This document shows positions 1 to 64,000 of a stretch of DNA of 64,000 bases, in pieces. The position numbers and the translations under genes were made by a program. The notes beneath the pieces were generated by a model that was not told the origin of the DNA, did not search any database, and worked only from the letters and a program-made list of their open reading frames with translations. The first letter of the stretch is position 1; the number at the start of each line of letters is the position of its first letter. This DNA is from Lepidodermella squamata (lineage: Eukaryota > Animalia > Gastrotricha), in contig JBLDXI010000001.1 in the NCBI GenBank assembly GCA_047495785.1, forward strand, positions 4,588,001-4,652,000, written 5' to 3'.

Positions 1-284
1 CTGCTTTACTGCGGAGTCATCAAACTTATGCCAGAAAATTTCATAAACCTCACCTGTCCTTAATCATCAGGCGACCGATTGAAGTCTAGTATAGACATCA
101 ATGCTTGCCTTTTCTAGGGCTATCTAACGGTACCCCACTCAAGGGGTATCAGCCTGCTACCTTCAAGAATTGCTATGCTGGAGTCACCCCATTTTTGCAT
201 GGCTAAGTGACCCCACCGTCAAAGTCACCCAAGTTGACGGTAACAGGTCAACTAATCAGTGGTCCAGAATTAAGAAAGCGTTCT

Positions 285-846
285 TCATCCAAAACGGAAG
301 TAACTGAAACCAGAACTTCTATAGCTCGAATATGAGTAAAATCCTGATGTTCCGTTCGAGTAAATAGCAATTGGCACTGCTACAGCGACAACCGCTACCA
401 CTGCGATAGTTACCGCCTATTGATCAATAGCAATCATTTTCAGCTGATCTTGTAAATTATCAACTCACCAGAGCTGTTATCGCGCAGCCCCTTGCATACA
501 AGAAGTCGTGTACACCCGCCGCCGGTTTTCGGCATCTCACAATAGCAGGAATCGCGCAGGACAGAGCTGGTAAGAAGAAGATCGCACTAACAATTATGGC
601 GGCCAGAGACAGAGTTTTCGCATGGGTGGCTAGTTGATAGTCATAGCCAGGCATGATGACCGGGGTGACAGGGTACCCTGGATAAACAGGTTGTAGCATT
701 GTTATAGGGGCATGCGGTTGGGGTGTTGGCGGTGGCCCTGATGAGGGATTTGGCGTCTTCGCCCTCATCGCAGCTTCATAGCTAGGGGGAGGCTCAGGAT
801 GCACCTGGTTTGATGCACCCGTGCTATTACGCTGTTCGGAGCTCAT
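285..846 (-). CDS. Proline-rich membrane protein, CD225/dispanin (PRRT/IFITM)-like; 2 exons (846-469, 416-285)
   Basis: N-terminal PPPSY motif and Pro-rich region, then two hydrophobic segments. A GT-AG intron at 468-417 joins ITAL to AVTIAVVAVVAVAVPIAIY...FRFG*. Confidence 0.6.
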
Positions 847-1243
847 TTTAGAGAAGTAGAGAATCAAGGTATTCTATAGCTGCTCGTTTGCGAATGAGAG
901 ACTGATTCATGGAAATCCTCATGGTGAGACGTCATTGCGAACGGTACTCCATTGAATGCGGGCCCTTTGGAAGGATTTTCAAAAGACTTGCAATCGTGAT
1001 TCACTTCTGAAAGGCAATACAACTTATACATAAAAGGCAGGCAAGATAATGCTTTCTATTCCTAACTAAAGTGGAAATCTCGGAAGAATTCAGCTGAAAA
1101 TGATGCTGTCAAGAATTATTGATAATTTACTTTCTATTTTTTTAAAGTTGTCACATCACATTGTGGAAAACAGCAAAGAGATAATGAACTCGAAAAATGC
1201 TTTTTCACTGACTTTATTTCGAGCAGAAGTCCTCTCTGAAGTC

Positions 1244-1276
1244 AGGATTCTGGATTCTGGATTCTGGATTCTGGAT
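1244..1276. repeat. Short tandem repeat (GGATTCT)n, about 4.5 units
   Basis: ggattctggattctggattctggattctggat read directly. Confidence 0.8.
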
Positions 1277-1948
1277 ATACGAACTTGAAGATTGCTTTGC
1301 ACAACCGCGTGTCATTTCGAATAACCCTTTCCATCGCTTTCCTTCGCCACCAAATCATAGGATGTTCAAAAAGTCGCCTATGATTTACGAAGCAGGGTGT
1401 CTTATTGGTTCATGATCAACTTATCAATTTCTTCGATAATTCTTCATTCTTCTTAGCTGAAAATGATAAACACAATGAGATTTCCAGCTGGGTTGGCTTC
1501 AGGCTTTGCATACATCGAAAGCGGTAAGGCAAGGAAGGACCCAATGAGTGAGGTACTGTTGGATACGGAAAAATCAATTCCGCAAAAGAATACCTGTAAA
1601 GATCCGCCTGTTTTGGCTTTGTATTAAAAGGAGACTTATTTGTTAAGAGGGATTGTAAATGCAGTTTTATTTAGCAAAAATTGCAATATTATCCAACAGC
1701 TCAAATCACTTCCCGGTACCGTCAAATGGGGCCTTTGAGCAGTCGGGTCCCTTTGACATGTCAATGTGAGGTGGTCTTTACCTTGGCACCTTCGATTTCT
1801 GATATGCCAAAGTAACTTATTTTGGCATATCAAAGTGAACCGACTGCTCAAAGGCCCCATTTGACAGTATAGTCTCTCATCTCTAACCGGATGTATGTCT
1901 ATGATTGGCAAAACAGTAACAAGCTATTATGAATAGCTTTTGCAGAGA

Positions 1949-3537
1949 CTACGCGGGCACAGTTTGAATTCCGGACTGAGTTCTCAACTCTAGCAAGCTT
2001 GCGCCGATAGAAGCAACAATAATGATGAAAGCTACGGCGGCTAGGGTAAGATTGCGGTAAGATTCGGGCATCCAGGTCATCCAAGCCTTGACAGGGAAGC
2101 TTGTTGCTGCTTGTTCATTTTCAAAAAAACTTTTCTCTCCCCATAAATCCTTGATAGCTTGCTCTTTCTCTTCAAGGCGTTTTACAGCTTTGTCAACTTC
2201 GACTAGCGCGTCGTCCAGATTCTCTAAAGCGCTAGCGACGCGATGCTGCACCTCGCGGTTTTTCGGCAGGCCAATCCAAGCGCCCGAGATTATCCCAATG
2301 CTGGCCATCACAAATTTGGTACTAAAACCATGAGATGGATTTATCAAAAACGCAGCGACAACACTCACAGCAGCAACACTAGCCCCGAAATACATGTAAA
2401 ATTTGTCAGATTCCTCAAGACGAGCTTTGTGGTCGGCTAGCTTGTTCTCAAGATGGTGCAAACGCACTCTGATGTCTTTCAAGCAAAAATGAGCCTGTAT
2501 CAGCTCATCCCGAACCGCATCCATGGCGCGATTTTGCAGTAAATCCGCCGCTTTTTTGATATGCTCCTCCAGTTGAATGAATTTCTGGCCAATATAACCA
2601 GTGTCCTTCAACTCATCCTGCGCCTGCTTGACGTCCGCATTTATAGCATCAACCTGCGTTTGCAGGCGGTGAGAAGCGTAAGCTACAACGGATATAGCGA
2701 TGCCGCTGAAAACTATCGGGGTTAAATTTCCCATGACGACGGCGTACACTTTGCTGCACATCTTTATGGCAGTTTCTTTATCCAAAGATTCCACTTTCGC
2801 CAGTAATTGGTATACAATTTCTCCGAGTTTTTCATCGACACGAACAATTGCGTCTCGAAATGTAGTTAAGCGTGATTTCAGCTTATTAGGAACATAGGCG
2901 ATTGCGGCATCTTTCAGCTGTAGCAGATACGTTCCAAACTTCTCGAATTCGTCCCAGTTTTCCACAACTGAATCAGTCTGAAAATGTTGAGAATTTGTTT
3001 CAAAAGTGTAACGCACAACATTAGGAGAGTTCCAGTTATATATTCGCTAGAATGTTAAGCAAATGTGTGGAATTTCGACTGCAATGAAGCGAACTGCTTA
3101 ACATAGGATCCTACATCGAATTACTCCAAAAAAATAGTAGGTTTAAAGATATTCCATCGCTGGCTTGAAAGCTTTTTCTATCGTTGAAGCAGTCAACCAA
3201 AGTACTTCTGATCTCGTCCTAAATCCTAAAGAAATTTCGCCAAACTTACAGCGTTTTTCAGTAGAAGCAAGTTGCCCCTGATATGGACAACACCGGGTTG
3301 GAACTCTTTCGGTATCAAACTCAGCAGATCGTTGATTCCGCCCAAGAAGCCGGATACAGCTACGACAAATAGCATTACGGTACTTGTATTCGTTTTTATC
3401 ACAATTAGAGAATTACCTTGAACGACATCCCGAAGCTTAGATTCCGACTTTGGAGGGGGATCGACCTTTGCTACACCAGGGACGGCAAGCAGCCACGCAT
3501 ATACCAAGTAGTTATAAAAACCTTTCCATCTCCACAT
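1949..3537 (-). CDS. Secreted/membrane alpha-helical protein, paralog 1 (signal peptide, coiled coils, hydrophobic hairpin, C-terminal TM); exons 3537-3417, 3359-3250, 2977-1949
   Basis: Starts MWRWKGFYNYLVYAWLLAVPG. Introns at 3416-3360 and 3249-2978 fall at the same positions as in paralog 2, and the proteins align throughout with 6185-7416. Confidence 0.75.
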
Positions 3538-4295
3538 CTTTGACTGAGTTCAGGCAATCCTGTAACTCCGAGAGTATATCAGCAGCAACGACGTATTTTC
3601 TTTGACGAGCAGCTTATCATATCAGTTTCTTAACGGTTTATCAGTTTCTCACTGACTTTTTTCTTTCCACCGCGTTGAAAAAAACATCTTAAATGATAAC
3701 ATTGAGGAAGGAATTTGGAAGTGGTCGGGCATCAGAATAACATCCTATGATGAATACACGGCATAGACGATGGATTTCAACCTGCTTTTACTTTAGAAGC
3801 GATGTCAATTTCTCAGCGACCTTGTGTAAACGAAGTTGATCTGTTAACCCGCAAGAATCATGTGAATTATTAGATATTTCAAAGGATTGTAATACGAATA
3901 TAATAGGAACTGTAAAACATCAAGAATCGGAATATGGCTCAGTTAAAGTCAAGTGTTCACAAATTAAAGGGAAACAGCCAAGAACAAGAAAAAATTATTT
4001 TTATTCATTTCTTTATTTCGTGTAGCGTCAATATCTTCCCGACGTTTTTTGAAACCGGCTACTTTTGCGCATTCGACGTTTCCGCACAGATTTAAATTAT
4101 AGAAAATATATTTATCCTAATTATTCATTTGAAATTTGCACCCCGAATTTTGTTTATCGTCAGTTTTCGTAATTTTATATTTTTTCATGACGGCATTTCC
4201 CCTCCGACAGTTGTTCATCAGATAAAAATAATTTTTAATTCGAAGTGATTTTTCATGTTGCCATGTTCCATGTTGCCAAACAGTTGCACACTTAA

Positions 4296-4800
4296 CACTT
4301 TAACTGCCAAAAATAGACTGCGAGGTCCGATATTTGGGTCTAATTCCTGGGTCTGTCAAAAAGTCATTTTTTTCGGGTCAACGATGCGTCGAGAGGCAAA
4401 ATACCTGACGGCAAAGTGTAGGCCATGACCTGGCGGTTCTTTTGACACCGAATTTGGGGCCAAAGACTTCAAGGAACGCACAGAAATCAAACTTGAAAAA
4501 CAGTGAAATTTCGATTGTTGCGCCATAATCTGGGTCTAATAATTAGGTCCAATTCTTAGGTCTGATTTTTGGCTCTAATCCAAAATTTTCGACGTTATTT
4601 CACTGTCATTTTCAATGACCTGCTCAGACCTTGTGGCCCCGAATTCGGTGTCAAAAGAACCGCCAGGTCATGGCCTACACTTTGCCGTCAGCCATTTTGC
4701 CTCTCGACGCATTGTTGACCCGAAAAAAATGACTTTTTGACAGACCCAGGAATTAGACCCAAATATCGGACCTCGCAGTCTATTTTTGGCAGTTAAAGTG
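4296..4800. mobile_element. MITE with long (about 170 bp) terminal inverted repeats and TTAA target duplication (piggyBac-type)
   Basis: TTAA|CACTTTAACTGCCAAAAATAGACTGCGAGG...CCTCGCAGTCTATTTTTGGCAGTTAAAGTG|TTAA; no coding capacity. Confidence 0.9.
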
Positions 4801-5060
4801 TTAAAGCCGCGACGTTATTGCCATCTCGCTAGAGGTTCTTGGGTCTTGGGAACTAGCCCGACGAAATCGCCGATGATCGGTGATTGCTCAACATGCTTCA
4901 GCTCCCTTCGCAACGCGTTGTGGACACATTTAGACTATAATCGAGAAAAATCACCCCAATCAGCTTTTAGCTAGTGAATTCCCTTCAATTAGGGCCTTGG
5001 GAGTATCCTAAAATACCGATTTTCAAAATGTATTGTAACGCGCCACACGAGTGCTCGAAA

Positions 5061-5139
5061 GTGTCGTACCCGGGGATTGAACCCGGGCTGCCTTTCTGAG
5101 AAGGCACGGCTCTAACCTTTGAGCCACCATGGCCGACAC
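5061..5139 (-). ncRNA. tRNA-like element (tRNA pseudogene or tRNA-derived SINE head)
   Basis: Minus strand has an A-box/D-arm (TGGCTCAAAGGTTAGAGC) and a T-arm (CCGGG-TTCAATC-CCCGG). The acceptor stem and anticodon loop are non-canonical. Confidence 0.55.
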
Positions 5140-6184
5140 ACACTCCGTGTTCGCTTACGCGGTTGTAAGGGGACCAGGAGGAGAGATGGGAGGTGGACTC
5201 GCTCCCTATATGTATCTGAATTCTTGCTGAAAAATCAACACTTAATTCATCTACCGAAAGCATGGAATCTGTTCTTGTATCTGAATTTACGCTTTCGGTA
5301 AATGAATTGGGGTGATTATTACTGGTATAATGGATGAGCGCAGAACTTGATGTCTTAGACCTCAAGTTCTAAGACCCAAAAAAGCGACCCAGGACCCAAC
5401 TTATTTGATCTATAAGTGACCAAACTGTCTTCATTCGTGATTTTAGACCTAAGGTTTCCGAGGTAGCTATTCAATTTTGCAACGCTTTCCGAGACTCCAG
5501 CCGATAATTTGTACAATTTGAGGCAACCAATTGACTCGACCAATCGTCATCTAATGACCCATGACGAGAACATTGATCCATTATTTGCTGCCAGTAACCG
5601 TCATGCAGGCGCCACGAAAGGTTGCCACGGGGTTGAAATGCTGATTGAATATTTACTTGCCAACCGTCAGGGATCTATTGTCGATAAAATACTGACGGGG
5701 CGATAATGCCGGGTAAATTTTGTCGGTTCAAAAATGTCGCAAATAAAAAATATGATGTTAATTGAAATGTTAATGCGAAAGTGTCGGTTGGGAAATGTTG
5801 AAGAATAAATCATTTTCGATAATGAATTGACGGAGTGAAAAAGTCGGTAAACAGAAGTAGCAGGTTTGCGCAACCGTCGGGACGATAAGGATAAGGTCGG
5901 TAGACCCTTTATTTGTATCATATATTCACTGCGGTTTAGACGCAGTTAGAGATTTTGCTGTTTTACTGCTAAAATCGGTGTTATTTTTACCAGGCAGTTT
6001 TGGAGTAATCCCCCACAGCCTTTCAATTATCAGAATGATAGCTGTGGTAGTAACAGATATGTATTTCAAAGTCGGTCGACGTCAAAGGCTTAATCAATAT
6101 TAATAGAGTTGCATTTGAGAAATCACAATAGATACAGCTCAAATTATTAGTTGGCAGTCATCCTTACTGAGATTTCGACATTGA

Positions 6185-7416
6185 TCACCCGTGCTGGCGG
6201 CTTTTAGCAGCTTTTACGCGTTGGATTGAAATTTTGCCATCCCACAACTCCTTCAGAGCTTTCTCTTTCTCTTCAAGACGTACCAATGCTCTACCAACCT
6301 CAATGAGGGCGTCTTCAAGGCTTCTCGAAATCTCGGTGATGCGATCCTTCGCATCCCCGGCAAGCCAAGCACCCGTAATAACACCAATGCTAGCAGTTGC
6401 ACCCTTAGCCATCCATCCAAGTGCAGGATTGATCAAGAAAGCAGCGCCAACACTGCCCATTGCGACCACACCGCCAATGACATTGTAGAGCCTCTCTGAT
6501 TCTTCCATTTGCGTCTTATGGTTGATAAGCACGATCGCGAGGTGAGACAACTTATGTTTGATATCCTTAACGCAGGATTCGGCTTGATGCAGCCTGTCTC
6601 GAACCGCCTCCATAGCGCGCTCGCCGAGGAGTTTCGCTGCATCAGCGAGATAGTGATCGAGCTCTATGAACTTTTTGCCAACATAGCCAGTGTCCTTCAG
6701 CTCCTCTTGCGTCTGCTTGATATCAGCGTTTATAGCATCGACCTGCTTTTGCAGTTGGTACGACATGTAAGCTACGAATAAGATGGATGTGCTGCTCAAC
6801 ACAATCGGCGTCAAATTTGTCATGACGAAGCTGAAAACCTCGCTGCATGCTTTTAATGCTGATTCTTTGCTCAGTGATTCAAGTTGGGAGACAAGCTTGT
6901 CAACAGCTAAGCCCAGCGTTTCGTCAACAGCAGCTACTGCGTTTCGAAAAGCCACCAGACGAGTTTTAAACTCAGCAGGGACGAAGGCAATAGCAGCATC
7001 TTTCAGCTGGATTAGATAAGTTCCAAACGTCTCGAATTTGTCCCAATCTTTTACGGCCGAGTCTGTCTGCGAAGGTGAAATATTATTTTATACACTCATC
7101 TAGTTCATCACACAAAGTCTCATCTTCTAGACTTACAAATTTTTTAATCCAAACCAAGTACGACTTGACATCATCAACGGGTTTATAACCTTTCGGTATC
7201 ATACCAAGCAGTTCGTTGAATGCTCCCAAGGCTGCGGATATGGCTAAAATTGAAGTGGCTAAATGTCTTATTGATTTATATCGGTTGACTATTATTACCC
7301 CGCACAACTTCGCGTAAATTCGACGTCGATTCGGGTGCTGCGTTGCCATTGACATCAGGGGCAGCAAGCAGCCAGGCGCAGACTAAACAGTTATATAGTC
7401 CGGTCCACTTCCACAT
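6185..7416 (-). CDS. Secreted alpha-helical protein, paralog 2 of 1949-3537; exons 7416-7299, 7243-7137, 7066-6185
   Basis: Starts MWKWTGLYNCLVCAWLLAAP. GT-AG introns restore one frame. Shares FGTYLxQLKDAAIA, NLTPIV, QVDAINAD, ELKDTGY and AAFLINP with paralog 1 but lacks its C-terminal TM. Confidence 0.75.
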
Positions 7417-8670
7417 AATTGGGATGATGAGAAATAACCACCTCGGAAAGCTTCATCGCAAACCTAGGGATGCCTTTTTATACACTTGATCCGTAATCTT
7501 CTGTTCCTGTGTTTCCAAGGAATTACTCTTATCTAGTCTAGGGAGATAATTTTTGTAAACGTGTTAAAAAAAAACCATTGCATTCCAGGATTAAAAGCAC
7601 TTTTTTAATGACGTGGCCAACTGAAAAACTTCTTATCACTAGAATTCGAACGCAGGGCCCTTATGGGCACAAGCCTCAAGCGGTAAATGTTGCAAACAGT
7701 TGTAAAATGAATAATGGATACTTGAAAGAATATACAGCCACCTTGATTTATTGAGTGACACAAGTGTTTCTGAGGAATTTCCGTTTATGAAACGGTACGA
7801 ACAAGAAGGTAACGCGAAGATGAAGATACAAATGGGAATATTCAATGCGACACCGATGTTGAAATTGCGATAATGATTTAACTCCGTCTAGAATAGAGTT
7901 AATTCTGGAGAAATAACCCGATAGTCAGACTTGTAGTCAGATCGGTACATCAACCTTTTCATTTCTTAATATGTTTCTGGATCTCTGACGAAAAGCATCT
8001 TCGATTCGGAAGTTTTAGATCTGAAACTCCATCCAGCCGTCTGCTTCGTGCGTACTCAAACACATTGACTGTGACCTGGAACAGTAGGGCTCCAACTGGG
8101 AAGTCGGTAATTCTATCAAACAATTGTCATTTTCCCACAATAAATTCCATTTTTATACGCTCTTTCTCGCGCCGTTCAGCAAACTGAAACTTATGGCGGC
8201 AACGATCGAATAACGAGCTGATCACAGCCGATCTGGAAAGGGCTCCAACTTGGAAGTCTGTAATTATATTTTATAATTGTCAGTTTATTTTCCAAAAATT
8301 TTAATCGAGAAATAAAAAATTCTCTATGCGTTCTCTTCTTTCTATAAAAAATACTTGGGCTTTCCAGCAAATTCAAACATAGGGTGGCAAGCGGCAACGA
8401 TCTAATAAAGAGCGGAGGAGTTCATCAAGCAGCACGTCAATGAGCGAAAGCGACTCCCACAGGCCAGCGGCTGCCTGGGCTCCGCAGCCAATCAAACTCC
8501 CGATTTGCGTGCTTAGCAGTAAGGTCACGCGATCATATTTACCTTTTTGCGTTTTTTGCGCTAAGAACCGCCCCATGGGTATTGACTTGCGCAGACTCAG
8601 TTGAGGTCGTTCGAAAGGAAAAACTGGCAGGATTTGCAATAATCAAATTTTTATCGTCGAAATAAAAGAA

Positions 8671-11501
8671 ATGTCACAAAAAACTCGTCCTGGCAGTGCT
8701 GGTTCGAAGGGCACATGGAACGATGCTGATTTCGACGGCGGGCGATCGTCGGAGATCTACGACGATGGCGAGATTCGAGCTACCCTTGGCATCCCCAAGG
8801 CCTACTCCAAAAGCGCGGCACCTGCTGTTGACGTTAAAGAAGAGGCCAAGGGTGTTGGGACCTTTTTCAAGGGTGAGTAAATCTGGTAAATCTGAAAATT
8901 GAAACTATTGTTACATGTCCTTTCAGAGCTGATCAAGCCTCCTCAAAGCACCGGCGATCCTATTAAGGATAAGGACATTTACATCAAGGTGACCATGAGG
9001 GAATTCCTTACTTACGCGGTTTTCTTGGCCATTATCGCCATCTGCTCTTTTGGATCGACCAGGTAAGCCTAGAATTCCAGTTCCAAATTCTTCGAAACTT
9101 TAGAAATTTCCAACCTTGCAAGTATCTCTAATTAATTATTGGATCAAACGTACTAATTTGTGTTATTAGCACAACGTTCTACAACTACACCAAGGTCATG
9201 AAATCCCAATTCATCCAATCACCAAACACTCCGAGTACTCAAACGACCTTCGAAACAATGGAAAGCATCAATGACATTTGGGACTATCTCGGCTCGACTG
9301 GCGATCCCGACGGCGATAATTTCACAGCCGGAGCCTTTCAAAGCGCTCTGTTTGCCTGGGAATCATGGTTCATCAACGCACCAACGGATGGGAAAGATGG
9401 CAAATTCCGAGTCAACAAGCTCCTCGGCGTACCTCGACTACGTCAAGTGAAAGTTCGAAACGACTCTTGCGCGATTGCTAAGAGCTTTGCGAAGTACATC
9501 GACTTCTGCTACGATGAGTATTCATCGCGAAGTGTAGACAAAAGCCCGTTTGGTGACATGTCCCAACTAACTGGGCTAACGAATGACACCAAAGCCTGGA
9601 AGTGGGCCTCGGCTAAGGAAACAAACGCAACGAGCTACGATGGAGTTATGGGCTCATACGACGCTAGCGGTTTCTTCATCGATTTGTCAACTGATCCGGC
9701 TGAAACTGCGAAAATCATCAATGAACTGAGGGACAACAAATGGATTGATGCTGGAACCCGAGGTCTATTCATCGACTTCACCATGTACAACGCCCAGGTT
9801 AATCTTTTCAGCGTTATCAAGCTTCTGATCGAGTTGCCGCCAACTGGAGGCGCTTTTCCTCACTCCGAGTTCAGAACAGTCCGCCTTTTGCGATATGTCA
9901 CGAATTTCGACTATTTCGTCGCGGCTTGTGAGGTCCTCTTCTGCCTCTACATCCTTTTCTTCACATTTGAGGAGATAATCGAACTGTTCCGCCGTAAAAT
10001 GGCTTATTTCAAGTCGCTATGGAACCTGCTAGATACGATTGTTGTCTTTTTGGGCTTTACCTGTATCGGCTTCTCAATTGCTAGAATGACGAAGCTGGAT
10101 TCGATGTTGGACGACCTTTTGGCTAACCCTGATGGCTACGTCAACTTCGACTCGCTCTCCGGCTGGCAGGTTACTATCAACAACGTAATGGCTATGATGA
10201 TTTTCTGCGCCTGGATCAAGATCTTCAAGTACATCAGCTTCAACACGACCATGACACAACTGTCGTCCACTCTGCAGTCATGCGTGACCGATATGGCTGG
10301 TTTCCTATTCCTCTTCGTCATCGTCTTCATCGCTTTTGCCCAGTTTGGCTACTGCGTCTTCGGCTCGAAGATTGATACGTTCGCTACGTTTACGGACTCG
10401 TTCTTCACCCTGTTCCGCCTTATCCTGGGCGATTTCGATTTCCCGAGCTTCGAATACGCTGATCCTTACCTCGGCCCGGCCTATTTCGTGATTTTCGTAT
10501 TTTTCGTCTTCTTCGTCATGCTTAACATGTTCCTGGCCATCATTAACGATGCTTATGCCGATGTTAAGGAACGCATTGATAAGCCTGAGATTGAACTGAC
10601 GGATTTCATGAAGCGCAACTACGACAAAGTCTTGGATAAACTGAATTTGAAGAAGGAACGTATTGTCGACATCCAACAGGCGATTCGAACCGGCGATAAA
10701 GATGGCGATAAGAAGCTGGACTACGAAGAATGGCGACGTGAGTTGAAGGCACGTGGCTATCCTGAGTGCGAAATCGAAGCTTTGTTCTCACGCTACGATA
10801 CTGATGGTGATCGAAATCTCAGCGGTCTTGAACAGGAGGATATGCTGAAAGAGCTTGAAAATCAGAAGAACGAAATTGATAATGAGGATAAGCGAGGGTT
10901 GTTCAAAAAGCCGACCAAGAACGAGGGTGGTTCCGCCAAGGTTTCATCTACGGATATGAATGCGCTGTCACGTAGGGTGGACAAATTGGAGGACAACATC
11001 GGAACAGTCGTTTCGAAAATTGATATGGTTCTGAACAAGCTCGAAGGTGAGTTGAATGGGTAAAATATTCAAATTATCATTTCCGAAGAAATCGTGTTCT
11101 TTTCATCCTTGAATTCCCCTCGATATCCGGCTTTGCATCCCTTCCTGTAAATCACTCTTAATCTTTCACCCATTTTCCCTTGATCTTTAACAAGCTTACT
11201 CTATTCTCCGCCAGCATGATAGTTTTCTAAATCTCAATTTGCTTCGTTGCTCTTAGGAATGGATAAGGCGAAAAACAGGCGCCAAGAAACTGTCCAGAAG
11301 AAGCTCGAATCTATTCGCGAATCTGGAGCTACTGAAGAAGAGAAACGGGCCAAGATGGAGCAGCTGATACAGGCTGAGCTAGCTAAATGGGACGGTGAAG
11401 TTGCCAGCATCGGTAGTATGAACAGTGCCGGCAGTTCTACAAGCCATTTTATCGGCTCGAACAGCAGCATAAGCTGGTCTAAATCAGGCAAAAAATACTG
11501 A
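8671..11501 (+). CDS. PKD2: Polycystin-2 / TRPP cation channel; exons about 8671-8872, 8927-9062, 9170-11046, 11257-11501
   Basis: TM1 MREFLTYAVFL; polycystin-domain motif NKLLGVPRLRQVKVRNDSC; pore region FRLILGDFDF; S6 FVMLNMFLAIINDAY; EF-hand-like loops; C-terminal coiled coil RRVDKLEDNIGTVVSKID. PKD2 versus PKD2L1 is not resolved. Confidence 0.93.
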
Positions 11502-11926
11502 CATTAATTTGGCCAGTCTCCGAACTGATGAACTAATTTCAGACAACGCAAACCCGGTTTCACATGTTCTTGCCTTATTTAAGCTATTATAGAAGTTAGA
11601 TCCACAGAACTCGAAAAAGTAGACATATGGTAGACAAAATGACATAACTCAGGCCTCACGTTAAAAAGATGTCCCGACGTGCTGCGATAAGTGATAAAAT
11701 TGCAAAATATTCACATGGCTCTTGTTGATTCGTCCGAGGCAATCTCAATAAAAGGTCCAATGACCTTAAAACCTTCTTCGCGAGATTGATTATTATTTCA
11801 GGTTTCCGGTTAATTAGCAAATAAGGGGCAAATTGATTAGTTTTATTGAAAAGTTATCCAGATAAATGACGTTACAAATTAGAAACAACGGAAAGGTAAA
11901 TTTTTGGCTGGTTTCGGTCCTTTCAG

Positions 11927-12277
11927 TCACTGGCAGTTGTTATTCATGAAGTCAATTCGATTTTCCGGCTCCTCTTGGATGCATTTGCGAATTCGACCCT
12001 GTGAGTAGTCCGAGATGTAGAATGGCTTTCAAATGAGTTGGCTATATCATATGCTTACCGTGCTGTCGCAAGTTTCTCGACAGTCTGATTGTGTTAAATC
12101 GTCCAGCGCTGTGATTGCCATGAGCTCCAGCGCGGCTAGTTCAGCGTCGCTTAGCTCACTGATAGCTTTGATGAGCCTGTCTTGCCCAGCAATGCTGTCT
12201 TTGATAGGCTGGGGCAGAGTTCTTGCCACCAAAGCCGCGGCGAGTGCTGCAGGGATCAATAAGGCTATAGTGCACAT
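11927..12277 (-). CDS. Secreted 4-Cys family member A1; intron 12058-11999
   Basis: Signal peptide, acidic helix, then spliced CRETCDST|GRIRKCIQEEPENRIDFMNNNCQ*. TATA-like sequence near 12318. Confidence 0.85.
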
Positions 12278-12974
12278 GGTTTCAATATTTTAGAGATGCA
12301 CAGCTCAGGTCAGCATTATATATTAGGCTACCTGTCTTGAACTGGGTTGCTTAAGATAATTCAATTTCTAGTTTTTACGAAAACAGTATACGAGAATAGC
12401 AGTTCTATATTCCGGTGAGCAGACGGTTCTTCACCCACTAACTGCGCTAGATAATACTGTTATTAAGTTAAAACTTTCAGGGACGTGCAAGCAGTGACAG
12501 GCTGGGGCCTTGAGGCACATTATTTATCGTCCTCCAAGCGATTGGTGTCTAGGATCTGGAAATGGACACCTTGCCTCAACTCGCACAGTCAAGATATCGG
12601 GCTAAAGGTGGGTGCATGAGAAATCGACTGATATCTTACCTTATAAGGAAAACTTGGTGCCGCCTAGGGTCGTTGAGCGCTGAGAAAACAGGCAGTGAAG
12701 TTTCGCAAACGATCCAACAGCTGAACAATGTTTCGGATTTTAATGGCTAATTATGTACCCAGTGCATCATCAGAACCAGATGTTTGAAAAGCTATTTGTA
12801 AGACCTTTTCGGGTGATATCGGAGTATGCGTCCTCTTTATCATAGAACAACTACTCAACTACTTTTAGCATTCATTCTAATTTATTTTCACTGGAATACG
12901 GACATTAAAGTAAATTAATATAAGATGATTAGATGAATGTAGCGTCATTCGTCCAAGCATTCGTCATGCAATGT

Positions 12975-13330
12975 CTAGTTCGTAACTGCCTGAATACCGG
13001 AGTTACATCGTCTTTCGATATATCTTGAACGCTTTTCAGGAGATCTCTTGAGGCAGCGTCGAGTGTTCATCTGTAAATGCGGCGGGGGGTTAACAAGAAT
13101 TTGATTCGATTATTTGAACTTACTGCGTCTTTGCACCATGATTCGCACAATGTTTTAGTAACCTTGTCCAGCCCAGCAAAAGCTAATGCTTCGATTTCGG
13201 ATAGCTCGGCTTCGTTGAGAAATTCAAGGCCCTTGAGCATCCAATCTAACTCGGCGTCGAATCGATCCATCGGGGCTGTGAGACACGGAGCCATAATCAT
13301 AGCAATAAAAATAAAGAATTGAATATGCAT
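12975..13330 (-). CDS. Secreted 4-Cys family member A2; intron 13123-13071
   Basis: Signal peptide; spliced CESWCKDA|MNTRRCLKRSPEKRSRYIERRCNSGIQAVTN*. Confidence 0.85.
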
Positions 13331-13947
13331 TTTCGGGAATCGATTGAATTTCGGTTACATTCCGTCCCTTATATTGAGCATTGTCATGCACTGCTAACTC
13401 CCACTTCATAGACGACAGGATTTGTCACGCTGTAAATTTGTCGCAATGTAGCTCAGTTTGAAATAAATACTTGTCTGTAAATTATAACCTTCCAACGCAA
13501 TAGTTCAATATAGCCACGAGAGGACATGGGCGCTTTGAAGGTTTTAGGACTGTGGGTGCAAGTCTTTATATCGCAGACAATTAAATATCTGCCTCGGCGG
13601 GACGTTTCAGGTGTCTAGTTTCATTCAACAAAACATTATGAATCAAAGCTTTCCTACTATGTGTTGTCCTAGCAGCGTTTTTGCACCTATACAAAACAGC
13701 CAAACACTGTAATACGTAATTCGTTAATTGAGCGGCCCATAGTCCGATGTCCACGAGGCTTCATTTTGAGATATAAATCGTATAAATAATTTTATTTTCA
13801 AAAAGTTCAGCAAAACGTGTCACTGAGGCAAAACTAGGGGTTATCAACTACTGCGGATCGAATGGCACGGGCCAAATCGACCAATGTTGCATTGTTATCA
13901 GGACATGATAAATTGGAATTGTTCGTGCGTTTCTTGTATTCTGTGTA

Positions 13948-15688
13948 CCGTACTCCGGTACAATTTTGAACAGGTACTAATTTGAACACCACGCGCATCT
14001 CCCAAACTGTGAGGGTTGCGAACTTGCTGATTTTTCTGGGAATAGATCTCAATGAGTTATGTAGGTACGCAAACTTTCACCAACCCAGTCCTCACGGTTG
14101 ATTTTATAAAAAATCCCGAAAAAACCACGAAAATAGCAAACTTTGAAGCGTTGCCCTGCTTTTACGGAGGTAGCTACAGAGATGCGACAAGCGACAAAAA
14201 TGAAGTTTCTGATTAGTTAATGTTGCTCCCAAAAGCGCTCAAACTTCTATAGAGTGGTTATCGTGTGGCATGCATGCAAAGTTGAGAGGGTAGGCGGTAC
14301 AATTTTGAACAATTGTTGGTACAATTTTGAACAGCAGTACAATTTTGAACACCCATTTAGGAGGACTTTTCTGAATTTTAGCGCATGATAGAAACTTCTA
14401 ACTTTACTGTTCCAAGAAGCTAAAAAAAATTTTTGGGACAAGAGAACTTGAAAAATTGAACAAAAACAGAGCTTTGAAGTCATCTCCTAACGCCAAAGTG
14501 CTCTTTAGCGTATTAACTGCGAATGTGGGTTTCATGCATAATGTGGATTTATTTATTAAGAGCTGTAAAGTAAAACGTCGAATTTTAATCTTTCGAGAGC
14601 CGCTTCTTCTTAGCCGCAACTTCGGCGGCGATCCTAGCGGCCGCAGTCGAAATTCACTGTCGTGTCACTGTTTCCCCACTTGTATACGACTACTGGCGGC
14701 GCCGCATTTCCAGCCATGTCCCCGCCAAAAACCACAGTAACCATCGCCTTCTCAGAACCAGGCGCCATCTGCCTGACGTATTGGGCACCTCGACAAACCA
14801 AGACCTTCTATTTTGAGCCGAGGCCCAAAACAAAACCGCTCTCATCGAGATTTTTTATGTTTTTCGACGGAGTATCCGCAGGTATGGCTTCTTCAAGAAG
14901 CTTGAGCCAATCTTTAATGATTTCAGGTTTGCTGCGGTGGTACACGGCTTTGTTTGAAGGAGTTCTTAGGGACAAATTATTTCGCTCGACATAAGCATTA
15001 AACCAGTCATCACTCAATTTGGCGGATGCAATTTGAGAACCAATATCCATTATCTCGTCCTTAGTTAGTGGAATTGCCCAGCCTTGAGTAGCCCTAACGA
15101 GCCGTGTGATGTGCTGTTCTTCTTCTACTGACAAAGCTGTCGGATGACCAACGGTACCATCATGGGCCTGATGGACCCGATTGTGGAAGGTTCCAATCGA
15201 AATCCCCCATTTCTCGACGTGCTCGCGATAAACCATTCGAAACGACTTCATTCCAGATTTAACCATCATCACCGCTTCAGTCATGTCTTCGTCACTATAT
15301 AGCCTGGTTTTTTTCTTCGCCGTTCGAACCATTGGTGTAGCAAATTTGCAAGGATCGCAAAAAAATTCGCAGCAAGAGCGCCGATCATCGATTAAATAAA
15401 AATTTAAATTTGTTAGCGCGCAAATTTAGGTGGATTTTTATTTTTAATTTTGATGCTAAATTCTTAGTGTTCAAAATTGTACCTAGCTGTTCAAAATTGT
15501 ACTTTTGGGGTACCCCTTCCCGAATGCTAACGCAAGAGAATTTCGAAGATTTGAAAATACGGGGATGATCCTTGACCCAACCCCGATCAGGATACATCGA
15601 AAACCGCATGGAAAAAGCTTATTTAATGCGTACAGGGCAAATCGTAGTTTGCGTGGACGAGAGTGTTCAAAATTGTACCGGATTACGG
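13948..15688 (-). mobile_element. Internally deleted pogo-type (Tc1/mariner superfamily) DNA transposon
   Basis: 25-bp TIRs CCGTA(C/A)TCCGGTACAATTTTGAACA flanked by TA on both sides; subterminal GTACAATTTTGAAC repeats. Confidence 0.9.
14635..15332 (-). pseudogene. Defective pogo transposase (psq-type HTH, CENP-B-type HTH, start of DDE domain)
   Basis: YSDEDMTEAV...; NLDESGF first catalytic motif; in-frame TAG at 14808-14810, followed by KVLVCRG...VTVVFGGDMAGNAAPPVVVYK; the rest is missing. Confidence 0.85.
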
Positions 15689-15772
15689 TACTTAATATTC
15701 AGTTCACGAAAATCTGATCTTCAGGAAGAAGTTGATAGGAATCCAATAGATTCACCAGGCGTGTTAGAAACT

Positions 15773-18348
15773 CTATATACGCTCGCATAGGCCACGAGTA
15801 CTGCTACCGCAAGATGATCGTCGAAGTTTACCGATGAAAAGCACAGCGCCTAAATAGCAAAGTAAGAATAATCTGAACTCAGAACATTTGTTTGTCTCAC
15901 AGTGTTGGTAGTTAATTGCTCCGCCGACCAATTCGAACTGTGAGTTGTTGAATGGCTGGCCGGTTATCCAAGAGTAATCATCCAGATTGGTTCGTTTTGC
16001 CCCGATAAAGGCTTGGGCGGAGGGAAGATTTATCACCCTCACAGCAGCGTCGTATGTCGCTTGATCCTTGATTACGGCCAACGATTTTGCGCGATCTTGG
16101 CAATACTTCGCCATTTCATCTCTCGTGCCTATTGTATTTGAGATCTCCAAGTCACCCAATGTCTGGAAATAATTGATTTTTATCGCGAGATTAGCCAATG
16201 GTGTGAGCCAAAACTTACAGCGCCAGAGCACAAGCCATTCTTCAAGAAGGTACAAACCGTATCCCCGAACCCACTTGTAGTAGCAAGAATGCCTGTAAAT
16301 ATCGGAGACAATTGATGAATTGATAGAAAAAGAAAGAGAAAGAGCTTCTACAACCTAGAACTAACAAGTGCCTTTGTCAGATACTTTGTGTCCCATAAGT
16401 AACGCAAACAAAGAAAATACACGGAAAAGGGTTCAGAAACTCAGAAACTCAGAAAAATGAGATACGAAGTCACATCACATGGCAAGAAAAATTCAAAAAA
16501 TCTCGAGAATAGTAATAAAGTATTTCGTTTGTTAATTAAAAAGTCCGGAGAAATTTGGTTCCAGAGAAAATTACCAAACCAGTTACCATCGGGGTTTTTC
16601 GAGTTTTCTCTCCGGTCAATTTTTGGTTTCTTCGGTTAAACCGAAGATGGAATAAATGATGGAATATTCTCTCGGTAGGTTTAATTAAATTTGATGAAGT
16701 TCCTAAAAGAAAGTTGCTCAATTTAAAATAGTAGCGCAACTACTGCATTTTTCACAAATGTCACGAAGCACGAACTCACATTCACCAACACCTGCTGGGT
16801 ACGTCCTTTGCCAAAAAGGCGAGTCGATTTTGACAACGCTATTATCAGCGTCCCACCTGAAATCAGCCACCAACCCAACGAACGCTGAAGCAGCCGCACC
16901 CTTAGAATTCACAATATTTAAAGCCGCATCGAAATCAGCCGGCGTGGAAAAAGTTGCGAGACGGCCGCCGTCCTTCTTACAAGCCTCTAACTGCAGGCCG
17001 AAGACGCCATCTTCGAGCGAGGAGAAGAAATACTTAGGAGGTGGGGCCAGGTCTTTCAAGCAGGCCGCGTGATTATCGGCGAATTTCGTCGAGTTAGCAA
17101 ATATTTTGACCTGATTTAAAGAATATGGGATAACTATTTTTCAAAAACTATTCATCTACTTACCACAGTTGAACCGGATGGACAGTTGTTGTAACAGTTC
17201 TTACTGGTTGAATTATCGCATTGAACAGCATTCTGAGGGAAAATTGAAGAAAATCATAAATAGAATCAGTATTTCTTTTACTTTACTTACCCATGATAAG
17301 CAGTTGGCTTTGTTGCGGTAAACACCAGTCGAAAATGCACTCGTTTCATCAGCGGCGCAGCCAGTGCTGCTGAGCCTACAGCCGGTAAATTCACGAGTGA
17401 CGGCATTGAAACATCGAATGTGAGGCTTCATAGAATCAGCAGCGTCGCCTGCAAAGAATTAAGGAATAAATATGTTGACTTTAGACTTTAGAAAGCCGAA
17501 AAGGCCCCGGTTTTTGGAGTCTAAACTAAAAACTCACGGCTAAAATTCCGAAGGCATGTGTCCAAACTTGAGTAAATCGCGGGAGATTTCGTCTAAAATC
17601 CCAAAAATTGAAGGAAAAATCACAATGAAAATCTAAAGAAATTATTACACCGCTTGGACACTGGAAATCGCTAGGAACACAGGTAATTAATTGTTGAGCT
17701 GCATCTACACAAGCGCTAAATTTTCGATTCTGAAAAGACAATTTTCATAAATAACTACAACAATTAGACGTCGAATTACGCACCGTGAAAGAGTTGTAGT
17801 CAATAGCACAAGCTGCAAGATTTGCAATAAATGGGAATGCTCCATTGTAAGATCCACCGACCTTGAAAATTGGAGACAGATAAAGGACAAATATTTAAAA
17901 TTAAACTTAAAAATGACAATAAAAAAGAATTAGTCAAGTTTTTGAATATTGATACTTACCATGATTTCATTTGTTTTCTCACAACCAGGATTGCCCGGCC
18001 GGCATGTCGCTGCGTAAGTGGCATATTTGTAACACAATCTAGCAGTCTGTTAACAAGAAATTTCCAAAAACACAATAGTAACGGAATTGGGAAATCATAC
18101 CGCTTTCATACAAGACGACCGATCCGCCACAGCGGTTCCAACCTGTAACATTGAAAAGCATGAGAGAAAAAGTGTTATCCAGTGTTGAGCCTCACCTGAT
18201 ATTCTCGCAATCGAGGGCAACCGTTAGGTAATTCGCGGCAATCGGCGAACGTGTCGTCGAATTGCGAGAAGCAACGAGCCCAATCGCCGCAATGCACTAC
18301 GCCGCTGGCAGCAATCAACGCAGCCATAACCGTGATTAGCAATTTCAT
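15773..18348 (-). CDS. Secreted multi-exon protein: repeated Cys-rich N-terminal modules plus two C-type lectin-like domains
   Basis: Signal peptide MKLLITVMAALIAASGVVHC; about 11 GT-AG-bounded exons; CTLD motifs ACKKDGGRLATF..AFVGL..FRW and YCQDRAKSLAVIKD..AFIGAKR..YSW..C..LCE. Exon chain assembled by eye. Confidence 0.75.
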
Positions 18349-19749
18349 TACCTTAGATTGGTTAAAAAAACTAAAATTGTAGATAATGTGGTAGTCTTTA
18401 CAATTTATTTTTTAATTTTTCTTATTTTTTAAAAGCATTTTATTTATTTTTTACTTTGTTTAAAATATATTCAAAGCAATGAGGTTTGGCATAAATGAGA
18501 TTTTAGAGAAGAAGCAAAAGCTCCAAACTCGAAAAAAGCAATAGAAAACGCCATTCGGAAACGTGAGGAACCGGTTAAAATGGCATATTATGTCTTGTTC
18601 ATCGAAAGTCATTAAATAAACTGAAAAATAATCCATAAAATAAAATAAAATAAGAGATAAAAATGATAACGTTAAAAAAGGTCACGCATATAGGGCGTCA
18701 TCGGTGATCGCGTGCGGAAGTGAAGCATCTCTCGGTGATTGTTGTTGTTCTCACTAATCTTTGAGGCGCGAGCCATTTTTAAATAAAAATTAAATTTTTG
18801 CCCTGGTTTTGAGGGCGAAAAAGTATTTTATTTTTACGGTCAGTTATTTCATTAAAATGCCTGGTCACTTACCATGAAATTAAAATGTTGTATATAATAT
18901 CAAAATGCGTTAGGTTTTATCCAACTCCTAACTAGCTAATCACCGAATCGTACCGTTATATAGATCGGGATAGCAAATTAGACCCTAGCTTCTTGCTTCT
19001 TCATGACTTTCTATTGATGATAGAATCATGCAACTTTATACTCAACATCAGATGGAGTATAGAGAACAAACGTGCGGAGACCTGTCAAATAAAAAAAATG
19101 TCAGTTAAAATTGAGTAAAATATGTGTTGAGAAATAGTAGGATTGGACCACGTTAAAATGCGGCTGCTTATTGAAAGCGGTAATTGGTCAGCCAACTTCA
19201 GCAACAGGGTTCATGGTTGGAACAAATTTCACCGGATGTTTTCTCAATTTATCGACCAGAGAATACTTGATTACTATTCTCATGATTTTTTTAACTTTTC
19301 TAAAAAATTTCTGGCCATGGTTTCATCTCTATAAAGATGAGATATGGCTCATGCCTATTCAACCGTGGCAATTTCGCAGGCGCAGTCGCTAGGTTATTTT
19401 CAAATTTTCGAAATGAAACCGTACGCTCATTTTTCAAATTGGATGCCACACAAGGGAAATCATGGCACAGTGAAACTCGAGGAGTCTTATGACATCAAAT
19501 GCGTTCAGGTTTCTTTTCGCTGTAGCCCTCTTGAAATGGACGTCAACTAATCCGACTTTCTCAACGAGGCTAACGATGTTAATATGTTGCATCATCATTT
19601 CTGCAAACGCGCTTCATATGAACGGCCAGATGTTTTATTTACTTTTATTGTCCTTGTTTCAAGATTCAAATTCAACACAGCTTAAACTCTTCATATCGTC
19701 TAACATCGATAAGTAGTATGAATCAGTCTGAACTACTTCGTGGAGCTGA

Positions 19750-20170
19750 TCAACTTTGAATACGCTCGCATAGGCCGGCCATGGTGGTATCAGCGCAAGA
19801 CGCTCGCTGAAGCGAGCCCGAAGATAGAACCACGCCTGGAAAAATTAATTGATTAAATCATCATAAGAAATTTGTTTTCCTTCCTAACAGTGATTTTCAA
19901 ATGTTGGATCGCCATTCAAAGTGAACAGCGTGCCGTTGAAGGGGTTGCCTGTTATCCAAGAATACGAGACCAAGTCCCTCCTTTTCCCACCAATGAACGC
20001 TCGTCTTCCCGGAACAAATTGTTTAGCAGCTTCGAATGTCGCTTGGTCTTTGATTGTGGCCAACGTTTTCGCCTTGCCAGCACAATAACCTTCCAGGAGT
20101 CCAGGAGCTGGGGTGTCGCGACAACCCAGCACCCCTGTACTCGCACCCTGTTCGCTACTCTCCTCTGCCT
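19750..20170 (-). CDS. C-type lectin-like domain, partial paralog of the last CTLD of 15773-18348; 5' end unresolved (possible pseudogene)
   Basis: YCAGKAKTLATIKDQATF..AFIGGKR..YSWITGNPFN; same final intron position; ends MAGLCERIQS*. Confidence 0.65.
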
Positions 20171-21339
20171 ATCACAAGCATGCACCACGGGATTTTGGTA
20201 CCAAAAGAAAGCTCACAAATTTCTGCATCGATCCGATTAGTATCTTTCTGGATTCTGAGGTCGGCAAATTGCGATGCAAATTGCGATGAATTTCATAGTG
20301 TAATCGGGTTAACAATCATGTCTGCGTACCTGGTTGGGAATGACGGAATCTTGATCCGTCGATGAAGCTAAAACAAGTGAGTTCTTGTTTCCCACTTATG
20401 ACCGATACGCTTGAACCATGCGCAACTTCGTTTATTAACCAAGGAATTTATCCATAATTAGGACATCGGGATAATACAATAAAGCATTATACCTACTGGT
20501 GTTTCAACCCTTTCATTATTCTGAATTTGTAAATGCACAGTAATTCGAATTTGACGATAATTGTTGATCGCCCGTTCGAGGAATACTACTTATTGATGTT
20601 CGCTATAGGAATTTCAACGAACGCACTGTTAATTGGCATGGTCAGTACGTGCTAGTTATTTTAATATAGTCTACCTGAGATTGAAATTTCGATTGGGAAT
20701 TACAGTGTTTTCTGATCATCTTATTTTGACCAAACAAAAATATTACTGTGTCCGTCATAGTCTCTTGACCTTTGTGTCGATTATTTTGAACTGGGAATTA
20801 AAAATGATGAAGCCATTGAAGTTTAATCAAACCGGTCGAAGTCGTCCTATCGGCCCAAACGTTGTACAGGCGAGATGCGTGTTTTTGTGCTTCGAAACAG
20901 CCGGGTGTAAAAAATCTGACTTGGCTGAATACTGATCAAAATGCTGATTATTGAAAACTGGTTTTAACTGATTTCTTTCCTCGGAATAATAAATGGAGAT
21001 TTTCAGGGACTGTTAGGGGAGAGACTTAGAACATATGAAAATTCAATGTTGAGAGCCTGATGCTGAAATTGCCGTAGTTCGATTCCCCATGCCTGCTGGA
21101 GACATTGCCATTTTGCTTGAGTTTTGGTTTTGCTGAAAATGGTGATGCGATCCACCGGAAATTTTTCTTCAAGCCGTTTATTGGATCTTTAAGATTGAAC
21201 AGTAGATAAAAATCATTCATCGTTAATGAATATTGCCGTGTTTAATATTATACAGGAGGAATCAACCCACTGTTTCTTCCTGGCTAGGAACTGAGTATCT
21301 TCAAAAAGCTACTTATTTAGCATATGCAGCCAATGATTT

Positions 21340-22130
21340 TCAAGTTAACAAGCGAGCGACTGTGAAGAAAGTAATGAGAGAAGTGGCGCATAGGCTGTGT
21401 GAGATTGATCCAAATCGGCCGATAGCATCGTCTGGCGTATTCTCATCCGCCTCGTCCATCTCCTGCTGGCCAACCCCAGGACCCACAATGTCCGCTGCAC
21501 TATCGTTTTGCTCGTTCGACGTAATTTTGCCCTTATTGATAGTGCTGTCGTCCCCCCTTACGCGTTCTAGTCTTTCTTGGCGATCGAGGATATCCAATTC
21601 TCGCTAAAAATTCTACTTTAGAAATACGCACTTCATGTCATTGCAAATTAACTAACCTTGCTATTCATCTTCCGTGCTTTGTCCTCCCATTGCCGTTGTA
21701 GGATTTCACGCTGTAGCTGGTTGTTGTGCGCCGTTTCTTCCAGATTTTTATTAGCCTCGATGCTCATTTTTTGTAGCTGCGCGTCGTATTGCGCCTTCTC
21801 ACGCATGAGGTTACCATCATAAACTGCTTTCCATATTTCCAGTGCGACTGTAACGAAAATGATAAGCAGGGATATTAGAGCTCCATATAAGTAGGGTTCA
21901 TATTGCAGTGAGTCATAGTCGAGACTCTCCGTCGCATTGATGCTACTGCTCACATTGACCCGTTGTGAAATAGCGATAGCAGGCGGTTCAGTGCCGAGCC
22001 GAATTAGTGGACTCTCGCCAGAATGTTCGATTCGATTAATTGGCATAGCGCCTGCTGAGCGAAACTGCACGTTAAGCAGGGCAAACGACATTACCAAGCT
22101 GAAATAGCGCAGAAAATGATTCTTAGGCAT
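21340..22130 (-). CDS. Uncharacterised type I membrane protein with cytoplasmic coiled coil; 2 exons
   Basis: Signal-like N-terminus, TM YLYGALISLLIIFVTVAL, heptad-rich region. A short GT-AG intron (about 21656-21605) joins the two ORFs in frame. Confidence 0.6.
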
Positions 22131-22753
22131 GGCTAGTTTTGAAAAAGATGACTCGTCAACAATAAATCGAATTCTTCATAACCTTTTTAATCAATCATTG
22201 CTTCAGCGAGGCTCTGATTTTGTTTAGGTGGATTTTTTATCTTTCGTTGTTTTTTCGTTTCCGATTTTCTGGGCCGCGGATTGGGATTTACTGTGAAAGT
22301 GAAACTTCATTTTTTGTCGATTCGTCATATCCTGTTCGAATATAGATGAGCTTGTACAATCGAAGATTTGGCTGCGATGCCCAAATATGGACACTATACA
22401 AGAAATAATACCTTATCTTAACTAATTTGGAAATCTGGTGAAGATTTTTACAAAAAAAAACCTTGAAGTTAACCTCAAAGGTGAAACTATAAATAGGTTA
22501 CATGAATCAGCGCTGCAGCCCGCGGCAGAGGTAGCCGAGCGATAGTGGCCGTTAAAATGATGCAGAAAACATGTAGCCATTGTATGATTCATGCGCAAAA
22601 AACAAACCGCCGGCCGCCGCTTGACCTTTTTTGTCACGTGGCAGCGCCGAAAAGCCAGCCAAGCCATTGTTTGCAAACCAAAATAGCCAATTTTACTCGC
22701 CCACGTTGCGTTTTAGTGGCGGCGAACTAGCTTTCGCGGTCAATTTCACAAGA

Positions 22754-22761
22754 TATATAAA
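22754..22761 (+). promoter_or_regulatory. TATA box of knottin gene K1 (equivalents at 26973, 29857, 31182)
   Basis: TATA(T)AAA about 90-105 bp upstream of the ATG in all four knottin genes. Confidence 0.6.
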
Positions 22762-22848
22762 TGGCAAGCCGCCGGGCGAACGGCATCATTTTCCTGCTCC
22801 AACTGTCAAGTCTATTCACCTTCCAATCAAGCTCCACTTCTGTTTGAA

Positions 22849-23085
22849 ATGCCAATGAAACTCTCAGCCTCAGTTCTGGTCGTCATTTTCATGCTGATGC
22901 AAATATTCATGCTGCAACAAATTAATGGCAACCCTTCAATATGCATCAAGCAGAATGGCTCCTGCACTTCCTTCACCCAATGCTGCTCCCAGTTAGTTGA
23001 TATGCCTTAAAAGTATTCAGTATTTCATTTATTTCGATTTTCGATGTTATCCAGTGTCTGTGATGAACAGTTCAACTGCGACTGA
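22849..23085 (+). CDS. Knottin (ICK) peptide precursor K1; intron 22992-23054
   Basis: MPMKLSASVLVVIFMLMQIFMLQQING-NPSICIKQNGSCTSFTQCCSHVCDEQFNCD*. Absent from the ORF track because it is short and spliced. Confidence 0.88.
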
Positions 23086-24081
23086 AGGCCGAGTATGGCG
23101 GGTCCAATGATATAATGCCTAGCAGGCTACTGCTGTCCTGCGCAATCGAAGTCATCCGTTCGGCGAAGATCAAAATTCAAATTGAGCTTAATTCTTCGCT
23201 TGACTGGTCATAAGAGATTTCATATATATTGCGACCTGAATTCAGAATAAAATCAAAATGTATAACATGCCGTGAAATAACTCGATCAAAATAACTAAAG
23301 TCTAACCATCATGTCTTCTATTGTCTTATATTTGGACAAGTTTTCAACCTTGTTCTAGTCACTGGACGTCACCGGGTTCAAACTTGTAACTGCTTGGTTT
23401 AATAACAGATTAGAGATGCAGATCGAATCAAGCTAACAAAATATTCAGGTTACTCAGCTTTTATGGAGTGGGCAAAGATGATTAAGGAAGTCTGAATCCA
23501 GGCCCATTCCGTGTCGGGCATTCCTAAAGTCGAATTATTGGCTGTGGGAATCTATAACCTGACAGAGTTTACATAATCGATCGATTATGGCCCGATTCTC
23601 AAATTTCACTACATTCGAACTCAGAATCTGTTATGTTGCTGTCCATCCTAAAGCCCACTTCAAAGGAAAGATGGTCATCAAATATCAAAGCACGGCCTAA
23701 AACGAGCTCAATCGGACGTCGGTTTCGGGAAACTAGCCTATTCTTAATTAGGTGACAACTAAACAATGTTATATTAAACTTCTAATTGAAGAGCATTTCA
23801 AGAGGATGGGAATCCGACGAGGAACACTTTCCTCTTAGAGTTTTAAATCTGTACTGAATGGACAGTAAAAGGCAACTGTACCAAAAATGTGCCATTTTGT
23901 GCGTAAAATGTTGACCAAATATCCATCCCCAACTACACGTGACTTGAGAAAAGACGGAAATGGTTGCTTTATCTATCAAGCGACTGTCATATCTACGTTA
24001 ATTCAATTTTCGATAATGGACTTTTGATCCGATTTATAATTCATATCATCAGGACAATAATTGGTCATATCGCGGGAATCG

Positions 24082-24455
24082 ATGATCTCAGTTACCATAA
24101 TTTTTATCATAGCCCTTGCTTCAGGTGTTGCCTTATCTCGACCTTTCAAAAGTGATTTGGATGGCCAGATTTTGGAGCGAAAATTATTTCTGATGGCGCT
24201 GAATGTCTTCAATGACACCTCACCAATTGAACTTGGAGCCAGAGCTGTTGTAGTACTCGATAACTATACGCGGAGGCAATGCCGAATGATCTGCCGAAGA
24301 GTAGTAAGAAAATATCGAAACCAAACAGTTTTGCCAACTTTATATGTTTTTTTTGTTAGCATGTTCGAAGTTGCCTTCGTGAGAAACCCGATGTCCGGCC
24401 AAAGTTTATAGAAAAGAACTGTGCATATTCTAAGAGTCAAGAGTATGCTTTTTGA
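24082..24455 (+). CDS. Secreted 4-Cys family member A3; intron 24304-24359
   Basis: Signal peptide; spliced CRMICRRV|HVRSCLREKPDVRPKFIEKNCAYSKSQEYAF*. Confidence 0.85.
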
Positions 24456-24752
24456 ATGCGTTGATCTCTCTGGGCTAATTGGGATGCGCATCTAACGCTT
24501 CCTGCTACAACTTGATAGCCCCACAATTTCCAAGAAATTTAGAAAAAGCAGGGCAATTTTTATGAAATGCCATGATCTTAGTAAAATTTCTGATATTAAC
24601 TCCATTCGAGCAGACGTTTGTCTCGTCCTGATCTAATCCCTCTCTTTTAGAGCGGCTTTCGAAATTTCGATCCTCTCTTGTTGCTTTTTTATTCTAAATT
24701 ATATCAAACTGTTATTGGATTCTCGGAAAACATTACGTAATTCTCTTTATTC

Positions 24753-25046
24753 TTAAGAGATTTTCTCCGTTCTTAAGAGAATAGAAAACAGAACGTTCCT
24801 TAGACAGCTGCTTCGAATTATTTTCAAGCGGCGAGCGACAGACGGCTGACCCAGGCACTGTAGCATCCGAAAGTGGAAGCCAGTGAAGCAGCGCACGCAC
24901 AGGTCACGTGAAATCTCGCCGATCCCAGTCACCGATTTCCGTAATTCTGACTCTGCAGAATGTTTCGACTGTGTTGAAGTAGTAGTGCACTGCATTACAA
25001 AGGAGAATATCAGTATTCCGTATAAGATGAATAGCGAATCTGACAT
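24753..25046 (-). CDS. Secreted intronless divergent 4-Cys protein B1
   Basis: Signal peptide; CVRC-x10-CLGQPSVARRLKIIRSSC; close paralog at 35516-35812. Confidence 0.8.
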   Translation of the reverse strand: MSDSLFILYGILIFSFVMQCTTTSTQSKHSAESELRKSVTGIGEISRDLCVRCFTGFHFRMLQCLGQPSVARRLKIIRSSCLRNVLFSILLRTEKIS

Positions 25047-25906
25047 AGCAGTAATGGAAAATGCAGCCTGTTGCCTCAAAGAGTCAAAGAGTCAAGTCGC
25101 CGAAGAGGAGGTATTCTTAAATAAGACGACGAACATAATATGACGTTAAGAGGTATTCCCGAAGTGGTAGCAGATCGAGGTTACGATGCTTGCTAATAAA
25201 TAGGTGACTTGCTGTCGTGTCAATCATTTGCATGTCAGTTATTACCCGACCTCAAAAACCTGGAAAGAATCTGATCGCCAGGTATAAAAGCTGTACGTGA
25301 TTCTTTAAAGGTATTTTAGGCAAACTTCATCGGGAATTCAATTACAACTCAAAAGACTGTCTTTGAACAGATATCTGATCTACTTCCTGGCATTGACTTC
25401 TCTATTGAAATGTGTGTAATTTTGACTGAACTGTCGACGATTGTTGTTTAACTGAGTGATAATATGCCTATCCGTGTTAGAGATGTATGCCATAATATGG
25501 AAAAGCCTGCTGTCAAGTTTTTGTTGGTTGAAATAAATTAATGTCAAGTTTGTTCGGGAAAGCCCTGGATGTTCAATAATATTTCTTCAATGGTATGTAC
25601 GTGAGGCTCACTCCTTTATTGTACTAAATATTGTGAATCGACAGGTGTAATACGCGCTGTCAGAGCATGAATAGCTTTAATCAATCATCTTGAAGTTTGA
25701 TTCAAGCGTGGAACTTCGAAACTTGACTTAATGATCAAAGATAAAATAGAGCTAAGTTCAAGCAACCGAATCCCTCGGAAGCTGTGTTTTTTATCGGTGC
25801 TAAGATCAACATTTAGACAGTAGACACCATCCCAGTCTCGCTAATCCAGAAGGAAATGCGGCCGTTCATCAGCATCGTGTGAAAATCCCATCGTAAGCTC
25901 CGCCCT

Positions 25907-26215
25907 TCAGGGTCTACGCATCGAACCTGATACAACTGCTTTTGATTCGCCATCACTTATACTGACTGAAAATGGCAAGTTCGTCCGCACAAGGATTTGA
26001 GGTGGAACAGTGACTGGAATCATTATGGTTTTAGGCCTAGGTAGGATTGATAAAGTTATCGTAGCCGTCGAAGTCGCCCTGCCAAGGTGACTCAAGCCTT
26101 GGACCTCTACAACTACGCGGTAAACTGGGGTCTTGATGTAGTCAAGTATTGACCGCCTCAAAGCGTAGAATTCATTAAATCAAGATCTGGAAAAAGTCTT
26201 TCCATCAACCCTGCA
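25907..26215 (-). pseudogene. Possible decayed cadherin-repeat-like fragment
   Basis: LDYIKTPVYRVVVEVQG...STATITLSI resembles the LDYE..Y.L.V.A.D...S.A.V.I.V half of a cadherin repeat. Calcium-binding residues are missing and there are stops upstream. Confidence 0.3.
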
Positions 26216-27063
26216 GAAAAATTGATTTTATTCGATCCCCATATGGCAAGTTGAAAGCTGGATTGTCAACCGGGAGAATATTCGTGATATTGAAGTATAT
26301 ATAGCAAGTTGCCTCTCAATCGGCAGAAATTACACTGAAGTTACAGAAATCTGAGATCCACACTCGTAATTCACCGGTCACTTCTCTGACCAAGTAATAG
26401 CAATTTCCGGAGATAAACCTGGATTGAATGTCCAACAAATTCCTTTTTATTATTAAGTGTTTTCTGATTATTTGGTGATTTCTTCGAGGTTTTTCAAGCT
26501 TGCAAAATTTTTCATCTCAGCCAAGCCATTTCGCGATGAAAATAGGCATTAAATTAAACAATGGAATGCTTACAAAGGAATTCAAACTATGCCCAGGTGG
26601 CTTACGGTTTTATATAGATTGTGTGCTTTGTTCTTCACGAAAAACAGCCGCATGATAGACCGAAGAACGACTTGAAAAGAATGTACTTAAAAATTGAAAA
26701 AAAATTATGAGTTTGCAACATGCACAATTTCGCCCTGATTAAATTTGGAAATTTAGCTCAGATGATGAATCATTGTTTATTTGACTGAGCACGACAAGTG
26801 AAGGCGGAGGGTGTAATAAACCGCGGCTAACATGTGATGAGAGCGCAAAACAAACCACCGGCCACAATTGCCCTACCGGCCAGACATTCGTAGGCCATTG
26901 TTTTCCGGCTAATTTTAAACCAAGGTCAGCTCACGTTAAAGTCTGACGAATTTTGACCGAATTCACCGAGGGTATAAATTGTCTCGCCCGGCGGTTGATC
27001 AAGCATGAGTTGCTTTTTCTCCCTGCAAAATATTGCCTTAATACCTCTGAAGCTATCTGAATC

Positions 27064-28410
27064 ATGTCGCCTGGAGTGATCAACTTTCCGCAAATCGCTT
27101 TTCTCACTCTGCTATATCTGCTGCAAGCCTTTCTGTTGTCGAGCGTTTACAGCAATCCTTCAATTTGCATCAAGCAGAATGGCTATTGCACTTCCTTCAC
27201 GCAATGCTGCTCAAAGTTAGTTCATAGATGTTGAAAAGATGTTGAAAAGTTACAACAGGAGCTTCAGTACGACATTGATCAATTGAGTGTCTGGCTCGCA
27301 GCGAACAGTCTAATGGTAAACGGGAAAAAATCGCAGATGATTGTTTTGCCAACCGACTACAACACCACTTCCCCACCTAAATTCGAAATCAAAATTGACG
27401 GCTGCTTGATCGGAACAACGTCATCACTCAAAGTCTTGGGGTTTACTCTTGACAATAAATTGGGATTTAAGGAACATTTAAGGGGGGTGAAAAACAAATC
27501 ACGTAGTGGCTTATTCGGACTGAGGATCGCTGCTAAATACCTTGATCGAAAGACTCTCAAACTCATGGCAAATGGCCTAATATTCTGCCACTTAATGTAC
27601 TGCGATACAACTCTCTCGCAGCTGGCACCGACCAAGCTCAGCAAACTACAACGTCGCCAAGACCAGGCCGTAAGAATCATTTGCCACGCTCCGATGAACG
27701 CGGACCCCGCACCGCTAAGACAAAAACTCGGATGGCTGGATCTTGACGGAAAACGAAAAGTTCACCTGGCAACACTGATCTGGCGCTGCATTAATGGTGA
27801 GGCCCCGGTAGCCATAGCCAACTTCTTCAAACTTCGAACCGCACCAATGGCTTCTACCCGCAAACAAAACGCCCTCAAAGAACTCTCAAACATCCTAGAG
27901 GTGCCCAGGACTAAGTCAGCGATCATGGATCGGTGTTTGGCTCACCATGGATCGGTATTTTGGAACTCTCTCCCCGACCACATCCGCACATCCAAAACTG
28001 CCGACCAATGCAGAAACTTGGTTTACCGTCACCTGCTTACACAACAAAAAGAACTTACCTCAAATACCGCCGCCTGAAACCAGAAGACAAGAGCATCTGC
28101 ATTTTATATTTTTATATTGATCCTGCTACAAACCAACATTCATCACAATTGTTTTCTTTGTTGAGCTATCTTCTTTTTTATACATATAAGTTACATGATG
28201 TTTTATAACTATCTAATCTTGTGTACAGTTTAAATCGAACCTAACTAATCCATTGTCTTTTTTTACAGCTGAGCTTTCCAACTTTTTCTAAAAACGGATG
28301 AATGGCTCATAAATAAATAAATAAATAAATCATAAATTAAAAAGGCATTCAATCAATTATAGGATTCCATGTTTTTCAGCGTTTGTGACGACTCGTTCTA
28401 TTGTAACTGA
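27064..28410 (+). CDS. Knottin (ICK) peptide precursor K2; intron 27216-28379 enlarged by a LINE insertion
   Basis: MSPGVINFPQIAFLTLLYLLQAFLLSSVYS-NPSICIKQNGYCTSFTQCCSNVCDDSFYCN*; both splice sites are intact. Confidence 0.85.
27227..28329 (+). mobile_element. 5'-truncated non-LTR retrotransposon (CR1/L2-like), RT C-terminal part, 3'UTR and (TAAA)n tail
   Basis: ORF 27283-28077 (WLAANSLMVNGKKSQM, LKVLGFTLDNKLGF, FWNSLPDHIR); tail at 28311-28329; TCATA duplicated at 27222-27226 and 28330-28334. Confidence 0.92.
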
Positions 28411-29952
28411 GTGTCTATAAATAAGACTGGTTTGCGGTGCAATTCAGTGATTCGATTAAATTTTTCCTGGCTCTAGTAGCTAATGCGAAGTTGAATGCAA
28501 TCAATAAATGGAATAGATTTCCGTCCAATTTCTCCAATTGTTGTGTTTTGCAGTTGTTTTTCTAGCAATTTTCAACGGTTTAACGTCTGAAACGATACAT
28601 TCATGTCTGAAGTCCGAAGCGGTTAATCTGATCTCTATGATCGCATGAGATCACCGGAATAAGACATAGAGACGCATGACATCTCTGAGATGCAAAATTT
28701 AACTTCCTGATGTTTGAGTCATAGATAATGGTGATATCCTTAGGGAAATGTCTCCTTGTGCGACGAATTTGAAAAGTATCCCAAGTTAGGACTGCTCCGC
28801 GGAAACGGTGAAGAATGGCGCTGATTTGGTGGTTGATTCGAGGAGCGTTACAGAGTCCTGAAAATCGAGAAATCAACGAAATTGACCAAGTACGTAGGAA
28901 TCGAAACCTGGCATTAAGATTTAAAACGAATACACCGGATAGCGGCACAAAAATCAACGATAGGACAATGTGCTGCGAATTAAATGCGATAAATGAGGGT
29001 TGCTGGGCCTTTAAAGTCGATCATGCAACCGTTACCTACCGCGACATTCAGCTCAGCATCCTCAAAATGCAGTTACAGAATTCTGAGATCTCATTATTCA
29101 CACTTCGCTTCCCTGATCAGCCTATAGCAATATGCTGCAATAAACCTTGGATTTAACATGATGGCTAACAACTAACAACTTCGATTGTTTTCGGTTTTTC
29201 CTGTTTATTTTTGTGATTTTTTCAGGGTTTTTCGAGCTTGCAAAAAGTTTCGTCTTAACGCAGCCATTTTATTGTCGAGTTAGGAATAGAGGCATTCAAT
29301 TAAACAATGGAATGCGAACGAAGGAATTCAAACTGTCGCTTATGTTTTTCTACAAATTTTTGAGGGCTTTGATCCTCACGTATGATGGAAACATCGCAGA
29401 AATTCAGTCAAAAAGATCAGCCATCTCAATCCAACTCCAGGCACAATATTAACAAGGATAACAAGTCGCAACCACCGCTAACGCGTAGCTTCAGAAAATA
29501 AACTCAACTTCAAATAGAAGGATAACACACTCGAAATCGTATTCGTTCCCAAACCTAAAAAATTAGATAACAAGCTAATCAGTTTGTAACACTCTATCTC
29601 TATTCAATCATTTTGCCCTAATTAATTTTTGAAATTTCGCTCAGATAATGATTCATTGTTGTTTTCACAGAGCACGACAAGTGCAGGCGGTGGGTATAAA
29701 AAACCTGTAGCCATCATGTGATCAAAGCGCGACACAAACCACCGGCCGCATTTGCCCTACCGACAAGACAATCACAGGCTATTGTTTTCGGGCTAATTTT
29801 ACACCAATGTCAGCTCACTTCGCTAGGCTGACGAATTTGACCGAATTCACCCAGGGTATAAATTGTCTCGCCCGGCGGTTGTTCAAGCATGAGTTGCTTA
29901 TTCTTCCTAAAAATCTTGCCTTAACTATCTGAAGTCTGAAGCTATCTGAATC

Positions 29953-30189
29953 ATGTCACCTGGTGTAATGAACTTCCCGCAAATCGTTGTTATCGCTCTG
30001 CTCTTTCTGCTGCAAGCCTTCCTGTCTTCAAACGTTTACGGCGATCCTTCAATTTGCGTCCCGTTGAATGGCTACTGTACTTCCTTCACGCAATGCTGCT
30101 CCAAGTTAGTTCATCAATTGAAATCATTAAAATAAATTATGAATTGCATTTGTTCCAGCGTTTGTGACGACTCATTCTATTGCAACTGA
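29953..30189 (+). CDS. Knottin (ICK) peptide precursor K3; intron 30105-30158
   Basis: Signal peptide plus DPSICVPLNGYCTSFTQCCSNVCDDSFYCN*. Confidence 0.9.
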
Positions 30190-31285
30190 GTGACGACTAG
30201 TATTGCGGAGATTTGATAACATTTTTTGGCTCTAGTAGCTATCGCGAAGTTGAAAACAATCAATAAATGGAATGGATTTCCCTCCTACTTCTCCTATTGT
30301 TGTTTTATACAAATTTTCCAGCGATTCTCATCGGTTTAGTATGAATACGAAAGATTCCTTTCTGAAGCGTTTAAAATTTCAGCAGTTCAGACGCATGAAA
30401 GCCTTTCCCTGTCAACTGCCTCAAAGCTTGTTGTTATCGACCCAGAGCTGCCCCAATACCCGCTTAAAATGCGATTTTTTGTTGTTGTTTTACTCATTCA
30501 GTTATGCTGCCACTATCAAAAGCAGTATTCGGCTTTTTGACTGATTTAAACAGCGAGAACACGGCTAATGATTACGATGAACCGACAGGATTTTCGTTCA
30601 TGAGGGTGTTAACTGCTACACCATGTATCAATCCATCAACCCGCATTGGAGTAGGTTAGACATGATCAACCGAGCGAAATATTATTGCTGATTTGTTGAC
30701 AGAAAGATGAAAAGAGTGGTAAACTAGCCTAGCCACAATGGCTGCATGTCGCTGCGCAACTACAGCGCAACTACGACATGGCAGTCTATTTTGAGTAAAA
30801 TAATTCATTCATTTATTCAGAACCTTCGAACATCAAACTTCAAAGACTAATCAAAAGATATGATGGGCGTATTAGAAAGTTCATCGAAATAAACGTTAAA
30901 TAAAGTAGGCGCATTTTTTGTCCTTGATCAAAATACGATGATTAACTCAACTGATTCATTGTTGTTTTTTCTGTAGCTCACGACTTTTAAAAGCCACTGG
31001 CTAAAAAAACAAACACTGCGCAATTCACGCGGTTTTCATTGTCTGGGTTTCATTCATTTGCGTCAAAAAGCAGGCCTAAAAATAAATGGCCATGCTATCA
31101 TGCTGTTGTTATCAAACCTATTTTGAATCTCCGGCCAGCCTACGCCAACATTTGAACCGGCTTTCGAAGCCAAATTTAGGGTATAAAAGCTCAGCCTACT
31201 GTCCAGTGACTGTGTATCAGCTTCTTGAGTCATTTAATTAAGGCGAAGTTTATATCAATTCAAACATCACAACATCCAGAGGAGA

Positions 31286-31522
31286 ATGTCAAAAGTAGCG
31301 TTGCAAATCTCATGCTTGGCTTTGGTGGCGATTACTCTGCTTCTACAAATGTTCATGCCTCAAGATGTCAACGGTGCTCCTTCAATTTGTATTGCAGCGA
31401 ACGATCACTGCACTTCCTTCACGCAATGCTGTTCCAAGTTAGTTGATCAGTTTCAAATTAAGGATCAATAATTTATTATCGGTTTTTCCAGCGTGTGTGA
31501 TCATACGTTTCACTGCAGCTGA
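31286..31522 (+). CDS. Knottin (ICK) peptide precursor K4; intron 31438-31491
   Basis: Signal peptide plus APSICIAANDHCTSFTQCCSNVCDHTFHCS*. Confidence 0.9.
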
Positions 31523-32045
31523 ACACCGAGAACTGACTCCAAACATTCAGAAACAATATATTTCTCATTCTATTCAAATTGTTAGCTGTTGAAAGTCACA
31601 TTTCAAATTCGAAATAAAAATAAAAATTCAAGGTTCCCATTGTCAAAAAAGTCACTTTATTATCGAAATCGTTAGAAAATTGAAAAATTGTAAGGTTGTT
31701 AACGAATTTCCAGGTTTCTAGGAAAAAGAAAGTCAACCCCTCCTATTTCAGCAATCCCTCCATTTTTTGTATCGCAACTTCCCAAATTTCTGCGAAACTT
31801 ATATACGATGAAGGAGCAGCCTTGTAATGCACAGAATAGCAACTCACTCACAAGCTAGAGTAACATATTGCGAGCTTTCTTTACTTGATACGGTAACTAT
31901 GATTCATGAATAATTCGAGAAATTGTAGTTTGGAGACTTGCTCTATTGGTAAATGTGAGATATTCTGGCTGGATCTTGCCGGCATATCAACTACAAACGG
32001 TAGCGACTGTTGAGAAAACGCGTTTTATCAGCTTATATTTGTCGC

Positions 32046-32324
32046 TCACTTGTTGAATTCGTTTGGAAGGAACAAAGCGAGACCGCCGTGTTGCAGCTCG
32101 AACGCGGTGGCGCCTTCAGCCTGATGGAAATATTCAGTTTGTCCGATGCAGGGCGTTTTGAACGACACCGAACCTCGCCATGTCTCTTCGTGGTTCGAGC
32201 AGCGATTCAGCGAGTGAAAAATCGCATCATTGAAGACTCTGTTATGAGCTATCGCAGGTCTGCATGAGACATGATTCACAGAAGAAGCAATAAACAATAG
32301 CGCTATAAGAAGCAGGCTCGTCAT
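32046..32324 (-). CDS. Secreted protein C4: N-terminal module of the long 4-Cys subfamily only
   Basis: SCRPA...RVFNDAIFHSLNRCS...TPCIG aligns with SCRP...RLSDTIFQALKQCS...TPCVG of C1-C3. No 4-Cys domain found downstream. Confidence 0.65.
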   Translation of the reverse strand: MTSLLLIALLFIASSVNHVSCRPAIAHNRVFNDAIFHSLNRCSNHEETWRGSVSFKTPCIGQTEYFHQAEGATAFELQHGGLALFLPNEFNK

Positions 32325-33153
32325 TTCGATATTGCTAAATGAGCTATGATAACTGATAACAAAAAGCACAACGTTATTCACAGGCAAGATCTTTATAAAC
32401 TATGAGCGTGGAAAATTGATAGATTGACAGGATGTAACATGTGACGCCTGACAGGAGTAAGGTGCTAACTAAAACTGAGTCTCGATTAGTGACATATCAA
32501 TAATGCATTTATAATCAATGATACACGCTCTATTTGAGGCAACCTGAACTATCATGAGTACGTGAATGCAAGAAAACAAAAGTTGCCACCAAAAACAAGA
32601 CATATCACGATCATCAAATCCGTTGTCTCTGATTTGTGACAGCAAATGACGCAGCCAAATGAGCTTCAGCGAAACGCGGAAAGGATTTGATTCAATTTCC
32701 GCGGACAAGGCAATTATAATGACGAGGCGGTGATTTCACAGTCCACGGACAGCCACGCATGATTTGTTCAGTTTGACAGTTGGTCCTGAAAAGATAGTTT
32801 AATATTGTCAAGGTAGGTGAAGAGAGCTTCAGTCGCCATGCGTATGAGAAACCCAAATGCTCCGCTATTTCATTCCTATTTGAGATTTGAGCATGTCTAC
32901 TACTTTCGTAAGTTCATTTTTTGTCTATGATCTATGACTATTTGTCTATGATATTAATACCACCTCGTTTTCGTGCCCAAAGCACAAAAACGCTCAGCGA
33001 ACCATAACTTGAAATAGAAAAGCAGGCATAGCAAGGTTTCCGACACAAGGGTCTTGTCTGCTTATACTGATATTTTCTATCATCAATTATCACGTAAGAG
33101 TCAAGGCAGGATCAAGGCAGGAAAAGGTCGACTTTCCCTTTTCCCTAATCAGT

Positions 33154-33534
33154 ATGCGAATATGCCTTTTCCTAACCATAATATCTGCCGTACCGCATGT
33201 TTCGCTATCTGCATACGGTCTTTTATTTGATCTGAACAGCGAGGCGAACGCCATTGATGGGCTCGATGGGCCGATTCAAGTAACTCTGGTTGCAAGTATT
33301 GATCCGGATGTACTGTGGCGCAGGCTGACTATGGTTAATGGAGCTGTGCGGACAAAGGTATCGGCAGATTTCTCAACGATGTTGCAGGAAGAACAAAGAA
33401 AATCGCCCGAACAACAGTGGTTAAAATTAGCTTCATCGCTTCAGCAGCAGAGAAAAAAATCTTGCGGGAGAAATGGCAGGCGGGGCAAAATTGTTGTCAC
33501 TGGCTCTTTCAATGTTGTAGACATTCCGAAGTAA
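33154..33534 (+). CDS. Secreted linear-peptide precursor F1, intronless
   Basis: Signal peptide, GLLFDLNSE, basic cluster, C-terminal GKIVVTGSFNVVDIPK*. Confidence 0.85.
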   Translation: MRICLFLTIISAVPHVSLSAYGLLFDLNSEANAIDGLDGPIQVTLVASIDPDVLWRRLTMVNGAVRTKVSADFSTMLQEEQRKSPEQQWLKLASSLQQQRKKSCGRNGRRGKIVVTGSFNVVDIPK

Positions 33535-34513
33535 GAAAAAAGATTGTAACAGCGCGATCGATCTATAATTGCTCGTTGAAGCTAGTTTAATAATCAAGAG
33601 AGGAATAAAATGAAATTTTCTCAGGCTTTGTGCTTTGCGATCACTTATTCCACAGCAGTTGAAGTTCACTGCTAAATTTCGAGCAGGCAGGCTAGTCGCC
33701 ATAACCGAATGCAGCAAATAACCGAAAAGCGATTAAGCATTGAAACGGGCTGAAAAAACCTCAATCGTCAATATAAAATATACAATTGAAGGGCCCGAGG
33801 ACAAAGAGAATAATTCCTAATGGAAATCCGTAGAACTCGAGTCGGAAGAGCAGAAATCCTGATAAAAGCTTGCCCACGGGTTCGGCATCTTCAGCAATTC
33901 GCATCACTTTTAACCTCGACTTGGACAACATTAATCTATACATGACGTTTACGCCTTTGATAATTCTTGTACTAGATGGTTTCAATGAACGCTATTTTGG
34001 GCGCAGGAATCGTCCGTCATGGGAAGCAGTTTGCACATCTGAAGTCTGCTCTCTGCTCACATAATTGTATTCACTCGCTTTCCCGGAAGTATCTGTCCCA
34101 GGGTCATCGGTCGACTCGCTCTGGATGAAATGACTTGCATTAGACTTGGATCAGATGCACTTATGTCTCGCTAAATAAATGGCAATCGAACGTCTGCGCT
34201 GAGCGCGAAAAGATCAATTTTAATAATTCGAAAGGTGGTGCAAAGTCTATTTCTCTAACTCAGAATAATCAGATCTGTCCCAAATGGACAGCGAAAAGTC
34301 CATTGTACCTGCAATTTCTTGTTATTTTGCGTGTGAAATATTGATCAACTTTTCGCAAACACACATGGCTTGTACGAAAACGGTAATGATTGATTGATCA
34401 TTTAAGCGATACGTAACTCAATTTCCGATGCTCACCGGTAATAGCTACGCGATAACGGACTAGAATCCTATTTAAATTCCATTCATTCAAGAAAACTGAG
34501 TCATTCCACAAAA

Positions 34514-34944
34514 ATGCTTTCAACTAGCGTAATGTTTATCATAGCTATTGCTTCAGGTGTTGCCTTATCCCGGCCCTTCAAAACTGATTTGGATGGCCAG
34601 ATTTCAGAGCGAAAGTTATTCCTGGTGGCGCTGAATGTCTTCAATGAGTCTCTAACGGCTGAACTTGGAGCTAGAACTGTAGTAGTACTTGATAATTTCA
34701 CGCGAAAGCAATGCCGAATGATCTGCAGGCGAGCGGTAAGAAAACTATTGAAATAGCATCTTCACCCGATTTATCCCATCCCATTTTGTAGAAGGTTCGA
34801 AGTTGCCTTCGTGAGAAACCTGCCGTTCGGCCGAAGTATATGAAAGCGAATTGTATAGATTCTACGAGTCGCCCAACTCTTCAAGAGTATGATTGCTTTT
34901 TATCTTATGACAATTCTCTTCAACTTCTGCTATTTCAGCATTGA
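34514..34944 (+). CDS. Secreted 4-Cys family member A4 (duplicate of A3); intron 34736-34791
   Basis: Spliced CRMICRRA|KVRSCLREKPAVRPKYMKANC, then an extended tail. Confidence 0.85.
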
Positions 34945-35515
34945 TCAAGCCGATTGGAAGTTTCTGTCAGAATTAACTGGATTATCGAGTGAGCTTTCTT
35001 GATTAGCTGCGGACCCTCGATGAACAAATTTTAAAATTCACACTATTATTTTCTATAAGATTAATCGAGAAATCGTTCTCATAGTCTTGTGGTGTGTGAT
35101 TCTAATTAGTTTCTAATAATAAAATTGTTTACCTTCTGAACAATTATTGCTCTATTTCCATGAGAATCTATTATCAAAGATCAAAGGAGCAAAACTTACG
35201 CTGACAGAATTAGGCGTATAACGATTCTGAAAGACAATAAATCTGGGAATTTTAATTTTGAAAGGATCTGAGGAATTTGGGATCCTCCTCCCTATTTGAG
35301 TGTTTGAGAAGGATGTCGCTATGAGGATATTCTTCCTACTTTCTTCTAATTGTTCAATAGCGTGTCGAGCGCTTGGTAACCCTAATAACCTTAGTAAAGT
35401 AGAAGTAACCCTAAGAAGCTGGCAAAATGTAATCATTTCAATCAATCGCAAAAGTAAAGGTAATAAATAAAAAAGTATTATTAAAGGATTATTAGGAAAT
35501 TATTTATTATAAATG

Positions 35516-35812
35516 TCATTTCATTTTCTCCAACCTCGAGAGAATAGACAACAGAAAGCTTTTTTGGCAACTGCTTCTTATTAAAGTCAAGCGACGAGCG
35601 ACAGATTGCTGACCCAGGCACTGAAGCATTCGTAAGTGAAAACCGGTGAAGCAGCGCACGCACAAATCACGTGAAATTTCATCGAAACCATCCATCGAAT
35701 TCCGAAATTCCGATTTGGTGAAATGATTCTCCTGTGTAGAAATAACGCATCGGGCTAAAAGAGAAAAACTTATAATTCCGCTGAAGATGAGTAAAGATTT
35801 CGAGTAAGCCAT
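35516..35812 (-). CDS. Secreted intronless divergent 4-Cys protein B2
   Basis: EISRDLCVRCFTGFHLRMLQCLGQQSVARRLTLIRSSC; paralog of B1; TATA near 35868. Confidence 0.8.
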   Translation of the reverse strand: MAYSKSLLIFSGIISFSLLARCVISTQENHFTKSEFRNSMDGFDEISRDLCVRCFTGFHLRMLQCLGQQSVARRLTLIRSSCQKSFLLSILSRLEKMK

Positions 35813-37146
35813 TATAGCAGTCGTCAAATCACTGGAAAAGTAAGCAATGCAGCTACCGCAGTTGTTATTATATAAGACGAAAACGTACCTGTAACTGGGT
35901 AAAATTAAATTCTCTGTAATTGGACGGAGATAGAGGCTACCTGCTAATACTAAGTGCTTACTGTCTTATCAATGACTGATATGTCAGTGGCAGTTTGATA
36001 TTTGGCGTCATAAAGTTGTAAAGAAACTGTTCACCGATCAGCTCCACGTGCGTTGCTCCATGCATTCACGTGCGTAAATTAAGGGTTTTTACTTCAGTTA
36101 TAGCAAATATGGACGCCGTTGAAAAAATAATTGATCCTATTTCAGACAACCCTGAGTTTGTTTTGTCTTTTTGACCAGTTTCATCACTTTTTAACTGTAG
36201 CGATGTAGCTTTCTAAAAATAAACACTCGCGGTATCCAAATTCTCCTGTCAAGTCTTTTAGGTCGAAAACAATCACCGTCAAGTCCGATCATGGAAATTC
36301 AACTTAATTTATTTAATGTGATGTGCGTGAAGTCGCTGTACCTGTACTCTTTCTTGTGAATTTGCGTGAACTTCGCGCTGACAGCTCAAGGATTACTGCT
36401 TGACGCTTATCTTTACTTCCTCGCAAGTTTAATTTTGACAGTATGGGTTTAGGCGGGCTGTTGTCACATCTGGGAGGCCAATCCGCCAGAAATTCCGCTA
36501 ATGCTAAAGGAATGCATTAGGTACTTTTCTCTCGCAAAGGTCCACAGATTTTGCAACTTGAACGTCGTAGCGCCTTTGGAATGTTGGAAACATTCGTTTA
36601 TACCGATTTAAATGACTGCTAAGCTCGCCAGGACCCTATCAGGACCTGAATAATCGCGTCGCTGAAAAGCCTGAATGTCATATTGCCGGTCCGCCTGAAG
36701 CGTAGATTACAGAAAAAACGTGAATAAGGCTTGTTTGGCTGCGTTGTTCACAGTCAAGATTGTACAAATTTAAAGGATTCCGTGGCTAAATAGGTGGAAC
36801 ACACGATGGATATTTATGTCATAGCAATAAATACAATCGTGTCTTATACGATTGTCAGATATATTCAAATTATCAACGCCTAGATTTAGATGTTAAGCCG
36901 ATTAATTAACAAAAATGAGCGTGGAATGAGTGGGTGGGCCTAGTAGGCCATAGTTTGTCAACAACGCATCGTATTACCTCAAATCCTGATGCAATTAATC
37001 AAAAAACGAAGTTGTCTTACTCCTTATGCCGATTTATCCGACAGGTGTCTCGATTTCTATCAATAATCAAAGAGCGTAAAATCCGTGTACAGCATAAGAA
37101 CGAATAAAAGACTGATTTGTTTCATCGACAACTATTGAAAACCAGA

Positions 37147-37515
37147 ATGCGAATCTACCTTATCCTAACTTTTATTTCTGCCGCGTTACGAGTTTCGCAG
37201 TCTGCTTTTGGTTTGTTACTTGATCTCAACAGCGAAGCGACCACTCTTGAGCTCGATGGGCAAACAACTGCGACTGCAAATACAAATCCTGTTGTCCTGT
37301 GGCGCAGGATGGCGATGATAAATAGAGCTTTGCGGACGCAAATATCTGCTGATTTATCAACCTTTATAAAGGATGGGCGAATGGCATTGGCTGGCCAACA
37401 GCGGTTAAGTGTCGCTTCGTCAATGCTGCAGCTGAAAATGCAACGACCACGAAAGAGTGAAAGCCGAGGCCGTATTGTTGTCACAGGATCTTTCGATGTC
37501 AGCATTCCAAAGTAG
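37147..37515 (+). CDS. Secreted linear-peptide precursor F2
   Basis: MRIYLILTFISAA...GLLLDLNSE...GRIVVTGSFDVSIPK*; AATAAA near 37566. Confidence 0.85.
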   Translation: MRIYLILTFISAALRVSQSAFGLLLDLNSEATTLELDGQTTATANTNPVVLWRRMAMINRALRTQISADLSTFIKDGRMALAGQQRLSVASSMLQLKMQRPRKSESRGRIVVTGSFDVSIPK

Positions 37516-37905
37516 GAGAAAATTGTTCCACGCAGATGGAAATGCAGTTTTAGGTGATTAATCATAATAAAATATGCGTGCCACTACAAAGTGAAACGTA
37601 AATTATGACCAGTTTTACTATTGACGAATGGACCTATTATTATTAAACGAGACGAGACCCAACAATTACAGGGTGCAAGATTTTTCAAATACTACCAAAC
37701 TTCGTTTTTCCACAGATCGGAACGAGGTGGCGAAATTTTTGAAAATTCGATCCACATCAAATAAACTTCGCCAATGTCTGCGAATCATCCGAACTATTTT
37801 ATTGTTCAATAGAAAGATCGAAGGACACCGGAAATAAAGCCACGCCTACATCTACACTTGCTCAATTAGAACGTTGCGAATGTTGCGAGGATCATCGATC
37901 CTCGA

Positions 37906-39062
37906 TCACCAATAGCAGTAACGCGTATCAATAAGCAAATCAGGTGTCGATTTGTGAATTTTACCTCGCTGAGTCGCCTCACGGCTGCTCATCTCCGAAA
38001 ATTCACACCAAAGTTCGCGAATTTTCGCTGTTCGTTCCGCTTCGAATGCTTTGCTGATAGCTTCTGACGACGAATCGAAATGATGCTGCAAGCGCAAGTT
38101 AGGACAATATCGCAGCGAATAATTGCAGCTGCTGTTGTTGTCCCAAAAATAAGCTGAAAAATATACAAAGAGACCCAAATGTATATAAATATATTAAAAA
38201 ATCTTAAAAATAGACAGACCCGAAAAAATTGTGAATGAATAGGTATAATTTTACAACTTCGGCCGACCCTTAAATTGGGTTCTCTGTGGCAAAAAATCTG
38301 GTTCTTGTATAAAAACTCGGTTAAATTCAAATGAGAACTAGTCAAACATTAACTATAACTTGCCATTTCGATCAGGGCAGTGGTAGCAGACGCAGAACTG
38401 AACGATGGTTCCAGGTTTGAGGTGAGGCAGAGGGATTTCGAAATCGAAGCGTTCAGACGTCGCGGCACCAGTTTCAGACTGATGATAACGAGCCACCCAG
38501 TCGTGAGACGTTAGCCAATTATCGAAAGTGATGCGAACAAAGACATCTTTCACGTAGGATAAATTGCGCACCCTAATCGAGCCTGTTATCAAATTCAGCC
38601 GACAGCGGACACTTTCAAGGGCGATTTTATTCGCATCGAGCCGCTCAGAAACCAGCTGGTCGCTTGGTTCCGCGAACAATTTCTCGAAGATATCTGCTTC
38701 ATTTGGAGCTTGGATGGGCGGGCTGAGCTGAAGGGAAGACCGCAGAGCTTGGGCAGCTCTTGACAACATTTGGGCCAGGGGTGACTTCGTTTCGGGTTCG
38801 AAGTGATGAACCACTGCCAGGGAACTGCCATTGTCATCAGCGAAACGGACACGCTTTTGCGATTTCGAGGCCTTTTTAGCTAGGTAGGCAGCCGATTCAC
38901 TGTTGCAGCGATCTCGGTTATCAAAGTTTGAATCTGCTTGACAACCAAGTTAGAGCGTGAGGAGAAATAGAGTAAAAGCTACTTACTCCATAAGACAAAA
39001 TCCCGTAAGATATCCGCTTCCGAGATGGCCAAAGCCTGTTGCGATGGCAAGAATGATGACAT
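37906..39062 (-). CDS. PPP1R3: Glycogen-targeting protein phosphatase 1 regulatory subunit (PPP1R3 family, CBM21); 3' end uncertain
   Basis: KRVRFAD (RVxF motif); GSIRVRNLSYVKDVFVRITFDNW; FCVCY; YFWDNNSSCNY. The last motif is joined through a GC-AG intron at 38363-38154. Confidence 0.88.
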
Positions 39063-39954
39063 AGAGTAAAATATACGAATGAGAATCTTTATGCCGGATT
39101 TATACACGCTCGATGGCCTCGTTTACGCCATTATTTTGCAAAAAACTGTTGCTGCTTGTTTTTCACCATTGACACAACTTCACCGCAATCCTTAAACGAA
39201 TGCGTATATCGCGGTAGTACGTGCATCTGGCCGGCACGCGTTGTTTCATGCAAATGATGCTTGATGCAAAAAATGGGTATTGTTTACAAATAACTTTTCG
39301 TTTTCGACTAGGTTAAAATAATGAAAAACAACAAAAATGCGGTTTACAGTCTTCTGAATTTTCACCAAATTTTCACGGCCCGCGAAAATCCCGTATAACA
39401 CGTTCAATCTCGGCCCGTTAATTCTTTGCGGCCTGTTTAATTGCGCAATGAGATTTTGCCAGAGATCCGACTAGGTCCAGCTCTGAGGCGGGCAAATCGA
39501 GCCATTTTTAGCCCAAAATTACGGCTCAACGCTTTTCAGACATTTTCGAACGCCAGCAGGGGGGTTGTTTACCCCGTACTCGGAGCACTGGATGTTGCCC
39601 ATTTTGGGCTTCCGATAAACTTTTCAACAGAAAAAAGCACTGTAACCTGTAACGTCGAACTTCGGCTATTTTAGGAGTTCATGCCCGTCATTTTAGAGAC
39701 GACATCTTTTTTCTGCCTTCTTCCAGACCACACCTGACCACACCATATTTCATAAACGGTACAGCTCATTCTATAGTATTACACGTCGGCGGCCTTTAGC
39801 TTTAGAGGGAATCACGGTGTTTACTAGTGCATGGATTGCGGCTGATCATCAGGCATTACATTCCGAGGATGAACTGGAAGTCTACTCGTGACCGGTGCTT
39901 ACAAATTATTTGCTGATTTAATAAACATTGCTCTCTAATTTCATGAATATGGTC

Positions 39955-40455
39955 TTAGGATAATCGGTGTCCGCAGCTTACTGCCAGATACTTCATTCTA
40001 CTGCCAGGCTTCCTTTGGAGGCAACTTCGCTTTTTGCCCTGAAAAATGGTTTAGCAAGGTTACTGATAATAAATAATGCAAGAGCTTACCGCAGATTTGC
40101 AAAGCTTCCGACACTGCGACGCGGTCAAATTTTCGATAGCTGCAGCCGCCCTTGCTTTAGATTCAGCGATATCGGCGTCGCTTAGAAATACCAAGTTTGG
40201 ATTAACGGGTTGAAGACCCAAGCTGTCGACCTGCGGGAAGTCGACGCGAACCGGGGACAATTGGAAGGAGTCGAGTCTTCCAACACAAGGCGTGTTAGCA
40301 TGGCTCGAGGAACCTTGGCTTGCCTCGAATTTGTAACTCGAACACTGTTTCAGAGCTTGAAATATTGTATCGCTAAGCCGGGCGCTGTTGATTGAGCTAA
40401 TAGGCCGGCAACTAGCCATGCTAGCAATGCACAGAACCAAGAATATCGCTCTCAT
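39955..40455 (-). CDS. Secreted 4-Cys family, long form C1; intron 40089-40039
   Basis: Signal peptide, 2-Cys module, then CRKLCKSA|GKKRSCLQRKPGSRMKYLAVSCGHRLS*. Confidence 0.87.
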
Positions 40456-42129
40456 ATGATTCACAGCTAAAAAGTGAAAAGTGCATCTTGGGAAAATTGT
40501 TTCGCATTTCGAGGTGAGTACACAGGAAGTGTCGAAAGATTTACCTCTTTCTAAGTTCTAAGAGGGGGTAGTGGCGTTAGCTTGATATTGTCAGGTTTAG
40601 TTTATTTTCCAAAGGGCAACCATAAATATAATCAATAGCGAGCGAAGCTATGAAATGGTGGTATTTTCAAGTTTTACGGACTTAACGGTTTTACGGTTTT
40701 ACCGAGGCGTCACTCATGTGTTGGTGAAACCTGGGTTATCCAGCCAAGGACAGTGGCGGCCCACAGACCCAGGACGCCCGGTCGATATTTTGCGCACAAC
40801 TTTTGAAATTCAATTTCTGAGGCGTTTGATGGGCATGTTCGATAGAAAATTACGAAAATAGTGAAGCTATTGCGGAAAGTACGGTAGCCAAGTGGAGTGC
40901 GTGAAGATACACTTATCACTTCGAGGTTTTTGCATTTGCAATCAGTGTAGAAGCTGGGGATTTCACCAAAAGGGGGATATAGGCCTCCCCTTTCCCCTTA
41001 CATCACTTCGTAGAAAATTTGCGATGAAAACAAAAATACTAGGTAAATTACAAATACTATAAAAATTGAATTGATGAGCGATTAAAAACGAATTCGTGAT
41101 AAGAAATAAAGTCATGCACTTGTTGTTCGCTCAGCCCAGGGAAATGACTGTTTGTGAGCAACCCTTAGGATATTTTGATTAAATTTTCAATTTTTCACGT
41201 GCAAAGGACGAGAGTTCGAAATTCACCGTCTTATTTCCGTCAAATCAAATGACTCCTCACTCTCGTCCTCATTTAAAATAGGAACGCGACAATCAGCGGC
41301 GAATCAGTCCTCTTTTTGGACGCTTCCTGCGAGGCCTTCCATATCGCTACACAACGCGGAGTGGGCGGCGGATCGACTTGCATAAATATTTAGAAACTAT
41401 TTAATGACGATCGGTCAGCCAGTTATACTTGAATATTAATCTTGAGTTGCGGAGGTGCCCGAACAATTGACCATGACGTCGAATTCAATGCTGTTTCGAT
41501 TAGTGCTGTTCTAGGGTCGCAGCTAAAGCGTAGCTACGATTTCTCTTAGTTGCTTAGGATAAGTTTGTTAGCCCAATCTATTCGTTTTTGTGAAAGATTC
41601 GAAAATTATTAGATGAAAGGACCCATTGCGACTGTTGAATGAAAAATGATCTCAGGCGAACAATAGTAATTTGGATAATCTTTTAGATCAATGATCTTCG
41701 GCTTTTGGCGACATTCGTTGAACATTGTTGAAGTTTGAACTTTATTGATAGACTAAAATTGAGGTTTGTTGAGTACTCGGATGGTTTCGGAGACTTGCGA
41801 AAGAGGAATGAATGAACTCCCCATCCCCCCGCTACTTCCTTAACTCTTAAGGTTCATAGTTCATGAAAGAAACACGAATCATATCATTATACTATTCAAC
41901 TTCGGCGGCGTTAACCAGGAATCATGATGAACTTCCTGTGCATTACAGCTGATCAGCATTCGTCAGAAACTTTCTCACAACAGAGCATGATCAGAATACT
42001 CGCAAAATACCTGCCGCAATATTACTGAAAAGTGCTGAAAACAATCGTTTTACTAGGACTATGGACTATGAGAAGCGTCATCAGCCTCGGGAATGATTAC
42101 GATATAATATCGTGAATTTGGTCCTTGGA

Positions 42130-42654
42130 TCACTGGTATCCGCAGCTTACTGTCAGGTACTTCATTCTACTGCCTGGCTTCTTCTTGAGGCAAGTTAGCT
42201 TTTTGACCTGAAAATTGTGTTGCAAATCTTTTTGAAACAATTTTTTTTTGAAAGAGCTTACCGCAGATTTGCATACTTTCCGACACTTTTTCGCGGTCAA
42301 TTTTGTCATAGCTGCAAGCACCTTTGCCTTTGACTCAGCGATTTCGGCATCGCTTAGAAATGCGAAATTTCGATCGTTGGGTTTAAAACCAAAGCTGTCG
42401 ACAGGCAGGACTTCGCCCGGAACCGGGTTTAATTCGAAGGAATCGAGTCTCCCTACACAAGGCGCATTAAGGTAGCTCAAGGAAGCCTGACTTGCTTCGG
42501 CTTTGTAAGTCGAGCACTGTTTAAGAGCATGAAATATTGTATCACTGAGCCGGGCGTTGTTGATTGAGCCACGAGCCCGGCAACTAGCCATGGTAGCAAT
42601 GCCGAGAACTAAGAATATTGATATCATAGGATATAGGATCCACTCGGACTGCAT
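42130..42654 (-). CDS. Secreted 4-Cys family, long form C2; in-frame 54-nt intron 42261-42208
   Basis: CRKVCKSA|VKKLTCLKKKPGSRMKYLTVSCGYQ*. Confidence 0.87.
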   Translation of the reverse strand: MQSEWILYPMISIFLVLGIATMASCRARGSINNARLSDTIFHALKQCSTYKAEASQASLSYLNAPCVGRLDSFELNPVPGEVLPVDSFGFKPNDRNFAFLSDAEIAESKAKVLAAMTKLTAKKCRKVCKSAVSSFKKKLFQKDLQHNFQVKKLTCLKKKPGSRMKYLTVSCGYQ

Positions 42655-43803
42655 TGCTTTTGGGGCACACAGCGGGGTCTGGAAAATTGTTTTAATAAAT
42701 GCACCGATTTAGCGCTGTGATAATGTTTATGAAATGAAAGCAACCGTATAAAAAACCTAAATTTGAACGAAGCGAACGATAGATGGGGGAATTAGTTTGG
42801 TTTTTCGATTCATTCATCAGGGTACTGTTAGCTTATTTGAAAATTATATCTGCCACCATGTAGACTTGGGGACCATGGGTTCGTTACTTGCTTGTGCCTA
42901 GTTGTATGCTGCCACCAAATATCTCCTTAAAAAGTTGTTCATTACAAATATAAAAACATTTATATGTTGATGAACCATTTGTGAGCAATTGTAATTAAAT
43001 CGCAATATGAAATAAGGCCGTATAAACTGTTTTGCGTTATGCAAAATATGAAATGACATCTGCTCAATGGATAATGAAAGGACGTCCAAAGGAAGAGCCG
43101 TTTGAAGTTCTCGTCTGTTGTCCGTCAACAACAAAATGCCAAGCAAAGCGCCGGCAGAACGCGGACACGCGGGCGTTTTAGACATTGCGCAGAAGCCACT
43201 ATTGGGGAGGCGAAACAAATGACCCCTCACTTTCCAAATTTGAAAATGACAAAGCGGTGAATCAGCCCTCTTCTCGCATGCTTCCTGCCTTGAGAGCTAG
43301 CGTTTCGTCGCTGTTACTTTTATTACTTGTATTAGTAAGATAAGTTTTATCAAGAAACCTATGTCTGCTGTCTGTTTTCCATAATTCAAGTAATCAAAAG
43401 CATCCTGTGATGTTCTTCTTCATTGTGCGATATTCGATAACATGAATTTCCAGTCTCGTGTTTTCATTTTTTCAGATCTTCAGAGATTCGCGGATATCTT
43501 CAGAGACCGCGGAGTCATTGAGGTTGCTTTCCCTCAACTTCATAAGGAAGATATTTGAAATAAGCAGTTAGTTCCTAGTTCCAGCACACAGCTATGACGC
43601 GCAAGTCGCATGAAAGCTTCACTGGACGGGTATGTAGCGCAAGATTTCCTTACTTTGCATATAAATTGTCGACTGTTTCCGAACACTGGCTTTTCCCAAG
43701 CCACGAGGTTCCCCGGGCTCATATTTTAACCATAGCAGCTTGCGAGTAATATATTGCTCACAAGATCAACAGTCATATAATAGACTGTAATAGAACCCAT
43801 ATA

Positions 43804-43898
43804 CCGTAAATATTCAAATACAAGCCCAGGCGGTACTGCGAAGAACATCAAAGTGCCGACAAATAGTGCCGCCTGGGCTTGTATTTCGGAATTTACGG
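43804..43898. mobile_element. Tiny MITE with CCGTA-terminated inverted repeats (pogo-type ends)
   Basis: CCGTAAATATTCAAATACAAGCCCAGGCGGTACT ... AGTGCCGCCTGGGCTTGTATTTCGGAATTTACGG. Confidence 0.7.
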
Positions 43899-44418
43899 CA
43901 ATTACGTATTATAACAACGGCCTATTTTTAGCTCCTGCATTCAATTACAGCCCTCGTTATAGCTTTCCCTTGATTCCCGACCCAGAGCCCTTATTGAGGG
44001 AGCACTGTAGTACATATCCAACTTCGGCGGCATAGCAAATGTCAGGGGTCACGGTGAACTTCCAGTTTAGTGCATTGCGGCTGATCAGCAGACATCCCTT
44101 GAACGAAACATTAGGGGGATAAATTGTTTTTCATGGGCTTTCCAAAGTTATAAGATCAACCGATTATTAAAGTTTCGAGTTTATTTCTAAACAGTGCAGT
44201 CATTTCGGCTCCGATTCTCACATATGTTTAGAAATGAACTCGGCTCAATATTTATGCTCCATACCGTATGTAACTGAAAAGTGCTAAAAAGTGGTTTTAT
44301 TTGGACTATGAGAAGCGTCATCGACCGAAGCCGTCGAATGTCTGGAGTTTTTCGACATTCGATGTTAGCTGCCTCATGATTGAATAAGACAAGGAATGTC
44401 GTAAATTTAGTCCTTGGA

Positions 44419-44912
44419 TCATCGGTGTCCGCAGCTTATTGCCAGGTACTTCATTCTGCTACCAGGCTTCTTCTGAAGGCAACTGCGCTTTTTGGCCTGA
44501 AAATTGTGTTGCAATTTAACTGAAAATAAATAATACAAGAGCATACCGCAGATTTGCAAAGCTTCTGACACTGCGATGCGGTCAATTTATCTATAGCTGC
44601 AACCGCCATTGCCTTTGAATCTGCGATTGCGGCGTCGCTTAGAAATGCCAAATTTCGATCGCTGGGTTTAAAACCAAAGCTGTCGACCTGAGGGAATTCG
44701 CCGTGAACCGGGATCAATTCGGAGGACTCAACTCTCCCAAGACAAGGCGCGTTAACGTAGCTCGAGGAAGATTGACTTGCATCGACATGGTGATTCGAGC
44801 ACTGCTTAAGAGCCTGAAATATTGTATCACTGAGCCGGGCATTGTTCATTGAGTTATAAGGCCAGCAACCAGCCATGCTAGCAATGCTGAGAACTAAGAA
44901 TATCGCTCTCAT
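44419..44912 (-). CDS. Secreted 4-Cys family, long form C3; intron 44546-44497
   Basis: CQKLCKSA|AKKRSCLQKKPGSRMKYLAISCGHR*. Confidence 0.87.
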
Positions 44913-45277
44913 ATGTAGGATTAAGTCATACTGCACTACTATATGATATTCTGATTAAAATATAAGTTTTTCACGCGCAAAGGAAGAAAGTTTGAAATTC
45001 TCGCCTTTGTTTCCGTCAAAACAAATGACCCCTCACTTTCCTCATTTCAAATTTGAATACATGAATCAGGCCTCTTCTCGCAAGGCTTCCTGCCAGGCCT
45101 TACTTGAGAGCGGGCGTTTCTTCGCTGCGTGTCATATAACGCACATCTATGACGTAATACGTAATGGGGTGAAAAATGTCCAAATAACAACCTAATGGTG
45201 GAAACAGGAATTATCGCGGGAAATCGTATTACTTCGCTTAGCTACACACTTTAAGGGGCTAAGAACCTTCGTTTCAT

Positions 45278-45445
45278 GACTTTTCTACGCTCATGAAGGC
45301 CTAAGAGATGAAGTCGAGCGGCCAACCGTGGCTGCAAGTGGCTTCTGTGATACAGCGTTAGAAAAACCAACCTAGCGGCAAAAACAACGGGCACGGTCGC
45401 ATTGTTGTCGCCGATTCATTCGATGTGATTGATATTCCTAAGTGA
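45278..45445 (+). pseudogene. Pseudogene remnant of the F family (F4)
   Basis: Translates DFSTLMKA*EMKSSGQPWLQVASVIQR*KNQPSGKNNGHGRIVVADSFDVIDIPK*; two premature stops and no 5' half. Confidence 0.8.
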
Positions 45446-45850
45446 AATAATCCAATAAAAAAACACACCCTGAACCTTGACCTTCGAAATTTCCGAGTCG
45501 ATTACATGATACACTGATGCGAAAGATGACAGAAATGCGAGATTGATATTCTCATCTCAGACGGGCAAAGAGATAGGGGGACGACTATGAACAGCTTGAT
45601 AGGGTGAATAAAGGGCTGAAATCGACCACTGTTCACTGAAATTACTTTAAAAATGGGAGAGAACAACGCTGAGCAAATAAATTTCACGAACAAGTATAAT
45701 GTAATTCATAATAATCTTCGCAAGCAGATATAAAATACCAAAAATGCTGTCTTTATTTTGTGGCAATCAAGGACACCACAGCGGACACCTTACGGGCAAG
45801 CTCATGGTGGTATGTCGCTTTCCGCTTTCCGATTCAATTTTCGAATCGTC

Positions 45851-48815
45851 TCACTCCATCGCTGAGGACGGCGAAAATCGCAGTCTGATGTGGTTTACTG
45901 TATTAGCCTCGACGGTCGCAGCTACTGATGAATCATTCTGGCTTACTATGGCAAGCGGCATCATCACAGCAGTAGAATGACAGCCTCTCCTCATCTGAGA
46001 CTTGAACTCTGCCTCATCTCTGGTCGTTCTCACGCGCAATTCCATCGTCAGAACAATGAGCGAGATACAAGCAAGAGCTAGCGAAACACCCGATACGGTC
46101 AGCATAAGATGGTGGGCGTTCGTAGACTGAACTACGACAACAAGCATCGACCCGCCGAGAAGAGCCGTCATTTCGCAATAGATCACGATCCCAGTTAATG
46201 AGTAGCGCAGAGTACGTTGCGACTTTTTCACGATCTGGTGAGAATAATATCGAATTTCAGTCATTCAGTCACATCTTCGCCCATACTTACCTGGAAAATT
46301 TGTTGCACTGATCTAATTGTAGCAATACCTATTAGCGCCTGAAGCAAGATGAGCTGAAAAAACGACAGAATTGCAGATGAGTCGTCGAGGTTCAGTCGAC
46401 AGTAGAACTTTGTTTCAAGGTAAACAAGATCAGGGTCGATATCCGAAGCTCTCTTTCCAGTAACAATGTCCGTGAAATCAACCATAGGAAGCAGCGAGCC
46501 GAGAAGAGGCGAACTGCCAGCTACCCATAGTACAGTCATCAAGATCTGCTTCAAATAGTGCACGCGCATGAGTTTTCTTCGTTTCTTCTTAGCGTTGAAT
46601 AGTGTTGATCGCATCTTTATGAAGTTCCCCGCCATTAGCGAGCAAATTCCAGCAAATACTAGGGTTCCAAAAACGTGGCAGGTTACCAATGGTTGGAAAT
46701 TGTTCGAAACCGGTAACACATAGCTTTGAATGAATAGAAGTACAGTGCCTATTAATGGTGAACGATTTTCGGCGATTATTTCCGCTTCGTTCGTAGTTGG
46801 ATCGAGGTCTTTCGGCAGAATTAGAGCTAGTAGCGGAGCTGGCGGGAACATCATTAACAGAGATGCGAAAATTCCTATCGTTCCAATTGCTTTAAATTTG
46901 CAAAAAATTAGTTGTGTTATTTGTTTCAAACATCTTCATTACCTGCCAGTACTCCATAAATTATTGGTGGAATAAGGGGTGCGACCAGTTTTTTATACGT
47001 GAAAGAATCCGCAAATGGTTTACCATTGCGCCGCCACGCTACAGCACTAGCGAAAATCTCTGGTGGCTTGTTACCATGAGAATCGTAGACCGCAACCGTT
47101 TTAGATTTGAAACTACTCGCGCCATATTTTTGCATCTGTTTCAAAACCACCGGTGAAAAGCCAAGAGTATCCCGCTTTGTCTCGGAGCTGAACAGATGAG
47201 TACCGAGGAGACCCCTAACCGTAGGCATGGAAAACAGAGCTTCGTCCATTGCAGCTTTGAAAATGTCAGTATTTTCGACGTTCAACTCAGAAGTCCAATT
47301 TTCTAGGCTTTTAATTCCTACGATTTGGCTCACTCGCTCCAACCACATTCCGACGAATAGAGTTTGATCGTACATATTACTGGAAAACATTTGAGGATAC
47401 TGAATCCCTGTTACTTTACTGAGAATTGAAGACTTGAATGCAGAATAGGTTAACCCAGTTGAATCGGTGGAAGTGATGTTGACATCTTCCATCGTCCCGT
47501 CTCCAAAATAGAAAACACTCTGGACCATACCAGCTAAATCTTCACAGCTACAAGACGTCATACCAGGGTAGCAATTCTTCGGATGTGTACTGTCTTCGTA
47601 GACATTTGAAGCGAAAAATGCGTAATGGGCCTCGGAAAAGCCGTGTTGGTATAAACTGCAGAGAAGCAACGCGACCGAGTCTGAAATAAAGTAGATGATA
47701 CGGGCACCACTCGCTTTAATAAGTTCTACAGCTCGATTGATCTCTTCCAAGTTGTCAAGCTGCATCATCTCGGCAACTGCGACAACTTGAATGCGGCGTT
47801 GGTCTAGCTGGCGGATGAGATCGCGAACTGTATAGTAATAGCTGATGCTGCTGATGATAGCAACTTTCCGCCAATGCCACTGCTGTGGAAAATCGGCTAA
47901 TGCTGTGTAGAAGCTATCACGGGTTGGGGAGATTGGGTAGGTATTTGGATAGAGTATGCTATTAGCAACCACTTCAACACTGCATGTGAAAGCGAAAGTC
48001 TGAAAATTGATCGAAAGTGAAATAGGAAAGTAAACAATCATCACCGATTAGTGCGCGAATCACCAGGAGAAATGGGGATTTCGTACCTAACATTTCGCAA
48101 GGCCAAGGTAGGAAACCCCAAATAAAACCACAGGGGGACCCTTTGGTCATATAATGTGGGTCCCTACATCGAAGATCCTACTTCGCGCAATGTCAGCGCT
48201 CCTATAGAATATTTTGCTCATCTGATGATGAAATAAATTCAGAAGATATCTGACGTATACTTACCGAAATCAGACCCAAAGGCTTTGCAGCAAGCGAAAA
48301 TATGCGTTGGATAGCTTCCAAGCAAGGCGACAACAAAATAATCGGGAGTCTAGGAGCTCGGCCACCCTCTTTCATCGTACCGAACAAACCCTTGAAGGAT
48401 AGACCATCCAAGCTCTGAAAATGGCTTGACGTTCTCATCTAAAGTCTCATCTAAACTCTCTTACCTTGTCGTCAATCATTTCGAAAACAATCTCGTACTT
48501 CTTAGTGAAATTCACCACAAATTGTAACCGGTCGAGAGCCATTTGTATTGCACGGGTCGTAGATGGGCCCATCAAGCTTCGTTCGAATCTATCCGAGTAG
48601 CAAACTGACGTGAGGATTGCTAGCACGATTTTATCATCAGAGGATTTGTCAAAGAAGTCTGATGATGCGACGTAGTTAGGCATCGGCTCGTCGACACTTG
48701 ATTTTTCATAATAGAAAGATCTGTTCTTCACACTGCTACGGAAGTTTTTAACATTAATCGCGCTTGTAGTTATAACAAGGCAAGCATTAACAGCTGCAAA
48801 TGTTATTGAGCCCAT
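45851..48815 (-). CDS. Divergent class C GPCR-like receptor (Venus-flytrap/ANF-receptor ectodomain plus multi-TM region); multi-exon
   Basis: Signal peptide; AIQMALDRL; QWHWRKVAIISS; ELIKASGARIIYF; MYDQTLFV; followed by several hydrophobic helices in ORFs 46261-46929 and 45851-46264. Confidence 0.7.
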
Positions 48816-48930
48816 TTTTCGCTGTTCAGTTGCGCATGTATAGCAATATTATGGTCAAATTGCAAATGTGAACGAGTCTATTTTATCGGAACAATCCCGA
48901 CTACGCATAATATTTAACGAAGAAACAAAA

Positions 48931-49126
48931 AATATTAATGGATGTGGCTATTTCAACAGAGGAAAAGTGTATCGCACATTGGCTGTGCGTACACAATGTG
49001 CGTGACACACAGCCACATTGAAGCGCGCACTGTGTTCAAGTAGCCAATCACGCACACACACTGTGTACGCATAGCCATTGGGCGATGCATAATCCTGTGT
49101 TCACATAGCCATGACGAATATTAATT
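48931..49126. repeat. Imperfect foldback element just upstream of the GPCR start
   Basis: ATCGCACATTGGCTGTGCGTACACAATGTG pairs with CACACTGTGTACGCATAGCCATTGGGCGAT; AATATTAAT occurs at both flanks. Confidence 0.6.
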
Positions 49127-49663
49127 AGCATAAAATCGCAAGATAAACCAGGCAATTTAGGCGTGATAACATGATGATAAGCGTCACATAAGAACTTCAT
49201 CAGAACTTCATTTTCCTCAATGTAATATGTAACATGAAGACACTAGAGTGTGTTGCAAAATGTGAGAAATGAAGGATGAATATTAGCTATTGGCGCATTT
49301 TTATACATGACAAAATATATTCCTCCTCGTGAGGCGCTATGTTTTCTTGTTTTTATGTTAAAGCTTATTCAATATTTTAACATTCTAAACATATGCAATA
49401 TGCGTTTCCAACTGCTACGTAAAAACCGTTTCCAAAATATTGGTTTAACAAATGTTTCATGGATCGCAAGATTCAAAAGTAGCTCGGCGAAGTCATAGAC
49501 CAGCTGGGCAACCAGCGCGCAGATTATTTTCAACCCACAGCCTTAACGCAACAGGTGCGCGACACGCTGACTTTCCGCTATCCTCATTATCACCACTTTC
49601 AAGCGAATTCTTCATGGGTTTCAGTTTCGTCACCGATCCAGTCAATTCCGTTTTAGGATTTAA

Positions 49664-50155
49664 CACTTTAACTGCCAAAAATATACTGCGAGATCCGATA
49701 CTTGGATCCGAATTTTGGAGCTGTCAAAGTTTCCTTAATTAAAGGTGAAAGACGCTTCGTAGGGCTAAACTCTTGGCGGGGAAATAGGAAATGTAAGCCA
49801 TGACTAAGGAATTCTGGCGACACCAAATTCATGGCTCAAAACATCATGGCACAGGAATCAATTCGAAAGAATTGCAAACTTACAATTATTGTTGCGCCTC
49901 AATCTGCGTCTAATAATTGGGTCAAATTCTTAGGTCTGATTTCTTGATCTAATTCAAATTTTTCAGTTTTTCTTCAAATTGATTCCTTTGAAATCCATGG
50001 TGTTTTGAGCCATGAATTTGGTGCCGCCAGAATCCCTTAGTCATGGCTTACATTTCCGATTTCCCCGCCAAGAGTTTGGCCCTACGAAGCGTCTTTCACC
50101 ATTAATTAAGGAAACTTTGACAGCTCCACTATTTGGATCCAAATAGTGGACTCGT
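49664..50155. mobile_element. MITE related to 4296-4800 (same left end and core), right end degenerate
   Basis: TTAA|CACTTTAACTGCCAAAAATATACTGCGAG; long internal inverted arms; shared core GTCTAATAATT..AATTCTTAGGTCTGATTT. Confidence 0.8.
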
Positions 50156-50677
50156 ATGAACTCGTAAAAGGCTAAATCCAAGTTATTTAACAATATCAAT
50201 ATCTCCAAAAAAGCCACGGTTAACACGAAACTGATACTGTATTCTTTCTGAAATACTCGATGCTATCGCCATCTATCAACGTAAATCCGTAAATCTGTAA
50301 AAAAACACAACACTTGAATCTTGCAAAAATGTAAAATACGATTTTTGCTTCAATGAATGATATAGTTGAATGACTATAACCATTCGATTTCGTGTACATC
50401 GACATATTATCATCCATTTCATCGGATTTTCAAGCATGCATGCAAGTATGCTAATAGAAAAGGAGATGTCATTAAATTGTGAGAAAATATCAAGGAAATA
50501 ACGTGATGAGTGTATGCGCGACAGCTGAATTCAATTGGCTAAGACCAAGTCGCAAAGACTAGGACATGAAACGGTGGTACAATTATTCACGATATTCTAT
50601 CAAATTGATACCAAATTAGTCATGATGATCTCGGGGAACCAATTGGAGCTCGGCAGCTGTGATTGGCGAAACTAATT

Positions 50678-51054
50678 TTAGTTTAGCTTCTTCCTACCAA
50701 TGCGACAGTCGGCCTCAATGAAGTCAATCCGATGTAGCGATTTGCTTTTCAAGCACGTTCGTAGTTTCTCCTTGAATAAAAGGAAGTTAAAGTTGAAGCA
50801 TGGACTAGCAGTGCAAAACCTACTTTCCCCTTGCAAGCTTTGCGGCACGTCAGGCGAGTGAGCTGGTCCAAAGCTTTAGTGGCCATAGCTTCCACTTCCA
50901 TCAGCTCATCGTCGCTGATACTGGTCAATGCATTGAGAAAAGCGTCGCGGCTCATCGTAGTTTCACTGTCAGGCCAATCAGAAGGCATGGAAAAGGTCTG
51001 AGCTATCAGAGCTGCAGAAATGACCAACGGAAATAGTATCGATATCCAACGCAT
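50678..51054 (-). CDS. Secreted 4-Cys family member D1; intron 50823-50771
   Basis: CRKACKGK|EKLRTCLKSKSLHRIDFIEADCRIGRKKLN*; TATATA near 51103. Confidence 0.85.
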
Positions 51055-52455
51055 GGCAAAGAAGAAATGGAGAACCGAGATAATATGTTTTTCATTGTGT
51101 CGTATATATAAGCGCGAAAAATGTCTCCGCAGTTGATTGACAAGATGCAAAGATTAAGAAATTTAATTTCGATGTAATTGAATTCAAAGTCTGTTGCGGT
51201 TGTCTGATTCGATAATAATATGAAGCCTCTTTGTTTTGAGTACCTGACCACAAATTCGACACTAAAGCGACTCTAATGGCAGGCACGCTATTGTCACTTC
51301 CGTTAAACAAACTTAGTTATCGAAAATACCAGAAGACATGTGATTAATCCGCCCGGGTTCCAATCAGCAATTCATTTTCAAAATTTAATGACATCTTAAT
51401 GCAATTTCAATTTTACAATTGGTCTTACTTGATGATAACTCGTTGGTACAATGCTGCTGTTCGCCAGTCATTTACTCAAAATTGTTTCAATAACGTCTCA
51501 CCCAATCAATTCCTAATTCCTCTTCACTTGCATTTTATTAATTTTTACAAACCTTCTAACTCGATGATGTTGAACGTCCATTCACATTGAAATGTTTTTC
51601 GGGACGTCATGCCGAAAACAGAAAATAGCACATCATATTCAATTGCTGTCAGGTCTTTGTTTTGAAGAGCAATTGAAAAATTCATCAATGATGTCTCTTC
51701 GGCCAGACAGTTTCAGATTTGCCCAGTTTAAACGATTAATTTGATTCGCCACGCTTGGTTACGCGTTACGCTCAAGTAACAACTTATAATTGCATAGTCC
51801 CTTTCTGTACCGCAGACATTGTGACCGAATTTAGTTATATATAATTACCGTATTTCCCGATAAAAGGCAAGGGATTGAGCACATCGATAAAATAAGGAAC
51901 TGTGCTCTTTCGTGTAATACGGCAGTAATCAAATTTGATAGACAGCAATCACTGGTTTCCCTTTTCCCTAACTCTTAAATTACATAGAGACATGAGTCAA
52001 CGCTTAATTTAGATAAGTGTAATAGCTGTGCAATTTAGGAGCATGTAAGCCTTTGTTTATGACGTAATGCGTCTCCACGTAGGGATCATTCGAACAAAAT
52101 ATTCTTAGGTTTTGTTCTTTAAGAAAGTGCTTGGAAGGTATTGAAAGGTGCAGGTCATAGATCACACGTGCCCACATGATCAACGCGTGTGGTTAAAACT
52201 TGAAACGCAAAACTTACCGTACAGTCCTTATTTTTCGCGCACAAAAAAATTTAGGTTCCCTTGTTGATCGTTATTTCTCTTTAAACTTTGAAAAATAAAT
52301 AAATTATATGAGGGATTGCAAGCGATTTCGGCCCTTCCTCTATATTCTTTGGAAGGGCAACAGCTGGCGCGTAATCAATGTTGCACAACAGCCAATTTCA
52401 GGTAGAGATCTTTCCAAAATCGCTTTCATATGGCTTTTACCTTTTAATCCGGGTG

Positions 52456-52956
52456 TTATTTATTTATTTATTTTTATTTAAGAGCCATTCATCCGTTTTT
52501 GGAAAAAGTTGGAAAGCTCAGCTGTAAAAAAAGATAATGGATTAGTTAGGGTTTGATCAAGCTGTACACAAAATTAGGTAGTTATAAAACATCGTGTAAC
52601 TTATATGTCTAAAAAAGAAAAAAGCTCAGTTTAACAACAAAGAAAACAATGTTAGTTTGTACGATCAATATAAAAATATAACAATTAAGATGCTTGTCTT
52701 CAGGTTTCCGGCTACGGTACAAGAGTTAAGTTCTTTTTGTTGTGTTAGCAGGTGACGGTAAACCAAGTTTCTGCATTGGTCGGCAGTTTTGGATGTGCGG
52801 ATGTGGTCGGGGAGAGAATTCCAAAATACCGATCCATGGTCGCTGACTTGGTCCTGGGCACCTCCAGGATGTTTGAGAGTGCTTTCAGGGCGTTTTGCTT
52901 ACGGGTAGAAGCCATTGGTGCGGTTCGGAGTTTGAAGAAGTTGGCTATGGCTACCG
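52456..52956 (-). mobile_element. Second, shorter 5'-truncated copy of the same LINE
   Basis: Reverse complement matches about 27805-28329, including VAIANFFKLRTAPMASTRKQNALK, the 3'UTR and the (TAAA)n tail. Confidence 0.92.
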
Positions 52957-53881
52957 TCATGTTCTCTATTGAACATAGAGTACAACAGCCTATTAGACCG
53001 CTCGTCTATTGGTAACAATTTAAAATTTAACTTTACAAAGTCAGTTTTGGCATGAGACGTACAAAGGACGCCGCGGCTTCGAAGCTTCCATTACATGCGC
53101 GATGCAGTGTAAAGATGTGTTGATCTCGTTGATCTTAAGCAACAAATAAGCTCAAGATATTTTAAGATGAGTGCAAAAAGTGTAATGAGATGATTCATTG
53201 GTCGAGCTGGAACTTTGGACCTCATTGAAAACACGCCTTTCTGATTTTCTGCAAGCGGCGGCATCTTATATTACGCCTCATGAGTTTTGGGGGCGAACCC
53301 AGCTTAGTATATATTCTTGTCCTACCTAATTTGTTAGCCTTCTGCGAACGATCGTTTTAGTGAATAAGTTGAGCATTCCGAGATATGTTCCCGGTTGATC
53401 GAGCCATCGGCCATCGGTATAGGGTTTTAAAATAAAAAATACATGGCCCGCTAATGCTCTCTGCGCCCGAAGGTATAGGTATATGAACTACGCAGAATTC
53501 GCCAATCCTTTCTCAGCGATAGAGAAAATTACTTCTGTGGGAGAACTTGTTACGCTCGGAACATTTTTAATGGAATATTGAGAGACTTTTCAAAGCATTA
53601 CCAGTTTAAATGTTCTGGTGGAACTTGTGGAAATGGGAAGCTATAGCTCTGATTTCACAAGGCATGCGAAAATTCAAGTAGGTCCCAATTTTTTAATATC
53701 AGCACAAATTTTATTTAGATGTATTACGATGATGCATACGACAAGGTGATACTCCATTACAATTGAGATATCAGTGTAAGTATACTAATGTACAGTAATA
53801 ATTACATATATTAAGTTCAGTGCTTGTTAGAGGAACGCAAGCTTTGTAGTTTGAGGCCAAGCCCAGCTCATCGGTTGACTG

Positions 53882-54257
53882 TTAGTTTAACCTATTCCTT
53901 CCGGAGCTACAACGAGTCCCAATGAAGTCAGGTCGATGCAGTGGTTTCTTTTTCAAGCATCTTCGAATTTTCTGCTAAAATCAAAGCTCAATAAAGAAAA
54001 TGTTCAGAGACTAACAAGGCGAAACTAACCATCCGCTTACAAACAGTGAAACACATTGAGCGAGTGAGCTGATCCAAAGCTTTAGTGGCCATAGCTTCCA
54101 CTTCCATCAGCTCATCATCAGTGAGGCTATGCAGTGCGGTGGGATAAGCGTCGAGGATCATCGCAGTTTCACTGTCAGGCCAAAAGGGCAGCGAAAAGGT
54201 CCGAACCACCAGAGAAGCAAAAATGACCAATGGGAAAAGTATCATAATCCAGCGCAT
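53882..54257 (-). CDS. Secreted 4-Cys family member D2; intron 54029-53975
   Basis: CFTVCKRM|QKIRRCLKKKPLHRPDFIGTRCSSGRNRLN*; shares DDELMEVEAMATKALDQLTR with D1. Confidence 0.85.
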
Positions 54258-55290
54258 TTTAAGCCAAAAGCAGGCAGTCGAAATGCTTTTGCAATTTATT
54301 CGTGCCGTTTAAATACAAGAAAAATGTCCCGTGACAGCATGAGACGATTGCGAAATCGAATCATATCACTTAAAACTGAGTTAAATGATTATGATTGTCA
54401 GGCCATTATACACCAAACACAAATTATGACGGGTATGTGAGTCTAATTGAAATTATCATCTTCTTATAGTATTATGCAACTAGTACCAAATCAAGTTGTC
54501 GGAAAGGCGCTGATTCTTCTGTCACAGTGTATTTGATTTGCTTGGATTTATGCATGTCCATATTCCTAATTTGGGCCATTTTTGATGAAAAGGCCCTTGT
54601 TAAGGACAATTACCTGCTGTTTAGTACATATATCTGAGGTTTTTCAGTCACTTATTTTTTGAGAGTGTCTCCAATGTTGTTCAACTGTCTCATCTAATTG
54701 GCAGTTGATCCAATTTTTGTTGCGTTAGACATTAGACGTCGCTCTTAATTATCTAATCTACATCCGCTGAATCTGCTGAAATCAGCGGGAAATTCTGATG
54801 CCGTTCCAGACCATTTCTAGAGCAAAAACCCGTTAGCTGACTCCTTGACCATCTTGAAATATTTTTTACATTATACGAGCTGGGTATACAAGCTAGAGGG
54901 TTTCCATTGTCGAGGTGGCGCCCTTCATCTGCCCCAAATTAACCACTGACCCTAGTTGGAAGATACTCCATAGACATAGACGAGTTGATGTGGCGATTTT
55001 GGTCAAACATCACGGCAGCACATCATCAAGGTAAACACTGAATGCACCGAATGCATTTACGCTAATGATATATGATTATATGATTTTCAAGGCTTCCATT
55101 GTTTATTGAAATCTTTGAACGAACGAACCAAACTTGTCCTCGTTCAAATTTCTGCAATTGCGTAACTAAGTGTCACGGCTAATTTCGTGGAAAAGCGAAT
55201 GTCTGTCAACAGGCAAGAGACAAGTAATTACAGAATTTATACTGATTCTCGGAATGCGTAGAGCGTCACATTTCGAGTAGCTTTTTCAAA

Positions 55291-55640
55291 ATGAGCGCAG
55301 AGTTTACGATAACTTTGATTTGGAATGTTGCAATGGCATCAGGGCTCGCACGCGGCGACATCGATGCTTTCGAGCGTGAACTTCGCTACTTGCAGTTGAA
55401 TTTCGAGTCTTTAGGTGAAGCTCAGATCGACGGCTTGGTATCAGTGGCTTTTCAAGGTCTGGAGATGGTTATTCGTGCTCGGGGGTCTAGCTGGGCACCT
55501 CGGTGACGTCAAGGTCAAGGACTACACCTGAAACCCTAAGCTGACAAAATTATCAGACCATTGTGACGCCGAAATTGCGTCTCATGAAAAATCTGAAAAT
55601 TAAAACTCGTCGTTCTTGCAGCAAAATCGGCTAATTTTTT
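55291..55640 (+). pseudogene. Degenerate 4-Cys family member E1
   Basis: Signal-like start and LGEAQIDGLVSVAFQGLE (compare A2 LNEAELSEIEALAFAGLD). Cys region broken by stops and frameshifts (RNCVS*, EKSEN*). Confidence 0.55.
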
Positions 55641-57024
55641 GCCTACTGTCCTCATTTACCAAACCATCCTCGAATACAAAAATTCAGCCTGTAAGACCTA
55701 TTCCTGCAGGCTGCTCTATTGTTAGATTTTATTTTGCGACGCAATTTCGGCGTCTTAGCATGTTTCGATTAATAAGGCATAACTTTATTGAAAGCGCTTT
55801 TATTCTTCTATCTTTAAAATTCTTTTGCAACGTTTCGACGTTATTCTCAACGTCATCTTCAGGCATCTTCAGGCATTTCGGCGTCACTATGACAATTGGC
55901 GTCGATTGTGAAAAGCTCAATAAAAACTGCCTCGTCTATTAGCTGCATTTTAATATGAATTACTGTTTATTGAATTTATCTGTGATAATCGCAATCCACC
56001 AAGTTGTAACATTGAAAGTGCTGCGATTCATGATATAAATATTGACGCCGAAATCGATTCTAGGGAGAAGTTTCCACGGGGGTAAGGGAAGGGAAGGGGA
56101 AACAACCAGCCCTAGCGTTAGGATTTTTCAGAATTTTCCCCCATTTTTCCCCCATGAAACGTAAGGTTCCCCCATAAGGTATGGACTATATAAAATTGAC
56201 TCGATTTACACCCCTGAAAGCTGGCTAACAGTATTAACCATATGTTTCTATAGTTGGAAAACAGGCTTTTCTCTCAATATCAGGGTCATCATTAACCTTA
56301 ATTGCTGCATTTTCTTTGAGATTCTGCAAAAAGTTTGACGCCGGAAGTGACTGGATTTCAGATTTGGCATTTGTCACTATTGCGCCGAGTTAGTACAGTA
56401 CTTAGGTGGGCAGTCCACTGTCTACTTCATGATCTGTTTTCATGATCCAGTGTCTAGTGTCCTATCTCGGAAATAAAATTACCCCTAACCTAAACACGCG
56501 ACTATTCAACGAAATTTGATTTACTGTTTATAGATCCAAATAATTGAGAGCTTTCAGTTTCAGTTGAAACACAAATTGATTGTAACGTAATATCTCCCCT
56601 GATGTTCTGTCTCCGGAAGTAGAGCTTATTGCCAACAACGTATTGTACATGCTTACAACGTTATTATACATCGTATCTAAAACCGAACAGGACAATATTC
56701 CGCAAATATTGAGGTATGCGACGCTGAGAGTCAGTCATTCTCTTGGCCGAAAGCAGACAACAGAGAGAAGAAAAGCGTGTGTAGGGTGTTTTTTTTATTT
56801 ACGAGAAGTAAGAAGAAGGAAGTGTAGAAGAAGGTTAAATTACCGAAGTTGCATGTCAGGTCTTAATCTGATCGTTAGTGCATTTAGTTTGATAAAATTT
56901 TCGCCCAAGGAGACGCACGCCAAGAAAAAACAGAAAACAGAAAGAAGAAAGGTGCCCAGAACGAAGGATTTCGCGAGAAAGCTGGAACAATCGCGTTTCT
57001 CGCATCTGACATTTACACCTTGCG

Positions 57025-57270
57025 CACCTTGCATACGTAACTGTCACCTCTGCGACACGATTCCGGTCATGGCTTAGACCCATCCATGGTGGAATCGCGT
57101 CAATGCGCACTCAAGCATGACATGCACGGCATGTATTGGTAAGCCATAGCGGAATTGAAATCAATTAAGACTCAGTTAACTGATATTCCACCATGGCTTA
57201 CCAATTCATGCCACTCCATAAGCCATGACCGGAATCATGTCGCAGAGGTGGCAATTATGTGTGCAAGGTG
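57025..57270. repeat. Nested foldback (MITE-like) element
   Basis: About 50-bp outer arms 57025-57076 / 57219-57270 and inner arms 57128-57155 / 57185-57212. Confidence 0.75.
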
Positions 57271-57719
57271 TGATTTGTCCATATGCAGCAGGCCATAGTG
57301 GACGTCGGTTTAAATCCACGTTCGGCACCTGGGCCTGCACCTAACGCCGCTCCTATCTCCTATCATGGTCGACACATCTCGACGTCATCTCATCAAAGAT
57401 CCGACACACCATATGGCCTTTGCCGAGCAAAATAATTTCCAAAAGAAAATTGAGTTTTGTTTTATCAGACCCTTACAGAACCGGTGTTGCTGTATGGTGC
57501 CCCGGCCTGGTACTGCATGAGCTCTTCAGCCCTGAGTCGCCTTGTAGACCTTCAGTTCGGAAAATGTTACCGTCTTATTTATCATGACCATTTTGTTCTC
57601 TATATGTCGCAGGTCGCAGGGGTTAATGTGTCATGAAAATCCCAGCACTTGAATCTCCGCATATCAGACTAGTGCAAGTATTGCTTTTATTTAAAGCTTT
57701 TATTTGCTTTGTAAGTCTG

Positions 57720-58012
57720 AACGAGTAAATTGAAAATAGGGCCGATATAGGACGCTCCCATGCACTTGCCGAGATCAGACCATGAGCATATCACTTATCA
57801 CTGCCGCATCTTGGCGTCGTCTGTCGTGGCTCCATTCATCTCCAAACCTTGAAGGGCTGCAGCAAGCCGTCACGTTGAGTCTCATTCAACGAATCCAAGT
57901 TCAAAATTAGAGATCGGAGCTCCCGCTCGAAACCATTGATGTTGCTTGGCGTCAGGCCTGAGGCTACGGCGACAATTAAAATTAAAGATATGAAATAGTC
58001 TGAATCGCTCAT
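57720..58012 (-). pseudogene. Frameshifted 4-Cys family member E2 (paralog of E1)
   Basis: MSDSDYFISLILIVAVASGLTPSNINGFERELRSLILNLDSLNETQRDGL, then a frameshift into ALQGLEM; matches E1 (FERELR, QGLEM). Confidence 0.65.
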
Positions 58013-58690
58013 TTCAATAAAATTGAATAAAATCGCTCATTCAGTATGACACTTTTGGATTTCAAATTATGATAATAGAACATCTTATACCTTGTAATGG
58101 ACCTATAGATGGACAACTGAACTGAGGTTCCATTGCATCAACCCTAATTAAATGTAATAGGGTCTTTTCCCCTCAGTTTTAGAGATATTATTTTACTGAG
58201 ACGTGCTAAAAATAATTTTTCGAAAATGAGAACGGCGCTGCGCTACTGGCCCTAAAGTCCTGCTCCTTGCATAAAACCTGGAAAATTTCCCATGTACACA
58301 GTGTAGAATAACTCGGATTTAGGCTTGTTTATGTCACTTTTTAGGTGATAGGCGACGAGTAAAAAGTTGCCTTTCTGCGTGATAAAGAGGCAAAAGCAAA
58401 TGACTTTTCGCTCATGTCACCTTTCACTGCGAAACCTACATACAAGCCTAAAAGCGAATATCTCAACGACGCTAACGATAGCTATAGTTAGGAAACCAAC
58501 AGGATCCCAGGCTGAAAAAATCGGTATAAATTTAAATAAGGTGAGCCATGTTGGACGACTGGGAATGGCGAAGGCTATTAGTGGTCACTGTTTGCTAGTA
58601 ATTTTGTGGGCTATGGAGTGGCAGAGAAGGCTATAACTATTGTTATCCTAATATATTCTGTTGCTGTAGCAACGGAAGACTTTTTGAATA

Positions 58691-59036
58691 CCGTACTGCC
58701 CGGAACAAAAACCATGACATTTGTTTTTTTTCAAACGCTGATGAACCCCTGACATTTATTTATTCGAACCAACTAGTAACTTGCCTGGGTACCAAAATGG
58801 CATATATTTTCCTGAGATCCTGCGTATTTTGACCCAAAAAATTGGTCACTGACCTTTCTATAATCCAAGAGTAGAAATTATCTCCATTCAGAATGGCTAT
58901 AATGACCTTATTAGTGATCTTCAGTATAGTCCCTGCAGTTGACCTGACATTTATTTCGGGCTTGACATTTATTATTTCGAACGACCTCTAACCTCTGGCA
59001 TTTATTTGAGGCTGGCTTTTTTTTCGAGCAGTACGG
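58691..59036. mobile_element. MITE with pogo-type ends and TA duplication
   Basis: TA|CCGTACTGCCCGGAAC ... TTTTCGAGCAGTACGG|TA; internal TGACATTTATT repeats. Confidence 0.75.
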
Positions 59037-59941
59037 TAGCCTGCGAGGCCATTCATGCGGACAGTAGGCAAAAATACGTCGGTCTGGCAACCAAAATTAC
59101 ACACAAACTACGAATCAGCTACGAACCATTCGAGAAGGCGTAGATGGAATATTAAATAGAATTGGCGTAGAATTAAATGAAATCTGCCAAGTTTCAATAA
59201 TTCAAACCGGCTAATCATGGGCGTGAAAGCCCAAGCATGAATTAGGTTCCCCAAGTTGTACGGTACTGAGTTTTCTCAATACTGATTTTACAAGAATATT
59301 TCACGAGATAATTGAAGATAATTGTATGATAATTGAATCACTGGCTTGCTAAAATGCGCTATTTTCAGCCAACGTGAACATTCCATGAAAGATGGCCGCG
59401 ATAACAATGGCTAACGTATAATTTCATCATCCCTGCCTGTTCCATCGGTTATACTTCGATATATGCTTCAGCTAAATAGTAGAGCTTTTCGGCGTGCGTC
59501 GATTGGTCAATCGATCGTTGCTATGACCGACGCTGTTAATCAGCAAGTATTTATTATCCCATATAGGCAGCGGCAGCAGACCGAGTATTACACAAATTAG
59601 CGACTGATTCCTTTATAAATTTAATTAGCGTTGCTCCGAATTCCCGTGAACGTTTGTCGCCTTAATGCAATATCCGTGTTCGTAATTTGGGCCGCGTTTG
59701 ATGGAAGTGCTTTGATCAGTTTCCTGCCACGAGGTACTAATCGGATGTTTTGTCTCAGTCTTTCAGTAATTGGAAGTCGTCTCGATTTATTGTTGTTAAA
59801 TATGCTCATTTTGATCATCATTAATTAAGAGTTCGCCATCACGTAATACCTAATCGATGTCCGCATAATACGAAACGATAACGAATCGAAAAGCTTTTTA
59901 CTAATCAGAATTTTCGAATTTTCAAGGCACGGAAATTTTCC

Positions 59942-60355
59942 TCATTTAGGAAGATCTGTGACATCGAAAGAATCAGTAACAACTATGCGACTGTGTCGGC
60001 CACCTTTGCCGCGCTGATGTTTCTTCGCCTTCCTTGAAGCTACTCCTGTTAGCCACTGTTGACCATTTGATGCTTGTGGACCAGCCCTATTGAACTGTTC
60101 CAGGTCTGCGACGAGTTTCGTTCGAATTGCTCTGCTAATAGAGGAGAGCTTACTTAGCATTGCTGCAGCGTGGCTGTAAGAACCAGGCATTGAACTAGTG
60201 TGATCAGTTGTTGAAATGAGTTCTTCATGTTCAGCTGCTGTTGTCTCGCTGTTCAGATCGTAAAGAAATCCCAGTGCTGCACCGGATAGCGGAAGCCAGG
60301 TAGAAGTGAGAAGGAAAACAATTATCATTATTTCGAATATTATTTTCGATTGCAT
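59942..60355 (-). CDS. Secreted linear-peptide precursor F3
   Basis: Signal peptide, GFLYDLNSE, QQWL, basic cluster, SRIVVTDSFDVTDLPK*; TATATA about 40 bp upstream of the ATG. Confidence 0.85.
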   Translation of the reverse strand: MQSKIIFEIMIIVFLLTSTWLPLSGAALGFLYDLNSETTAAEHEELISTTDHTSSMPGSYSHAAAMLSKLSSISRAIRTKLVADLEQFNRAGPQASNGQQWLTGVASRKAKKHQRGKGGRHSRIVVTDSFDVTDLPK

Positions 60356-63300
60356 TTTCGAGCTTTTTACTAATCTCACGGAACCACTCAGCTTATATAT
60401 ATATATTTGTTCAATTATCGCCCTGTTAGCTTTGACAGTTCGGGGCCGATTGAAGAGGTTCAAGTTCGATGGTAACTAGGGCCATACTTGTCACTTTTAT
60501 CTAGCTATATTTGTTTGCCAATTCCTCGTAATTTGAAAACATGGGTTGATAGCTCAGTCTCAAAATGTCTCCTATGACGTAGAATGTAATTTCGTATTCC
60601 GGACCTATGTCTTAATGAGTTGTCGGCTTTTAACTTTTCTGTCACACTCGAATCAAAGTGCTGGCAGTTAGCCCAAAGTCATTGAAGCGTTTAATTCGAT
60701 TCCCCTTTGTAGTCATTCACCTATTCAGCCTATGATTCAGCATGCTACAAGCCGTTCGGCTCTTGTTCTATGGCAAGAAGAGGTTTTAAATGTTGACTTC
60801 ACCAAATCAAATGATGTATTTTCCCAATATTGAAACCATGACTGGAAAAACCACAGACACTTTTGATGTTGCCAGGAATTATTAGCCCCAGTGGTCCGAG
60901 AACGGTATGTACTTTTTGAAAAGGTACAGAGAGCTTAGGTGCGGACCTGGACACTTCAAACAGCGAGCTTCAGCTGGCGGTATTTCTTGAAGATTTTGGC
61001 TGAATTAGTCTATTATTGCTTCAAAATTGTATGTTTACCATAAATTGCGTCGACAAATAATGTTAAAAGTCAAAGGCACTTTTCCTCGACAGCTATGCAT
61101 CTAATCATAGAACTGACGGCACCGTTGGATTGAGCGCAAAATTCGGCATTATTTTATGTTACACGTTAGGATTTGAAGCAAAATTAAGTGATTTGCAATA
61201 AAGCAAGACTTCGCAAGACTTCGCACCCCAAATCATCTCGAGATCGGTGATCTTGAGGAAATTCTGAAAAAGGAAGGGAAACAGCATTCACACATTCACA
61301 CAGCATAATTTCCTAATTTAAGAGATCGAGGTGATCGACTTGTTACTTGGTGAAAAATATTGATTCCTGTCGAGTTTCCCCTAGAAAGCCACAGTTCTCG
61401 ACGTCTATTCCACAAAAAAAATGCGATTCTAACAGTTTCAAAATAACAAACATTTTCAAAAATATCCAGCTCCAAGGGGGTGAGCTTATCCCCTTCGGAG
61501 TTTCATCGTAGCTCTCTGGGGGATCATTCTCCCCCTTACCCCCAGGTCTCGGAACACTGATTAGCCCACTCAAATAGGTTGCCGTGGTTTCCAAACAGAA
61601 AAGAAATAATATGATTTGCAATCCAGAATGTCGGGTGATAGAATAACAGCAGATCGCCGTCTAACGAGTCATTTTTTCGATAGGGTTAACATCACTTCAT
61701 ACCAGGCTGGATTCAACTGAGCAAGATCTGGTCGCATCTCATAGAAATTCTGCATAAATTGCCCGTTACGATCTGGCACCTCTGCTAGTATTGCTAGCAG
61801 ATGTTTAATGCGTTCGACCTTAATAAAGGAGAGGTGAATACATCAATGATTATCAAAAAGACCAACCCGTTTCTGACTTTCGCCGTTTTTAGCCTGAATC
61901 GCAGCTATCGCGTAATGAATTGCTCGCAACTGAGTTTGAATTGCGCCCGGATTTTCCATACTGCTGCTATTGATACCTTTTTAGCCAAGCAAGTTAAAGT
62001 TTAAAGGTAGCTATGCTTTAGACTTTAGACGATCTAGTTAATCACCTTGATAAAACAACGCTGCTTCAACTAACGCAGTTTCATCTCGTGATAAATTGCA
62101 GGATGCAATCATCGATGCAAGCCTGAAACTTTCGGCCACTTTCGTCTGCATAACATTAGAAAGAAATCCACTCGGCATAGAAATAATAGGGAGACTTACT
62201 AGATAGATGGGGAAATGGCTCACCAGGATTGTAATGTTCGCATGACTCATCCCAAATCCAGTTATTCCTCGATGAGTCCGCCAGACCAGAGCAATAGGTC
62301 CATAAGATTTTCCAAACAGCTTGCGGCGATCGTTTAATGTCACTCGTGAAATACCTTGATTTTTATTTTAAAACAATGAATAAATTCCCACACACTGGCG
62401 AACCTGGCAGCTGTTTGACGTAGGACGAACAATTCGCTAGAAATAGGGAGAAGTGCTCCATAGCAGCTGCCCAGCATGCAGAGCTGTTTTCTGTAGGTAG
62501 CTTGATTCCATCGACCTCAAGGGCAGGCTAAATCAAAACGACAGAACGCAAATATATGATGCTCTTTGCTAATAATGGAAGGATGAATTTATTTATGGGT
62601 TAAGCTAGTTATTGTACATAACGAAAATGGCTATTCGCATAAATGTTTTCGTCATGTTGCTGATTGCTGGTGAGTGCGGAGTGCGGAATTTCAAATTCTC
62701 ATTTCATTTTGAATGCATGGTAAATAGTTACGAACGAATAGTCATCCGTATATTTTTTTTTACGAAATTCTCCTTCAGTTTAAGAACAGTTGCGAGCGAA
62801 AGAGATCTCGCAAAACATCGTAAACAATGAAAAGCATGATGCTAGATGCTAAGGTTTCATACATACCCAACAATGTAAGAAAACCTAAGCCTTCTCCTTA
62901 CCGTTGCTAGGGTGGATAAAGACTCATGAGCTGCCAGGATTTTCCCGAGATATCTCTCAGCATTGATCGCGTCCAGGTTTGTCGGGTTTATGGTGGGCCC
63001 TGCAGTAGTGGTTTGTATTTAATTATGAAAGCTGAGTAAATACCTCTCGCTGCCTTGTAAGATTGTTGCTGTCCATCCAGGCACTGGCCGTTCTTCTTGC
63101 CATATCGCATTCCCACACGGTGGCATTTCTTCAAACGACAAGGCGCGCAATTTGCTTGCATGTAAGGGAAGTTTTGGTTTGAATAACATTCCCCGGGTAT
63201 AGCTTTGACGCATGTCACCGAGCCTATTTGACAGTGATATCTTGTGAAAAATTTCTTGCAAGCATCGCAAACTCTCGCGCCATATCGAACGCGCCCGTCA

Positions 63301-64000
63301 GTTTCCAGATCGCAGACCTATCAAAATCACACATGCGATATCAAATATTAAGAAACATTTATAAAAAGAAACCCGACAGCGAAATTCGCGTCTCGAAACG
63401 TCGAAGCACTTTAACGACTCTGCTTGAAACATGGCGGTTTTGAAATGGGGAAATGGAAGCAATGCATGTGTGTATATACCTATCCATATAACATAATAAC
63501 ATGTCCGAATTAGTTTCGATGCTTGTCCGTTATCCATCGTGGCTGTAAGTATGCCAAATCCCTCTGAATTCTTTAAACATACAATTTCCACATCATCAAA
63601 TTCATTCACTTTAGTATCTGTCTATCACAGGACCCCTGCGGAAGACATGTTTTGCACCTGCAGAAGACATTCTGTTCACCTATGGGTAATTATTATATAT
63701 GAGTGTTAATTGGAGACGTTCATAGTTGTTAATTGGATTTGAAAGTTTGTACCTTGGCGTCGTAATCATCAAATCATGACATTTTGTTGGCGCAAATAAT
63801 GACTGGCAATACACTTTATTGGCCGAAAGTAGCCGAAAATTCGGGAATCGAGTTTTAAGCCTCTTCAAATCCAGTCTATGCCAACTATCTCACAGATGCA
63901 CAGACGATAGCACGATACACAGATACCAAGATAGATGCCAAAATACCAAGACATTCACTTTGAGACTGGGTTAACGCACAGGAGACACCCGTTTGAATTG

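What the first reader, a model, noticed from the sequence alone, without database searches (positions are those of the whole stretch)
11927..54257. Unassigned secreted family with C-x3-C-x7/8-C-x15-C and an invariant intron
Seen: nine intact genes (A1-A4, C1-C3, D1-D2) with low overall identity share a signal peptide and an acidic amphipathic stretch (approximately LSDxELxxxExxAxxALDxLT). All end in a C-terminal domain approximately C-x3-C-x7/8-C-L-x3-P-x2-R-x2-[F/Y]-[I/M/L]-x3-C. A phase-0 intron sits exactly three codons after Cys2 in all nine. The domain is strongly cationic in most members but near neutral or acidic in A1. I do not recognise it as a named family. Inference: a disulfide-stapled helical toxin, antimicrobial or pheromone scaffold, possibly held latent by the acidic segment, although no conserved dibasic cleavage site separates the two parts.
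Basis: partly seen in the sequence, partly recalled or inferred. Interest (0 to 1): 0.85.

Follow-up and report, generated by a model that had tools for sequence, protein, structure and literature searches.

The report
Orphan four-cysteine helical secreted peptide family
Nine intact genes in one stretch of a small invertebrate's genome encode an undescribed family of small proteins, predicted to be secreted, helical and held by two disulfide bonds, that likely act as defence peptides on negatively charged microbial surfaces, and their acidic segment is likely part of the fold rather than a safety catch.

Summary
Nine intact two-exon genes share C-x3-C-x7/8-C-x15-C and a 50-60 nt GT-AG phase-0 intron three codons after Cys2 (0 matches in 60 random windows). 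They form five subfamilies (25-36% identity between, 65-73% within), and all five close pairs show dN/dS below 1. No relative turned up in 5.8 billion proteins, 1.84 billion representatives, Pfam, PDB or the ESM Atlas. Splicing is unconfirmed.

The latency idea is not supported. Acidic-segment and Cys-domain charges vary together (rho +0.74), not oppositely; 6 of 9 have no dibasic site; the acidic half is barely amphipathic.

G1 and G2 keep the acidic part without the Cys domain, F matches the C-group N-terminal extension, and intronless H1/H2 may be distant members (inconclusive). The genes lie among four knottin-pattern peptides and C-type lectins.

Best reading (0.4): uncleaved, all-helical, two-disulfide secreted effectors whose cationic face attacks microbial surfaces; toxin (0.25) and signalling ligand (0.2) remain open. 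This is a new framework of a known kind. The scan's earlier notes hold no look-alike on other DNA.

The parts
11927..12277 (-). A1: exon 1 12277-12059, 60-nt intron, exon 2 11998-11927; 96 aa; acidic throughout (pI about 4.3 after the signal)
12975..13330 (-). A2: exon 1 13330-13124, 53-nt intron, exon 2 13070-12975; 100 aa; Cys domain +7
24082..24455 (+). A3: exon 1 24082-24303, 56-nt intron, exon 2 24360-24455; 105 aa; spacing 3-7-15
34514..34944 (+). A4: exon 1 34514-34735, 56-nt intron, exon 2 34792-34944; 124 aa; fifth Cys in a longer tail
39955..40455 (-). C1: exon 1 40455-40090, 51-nt intron, exon 2 40038-39955; 149 aa; F-like two-Cys N-terminal module plus core
42130..42627 (-). C2: exon 1 42627-42262 (another in-frame ATG at 42654), 54-nt stop-free in-frame intron, exon 2 42207-42130; 147 aa; Cys domain +12
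44419..44912 (-). C3: exon 1 44912-44547, 50-nt intron, exon 2 44496-44419; 147 aa
50678..51054 (-). D1: exon 1 51054-50824, 53-nt intron, exon 2 50770-50678; 107 aa
53882..54257 (-). D2: exon 1 54257-54030, 55-nt intron, exon 2 53974-53882; 106 aa
55291..55506 (+).
   Evidence: local score 75, 0 of 1000 shuffles; tblastn E 4e-5 in the window
57836..58012 (-). G2 (missed): 58-aa paralogue of G1; its frame ends earlier after a deletion relative to G1
   Evidence: pN 0.25, pS 0.71 against G1
32046..32324 (-). F (missed): 92-aa single-exon ORF with a hydrophobic N-terminus, homologous to the N-terminal extension of C1-C3, without the core
   Evidence: hhalign probability 92.5, E 4.8e-7
35516..35812 (-). 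H1 (missed): intronless 98-aa ORF, C-x2-C-x10-C-x16-C, tail-to-tail with A4; possible distant member (inconclusive)
24753..25046 (-). H2 (missed): intronless 97-aa paralogue of H1, tail-to-tail with A3; Cys domain 89% identical to H1, dN/dS 0.06

Best explanation
These nine genes are a tandemly expanded, lineage-restricted family of small proteins, predicted to be secreted, all-helical and stapled by two disulfides, that likely work uncleaved as defence effectors whose cationic face binds negatively charged microbial surfaces. Shown: gene structure, common ancestry, open frames, dN/dS below 1, charges, no conserved dibasic site, modular neighbours (F, G) and a neighbourhood of other small secreted genes. 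Predicted: signal peptides, helices with a break just after Cys3, disulfides. Inferred: after signal removal, an Ala-rich helix opened by the L-S-D-x-E cap packs against the Cys1/Cys2 helix. A turn at the Pro after Cys3 would fold the last helix back so that Cys4 staples it (pairing unknown; Cys2-Cys4 fits hairpin geometry). Surface charge was tuned over the whole protein, from acidic A1 to basic C2. The basic members would bind and disturb anionic envelopes; A1 would have another target or partner.
For: Real coding genes: whole-gene dN/dS 0.28-0.67 in 5 of 5 close pairs, and intron lengths differ by non-multiples of 3 in some pairs (C1/C3, C2/C3, D1/D2). TATA-like boxes lie 43-56 nt upstream in 5 of 9. 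Both AlphaFold models are helix-break-helix with the break right after Cys3. Cys domains have pI 9.7-11.6 in 8 of 9. Charges of the two parts co-vary, 6 of 9 have no dibasic site, and the acidic helix is conserved within pairs (88% in D1/D2): this fits one folded unit, not propiece plus payload. Neighbours include four peptides with the knottin spacing 6-5-0-3-5 and weak C-type lectin hits. Known invertebrate defence peptides pair anionic N-terminal and cationic Cys-rich C-terminal regions (periculin-1; passages of PMC11767717).
Against: No activity, expression or cDNA data. The Cys domain is conserved within pairs (dN/dS 0.12-0.41), not hypervariable as in many arms-race peptides (compare MgCRP-I, abstract only). 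Its hydrophobic fraction is low (0.15-0.30) for a membrane-lytic peptide. A1 is acidic. Models have low pTM, and the C2 model carries the 18 intron-encoded residues. Knottin spacing and lectins also fit venom or mucus. Non-dibasic processing cannot be excluded.
Confidence: 0.4

Rival explanations
1. Venom or predation-gland toxins acting on ion channels or membranes of invertebrate prey, through the invariant Arg and a basic-plus-aromatic pair on the last helix.
For: R-x2-[FY] in 9 of 9. Four knottin-pattern genes are interleaved. Cationic helical disulfide toxins are known from nemerteans (B-IV, A-III, parborlysins; passages of PMC6410017), and two-disulfide hairpins block K+ channels (passages of PMC7191063).
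Against: No similarity to any solved toxin by sequence. No positive selection seen. The host's diet and glands are unknown. A1 is acidic.
Confidence: 0.25
2. Signalling ligands (pheromones or hormone-like proteins), each subfamily with its own receptor; charge differences encode specificity.
For: Old subfamilies (25-36% identity) with conserved Cys domains inside each. Charge ranges from -2 to +12. C-x3-C-x8-C spacing recalls the CHH/ITP C-terminal half and the insulin A chain (recalled, from no call).
Against: The six-Cys CHH signature (PMC7560641 passages) is absent. There is no CC pair, no conserved convertase site and no Pfam hit. The neighbours look like bulk secretions.
Confidence: 0.2
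3. Structural secretion (glue, mucus, egg or surface coat) in which acidic members (A1, G) and basic members condense electrostatically and are cross-linked by disulfides.
For: Acidic A1 lies directly beside basic A2. A4 has an unpaired fifth Cys. Cys-free cationic-tailed neighbours (E family) are present.
Against: No repeats or low-complexity composition. A fixed even Cys framework suits intramolecular bonds.
Confidence: 0.1
4. One reading: the acidic segment is a propiece that keeps a cationic 35-40-residue peptide latent until it is cleaved off.
For: Acidic-then-cationic order is clear in A2, D1 and D2. Acidic pro-peptides can silence antimicrobial peptides (abstract of PMC6057973). A3, A4 and C2 have a dibasic pair just before Cys1.
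Against: Charges co-vary instead of compensating. Six of nine have no dibasic site. The acidic part survives without a payload in G1/G2 with pN below pS.
Confidence: 0.15

Closest known systems
Cysteine-stabilised helical hairpins: plant alpha-hairpinins, kappa-hefutoxins, OmTx, conotoxins flf14/vil14
   Same: Four Cys, first pair C-x3-C, predicted helix-turn-helix, mostly cationic
   Different: Second pair is C-x15-C, not C-x3-C; an extra conserved N-terminal helix; about 80-130 residues after the signal, against 22-50
Nemertean A-toxins and parborlysins; neurotoxin B-IV
   Same: About 10 kDa, secreted, Lys/Arg-rich, helical, disulfide-bonded
   Different: Six or eight Cys there, four in the core here; no sequence similarity found; no C-terminal amphipathic lytic helix in the nine
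CHH/ITP superfamily and HAND toxins
   Same: Secreted, helical, about 70-80 residues; C-x3-C-x8-C spacing (recalled)
   Different: Six-Cys signature absent; Cys4 lies 15 residues after Cys3; no Pfam match
Anionic-then-cationic defence precursors (Hydra periculin-1 and arminin; cathelicidin- and defensin-type propieces)
   Same: Signal, acidic segment, cationic C-terminal region in A2, D1, D2
   Different: No conserved cleavage site; charges do not compensate; periculin has eight Cys
Nematode Cys-stabilised AMP groups (CS-alpha-beta/ASABF, nemapores, diapausins)
   Same: Small secreted Cys-bearing peptides in gene clusters
   Different: All need six or more Cys; two groups have beta-sheet; here four Cys and predicted all-alpha
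Mussel MgCRP-I (orphan family found by mining)
   Same: Lineage-restricted multigene family of short secreted Cys-rich peptides
   Different: MgCRP-I has six Cys and a hypervariable mature part (abstract only); here the Cys domain is conserved within pairs

Membership tests
alpha-hairpinin / kappa-hefutoxin helical hairpin | Motif C1-x3-C2-xn-C3-x3-C4 (PMC7191063 passages) | tested here: not met
   C3-x15-C4 in 9 of 9
alpha-hairpinin / kappa-hefutoxin helical hairpin | Disulfides C1-C4 and C2-C3 | not testable with these tools
   The fold tool returned no Cys contacts, and no spliced protein was folded
alpha-hairpinin / kappa-hefutoxin helical hairpin | Helix-loop-helix fold | tested here: inconclusive
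   Two helices predicted, pTM 0.37 and 0.42; only generic helical matches
CHH/ITP/HAND | Six conserved Cys, three disulfides (PMC7560641 passages) | tested here: not met
   Four Cys in the core; the two extra Cys of C1-C3 lie in a separate F-like module
CHH/ITP/HAND | Profile match to the family | tested here: inconclusive
   No Pfam or PDB hit, but queries were single exons, exon alignments or the intron-retaining C2 frame
Nemertean A-toxin / parborlysin | Six Cys, three disulfides (PMC6410017 passages) | tested here: not met
   Four Cys in A1-A3 and D1-D2, five in A4
Nemertean A-toxin / parborlysin | About 10 kDa, basic, helical | tested here: met
   pI 9.1-9.6 after the signal in 6 of 9; helices predicted; a general resemblance only
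[quoted passage not shown] | At least six Cys in a group-specific array (PMC10506718 passages) | tested here: not met
   Four-Cys core; host not shown to be a nematode
ShKT domain | Six-Cys array (recalled) and Pfam ShK match | tested here: not met
   Four Cys; no Pfam hit at E<=1; no PDB hit for C1 exon 2 at E<=10
Insulin-like peptides | A chain CC-x3-C-x8-C plus B-chain Cys (recalled) | tested here: not met
   No CC at Cys1 in any of nine; no upstream Cys in the A and D groups
Acidic-propiece antimicrobial precursors | Acidic segment that offsets the charge of the cationic peptide | tested here: not met
   Charges co-vary, rho +0.74
Acidic-propiece antimicrobial precursors | Conserved processing site before the mature peptide | tested here: inconclusive
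   No dibasic pair in 6 of 9; other proteases cannot be excluded without MS
Acidic-propiece antimicrobial precursors | Antimicrobial activity | not testable with these tools
   Needs assays

The most novel reading that the evidence does not exclude
The window is a venom or defence-gland gene island of an animal group with no described peptide arsenal. It is built from a new two-disulfide helical scaffold whose modules shuffle (core alone in A and D, F fused to core in C, acidic part alone in G, intronless H). The acidic members A1 and G are in-trans partners or antidotes of the cationic members, in place of a cleavable propiece.
Probability: 0.15. Interest if true: 0.8.

Novelty: new variant of a known kind. 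Interest (0 to 1): 0.5.

Why it matters
Small disulfide-stabilised helical scaffolds are a main source of antimicrobial and ion-channel leads, and this Cys framework matches none of the families compared here. The family gives a natural series on one scaffold from net acidic to +12, with module-only neighbours. That makes it directly testable whether an acidic N-terminal segment is a latency device or part of the fold. It would also show what secreted effectors look like in a lineage with no annotated close relative. Orphan Cys-rich secreted families are common in poorly sampled invertebrates, which limits the surprise until a function is shown.

Tried and rejected
Homology searches, all negative. 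5.8-billion-protein search with the 17-row exon alignment: 0 of 3909 candidates at E<=1. Same search with H1/H2: 0 of 118 at E<=10. Full HMM scan of 1.84 billion representatives: 3 hits, all long repetitive proteins, rejected. Pfam: no hit above cut-off for any family exon or for E, F, G, H, B. PDB sequences: 0 hits; 4 weak matches to a generic helix cap, rejected. ESM Atlas: best 0.85 (bacterial, unnamed) and no usable hit; this shows neither absence nor novelty. Metagenome contigs with D1 exon 1: 0 of 453 pattern matches confirmed. These searches used exon pieces or the intron-retaining C2 frame, which lowers sensitivity.

Expression. No RNA holder was listed. Run X1 covers introns and intergenic DNA alike, so it behaves as DNA, and may be the window's source; X2 laid only 3 contigs, by short pieces. 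No whole genome is held, so family size outside the window is unknown.

Host. The PKD2 neighbour is at most 47-49% identical to named animals and 58% to one unnamed record. A quick tree of 44 of the 120 listed hits, picked by hand, leaves it on a long unplaced branch.

H1/H2 membership. 6.5-7.5 bits, reached by 4-11 of 2000 shuffles, also with Cys fixed; but hhalign E 0.18, and unrelated six-frame segments reach 7.0 bits among 2854. Left inconclusive. G1 was mis-framed and corrected. The E family showed no convincing link to the core. Recalled resemblances to ShK, CHH and the insulin A chain failed on Cys number and profile searches.

Literature. Seven searches listed no paper on this framework. 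They target comparison families, so they do not prove it is absent from print. No supplements were read; predicted-peptide tables, such as those of PMC10506718, could hold relatives. Earlier scan notes: no look-alike by sequence or place; the two word matches are unrelated bacterial cases.
Full report
Observation. All have open frames, phase-0 GT-AG introns of 50-60 nt, and Cys spacing 3-8-15 (7 of 9) or 3-7-15 (A3, A4). A tightened pattern matched 9 times in the window and 0 times in 60 Markov windows. Leaving each subfamily out of the HMM still scores it at 49-71 bits, so this is one family. It has five lineages, 25-36% identical between and 65-73% within. Nei-Gojobori dN/dS is 0.28-0.67 over whole genes and 0.12-0.41 in the Cys domain for 5 of 5 close pairs (few codons, no significance test; two short-region values in C2/C3 and one in A3/A4 exceed 1). 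Splicing is inferred: no RNA data were available. The C2 intron is in frame and stop-free, so retention is possible there.

The full C-terminal motif fits 7 of 9 and the acidic consensus fits A3/A4 poorly. The segment before the Cys domain is strongly acidic in only 4 of 9. Its hydrophobic moment is low (0.04-0.28); it is better described as an acidic helix start followed by a small-residue apolar stretch, which suggests a buried helix (inference).

Latency test. If the acidic segment neutralised the cationic domain, the two charges should be anticorrelated. They are positively correlated (rho +0.74, n=9; +0.97 over five subfamily means): A1 is acidic in both parts and C2 has the most basic domain with a neutral segment. 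The sample is small and related, so this counts against latency without excluding it. Six of nine have no dibasic pair between signal and Cys1; A3, A4 and C2 have one just before Cys1.

A catalogue of ORFs with hydrophobic N-termini and tblastn show modules of the family on their own. G1 (55291-55506) matches the N-terminal and acidic part of A2 (0 of 1000 shuffles; it matched none of the other eight) and has no Cys domain. Its paralogue G2 differs with pN 0.25 against pS 0.71. F (32324-32046) matches the two-Cys N-terminal extension of C1-C3 (hhalign 92.5%), so the C genes are F-like module plus core, or F lost its core. H1 and H2 are intronless four-Cys genes (C-x2-C-x10-C-x16-C) lying tail-to-tail with A4 and A3 in a duplicated block (repeats D4 and D5). 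Their link to the core is suggestive by shuffles but at noise level by rank and hhalign, so it is left open.

Structure. AlphaFold2 on the intron-retaining C2 frame gave helices 23-79 and 82-92 (pLDDT 77, pTM 0.37). On H1 it gave helices 3-42 and 45-73 (pLDDT 71, pTM 0.42). Both break just after Cys3. No beta strand was predicted. The C2 model cannot show true Cys geometry, and fold searches were uninformative. All-alpha is therefore a prediction, and the disulfide pairing is unknown.

Context. The host is a compact-genome invertebrate with no annotated close relative: its PKD2 is under 50% identical to named animals and sits on a long unplaced branch. An earlier scan note calls the genome nematode-like; I could not confirm that. 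Interleaved with the family are four genes with knottin spacing 6-5-0-3-5 and a phase-2 intron, C-type lectin-like genes (weak Pfam hits), and three intact Cys-poor genes with basic tails plus a remnant. The region reads as a cluster of small secreted products (inference).

Comparison. No database returned a relative. Against defining features read in passages of reviews, the family fails the alpha-hairpinin/hefutoxin motif (PMC7191063), the six-Cys CHH signature (PMC7560641), the six-Cys nematode AMP arrays (PMC10506718) and the six-Cys parborlysin pattern (PMC6410017). It resembles in kind the anionic-then-cationic periculin layout (passages of PMC11767717) and cationic helical nemertean toxins. 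For PMC6057973 I saw the abstract and outline only, and for PMC4558851 the search listing and start of the abstract. ShK, insulin and CHH spacings are recalled.

Mechanism and verdict. Most likely (0.4) these are uncleaved, two-disulfide helical proteins, secreted with other effectors, whose basic face binds anionic microbial surfaces, the acidic helix being structural. Against this stand the conserved rather than hypervariable Cys domain, its low hydrophobic content and acidic A1. Prey toxin (0.25), signalling ligand (0.2), cleaved latent peptide (0.15, overlapping the first two) and structural secretion (0.1) remain. It is a real, apparently undescribed Cys framework of a familiar kind, with no functional evidence yet: new variant of a known kind, interest 0.5.

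Noticed in passing
window 22849-23085, 27064-28410, 29953-30189, 31286-31522 (+): Four two-exon genes (57-60 aa) with a hydrophobic N-terminus and Cys spacing 6-5-0-3-5, the knottin (ICK) pattern, and a shared phase-2 intron. No Pfam hit for exon 1 of the three tested. Notable if the host is a nematode.
   Followed up: partly
window 27235-28340 and 52473-52956: The 1164-nt intron of the second knottin gene holds an ORF that looks like the 3' end of a LINE reverse transcriptase (by inspection; no Pfam hit), with a repeat tail. An inverted copy lies between D1 and D2 (I3-I5).
   Followed up: no
window 33154-33534 (+), 37147-37515 (+), 60355-59942 (-), remnant about 45323-45446 (+): E family: three intact single-exon, Cys-poor ORFs of 122-137 aa with a hydrophobic N-terminus, a conserved start after the signal, a basic stretch and a conserved C-terminal tail; a fourth copy is a fragment with a stop. 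No Pfam hit.
   Followed up: partly
window 24084: One X1 contig (depth 104) reads T for G at the third base of A3's ATG, which would remove that start codon in that haplotype; 411 other differences were not shown.
   Followed up: no
window 40473-40514: An X1 contig at about half depth skips 40 nt just upstream of C1, likely a heterozygous deletion.
   Followed up: no
window 15773-20250 (-): Multi-exon C-type lectin-like genes (Lectin_C E 1.6e-5 and 0.009). X1 depth there is up to 6700, so the genes or repeats within them are highly multicopy.
   Followed up: no
window 1949-3549 and 6185-7416 (-): Two paralogous genes with long predicted coiled-coil ORFs (365 and 300 aa) and hydrophobic segments, with no family above cut-off. 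By inspection they could be membrane-inserting helical proteins.
   Followed up: no
window 8671-11500 (+): Polycystin-2-like channel gene with most of its coding sequence in one 643-codon frame; used for the clade test.
   Followed up: yes
window 45851-48848 (-), 38353-39024 (-), 62988-63317 (-): An ANF-receptor-domain gene with transmembrane segments sits between C3 and D1; also a CBM21 gene and a divergent nuclear-receptor zinc finger.
   Followed up: no
window 4292-4804 and 49656-50150: Two related MITE-like elements with 156-171 nt inverted arms.
   Followed up: no

Follow-up and report, generated by a model that had tools for sequence, protein, structure and literature searches.

The nlp-29/cnc genes of C. 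elegans, the arminins and periculins of Hydra and the Bomanin genes of Drosophila are clustered in tandem and encode taxon-restricted peptides with antimicrobial or effector roles. In nemertean mucus, knottins occur alongside helical disulfide peptides and cytolysins that are likewise helical (PMC5864730), and the paper on the nemertides reported no homologues outside Heteronemertea. For gastrotrichs, no paper on secreted peptides, immunity or chemical ecology was found in the literature searched.

Here, we describe an island of genes in the gastrotrich Lepidodermella squamata that resembles the nlp-29/cnc, arminin/periculin and Bomanin clusters in several respects. Its genes encode short secreted peptides, contain zero or one short intron, and form both-strand tandem arrays that mix related families, with TATA-type promoters and a lineage-restricted distribution. 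In contrast to those clusters, with which they share no sequence kinship, the gastrotrich knottins and some of the helical peptides are not cationic. The genes are real, of the secreted-peptide type and taxon-restricted, and the role that we propose for them is a prediction.

Gene families of the island

The families were mapped by tblastn of ORF products against a 64,000-nucleotide stretch of contig C1 (the window), together with splice modelling. We examined a genome of 151 contigs totalling 121.2 Mb, which fits the L. squamata assembly as published (122 Mb, 157 contigs, 43% GC; PMC11660948). Four knottins, nine genes of a two-exon, four-cysteine helical family (HEL) and three genes of a cysteine-free family (LIN) are intact in the window, along with five HEL-related or decayed loci and two broken LIN loci, and 19 ORFs are intact with their splice sites kept. 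The genes are spread over both strands, so that the interleaving described in the sequence-only reading was borne out by the modelled coordinates, as were tandem duplication, conservation of the cysteine scaffolds with greater variation in the loops, and occasional pseudogenes. The 48-kb extent given there was too small: the island spans approximately 88 kb, of which the left 48 kb lie in the window and the remainder runs beyond the window end. The single short intron attributed to most of its genes is present in the knottins and HEL genes but not in the LIN and X genes, which are intronless, and in one knottin it has grown to 1164 nt.

All four knottins that had been counted were recovered by tblastn and splice modelling at the coordinates expected. 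They lie on the + strand and share a C-C-CC-C-C framework and a phase-2 intron. In each spliced model, the signal peptide is followed by a peptide of about 30 residues with the spacing C-x6-C-x5-CC-x3-C-x5-C, a cysteine pattern by which we assigned them to the inhibitor cystine knot class, in which disulfides I-IV, II-V and III-VI would form the knot. The first gene (22849-23085) consists of exon 1 at 22849-22991, a 63-nt intron and exon 2 at 23055-23085, with a TATA box at -95. In the second (27064-28410; exons 27064-27215 and 28380-28410), the ORF is unbroken, the intron has been expanded by a LINE reverse-transcriptase fragment (ORF 27283-28077) and is 1164 nt long, and the start codon region is present in one chimeric, low-depth cDNA contig. 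The third (29953-30189; exons 29953-30104 and 30159-30189, intron 54 nt) has TATA at -96 and AATAAA at +68. The fourth, an expressed gene (31180-31640), has its CDS at 31286-31437 and 31492-31522, an intron at 31438-31491, TATA at 31182 and AATAAA near 31613. In cDNA contigs, its transcription start at 31214 is abutted by the SMART template-switch oligo and follows the TATA box by approximately 30 nt, and its 54-nt GT..AG intron is spliced out at a joint (31437>31492) covered to a depth of 143.6. Thus, knottin 31286 is transcribed and spliced as modelled, in line with the spliced transcripts anticipated for the locus.

HEL genes encode a signal peptide and an acidic amphipathic helix ending in CxxxC, followed by a phase-0 intron and the loop RxC[LI]xxKPxxRxxFIxxxC. 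The position and phase of the intron are conserved across 22 HEL models, and in the nine intact window genes it measures 50-60 nt and falls 2-4 codons past CxxxC. Paralogs end in TGA or TAA stops at homologous positions. On the - strand, subfamily A is represented at 11927-12277 (exon 1 12059-12277, intron 60 nt, exon 2 11927-11998 with a TGA stop), by a gene whose closest paralogs are on contig C20, and subfamily C at 12975-13330 (exon 1 13124-13330, intron 53 nt, exon 2 12975-13070). Two subfamily E genes lie on the + strand, at 24082-24455 (exon 1 ending at 24300 or 24303, exon 2 24360-24455) and 34514-34944 (exon 1 34514-34735, intron 56 nt, exon 2 34792-34944). Three long genes follow on the - strand: a subfamily D gene with an N-domain and a HEL domain at 39955-40455 (exon 1 40090-40455, intron 51 nt, exon 2 39955-40038), one at 42130-42627 (exon 1 42262-42627, exon 2 42130-42207) whose 54-nt intron is in frame and free of stops, and one at 44419-44912 (exon 1 44547-44912, intron 50 nt, exon 2 44419-44496). 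The subfamily B genes, also on the - strand, are at 50678-51054 (exon 1 50824-51054, intron 53 nt, exon 2 50678-50770) and 53882-54257 (exon 1 54030-54257, intron 55 nt, exon 2 53882-53974).

The sequence-only reading had counted 14 loci of this family. Nine are intact HEL genes, and the figure of 14 requires the inclusion of two X genes, one N-domain-only gene and two Cys-less D relics, all of which fall within the HEL family or at its edge and may be HEL-derived forms. The X genes are intronless, lie on the - strand at 24753-25046 and 35516-35812, convergent with HEL 24082 and HEL 34514, respectively, and differ from HEL in cysteine spacing (C-x2-C-x10-C-x15-C for the four cysteines of the first). 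The N-domain-only gene (32046-32324, - strand) matches the two-cysteine domain at the N-terminus of long HEL genes, and its paralogs at L001:6757-7050 and L009:6876-7202 are conserved. One D locus (55291-55506, + strand), possibly a relic, is related to HEL exon 1, lacks cysteines and has a weak signal peptide; the other (57860-58030, - strand) is a frameshifted exon 1 pseudogene. The division of the island into three unrelated families therefore stood only in part, since these additional forms attach to HEL, and HEL and LIN may or may not be kin.

LIN genes are intronless and encode cysteine-free helical products. Where four linear-family loci had been reported, we found three intact genes, at 33154-33534 (+, 126 aa), 37147-37515 (+, 122 aa) and 59942-60355 (-, 137 aa from the ATG at 60355), and two pseudogene fragments, one at 30498-30650 (+) that retains the N-terminal motif FGFLTDLNSE and lacks a signal peptide, and a C-terminal one at 45278-45442 (+) with one TAG and one TAA in frame.

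Other genes are present in and near the island. The secreted lectins proposed within it contain C-type lectin domains according to Pfam (Lectin_C, E=1.1e-5 and E=0.006; - strand ORFs 15773-16255, 16718-17059 and 19884-20132); they fall outside the peptide families. A PPP1R3-like CBM21 gene (38353-38814, -; CBM_21, E=2.3e-19) and a class C GPCR-like gene (45851-48815, -; ANF_receptor, E=9.4e-11, followed by hydrophobic ORFs) are likewise unrelated to the families. For the paralogs at 1949-3016 and 6185-6955, previously read as pore-former-like, Pfam and PDB gave that reading no support.

Promoters and expression

Every intact model begins with a hydrophobic core (10-residue Kyte-Doolittle mean at least 2.47), and the signal peptides ascribed to the intact genes are thus upheld by signal-peptide-like N-termini, as judged by this heuristic rather than by SignalP. 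The abundance of TATA boxes was also confirmed. A strict TATAWAW was found upstream of 8 of 21 loci, as compared to 7% of background windows, and 22 of 38 family genes have the relaxed TATWWAW at -130 to -20, as compared to 10.6% of background. A TGACAG-like motif occurs across families upstream of 21 of 38 genes against a background of 17% that did not consist of promoters of unrelated genes, and the paralogous promoters are not independent.

Expression was assessed in one set of whole-animal cDNA contigs. Within a single 6-kb stretch, depth was approximately 145 for knottin 31286, 7-10 for HEL 34514 (exon 2 and 3' region) and 3-6 for N-only 32046 (3' part), and these contigs gave no depth for LIN 33154 or X 35516. 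Neighbouring genes thus differ at least 15-fold. That most neighbours of the expressed knottin have little or no cDNA in this one RNA data set weighs against an effector role for the peptides. Silence or very low expression of most members is also what stage-limited structural or reproductive secretions would produce, whether for cuticle or scales, egg shell, adhesive tubes or the post-parthenogenic sexual phase. The lectin genes within the island, the purifying selection and the age of the paralogs described below are compatible with such secretions. We nevertheless consider them improbable, because the mature peptides have only 30-130 aa and contain neither repeats nor low-complexity cross-linking regions, and scaffolds of the knottin type are typically those of ligands, inhibitors and toxins that are soluble.

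Comparison with known peptides

Word-indexed and exhaustive HMM searches, Pfam, PDB and metagenome scans revealed no relatives outside this genome. The best PDB match of a knottin was nemertide alpha-1 (6ENA; E=0.49, 14.3 bits), which is not significant. Like the alpha-nemertides, which are knottin toxins from the epidermal mucus of heteronemerteans, the gastrotrich knottins have six cysteines in the order C-C-CC-C-C with identical loop lengths of 6-5-0-3-5, and knottin 31286 shares the start 'CIA' with nemertide alpha-1. This loop spacing is that of a nemertean toxin that acts potently on sodium channels. Both groups of peptides come from soft-bodied spiralians, secretion in the gastrotrich being predicted from the signal peptides. 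Unlike the alpha-nemertides, the gastrotrich knottins are slightly anionic (net charge -2 to -3), end one residue past the last cysteine and lack the cationic, proline-rich nemertide tail.

Knottin 29953 gave a match to Pfam Conotoxin (PF02950; E=0.085, 14.2 bits) that spans the mature-toxin positions and falls below the 25.1-bit cut-off. O-superfamily conotoxins share with the gastrotrich knottins the cysteine framework and a precursor with a signal peptide. However, the gastrotrich precursors have no long pro-region, and the conotoxin pattern of conservation is reversed, in that the mature part is conserved and the signal peptide diverges.

No sequence match to HEL was found in PDB. Structure prediction on HEL 42130 read through its in-frame intron, a sequence that also served as reference elsewhere in the analysis, returned the helix ending in CxxxC with confidence (pLDDT above 87) and no fold for the second half. 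This predicted helix and the two further cysteines recall the CS-alpha/alpha toxins (CxxxC...CxxxC), such as nemertean neurotoxin B-IV and the beta-nemertides, but the second HEL cysteine pair is 15-16 residues apart over a proline-containing loop and does not form CxxxC. Many HEL products combine an acidic N-terminal half with a strongly basic C-terminal half, with mature net charges of up to +13, while others reach -6; no cleavage site lies between the two halves. The anionic knottins are unlike typical antimicrobial peptides, which, like the HEL peptides of -6, also speaks against effectors.

Selection, recurrence and possible roles

Pairwise dN/dS ranged from 0.18 to 0.66 across all families, and the genes are thus constrained and coding. 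The duplicates are old, with dS from 0.3 to above 1. That most of the island is debris left by birth-and-death evolution, with few functional members remaining, is very unlikely. The two LIN fragments, the two D relics, the LINE within a knottin intron and the several members without cDNA support would agree with such decay, but the 19 intact ORFs and a dN/dS below 1 throughout, despite such dS values, do not.

Among the knottins, pairwise omega was 0.06-0.17 for the mature peptide and 0.25-1.1 for the signal peptide, and pN was below pS even in the variable loops 1 and 4. These values give no support to arms-race evolution. Strong purifying selection on mature peptides and old duplicates, being unlike an arms race, also count against the effector reading.

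HEL, LIN and X genes occur in tandem arrays (more than 25, about 10 and 8 loci, respectively) and cluster together again at 4.652-4.688 Mb on C1, at 1.954-1.969 Mb on C20 and at 0.65-0.68 and 1.006-1.027 Mb on C4. This recurrence indicates that their co-location is not due to chance. Five of six HEL subfamilies span at least two clusters. The subfamilies predate dispersal to C20 and C4, and the mixed cluster is old, blocks of it having been duplicated or scattered to two or more further contigs. The recurrent, tandem mix of secreted, cysteine-rich families, together with the possible common upstream motif and the nemertean mucus precedent (PMC5864730), might point to a venom or single-gland secretome locus in which co-expression by a single secretory cell type accounts for the grouping of the families, as the sequence-only reading had suggested. 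Block duplication of an ancient cluster suffices to explain the recurrence without co-expression, and adjacent genes that differ at least 15-fold in cDNA depth do not favour expression in one shared cell type. No finding points to venom in particular: the mature knottin evolves more slowly than its signal peptide, there is no diversifying selection, and to our knowledge gastrotrichs have no venom apparatus. We regard a venom or gland locus as quite improbable.

The main rival to an effector role is that the peptides are signalling peptides or prohormones, akin to neuropeptides, hormones or pheromones, that are cut at basic sites. LIN precursors would then free a C-terminal 14-mer, and HEL precursors a disulfide-closed C-terminal loop peptide. 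Consistent with this, the conserved LIN C-terminal 14-mer 'IVVTGSFDV.DIPK' is directly preceded by an RxxR/K site in 4 of 6 members, a basic residue stands 1-2 positions ahead of the third cysteine in nearly all HEL genes, and KPxxRxxFI is kept across ancient HEL paralogs. These conserved KPxxR loop residues suggest a specific binding partner, so that signalling fits them equally well, and the purifying selection on the mature parts and the low or absent cDNA of most members also agree with it. However, tandem arrays of this size are unusual for neuropeptides, the expressed knottin is abundant in whole animals, the conserved LIN and HEL peptides show neither a C-terminal Gly-basic amidation motif nor repeated peptide copies, and no similarity to bilaterian neuropeptide families was found in Pfam or large protein libraries. 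On balance, signalling seems unlikely, if well worth keeping in view.

Tentatively, we prefer the view that the peptides are effectors from epithelia of the body surface or gut, with a candidate role in defence or in conditioning of the surface, and rate it at slightly less than an even chance. Epithelial secretory cells would export the peptides, which would then act outside the cell to protect or condition the body surface or the gut and would not serve as injected venom. In this they would resemble the peptide-rich mucus of nemerteans or the products of antimicrobial peptide gene clusters in nematodes and Hydra. Defence is suggested because the best PDB match of the knottin is a mucus toxin with identical loop lengths, and because many HEL peptides pair an acidic with a basic half.

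The locus yields approximately 20 gene models, most of them intact, and for one of these the promoter and intron are mapped. The results also show that ORF-based annotation of the L. squamata genome overlooks small two-exon peptide genes. Three families, namely a 30-residue knottin, a new four-cysteine helical scaffold and a linear family, could be made by synthesis or recombinant expression, and the repeated co-location of HEL, LIN and X is a case in which long-term linkage of distinct secreted-peptide families can be tested. A bolder and rather doubtful proposal is that HEL, X and LIN form one conserved gastrotrich-specific extracellular system whose linkage at three or more loci has long been maintained by selection, beyond duplication history. 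If so, HEL would be a previously undescribed disulfide-stapled helical fold, and the island would encode either ligands with their partner peptides or a surface or mucus arsenal that evolved in parallel to the nemertean triad of knottins, helical peptides and cytolysins.

Gene structures and transcripts

The window is animal DNA with a GC content of about 42%, and tblastn of small ORF products against it recovered several paralogous groups. The four knottin copies proposed in the sequence-only reading are all present, and their exons, read from the DNA, are intact in 4/4. Exon 1 encodes a signal peptide and the pattern CxxxxxxCTSFTQCCS; a phase 2 intron of 54-63 nt with a GTTAGT donor separates it from exon 2, which encodes xVCxxxFxCx and ends in a stop codon. 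For knottin 27064 (genes are named by one of their end coordinates), exon 2 lies at 28380-28410 and the intron holds a LINE reverse-transcriptase fragment. This non-LTR retrotransposon fragment (27216-28379, with an RT-like ORF at 27283-28077) is inserted in the sense orientation and enlarged the intron from ~54 nt to 1164 nt, leaving the coding exons unbroken. A second copy of the 3' part of the same element is found at 52745-53015.

For the 4-Cys helical family (HEL), a systematic search of donors and acceptors gave one consistent splice model for nine genes in the window and 13 elsewhere in the genome. HEL exon 1 encodes a signal peptide followed by an acidic amphipathic helix, (L)sDAELAELEAxAxxALDxLTxxxCxxxC. 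The phase-0 intron of 50-60 nt begins 2-4 codons past the second cysteine, and exon 2 has the pattern xxxRxC[LI]xxKPxxRxxFIxxxC.... In three of the window genes (40455, 42627 and 44912) the product begins with an additional 2-Cys domain, and this domain also stands alone as a conserved short gene at 32046-32324 (the N-only gene), with paralogs in two genome pieces beyond the window (L001 and L009). Two Cys-less loci, 55291 and 57860, are relics of HEL exon 1, one of them frameshifted. A set of intronless genes with four cysteines spaced C-x2-C-x10-C-x15-C, here termed X, is represented at 24753-25046 and 35516-35812, each tail-to-tail with a HEL gene of subfamily E. The cysteine-free family (LIN) consists of single-exon genes. 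In their products the signal peptide is followed by [FL]G[FL]LxD[LM]NSE, and a helical middle part leads into a highly basic stretch; 4/6 members have an RxxR/K site followed by IVVTGSFDV.DIPK, and broken LIN fragments occur at 30498 and 45278.

Every intact model begins with a hydrophobic N-terminal core typical of signal peptides, as scored by a heuristic measure. Altered decoding of UGA was considered for these genes and rejected: the paralogs terminate at homologous positions whether the stop is TGA or TAA, so the gene models are unaffected by this idea, and the sequence past the TGA diverges, with no conservation between knottin paralogs.

Contigs from a public run of 2015 matched the window at an identity of 99% or more, and because some of them terminate in the oligo used for SMART template switching and PCR, the run is cDNA. 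At knottin 31286, the oligo adjoins position 31214, ~30 nt 3' of the TATA box, and 31437 is joined to 31492 in a contig of depth 143.6, skipping 54 nt with GT..AG ends. The skipped segment is exactly the predicted intron, which bears out the short-intron splice model for this gene. Elsewhere in this 6-kb stretch, low-depth contigs covered HEL 34514 (depth 7-10) and the N-only gene (depth 3-6), in each case over the 3' part. LIN 33154 and X 35516 had zero contig coverage, a result that cannot prove silence. These data show that transcript abundance differs greatly between close neighbors. The start of knottin 27064 was found on one chimeric contig of depth 1. Several low-depth cDNA contigs at 31638-32158 contain joints between opposite strands, and in one contig the start of knottin 27064, reverse-complemented, is fused to its own exon 1; such joints look artefactual rather than biological, as if hairpins or chimeras had arisen in the SMART library or when the contigs were built.

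Extent and recurrence of the mixed array

The sequence-only reading had described a 48-kb island starting at 11927. Its left edge was upheld, as no family members were found to the left of this position in the adjoining genome piece that was searched (L012). The proposed length was too short: the window occupies 4,588,001-4,652,000 of contig C1, and the array, ~88 kb in all, runs past its end to ~4,687,500 on the same contig (L001-L004) and ends before 4,692,000. Genome-wide, we counted ~10 LIN loci, at least 25 HEL loci and eight X loci. A whole-genome search showed that the knottin subfamily comprises these four copies only, and a pair of more distant knottins is found 32.7 kb beyond the window end (L004:2685-3554).

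The same mixture, in which LIN and X accompany several HEL subfamilies, is seen again on two other contigs of the assembly, at 1.954-1.969 Mb of C20 and at 0.65-0.68 and 1.006-1.027 Mb of C4. A single lone LIN gene is present on C7. On C24, X genes only were found, in a separate cluster of four at G000:C24:1,250,000-1,267,500 (L013-L015) and without HEL or LIN neighbors; thus, X also occurs outside mixed clusters. A maximum-likelihood tree of 22 HEL domains resolved six subfamilies, 5/6 of which span at least two genomic clusters, and the cluster labels were no more clumped on this tree than shuffled ones (10 changes versus a shuffled mean of 11.7). HEL therefore diversified before any copying or dispersal of the clusters, each of which inherited a mixture. 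Block duplication of an old mixed cluster explains the recurrent co-location, and this account neither requires nor excludes selection for linkage.

Several other ORFs lie in or next to the array. A polycystin-2-like channel is encoded by a single 621-codon ORF just left of it (9198-11063, plus strand; PKD_channel E=2e-65, with Polycystin_dom and EF-hand matches). Two paralogous ORFs of 355 and 256 aa (1949-3016 and 6185-6955, minus strand) have coiled-coil-like stretches and a hydrophobic segment. They had been called pore-former-like; their Pfam matches were sub-threshold, the best PDB match had E=0.93 and no family could be assigned. Between HEL 13067 and the lectin ORFs, a 174-aa ORF (14808-15332, minus strand) resembles a transposase or HTH-type DNA-binding N-terminus with weak Pfam matches, and may be the remnant of a transposon. 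No family match was obtained for a 160-aa ORF (21648-22130, minus strand) situated between the lectin ORFs and the first knottin; its N-terminus is signal-like, and it has a single transmembrane-like segment and ends in a coiled coil. Arthropod and nematode cuticle markers were not found in the genome, a result of little weight since the controls were likewise undetected.

Relatives of the peptide families

Pfam gave no family match for any of the peptide families, the match of the knottin to Conotoxin being sub-threshold. The best PDB match of the knottin was nemertide alpha-1, from bootlace-worm mucus, which has identical loop lengths but scored only E=0.49. A word index of 5.8 billion proteins queried with LIN, long HEL and knottin exon 1 returned no match, nor did PDB sequence searches with HEL and X, and scans of JGI metagenomes with the LIN (A5) and HEL-E (A6) profiles found no relative. 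Exact-sequence contig look-ups, from which the window's own genome records were possibly left out, were also without a match. For HEL we used profile A4, two earlier alignments (A1 and A2) having been discarded because exon-2 fragments or the second cysteine were misplaced in their columns. An exhaustive HMM search of 1.84 billion representatives with A4 returned only P0001, which we rejected as a relative: it is a 499-aa tandem-repeat artefact whose score sums seven weak stretches. Within the reach of these searches, then, relatives of the families were not detected beyond this genome, in collections that hold few gastrotrichs and possibly omit this genome itself.

AlphaFold predicted LIN to be made of helices only, at low confidence (pLDDT 58, pTM 0.23). 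In the ESM Atlas, LIN had a weak link (score 0.85, 131 shared features) to the BPI/JHBP clan of lipid-binding proteins, a link that this all-helical model does not support. For HEL, the first helix was predicted confidently and the half encoded by exon 2 scored below 55, partly because the input was the sole stop-free read-through (42130), which includes 18 intron-coded residues. X matched only unnamed bacterial clusters in the ESM Atlas.

Profile-profile comparison of HEL with LIN gave E=0.016-0.019, with alignments lying over either the signal peptide or the region of the FLSD motif; for HEL and X, E was 0.01-0.03 across 15-16 residues. Each match beat 60 column shuffles, a weak test since shuffling destroys the signal peptide. 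X is possibly a distant relative of HEL; homology of HEL with LIN or with X is unproven by these profile matches.

Selection, promoters and function

Pairwise Nei-Gojobori estimates of dN/dS were 0.18-0.66 in all families, with dS ranging from 0.2 to >1. Values this low at such divergence indicate that the open frames were maintained by selection across old duplications, and decay of the array is, in our view, very improbable. Constraint on the mature knottin is strong (omega 0.06-0.17), the signal peptide drifts, and the variable loops 1 and 4 have pN < pS. The venom reading therefore fails in its testable features; the duplicates are also old, and gastrotrichs are not known to have a venom apparatus. 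This leaves a large and ancient array that combines several families of secreted peptides restricted to the lineage.

We examined the upstream 250 nt of 38 family genes from the window and L001-L011. A TATA-like box was present 34-104 nt 5' of the ATG in 22/38, compared to 10.6% of random windows, and at -91 to -104 in all four knottins. In an unbiased k-mer count, the top enriched hexamer was CTGACA/TGTCAG (14/38 versus 7.6%, Bonferroni-corrected p 6.6e-4). Sites resembling TGACAG/CTGACA, which we take to be of the TALE-homeodomain type, were found in 21/38 promoters versus 17% of random background windows, and occur across HEL, X, N-only, knottin and LIN promoters. This enrichment, measured against random windows and among paralogous promoters that are not independent, hints at shared regulation. 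That all of these peptides come from a single gland is quite improbable.

We tentatively favor the reading that the products would act as extracellular effector peptides from epithelial secretory cells, in defence or surface conditioning, because the genes are short, TATA-driven, tandem and taxon-restricted, many HEL products are acidic and then basic in layout, and a knottin scaffold is present. Signalling peptides are an unlikely and still serious rival, one that fits the purifying selection as well as the conservation of the loop motif and of the basic sites. Stage-specific structural or reproductive secretions are an improbable reading.

The four knottins are new peptides of a kind already known. 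HEL, X and LIN are, as judged from sequence, new families without known relatives. That they cluster together repeatedly adds something new, if modest, to a known theme, that of taxon-restricted clusters of secreted peptides.
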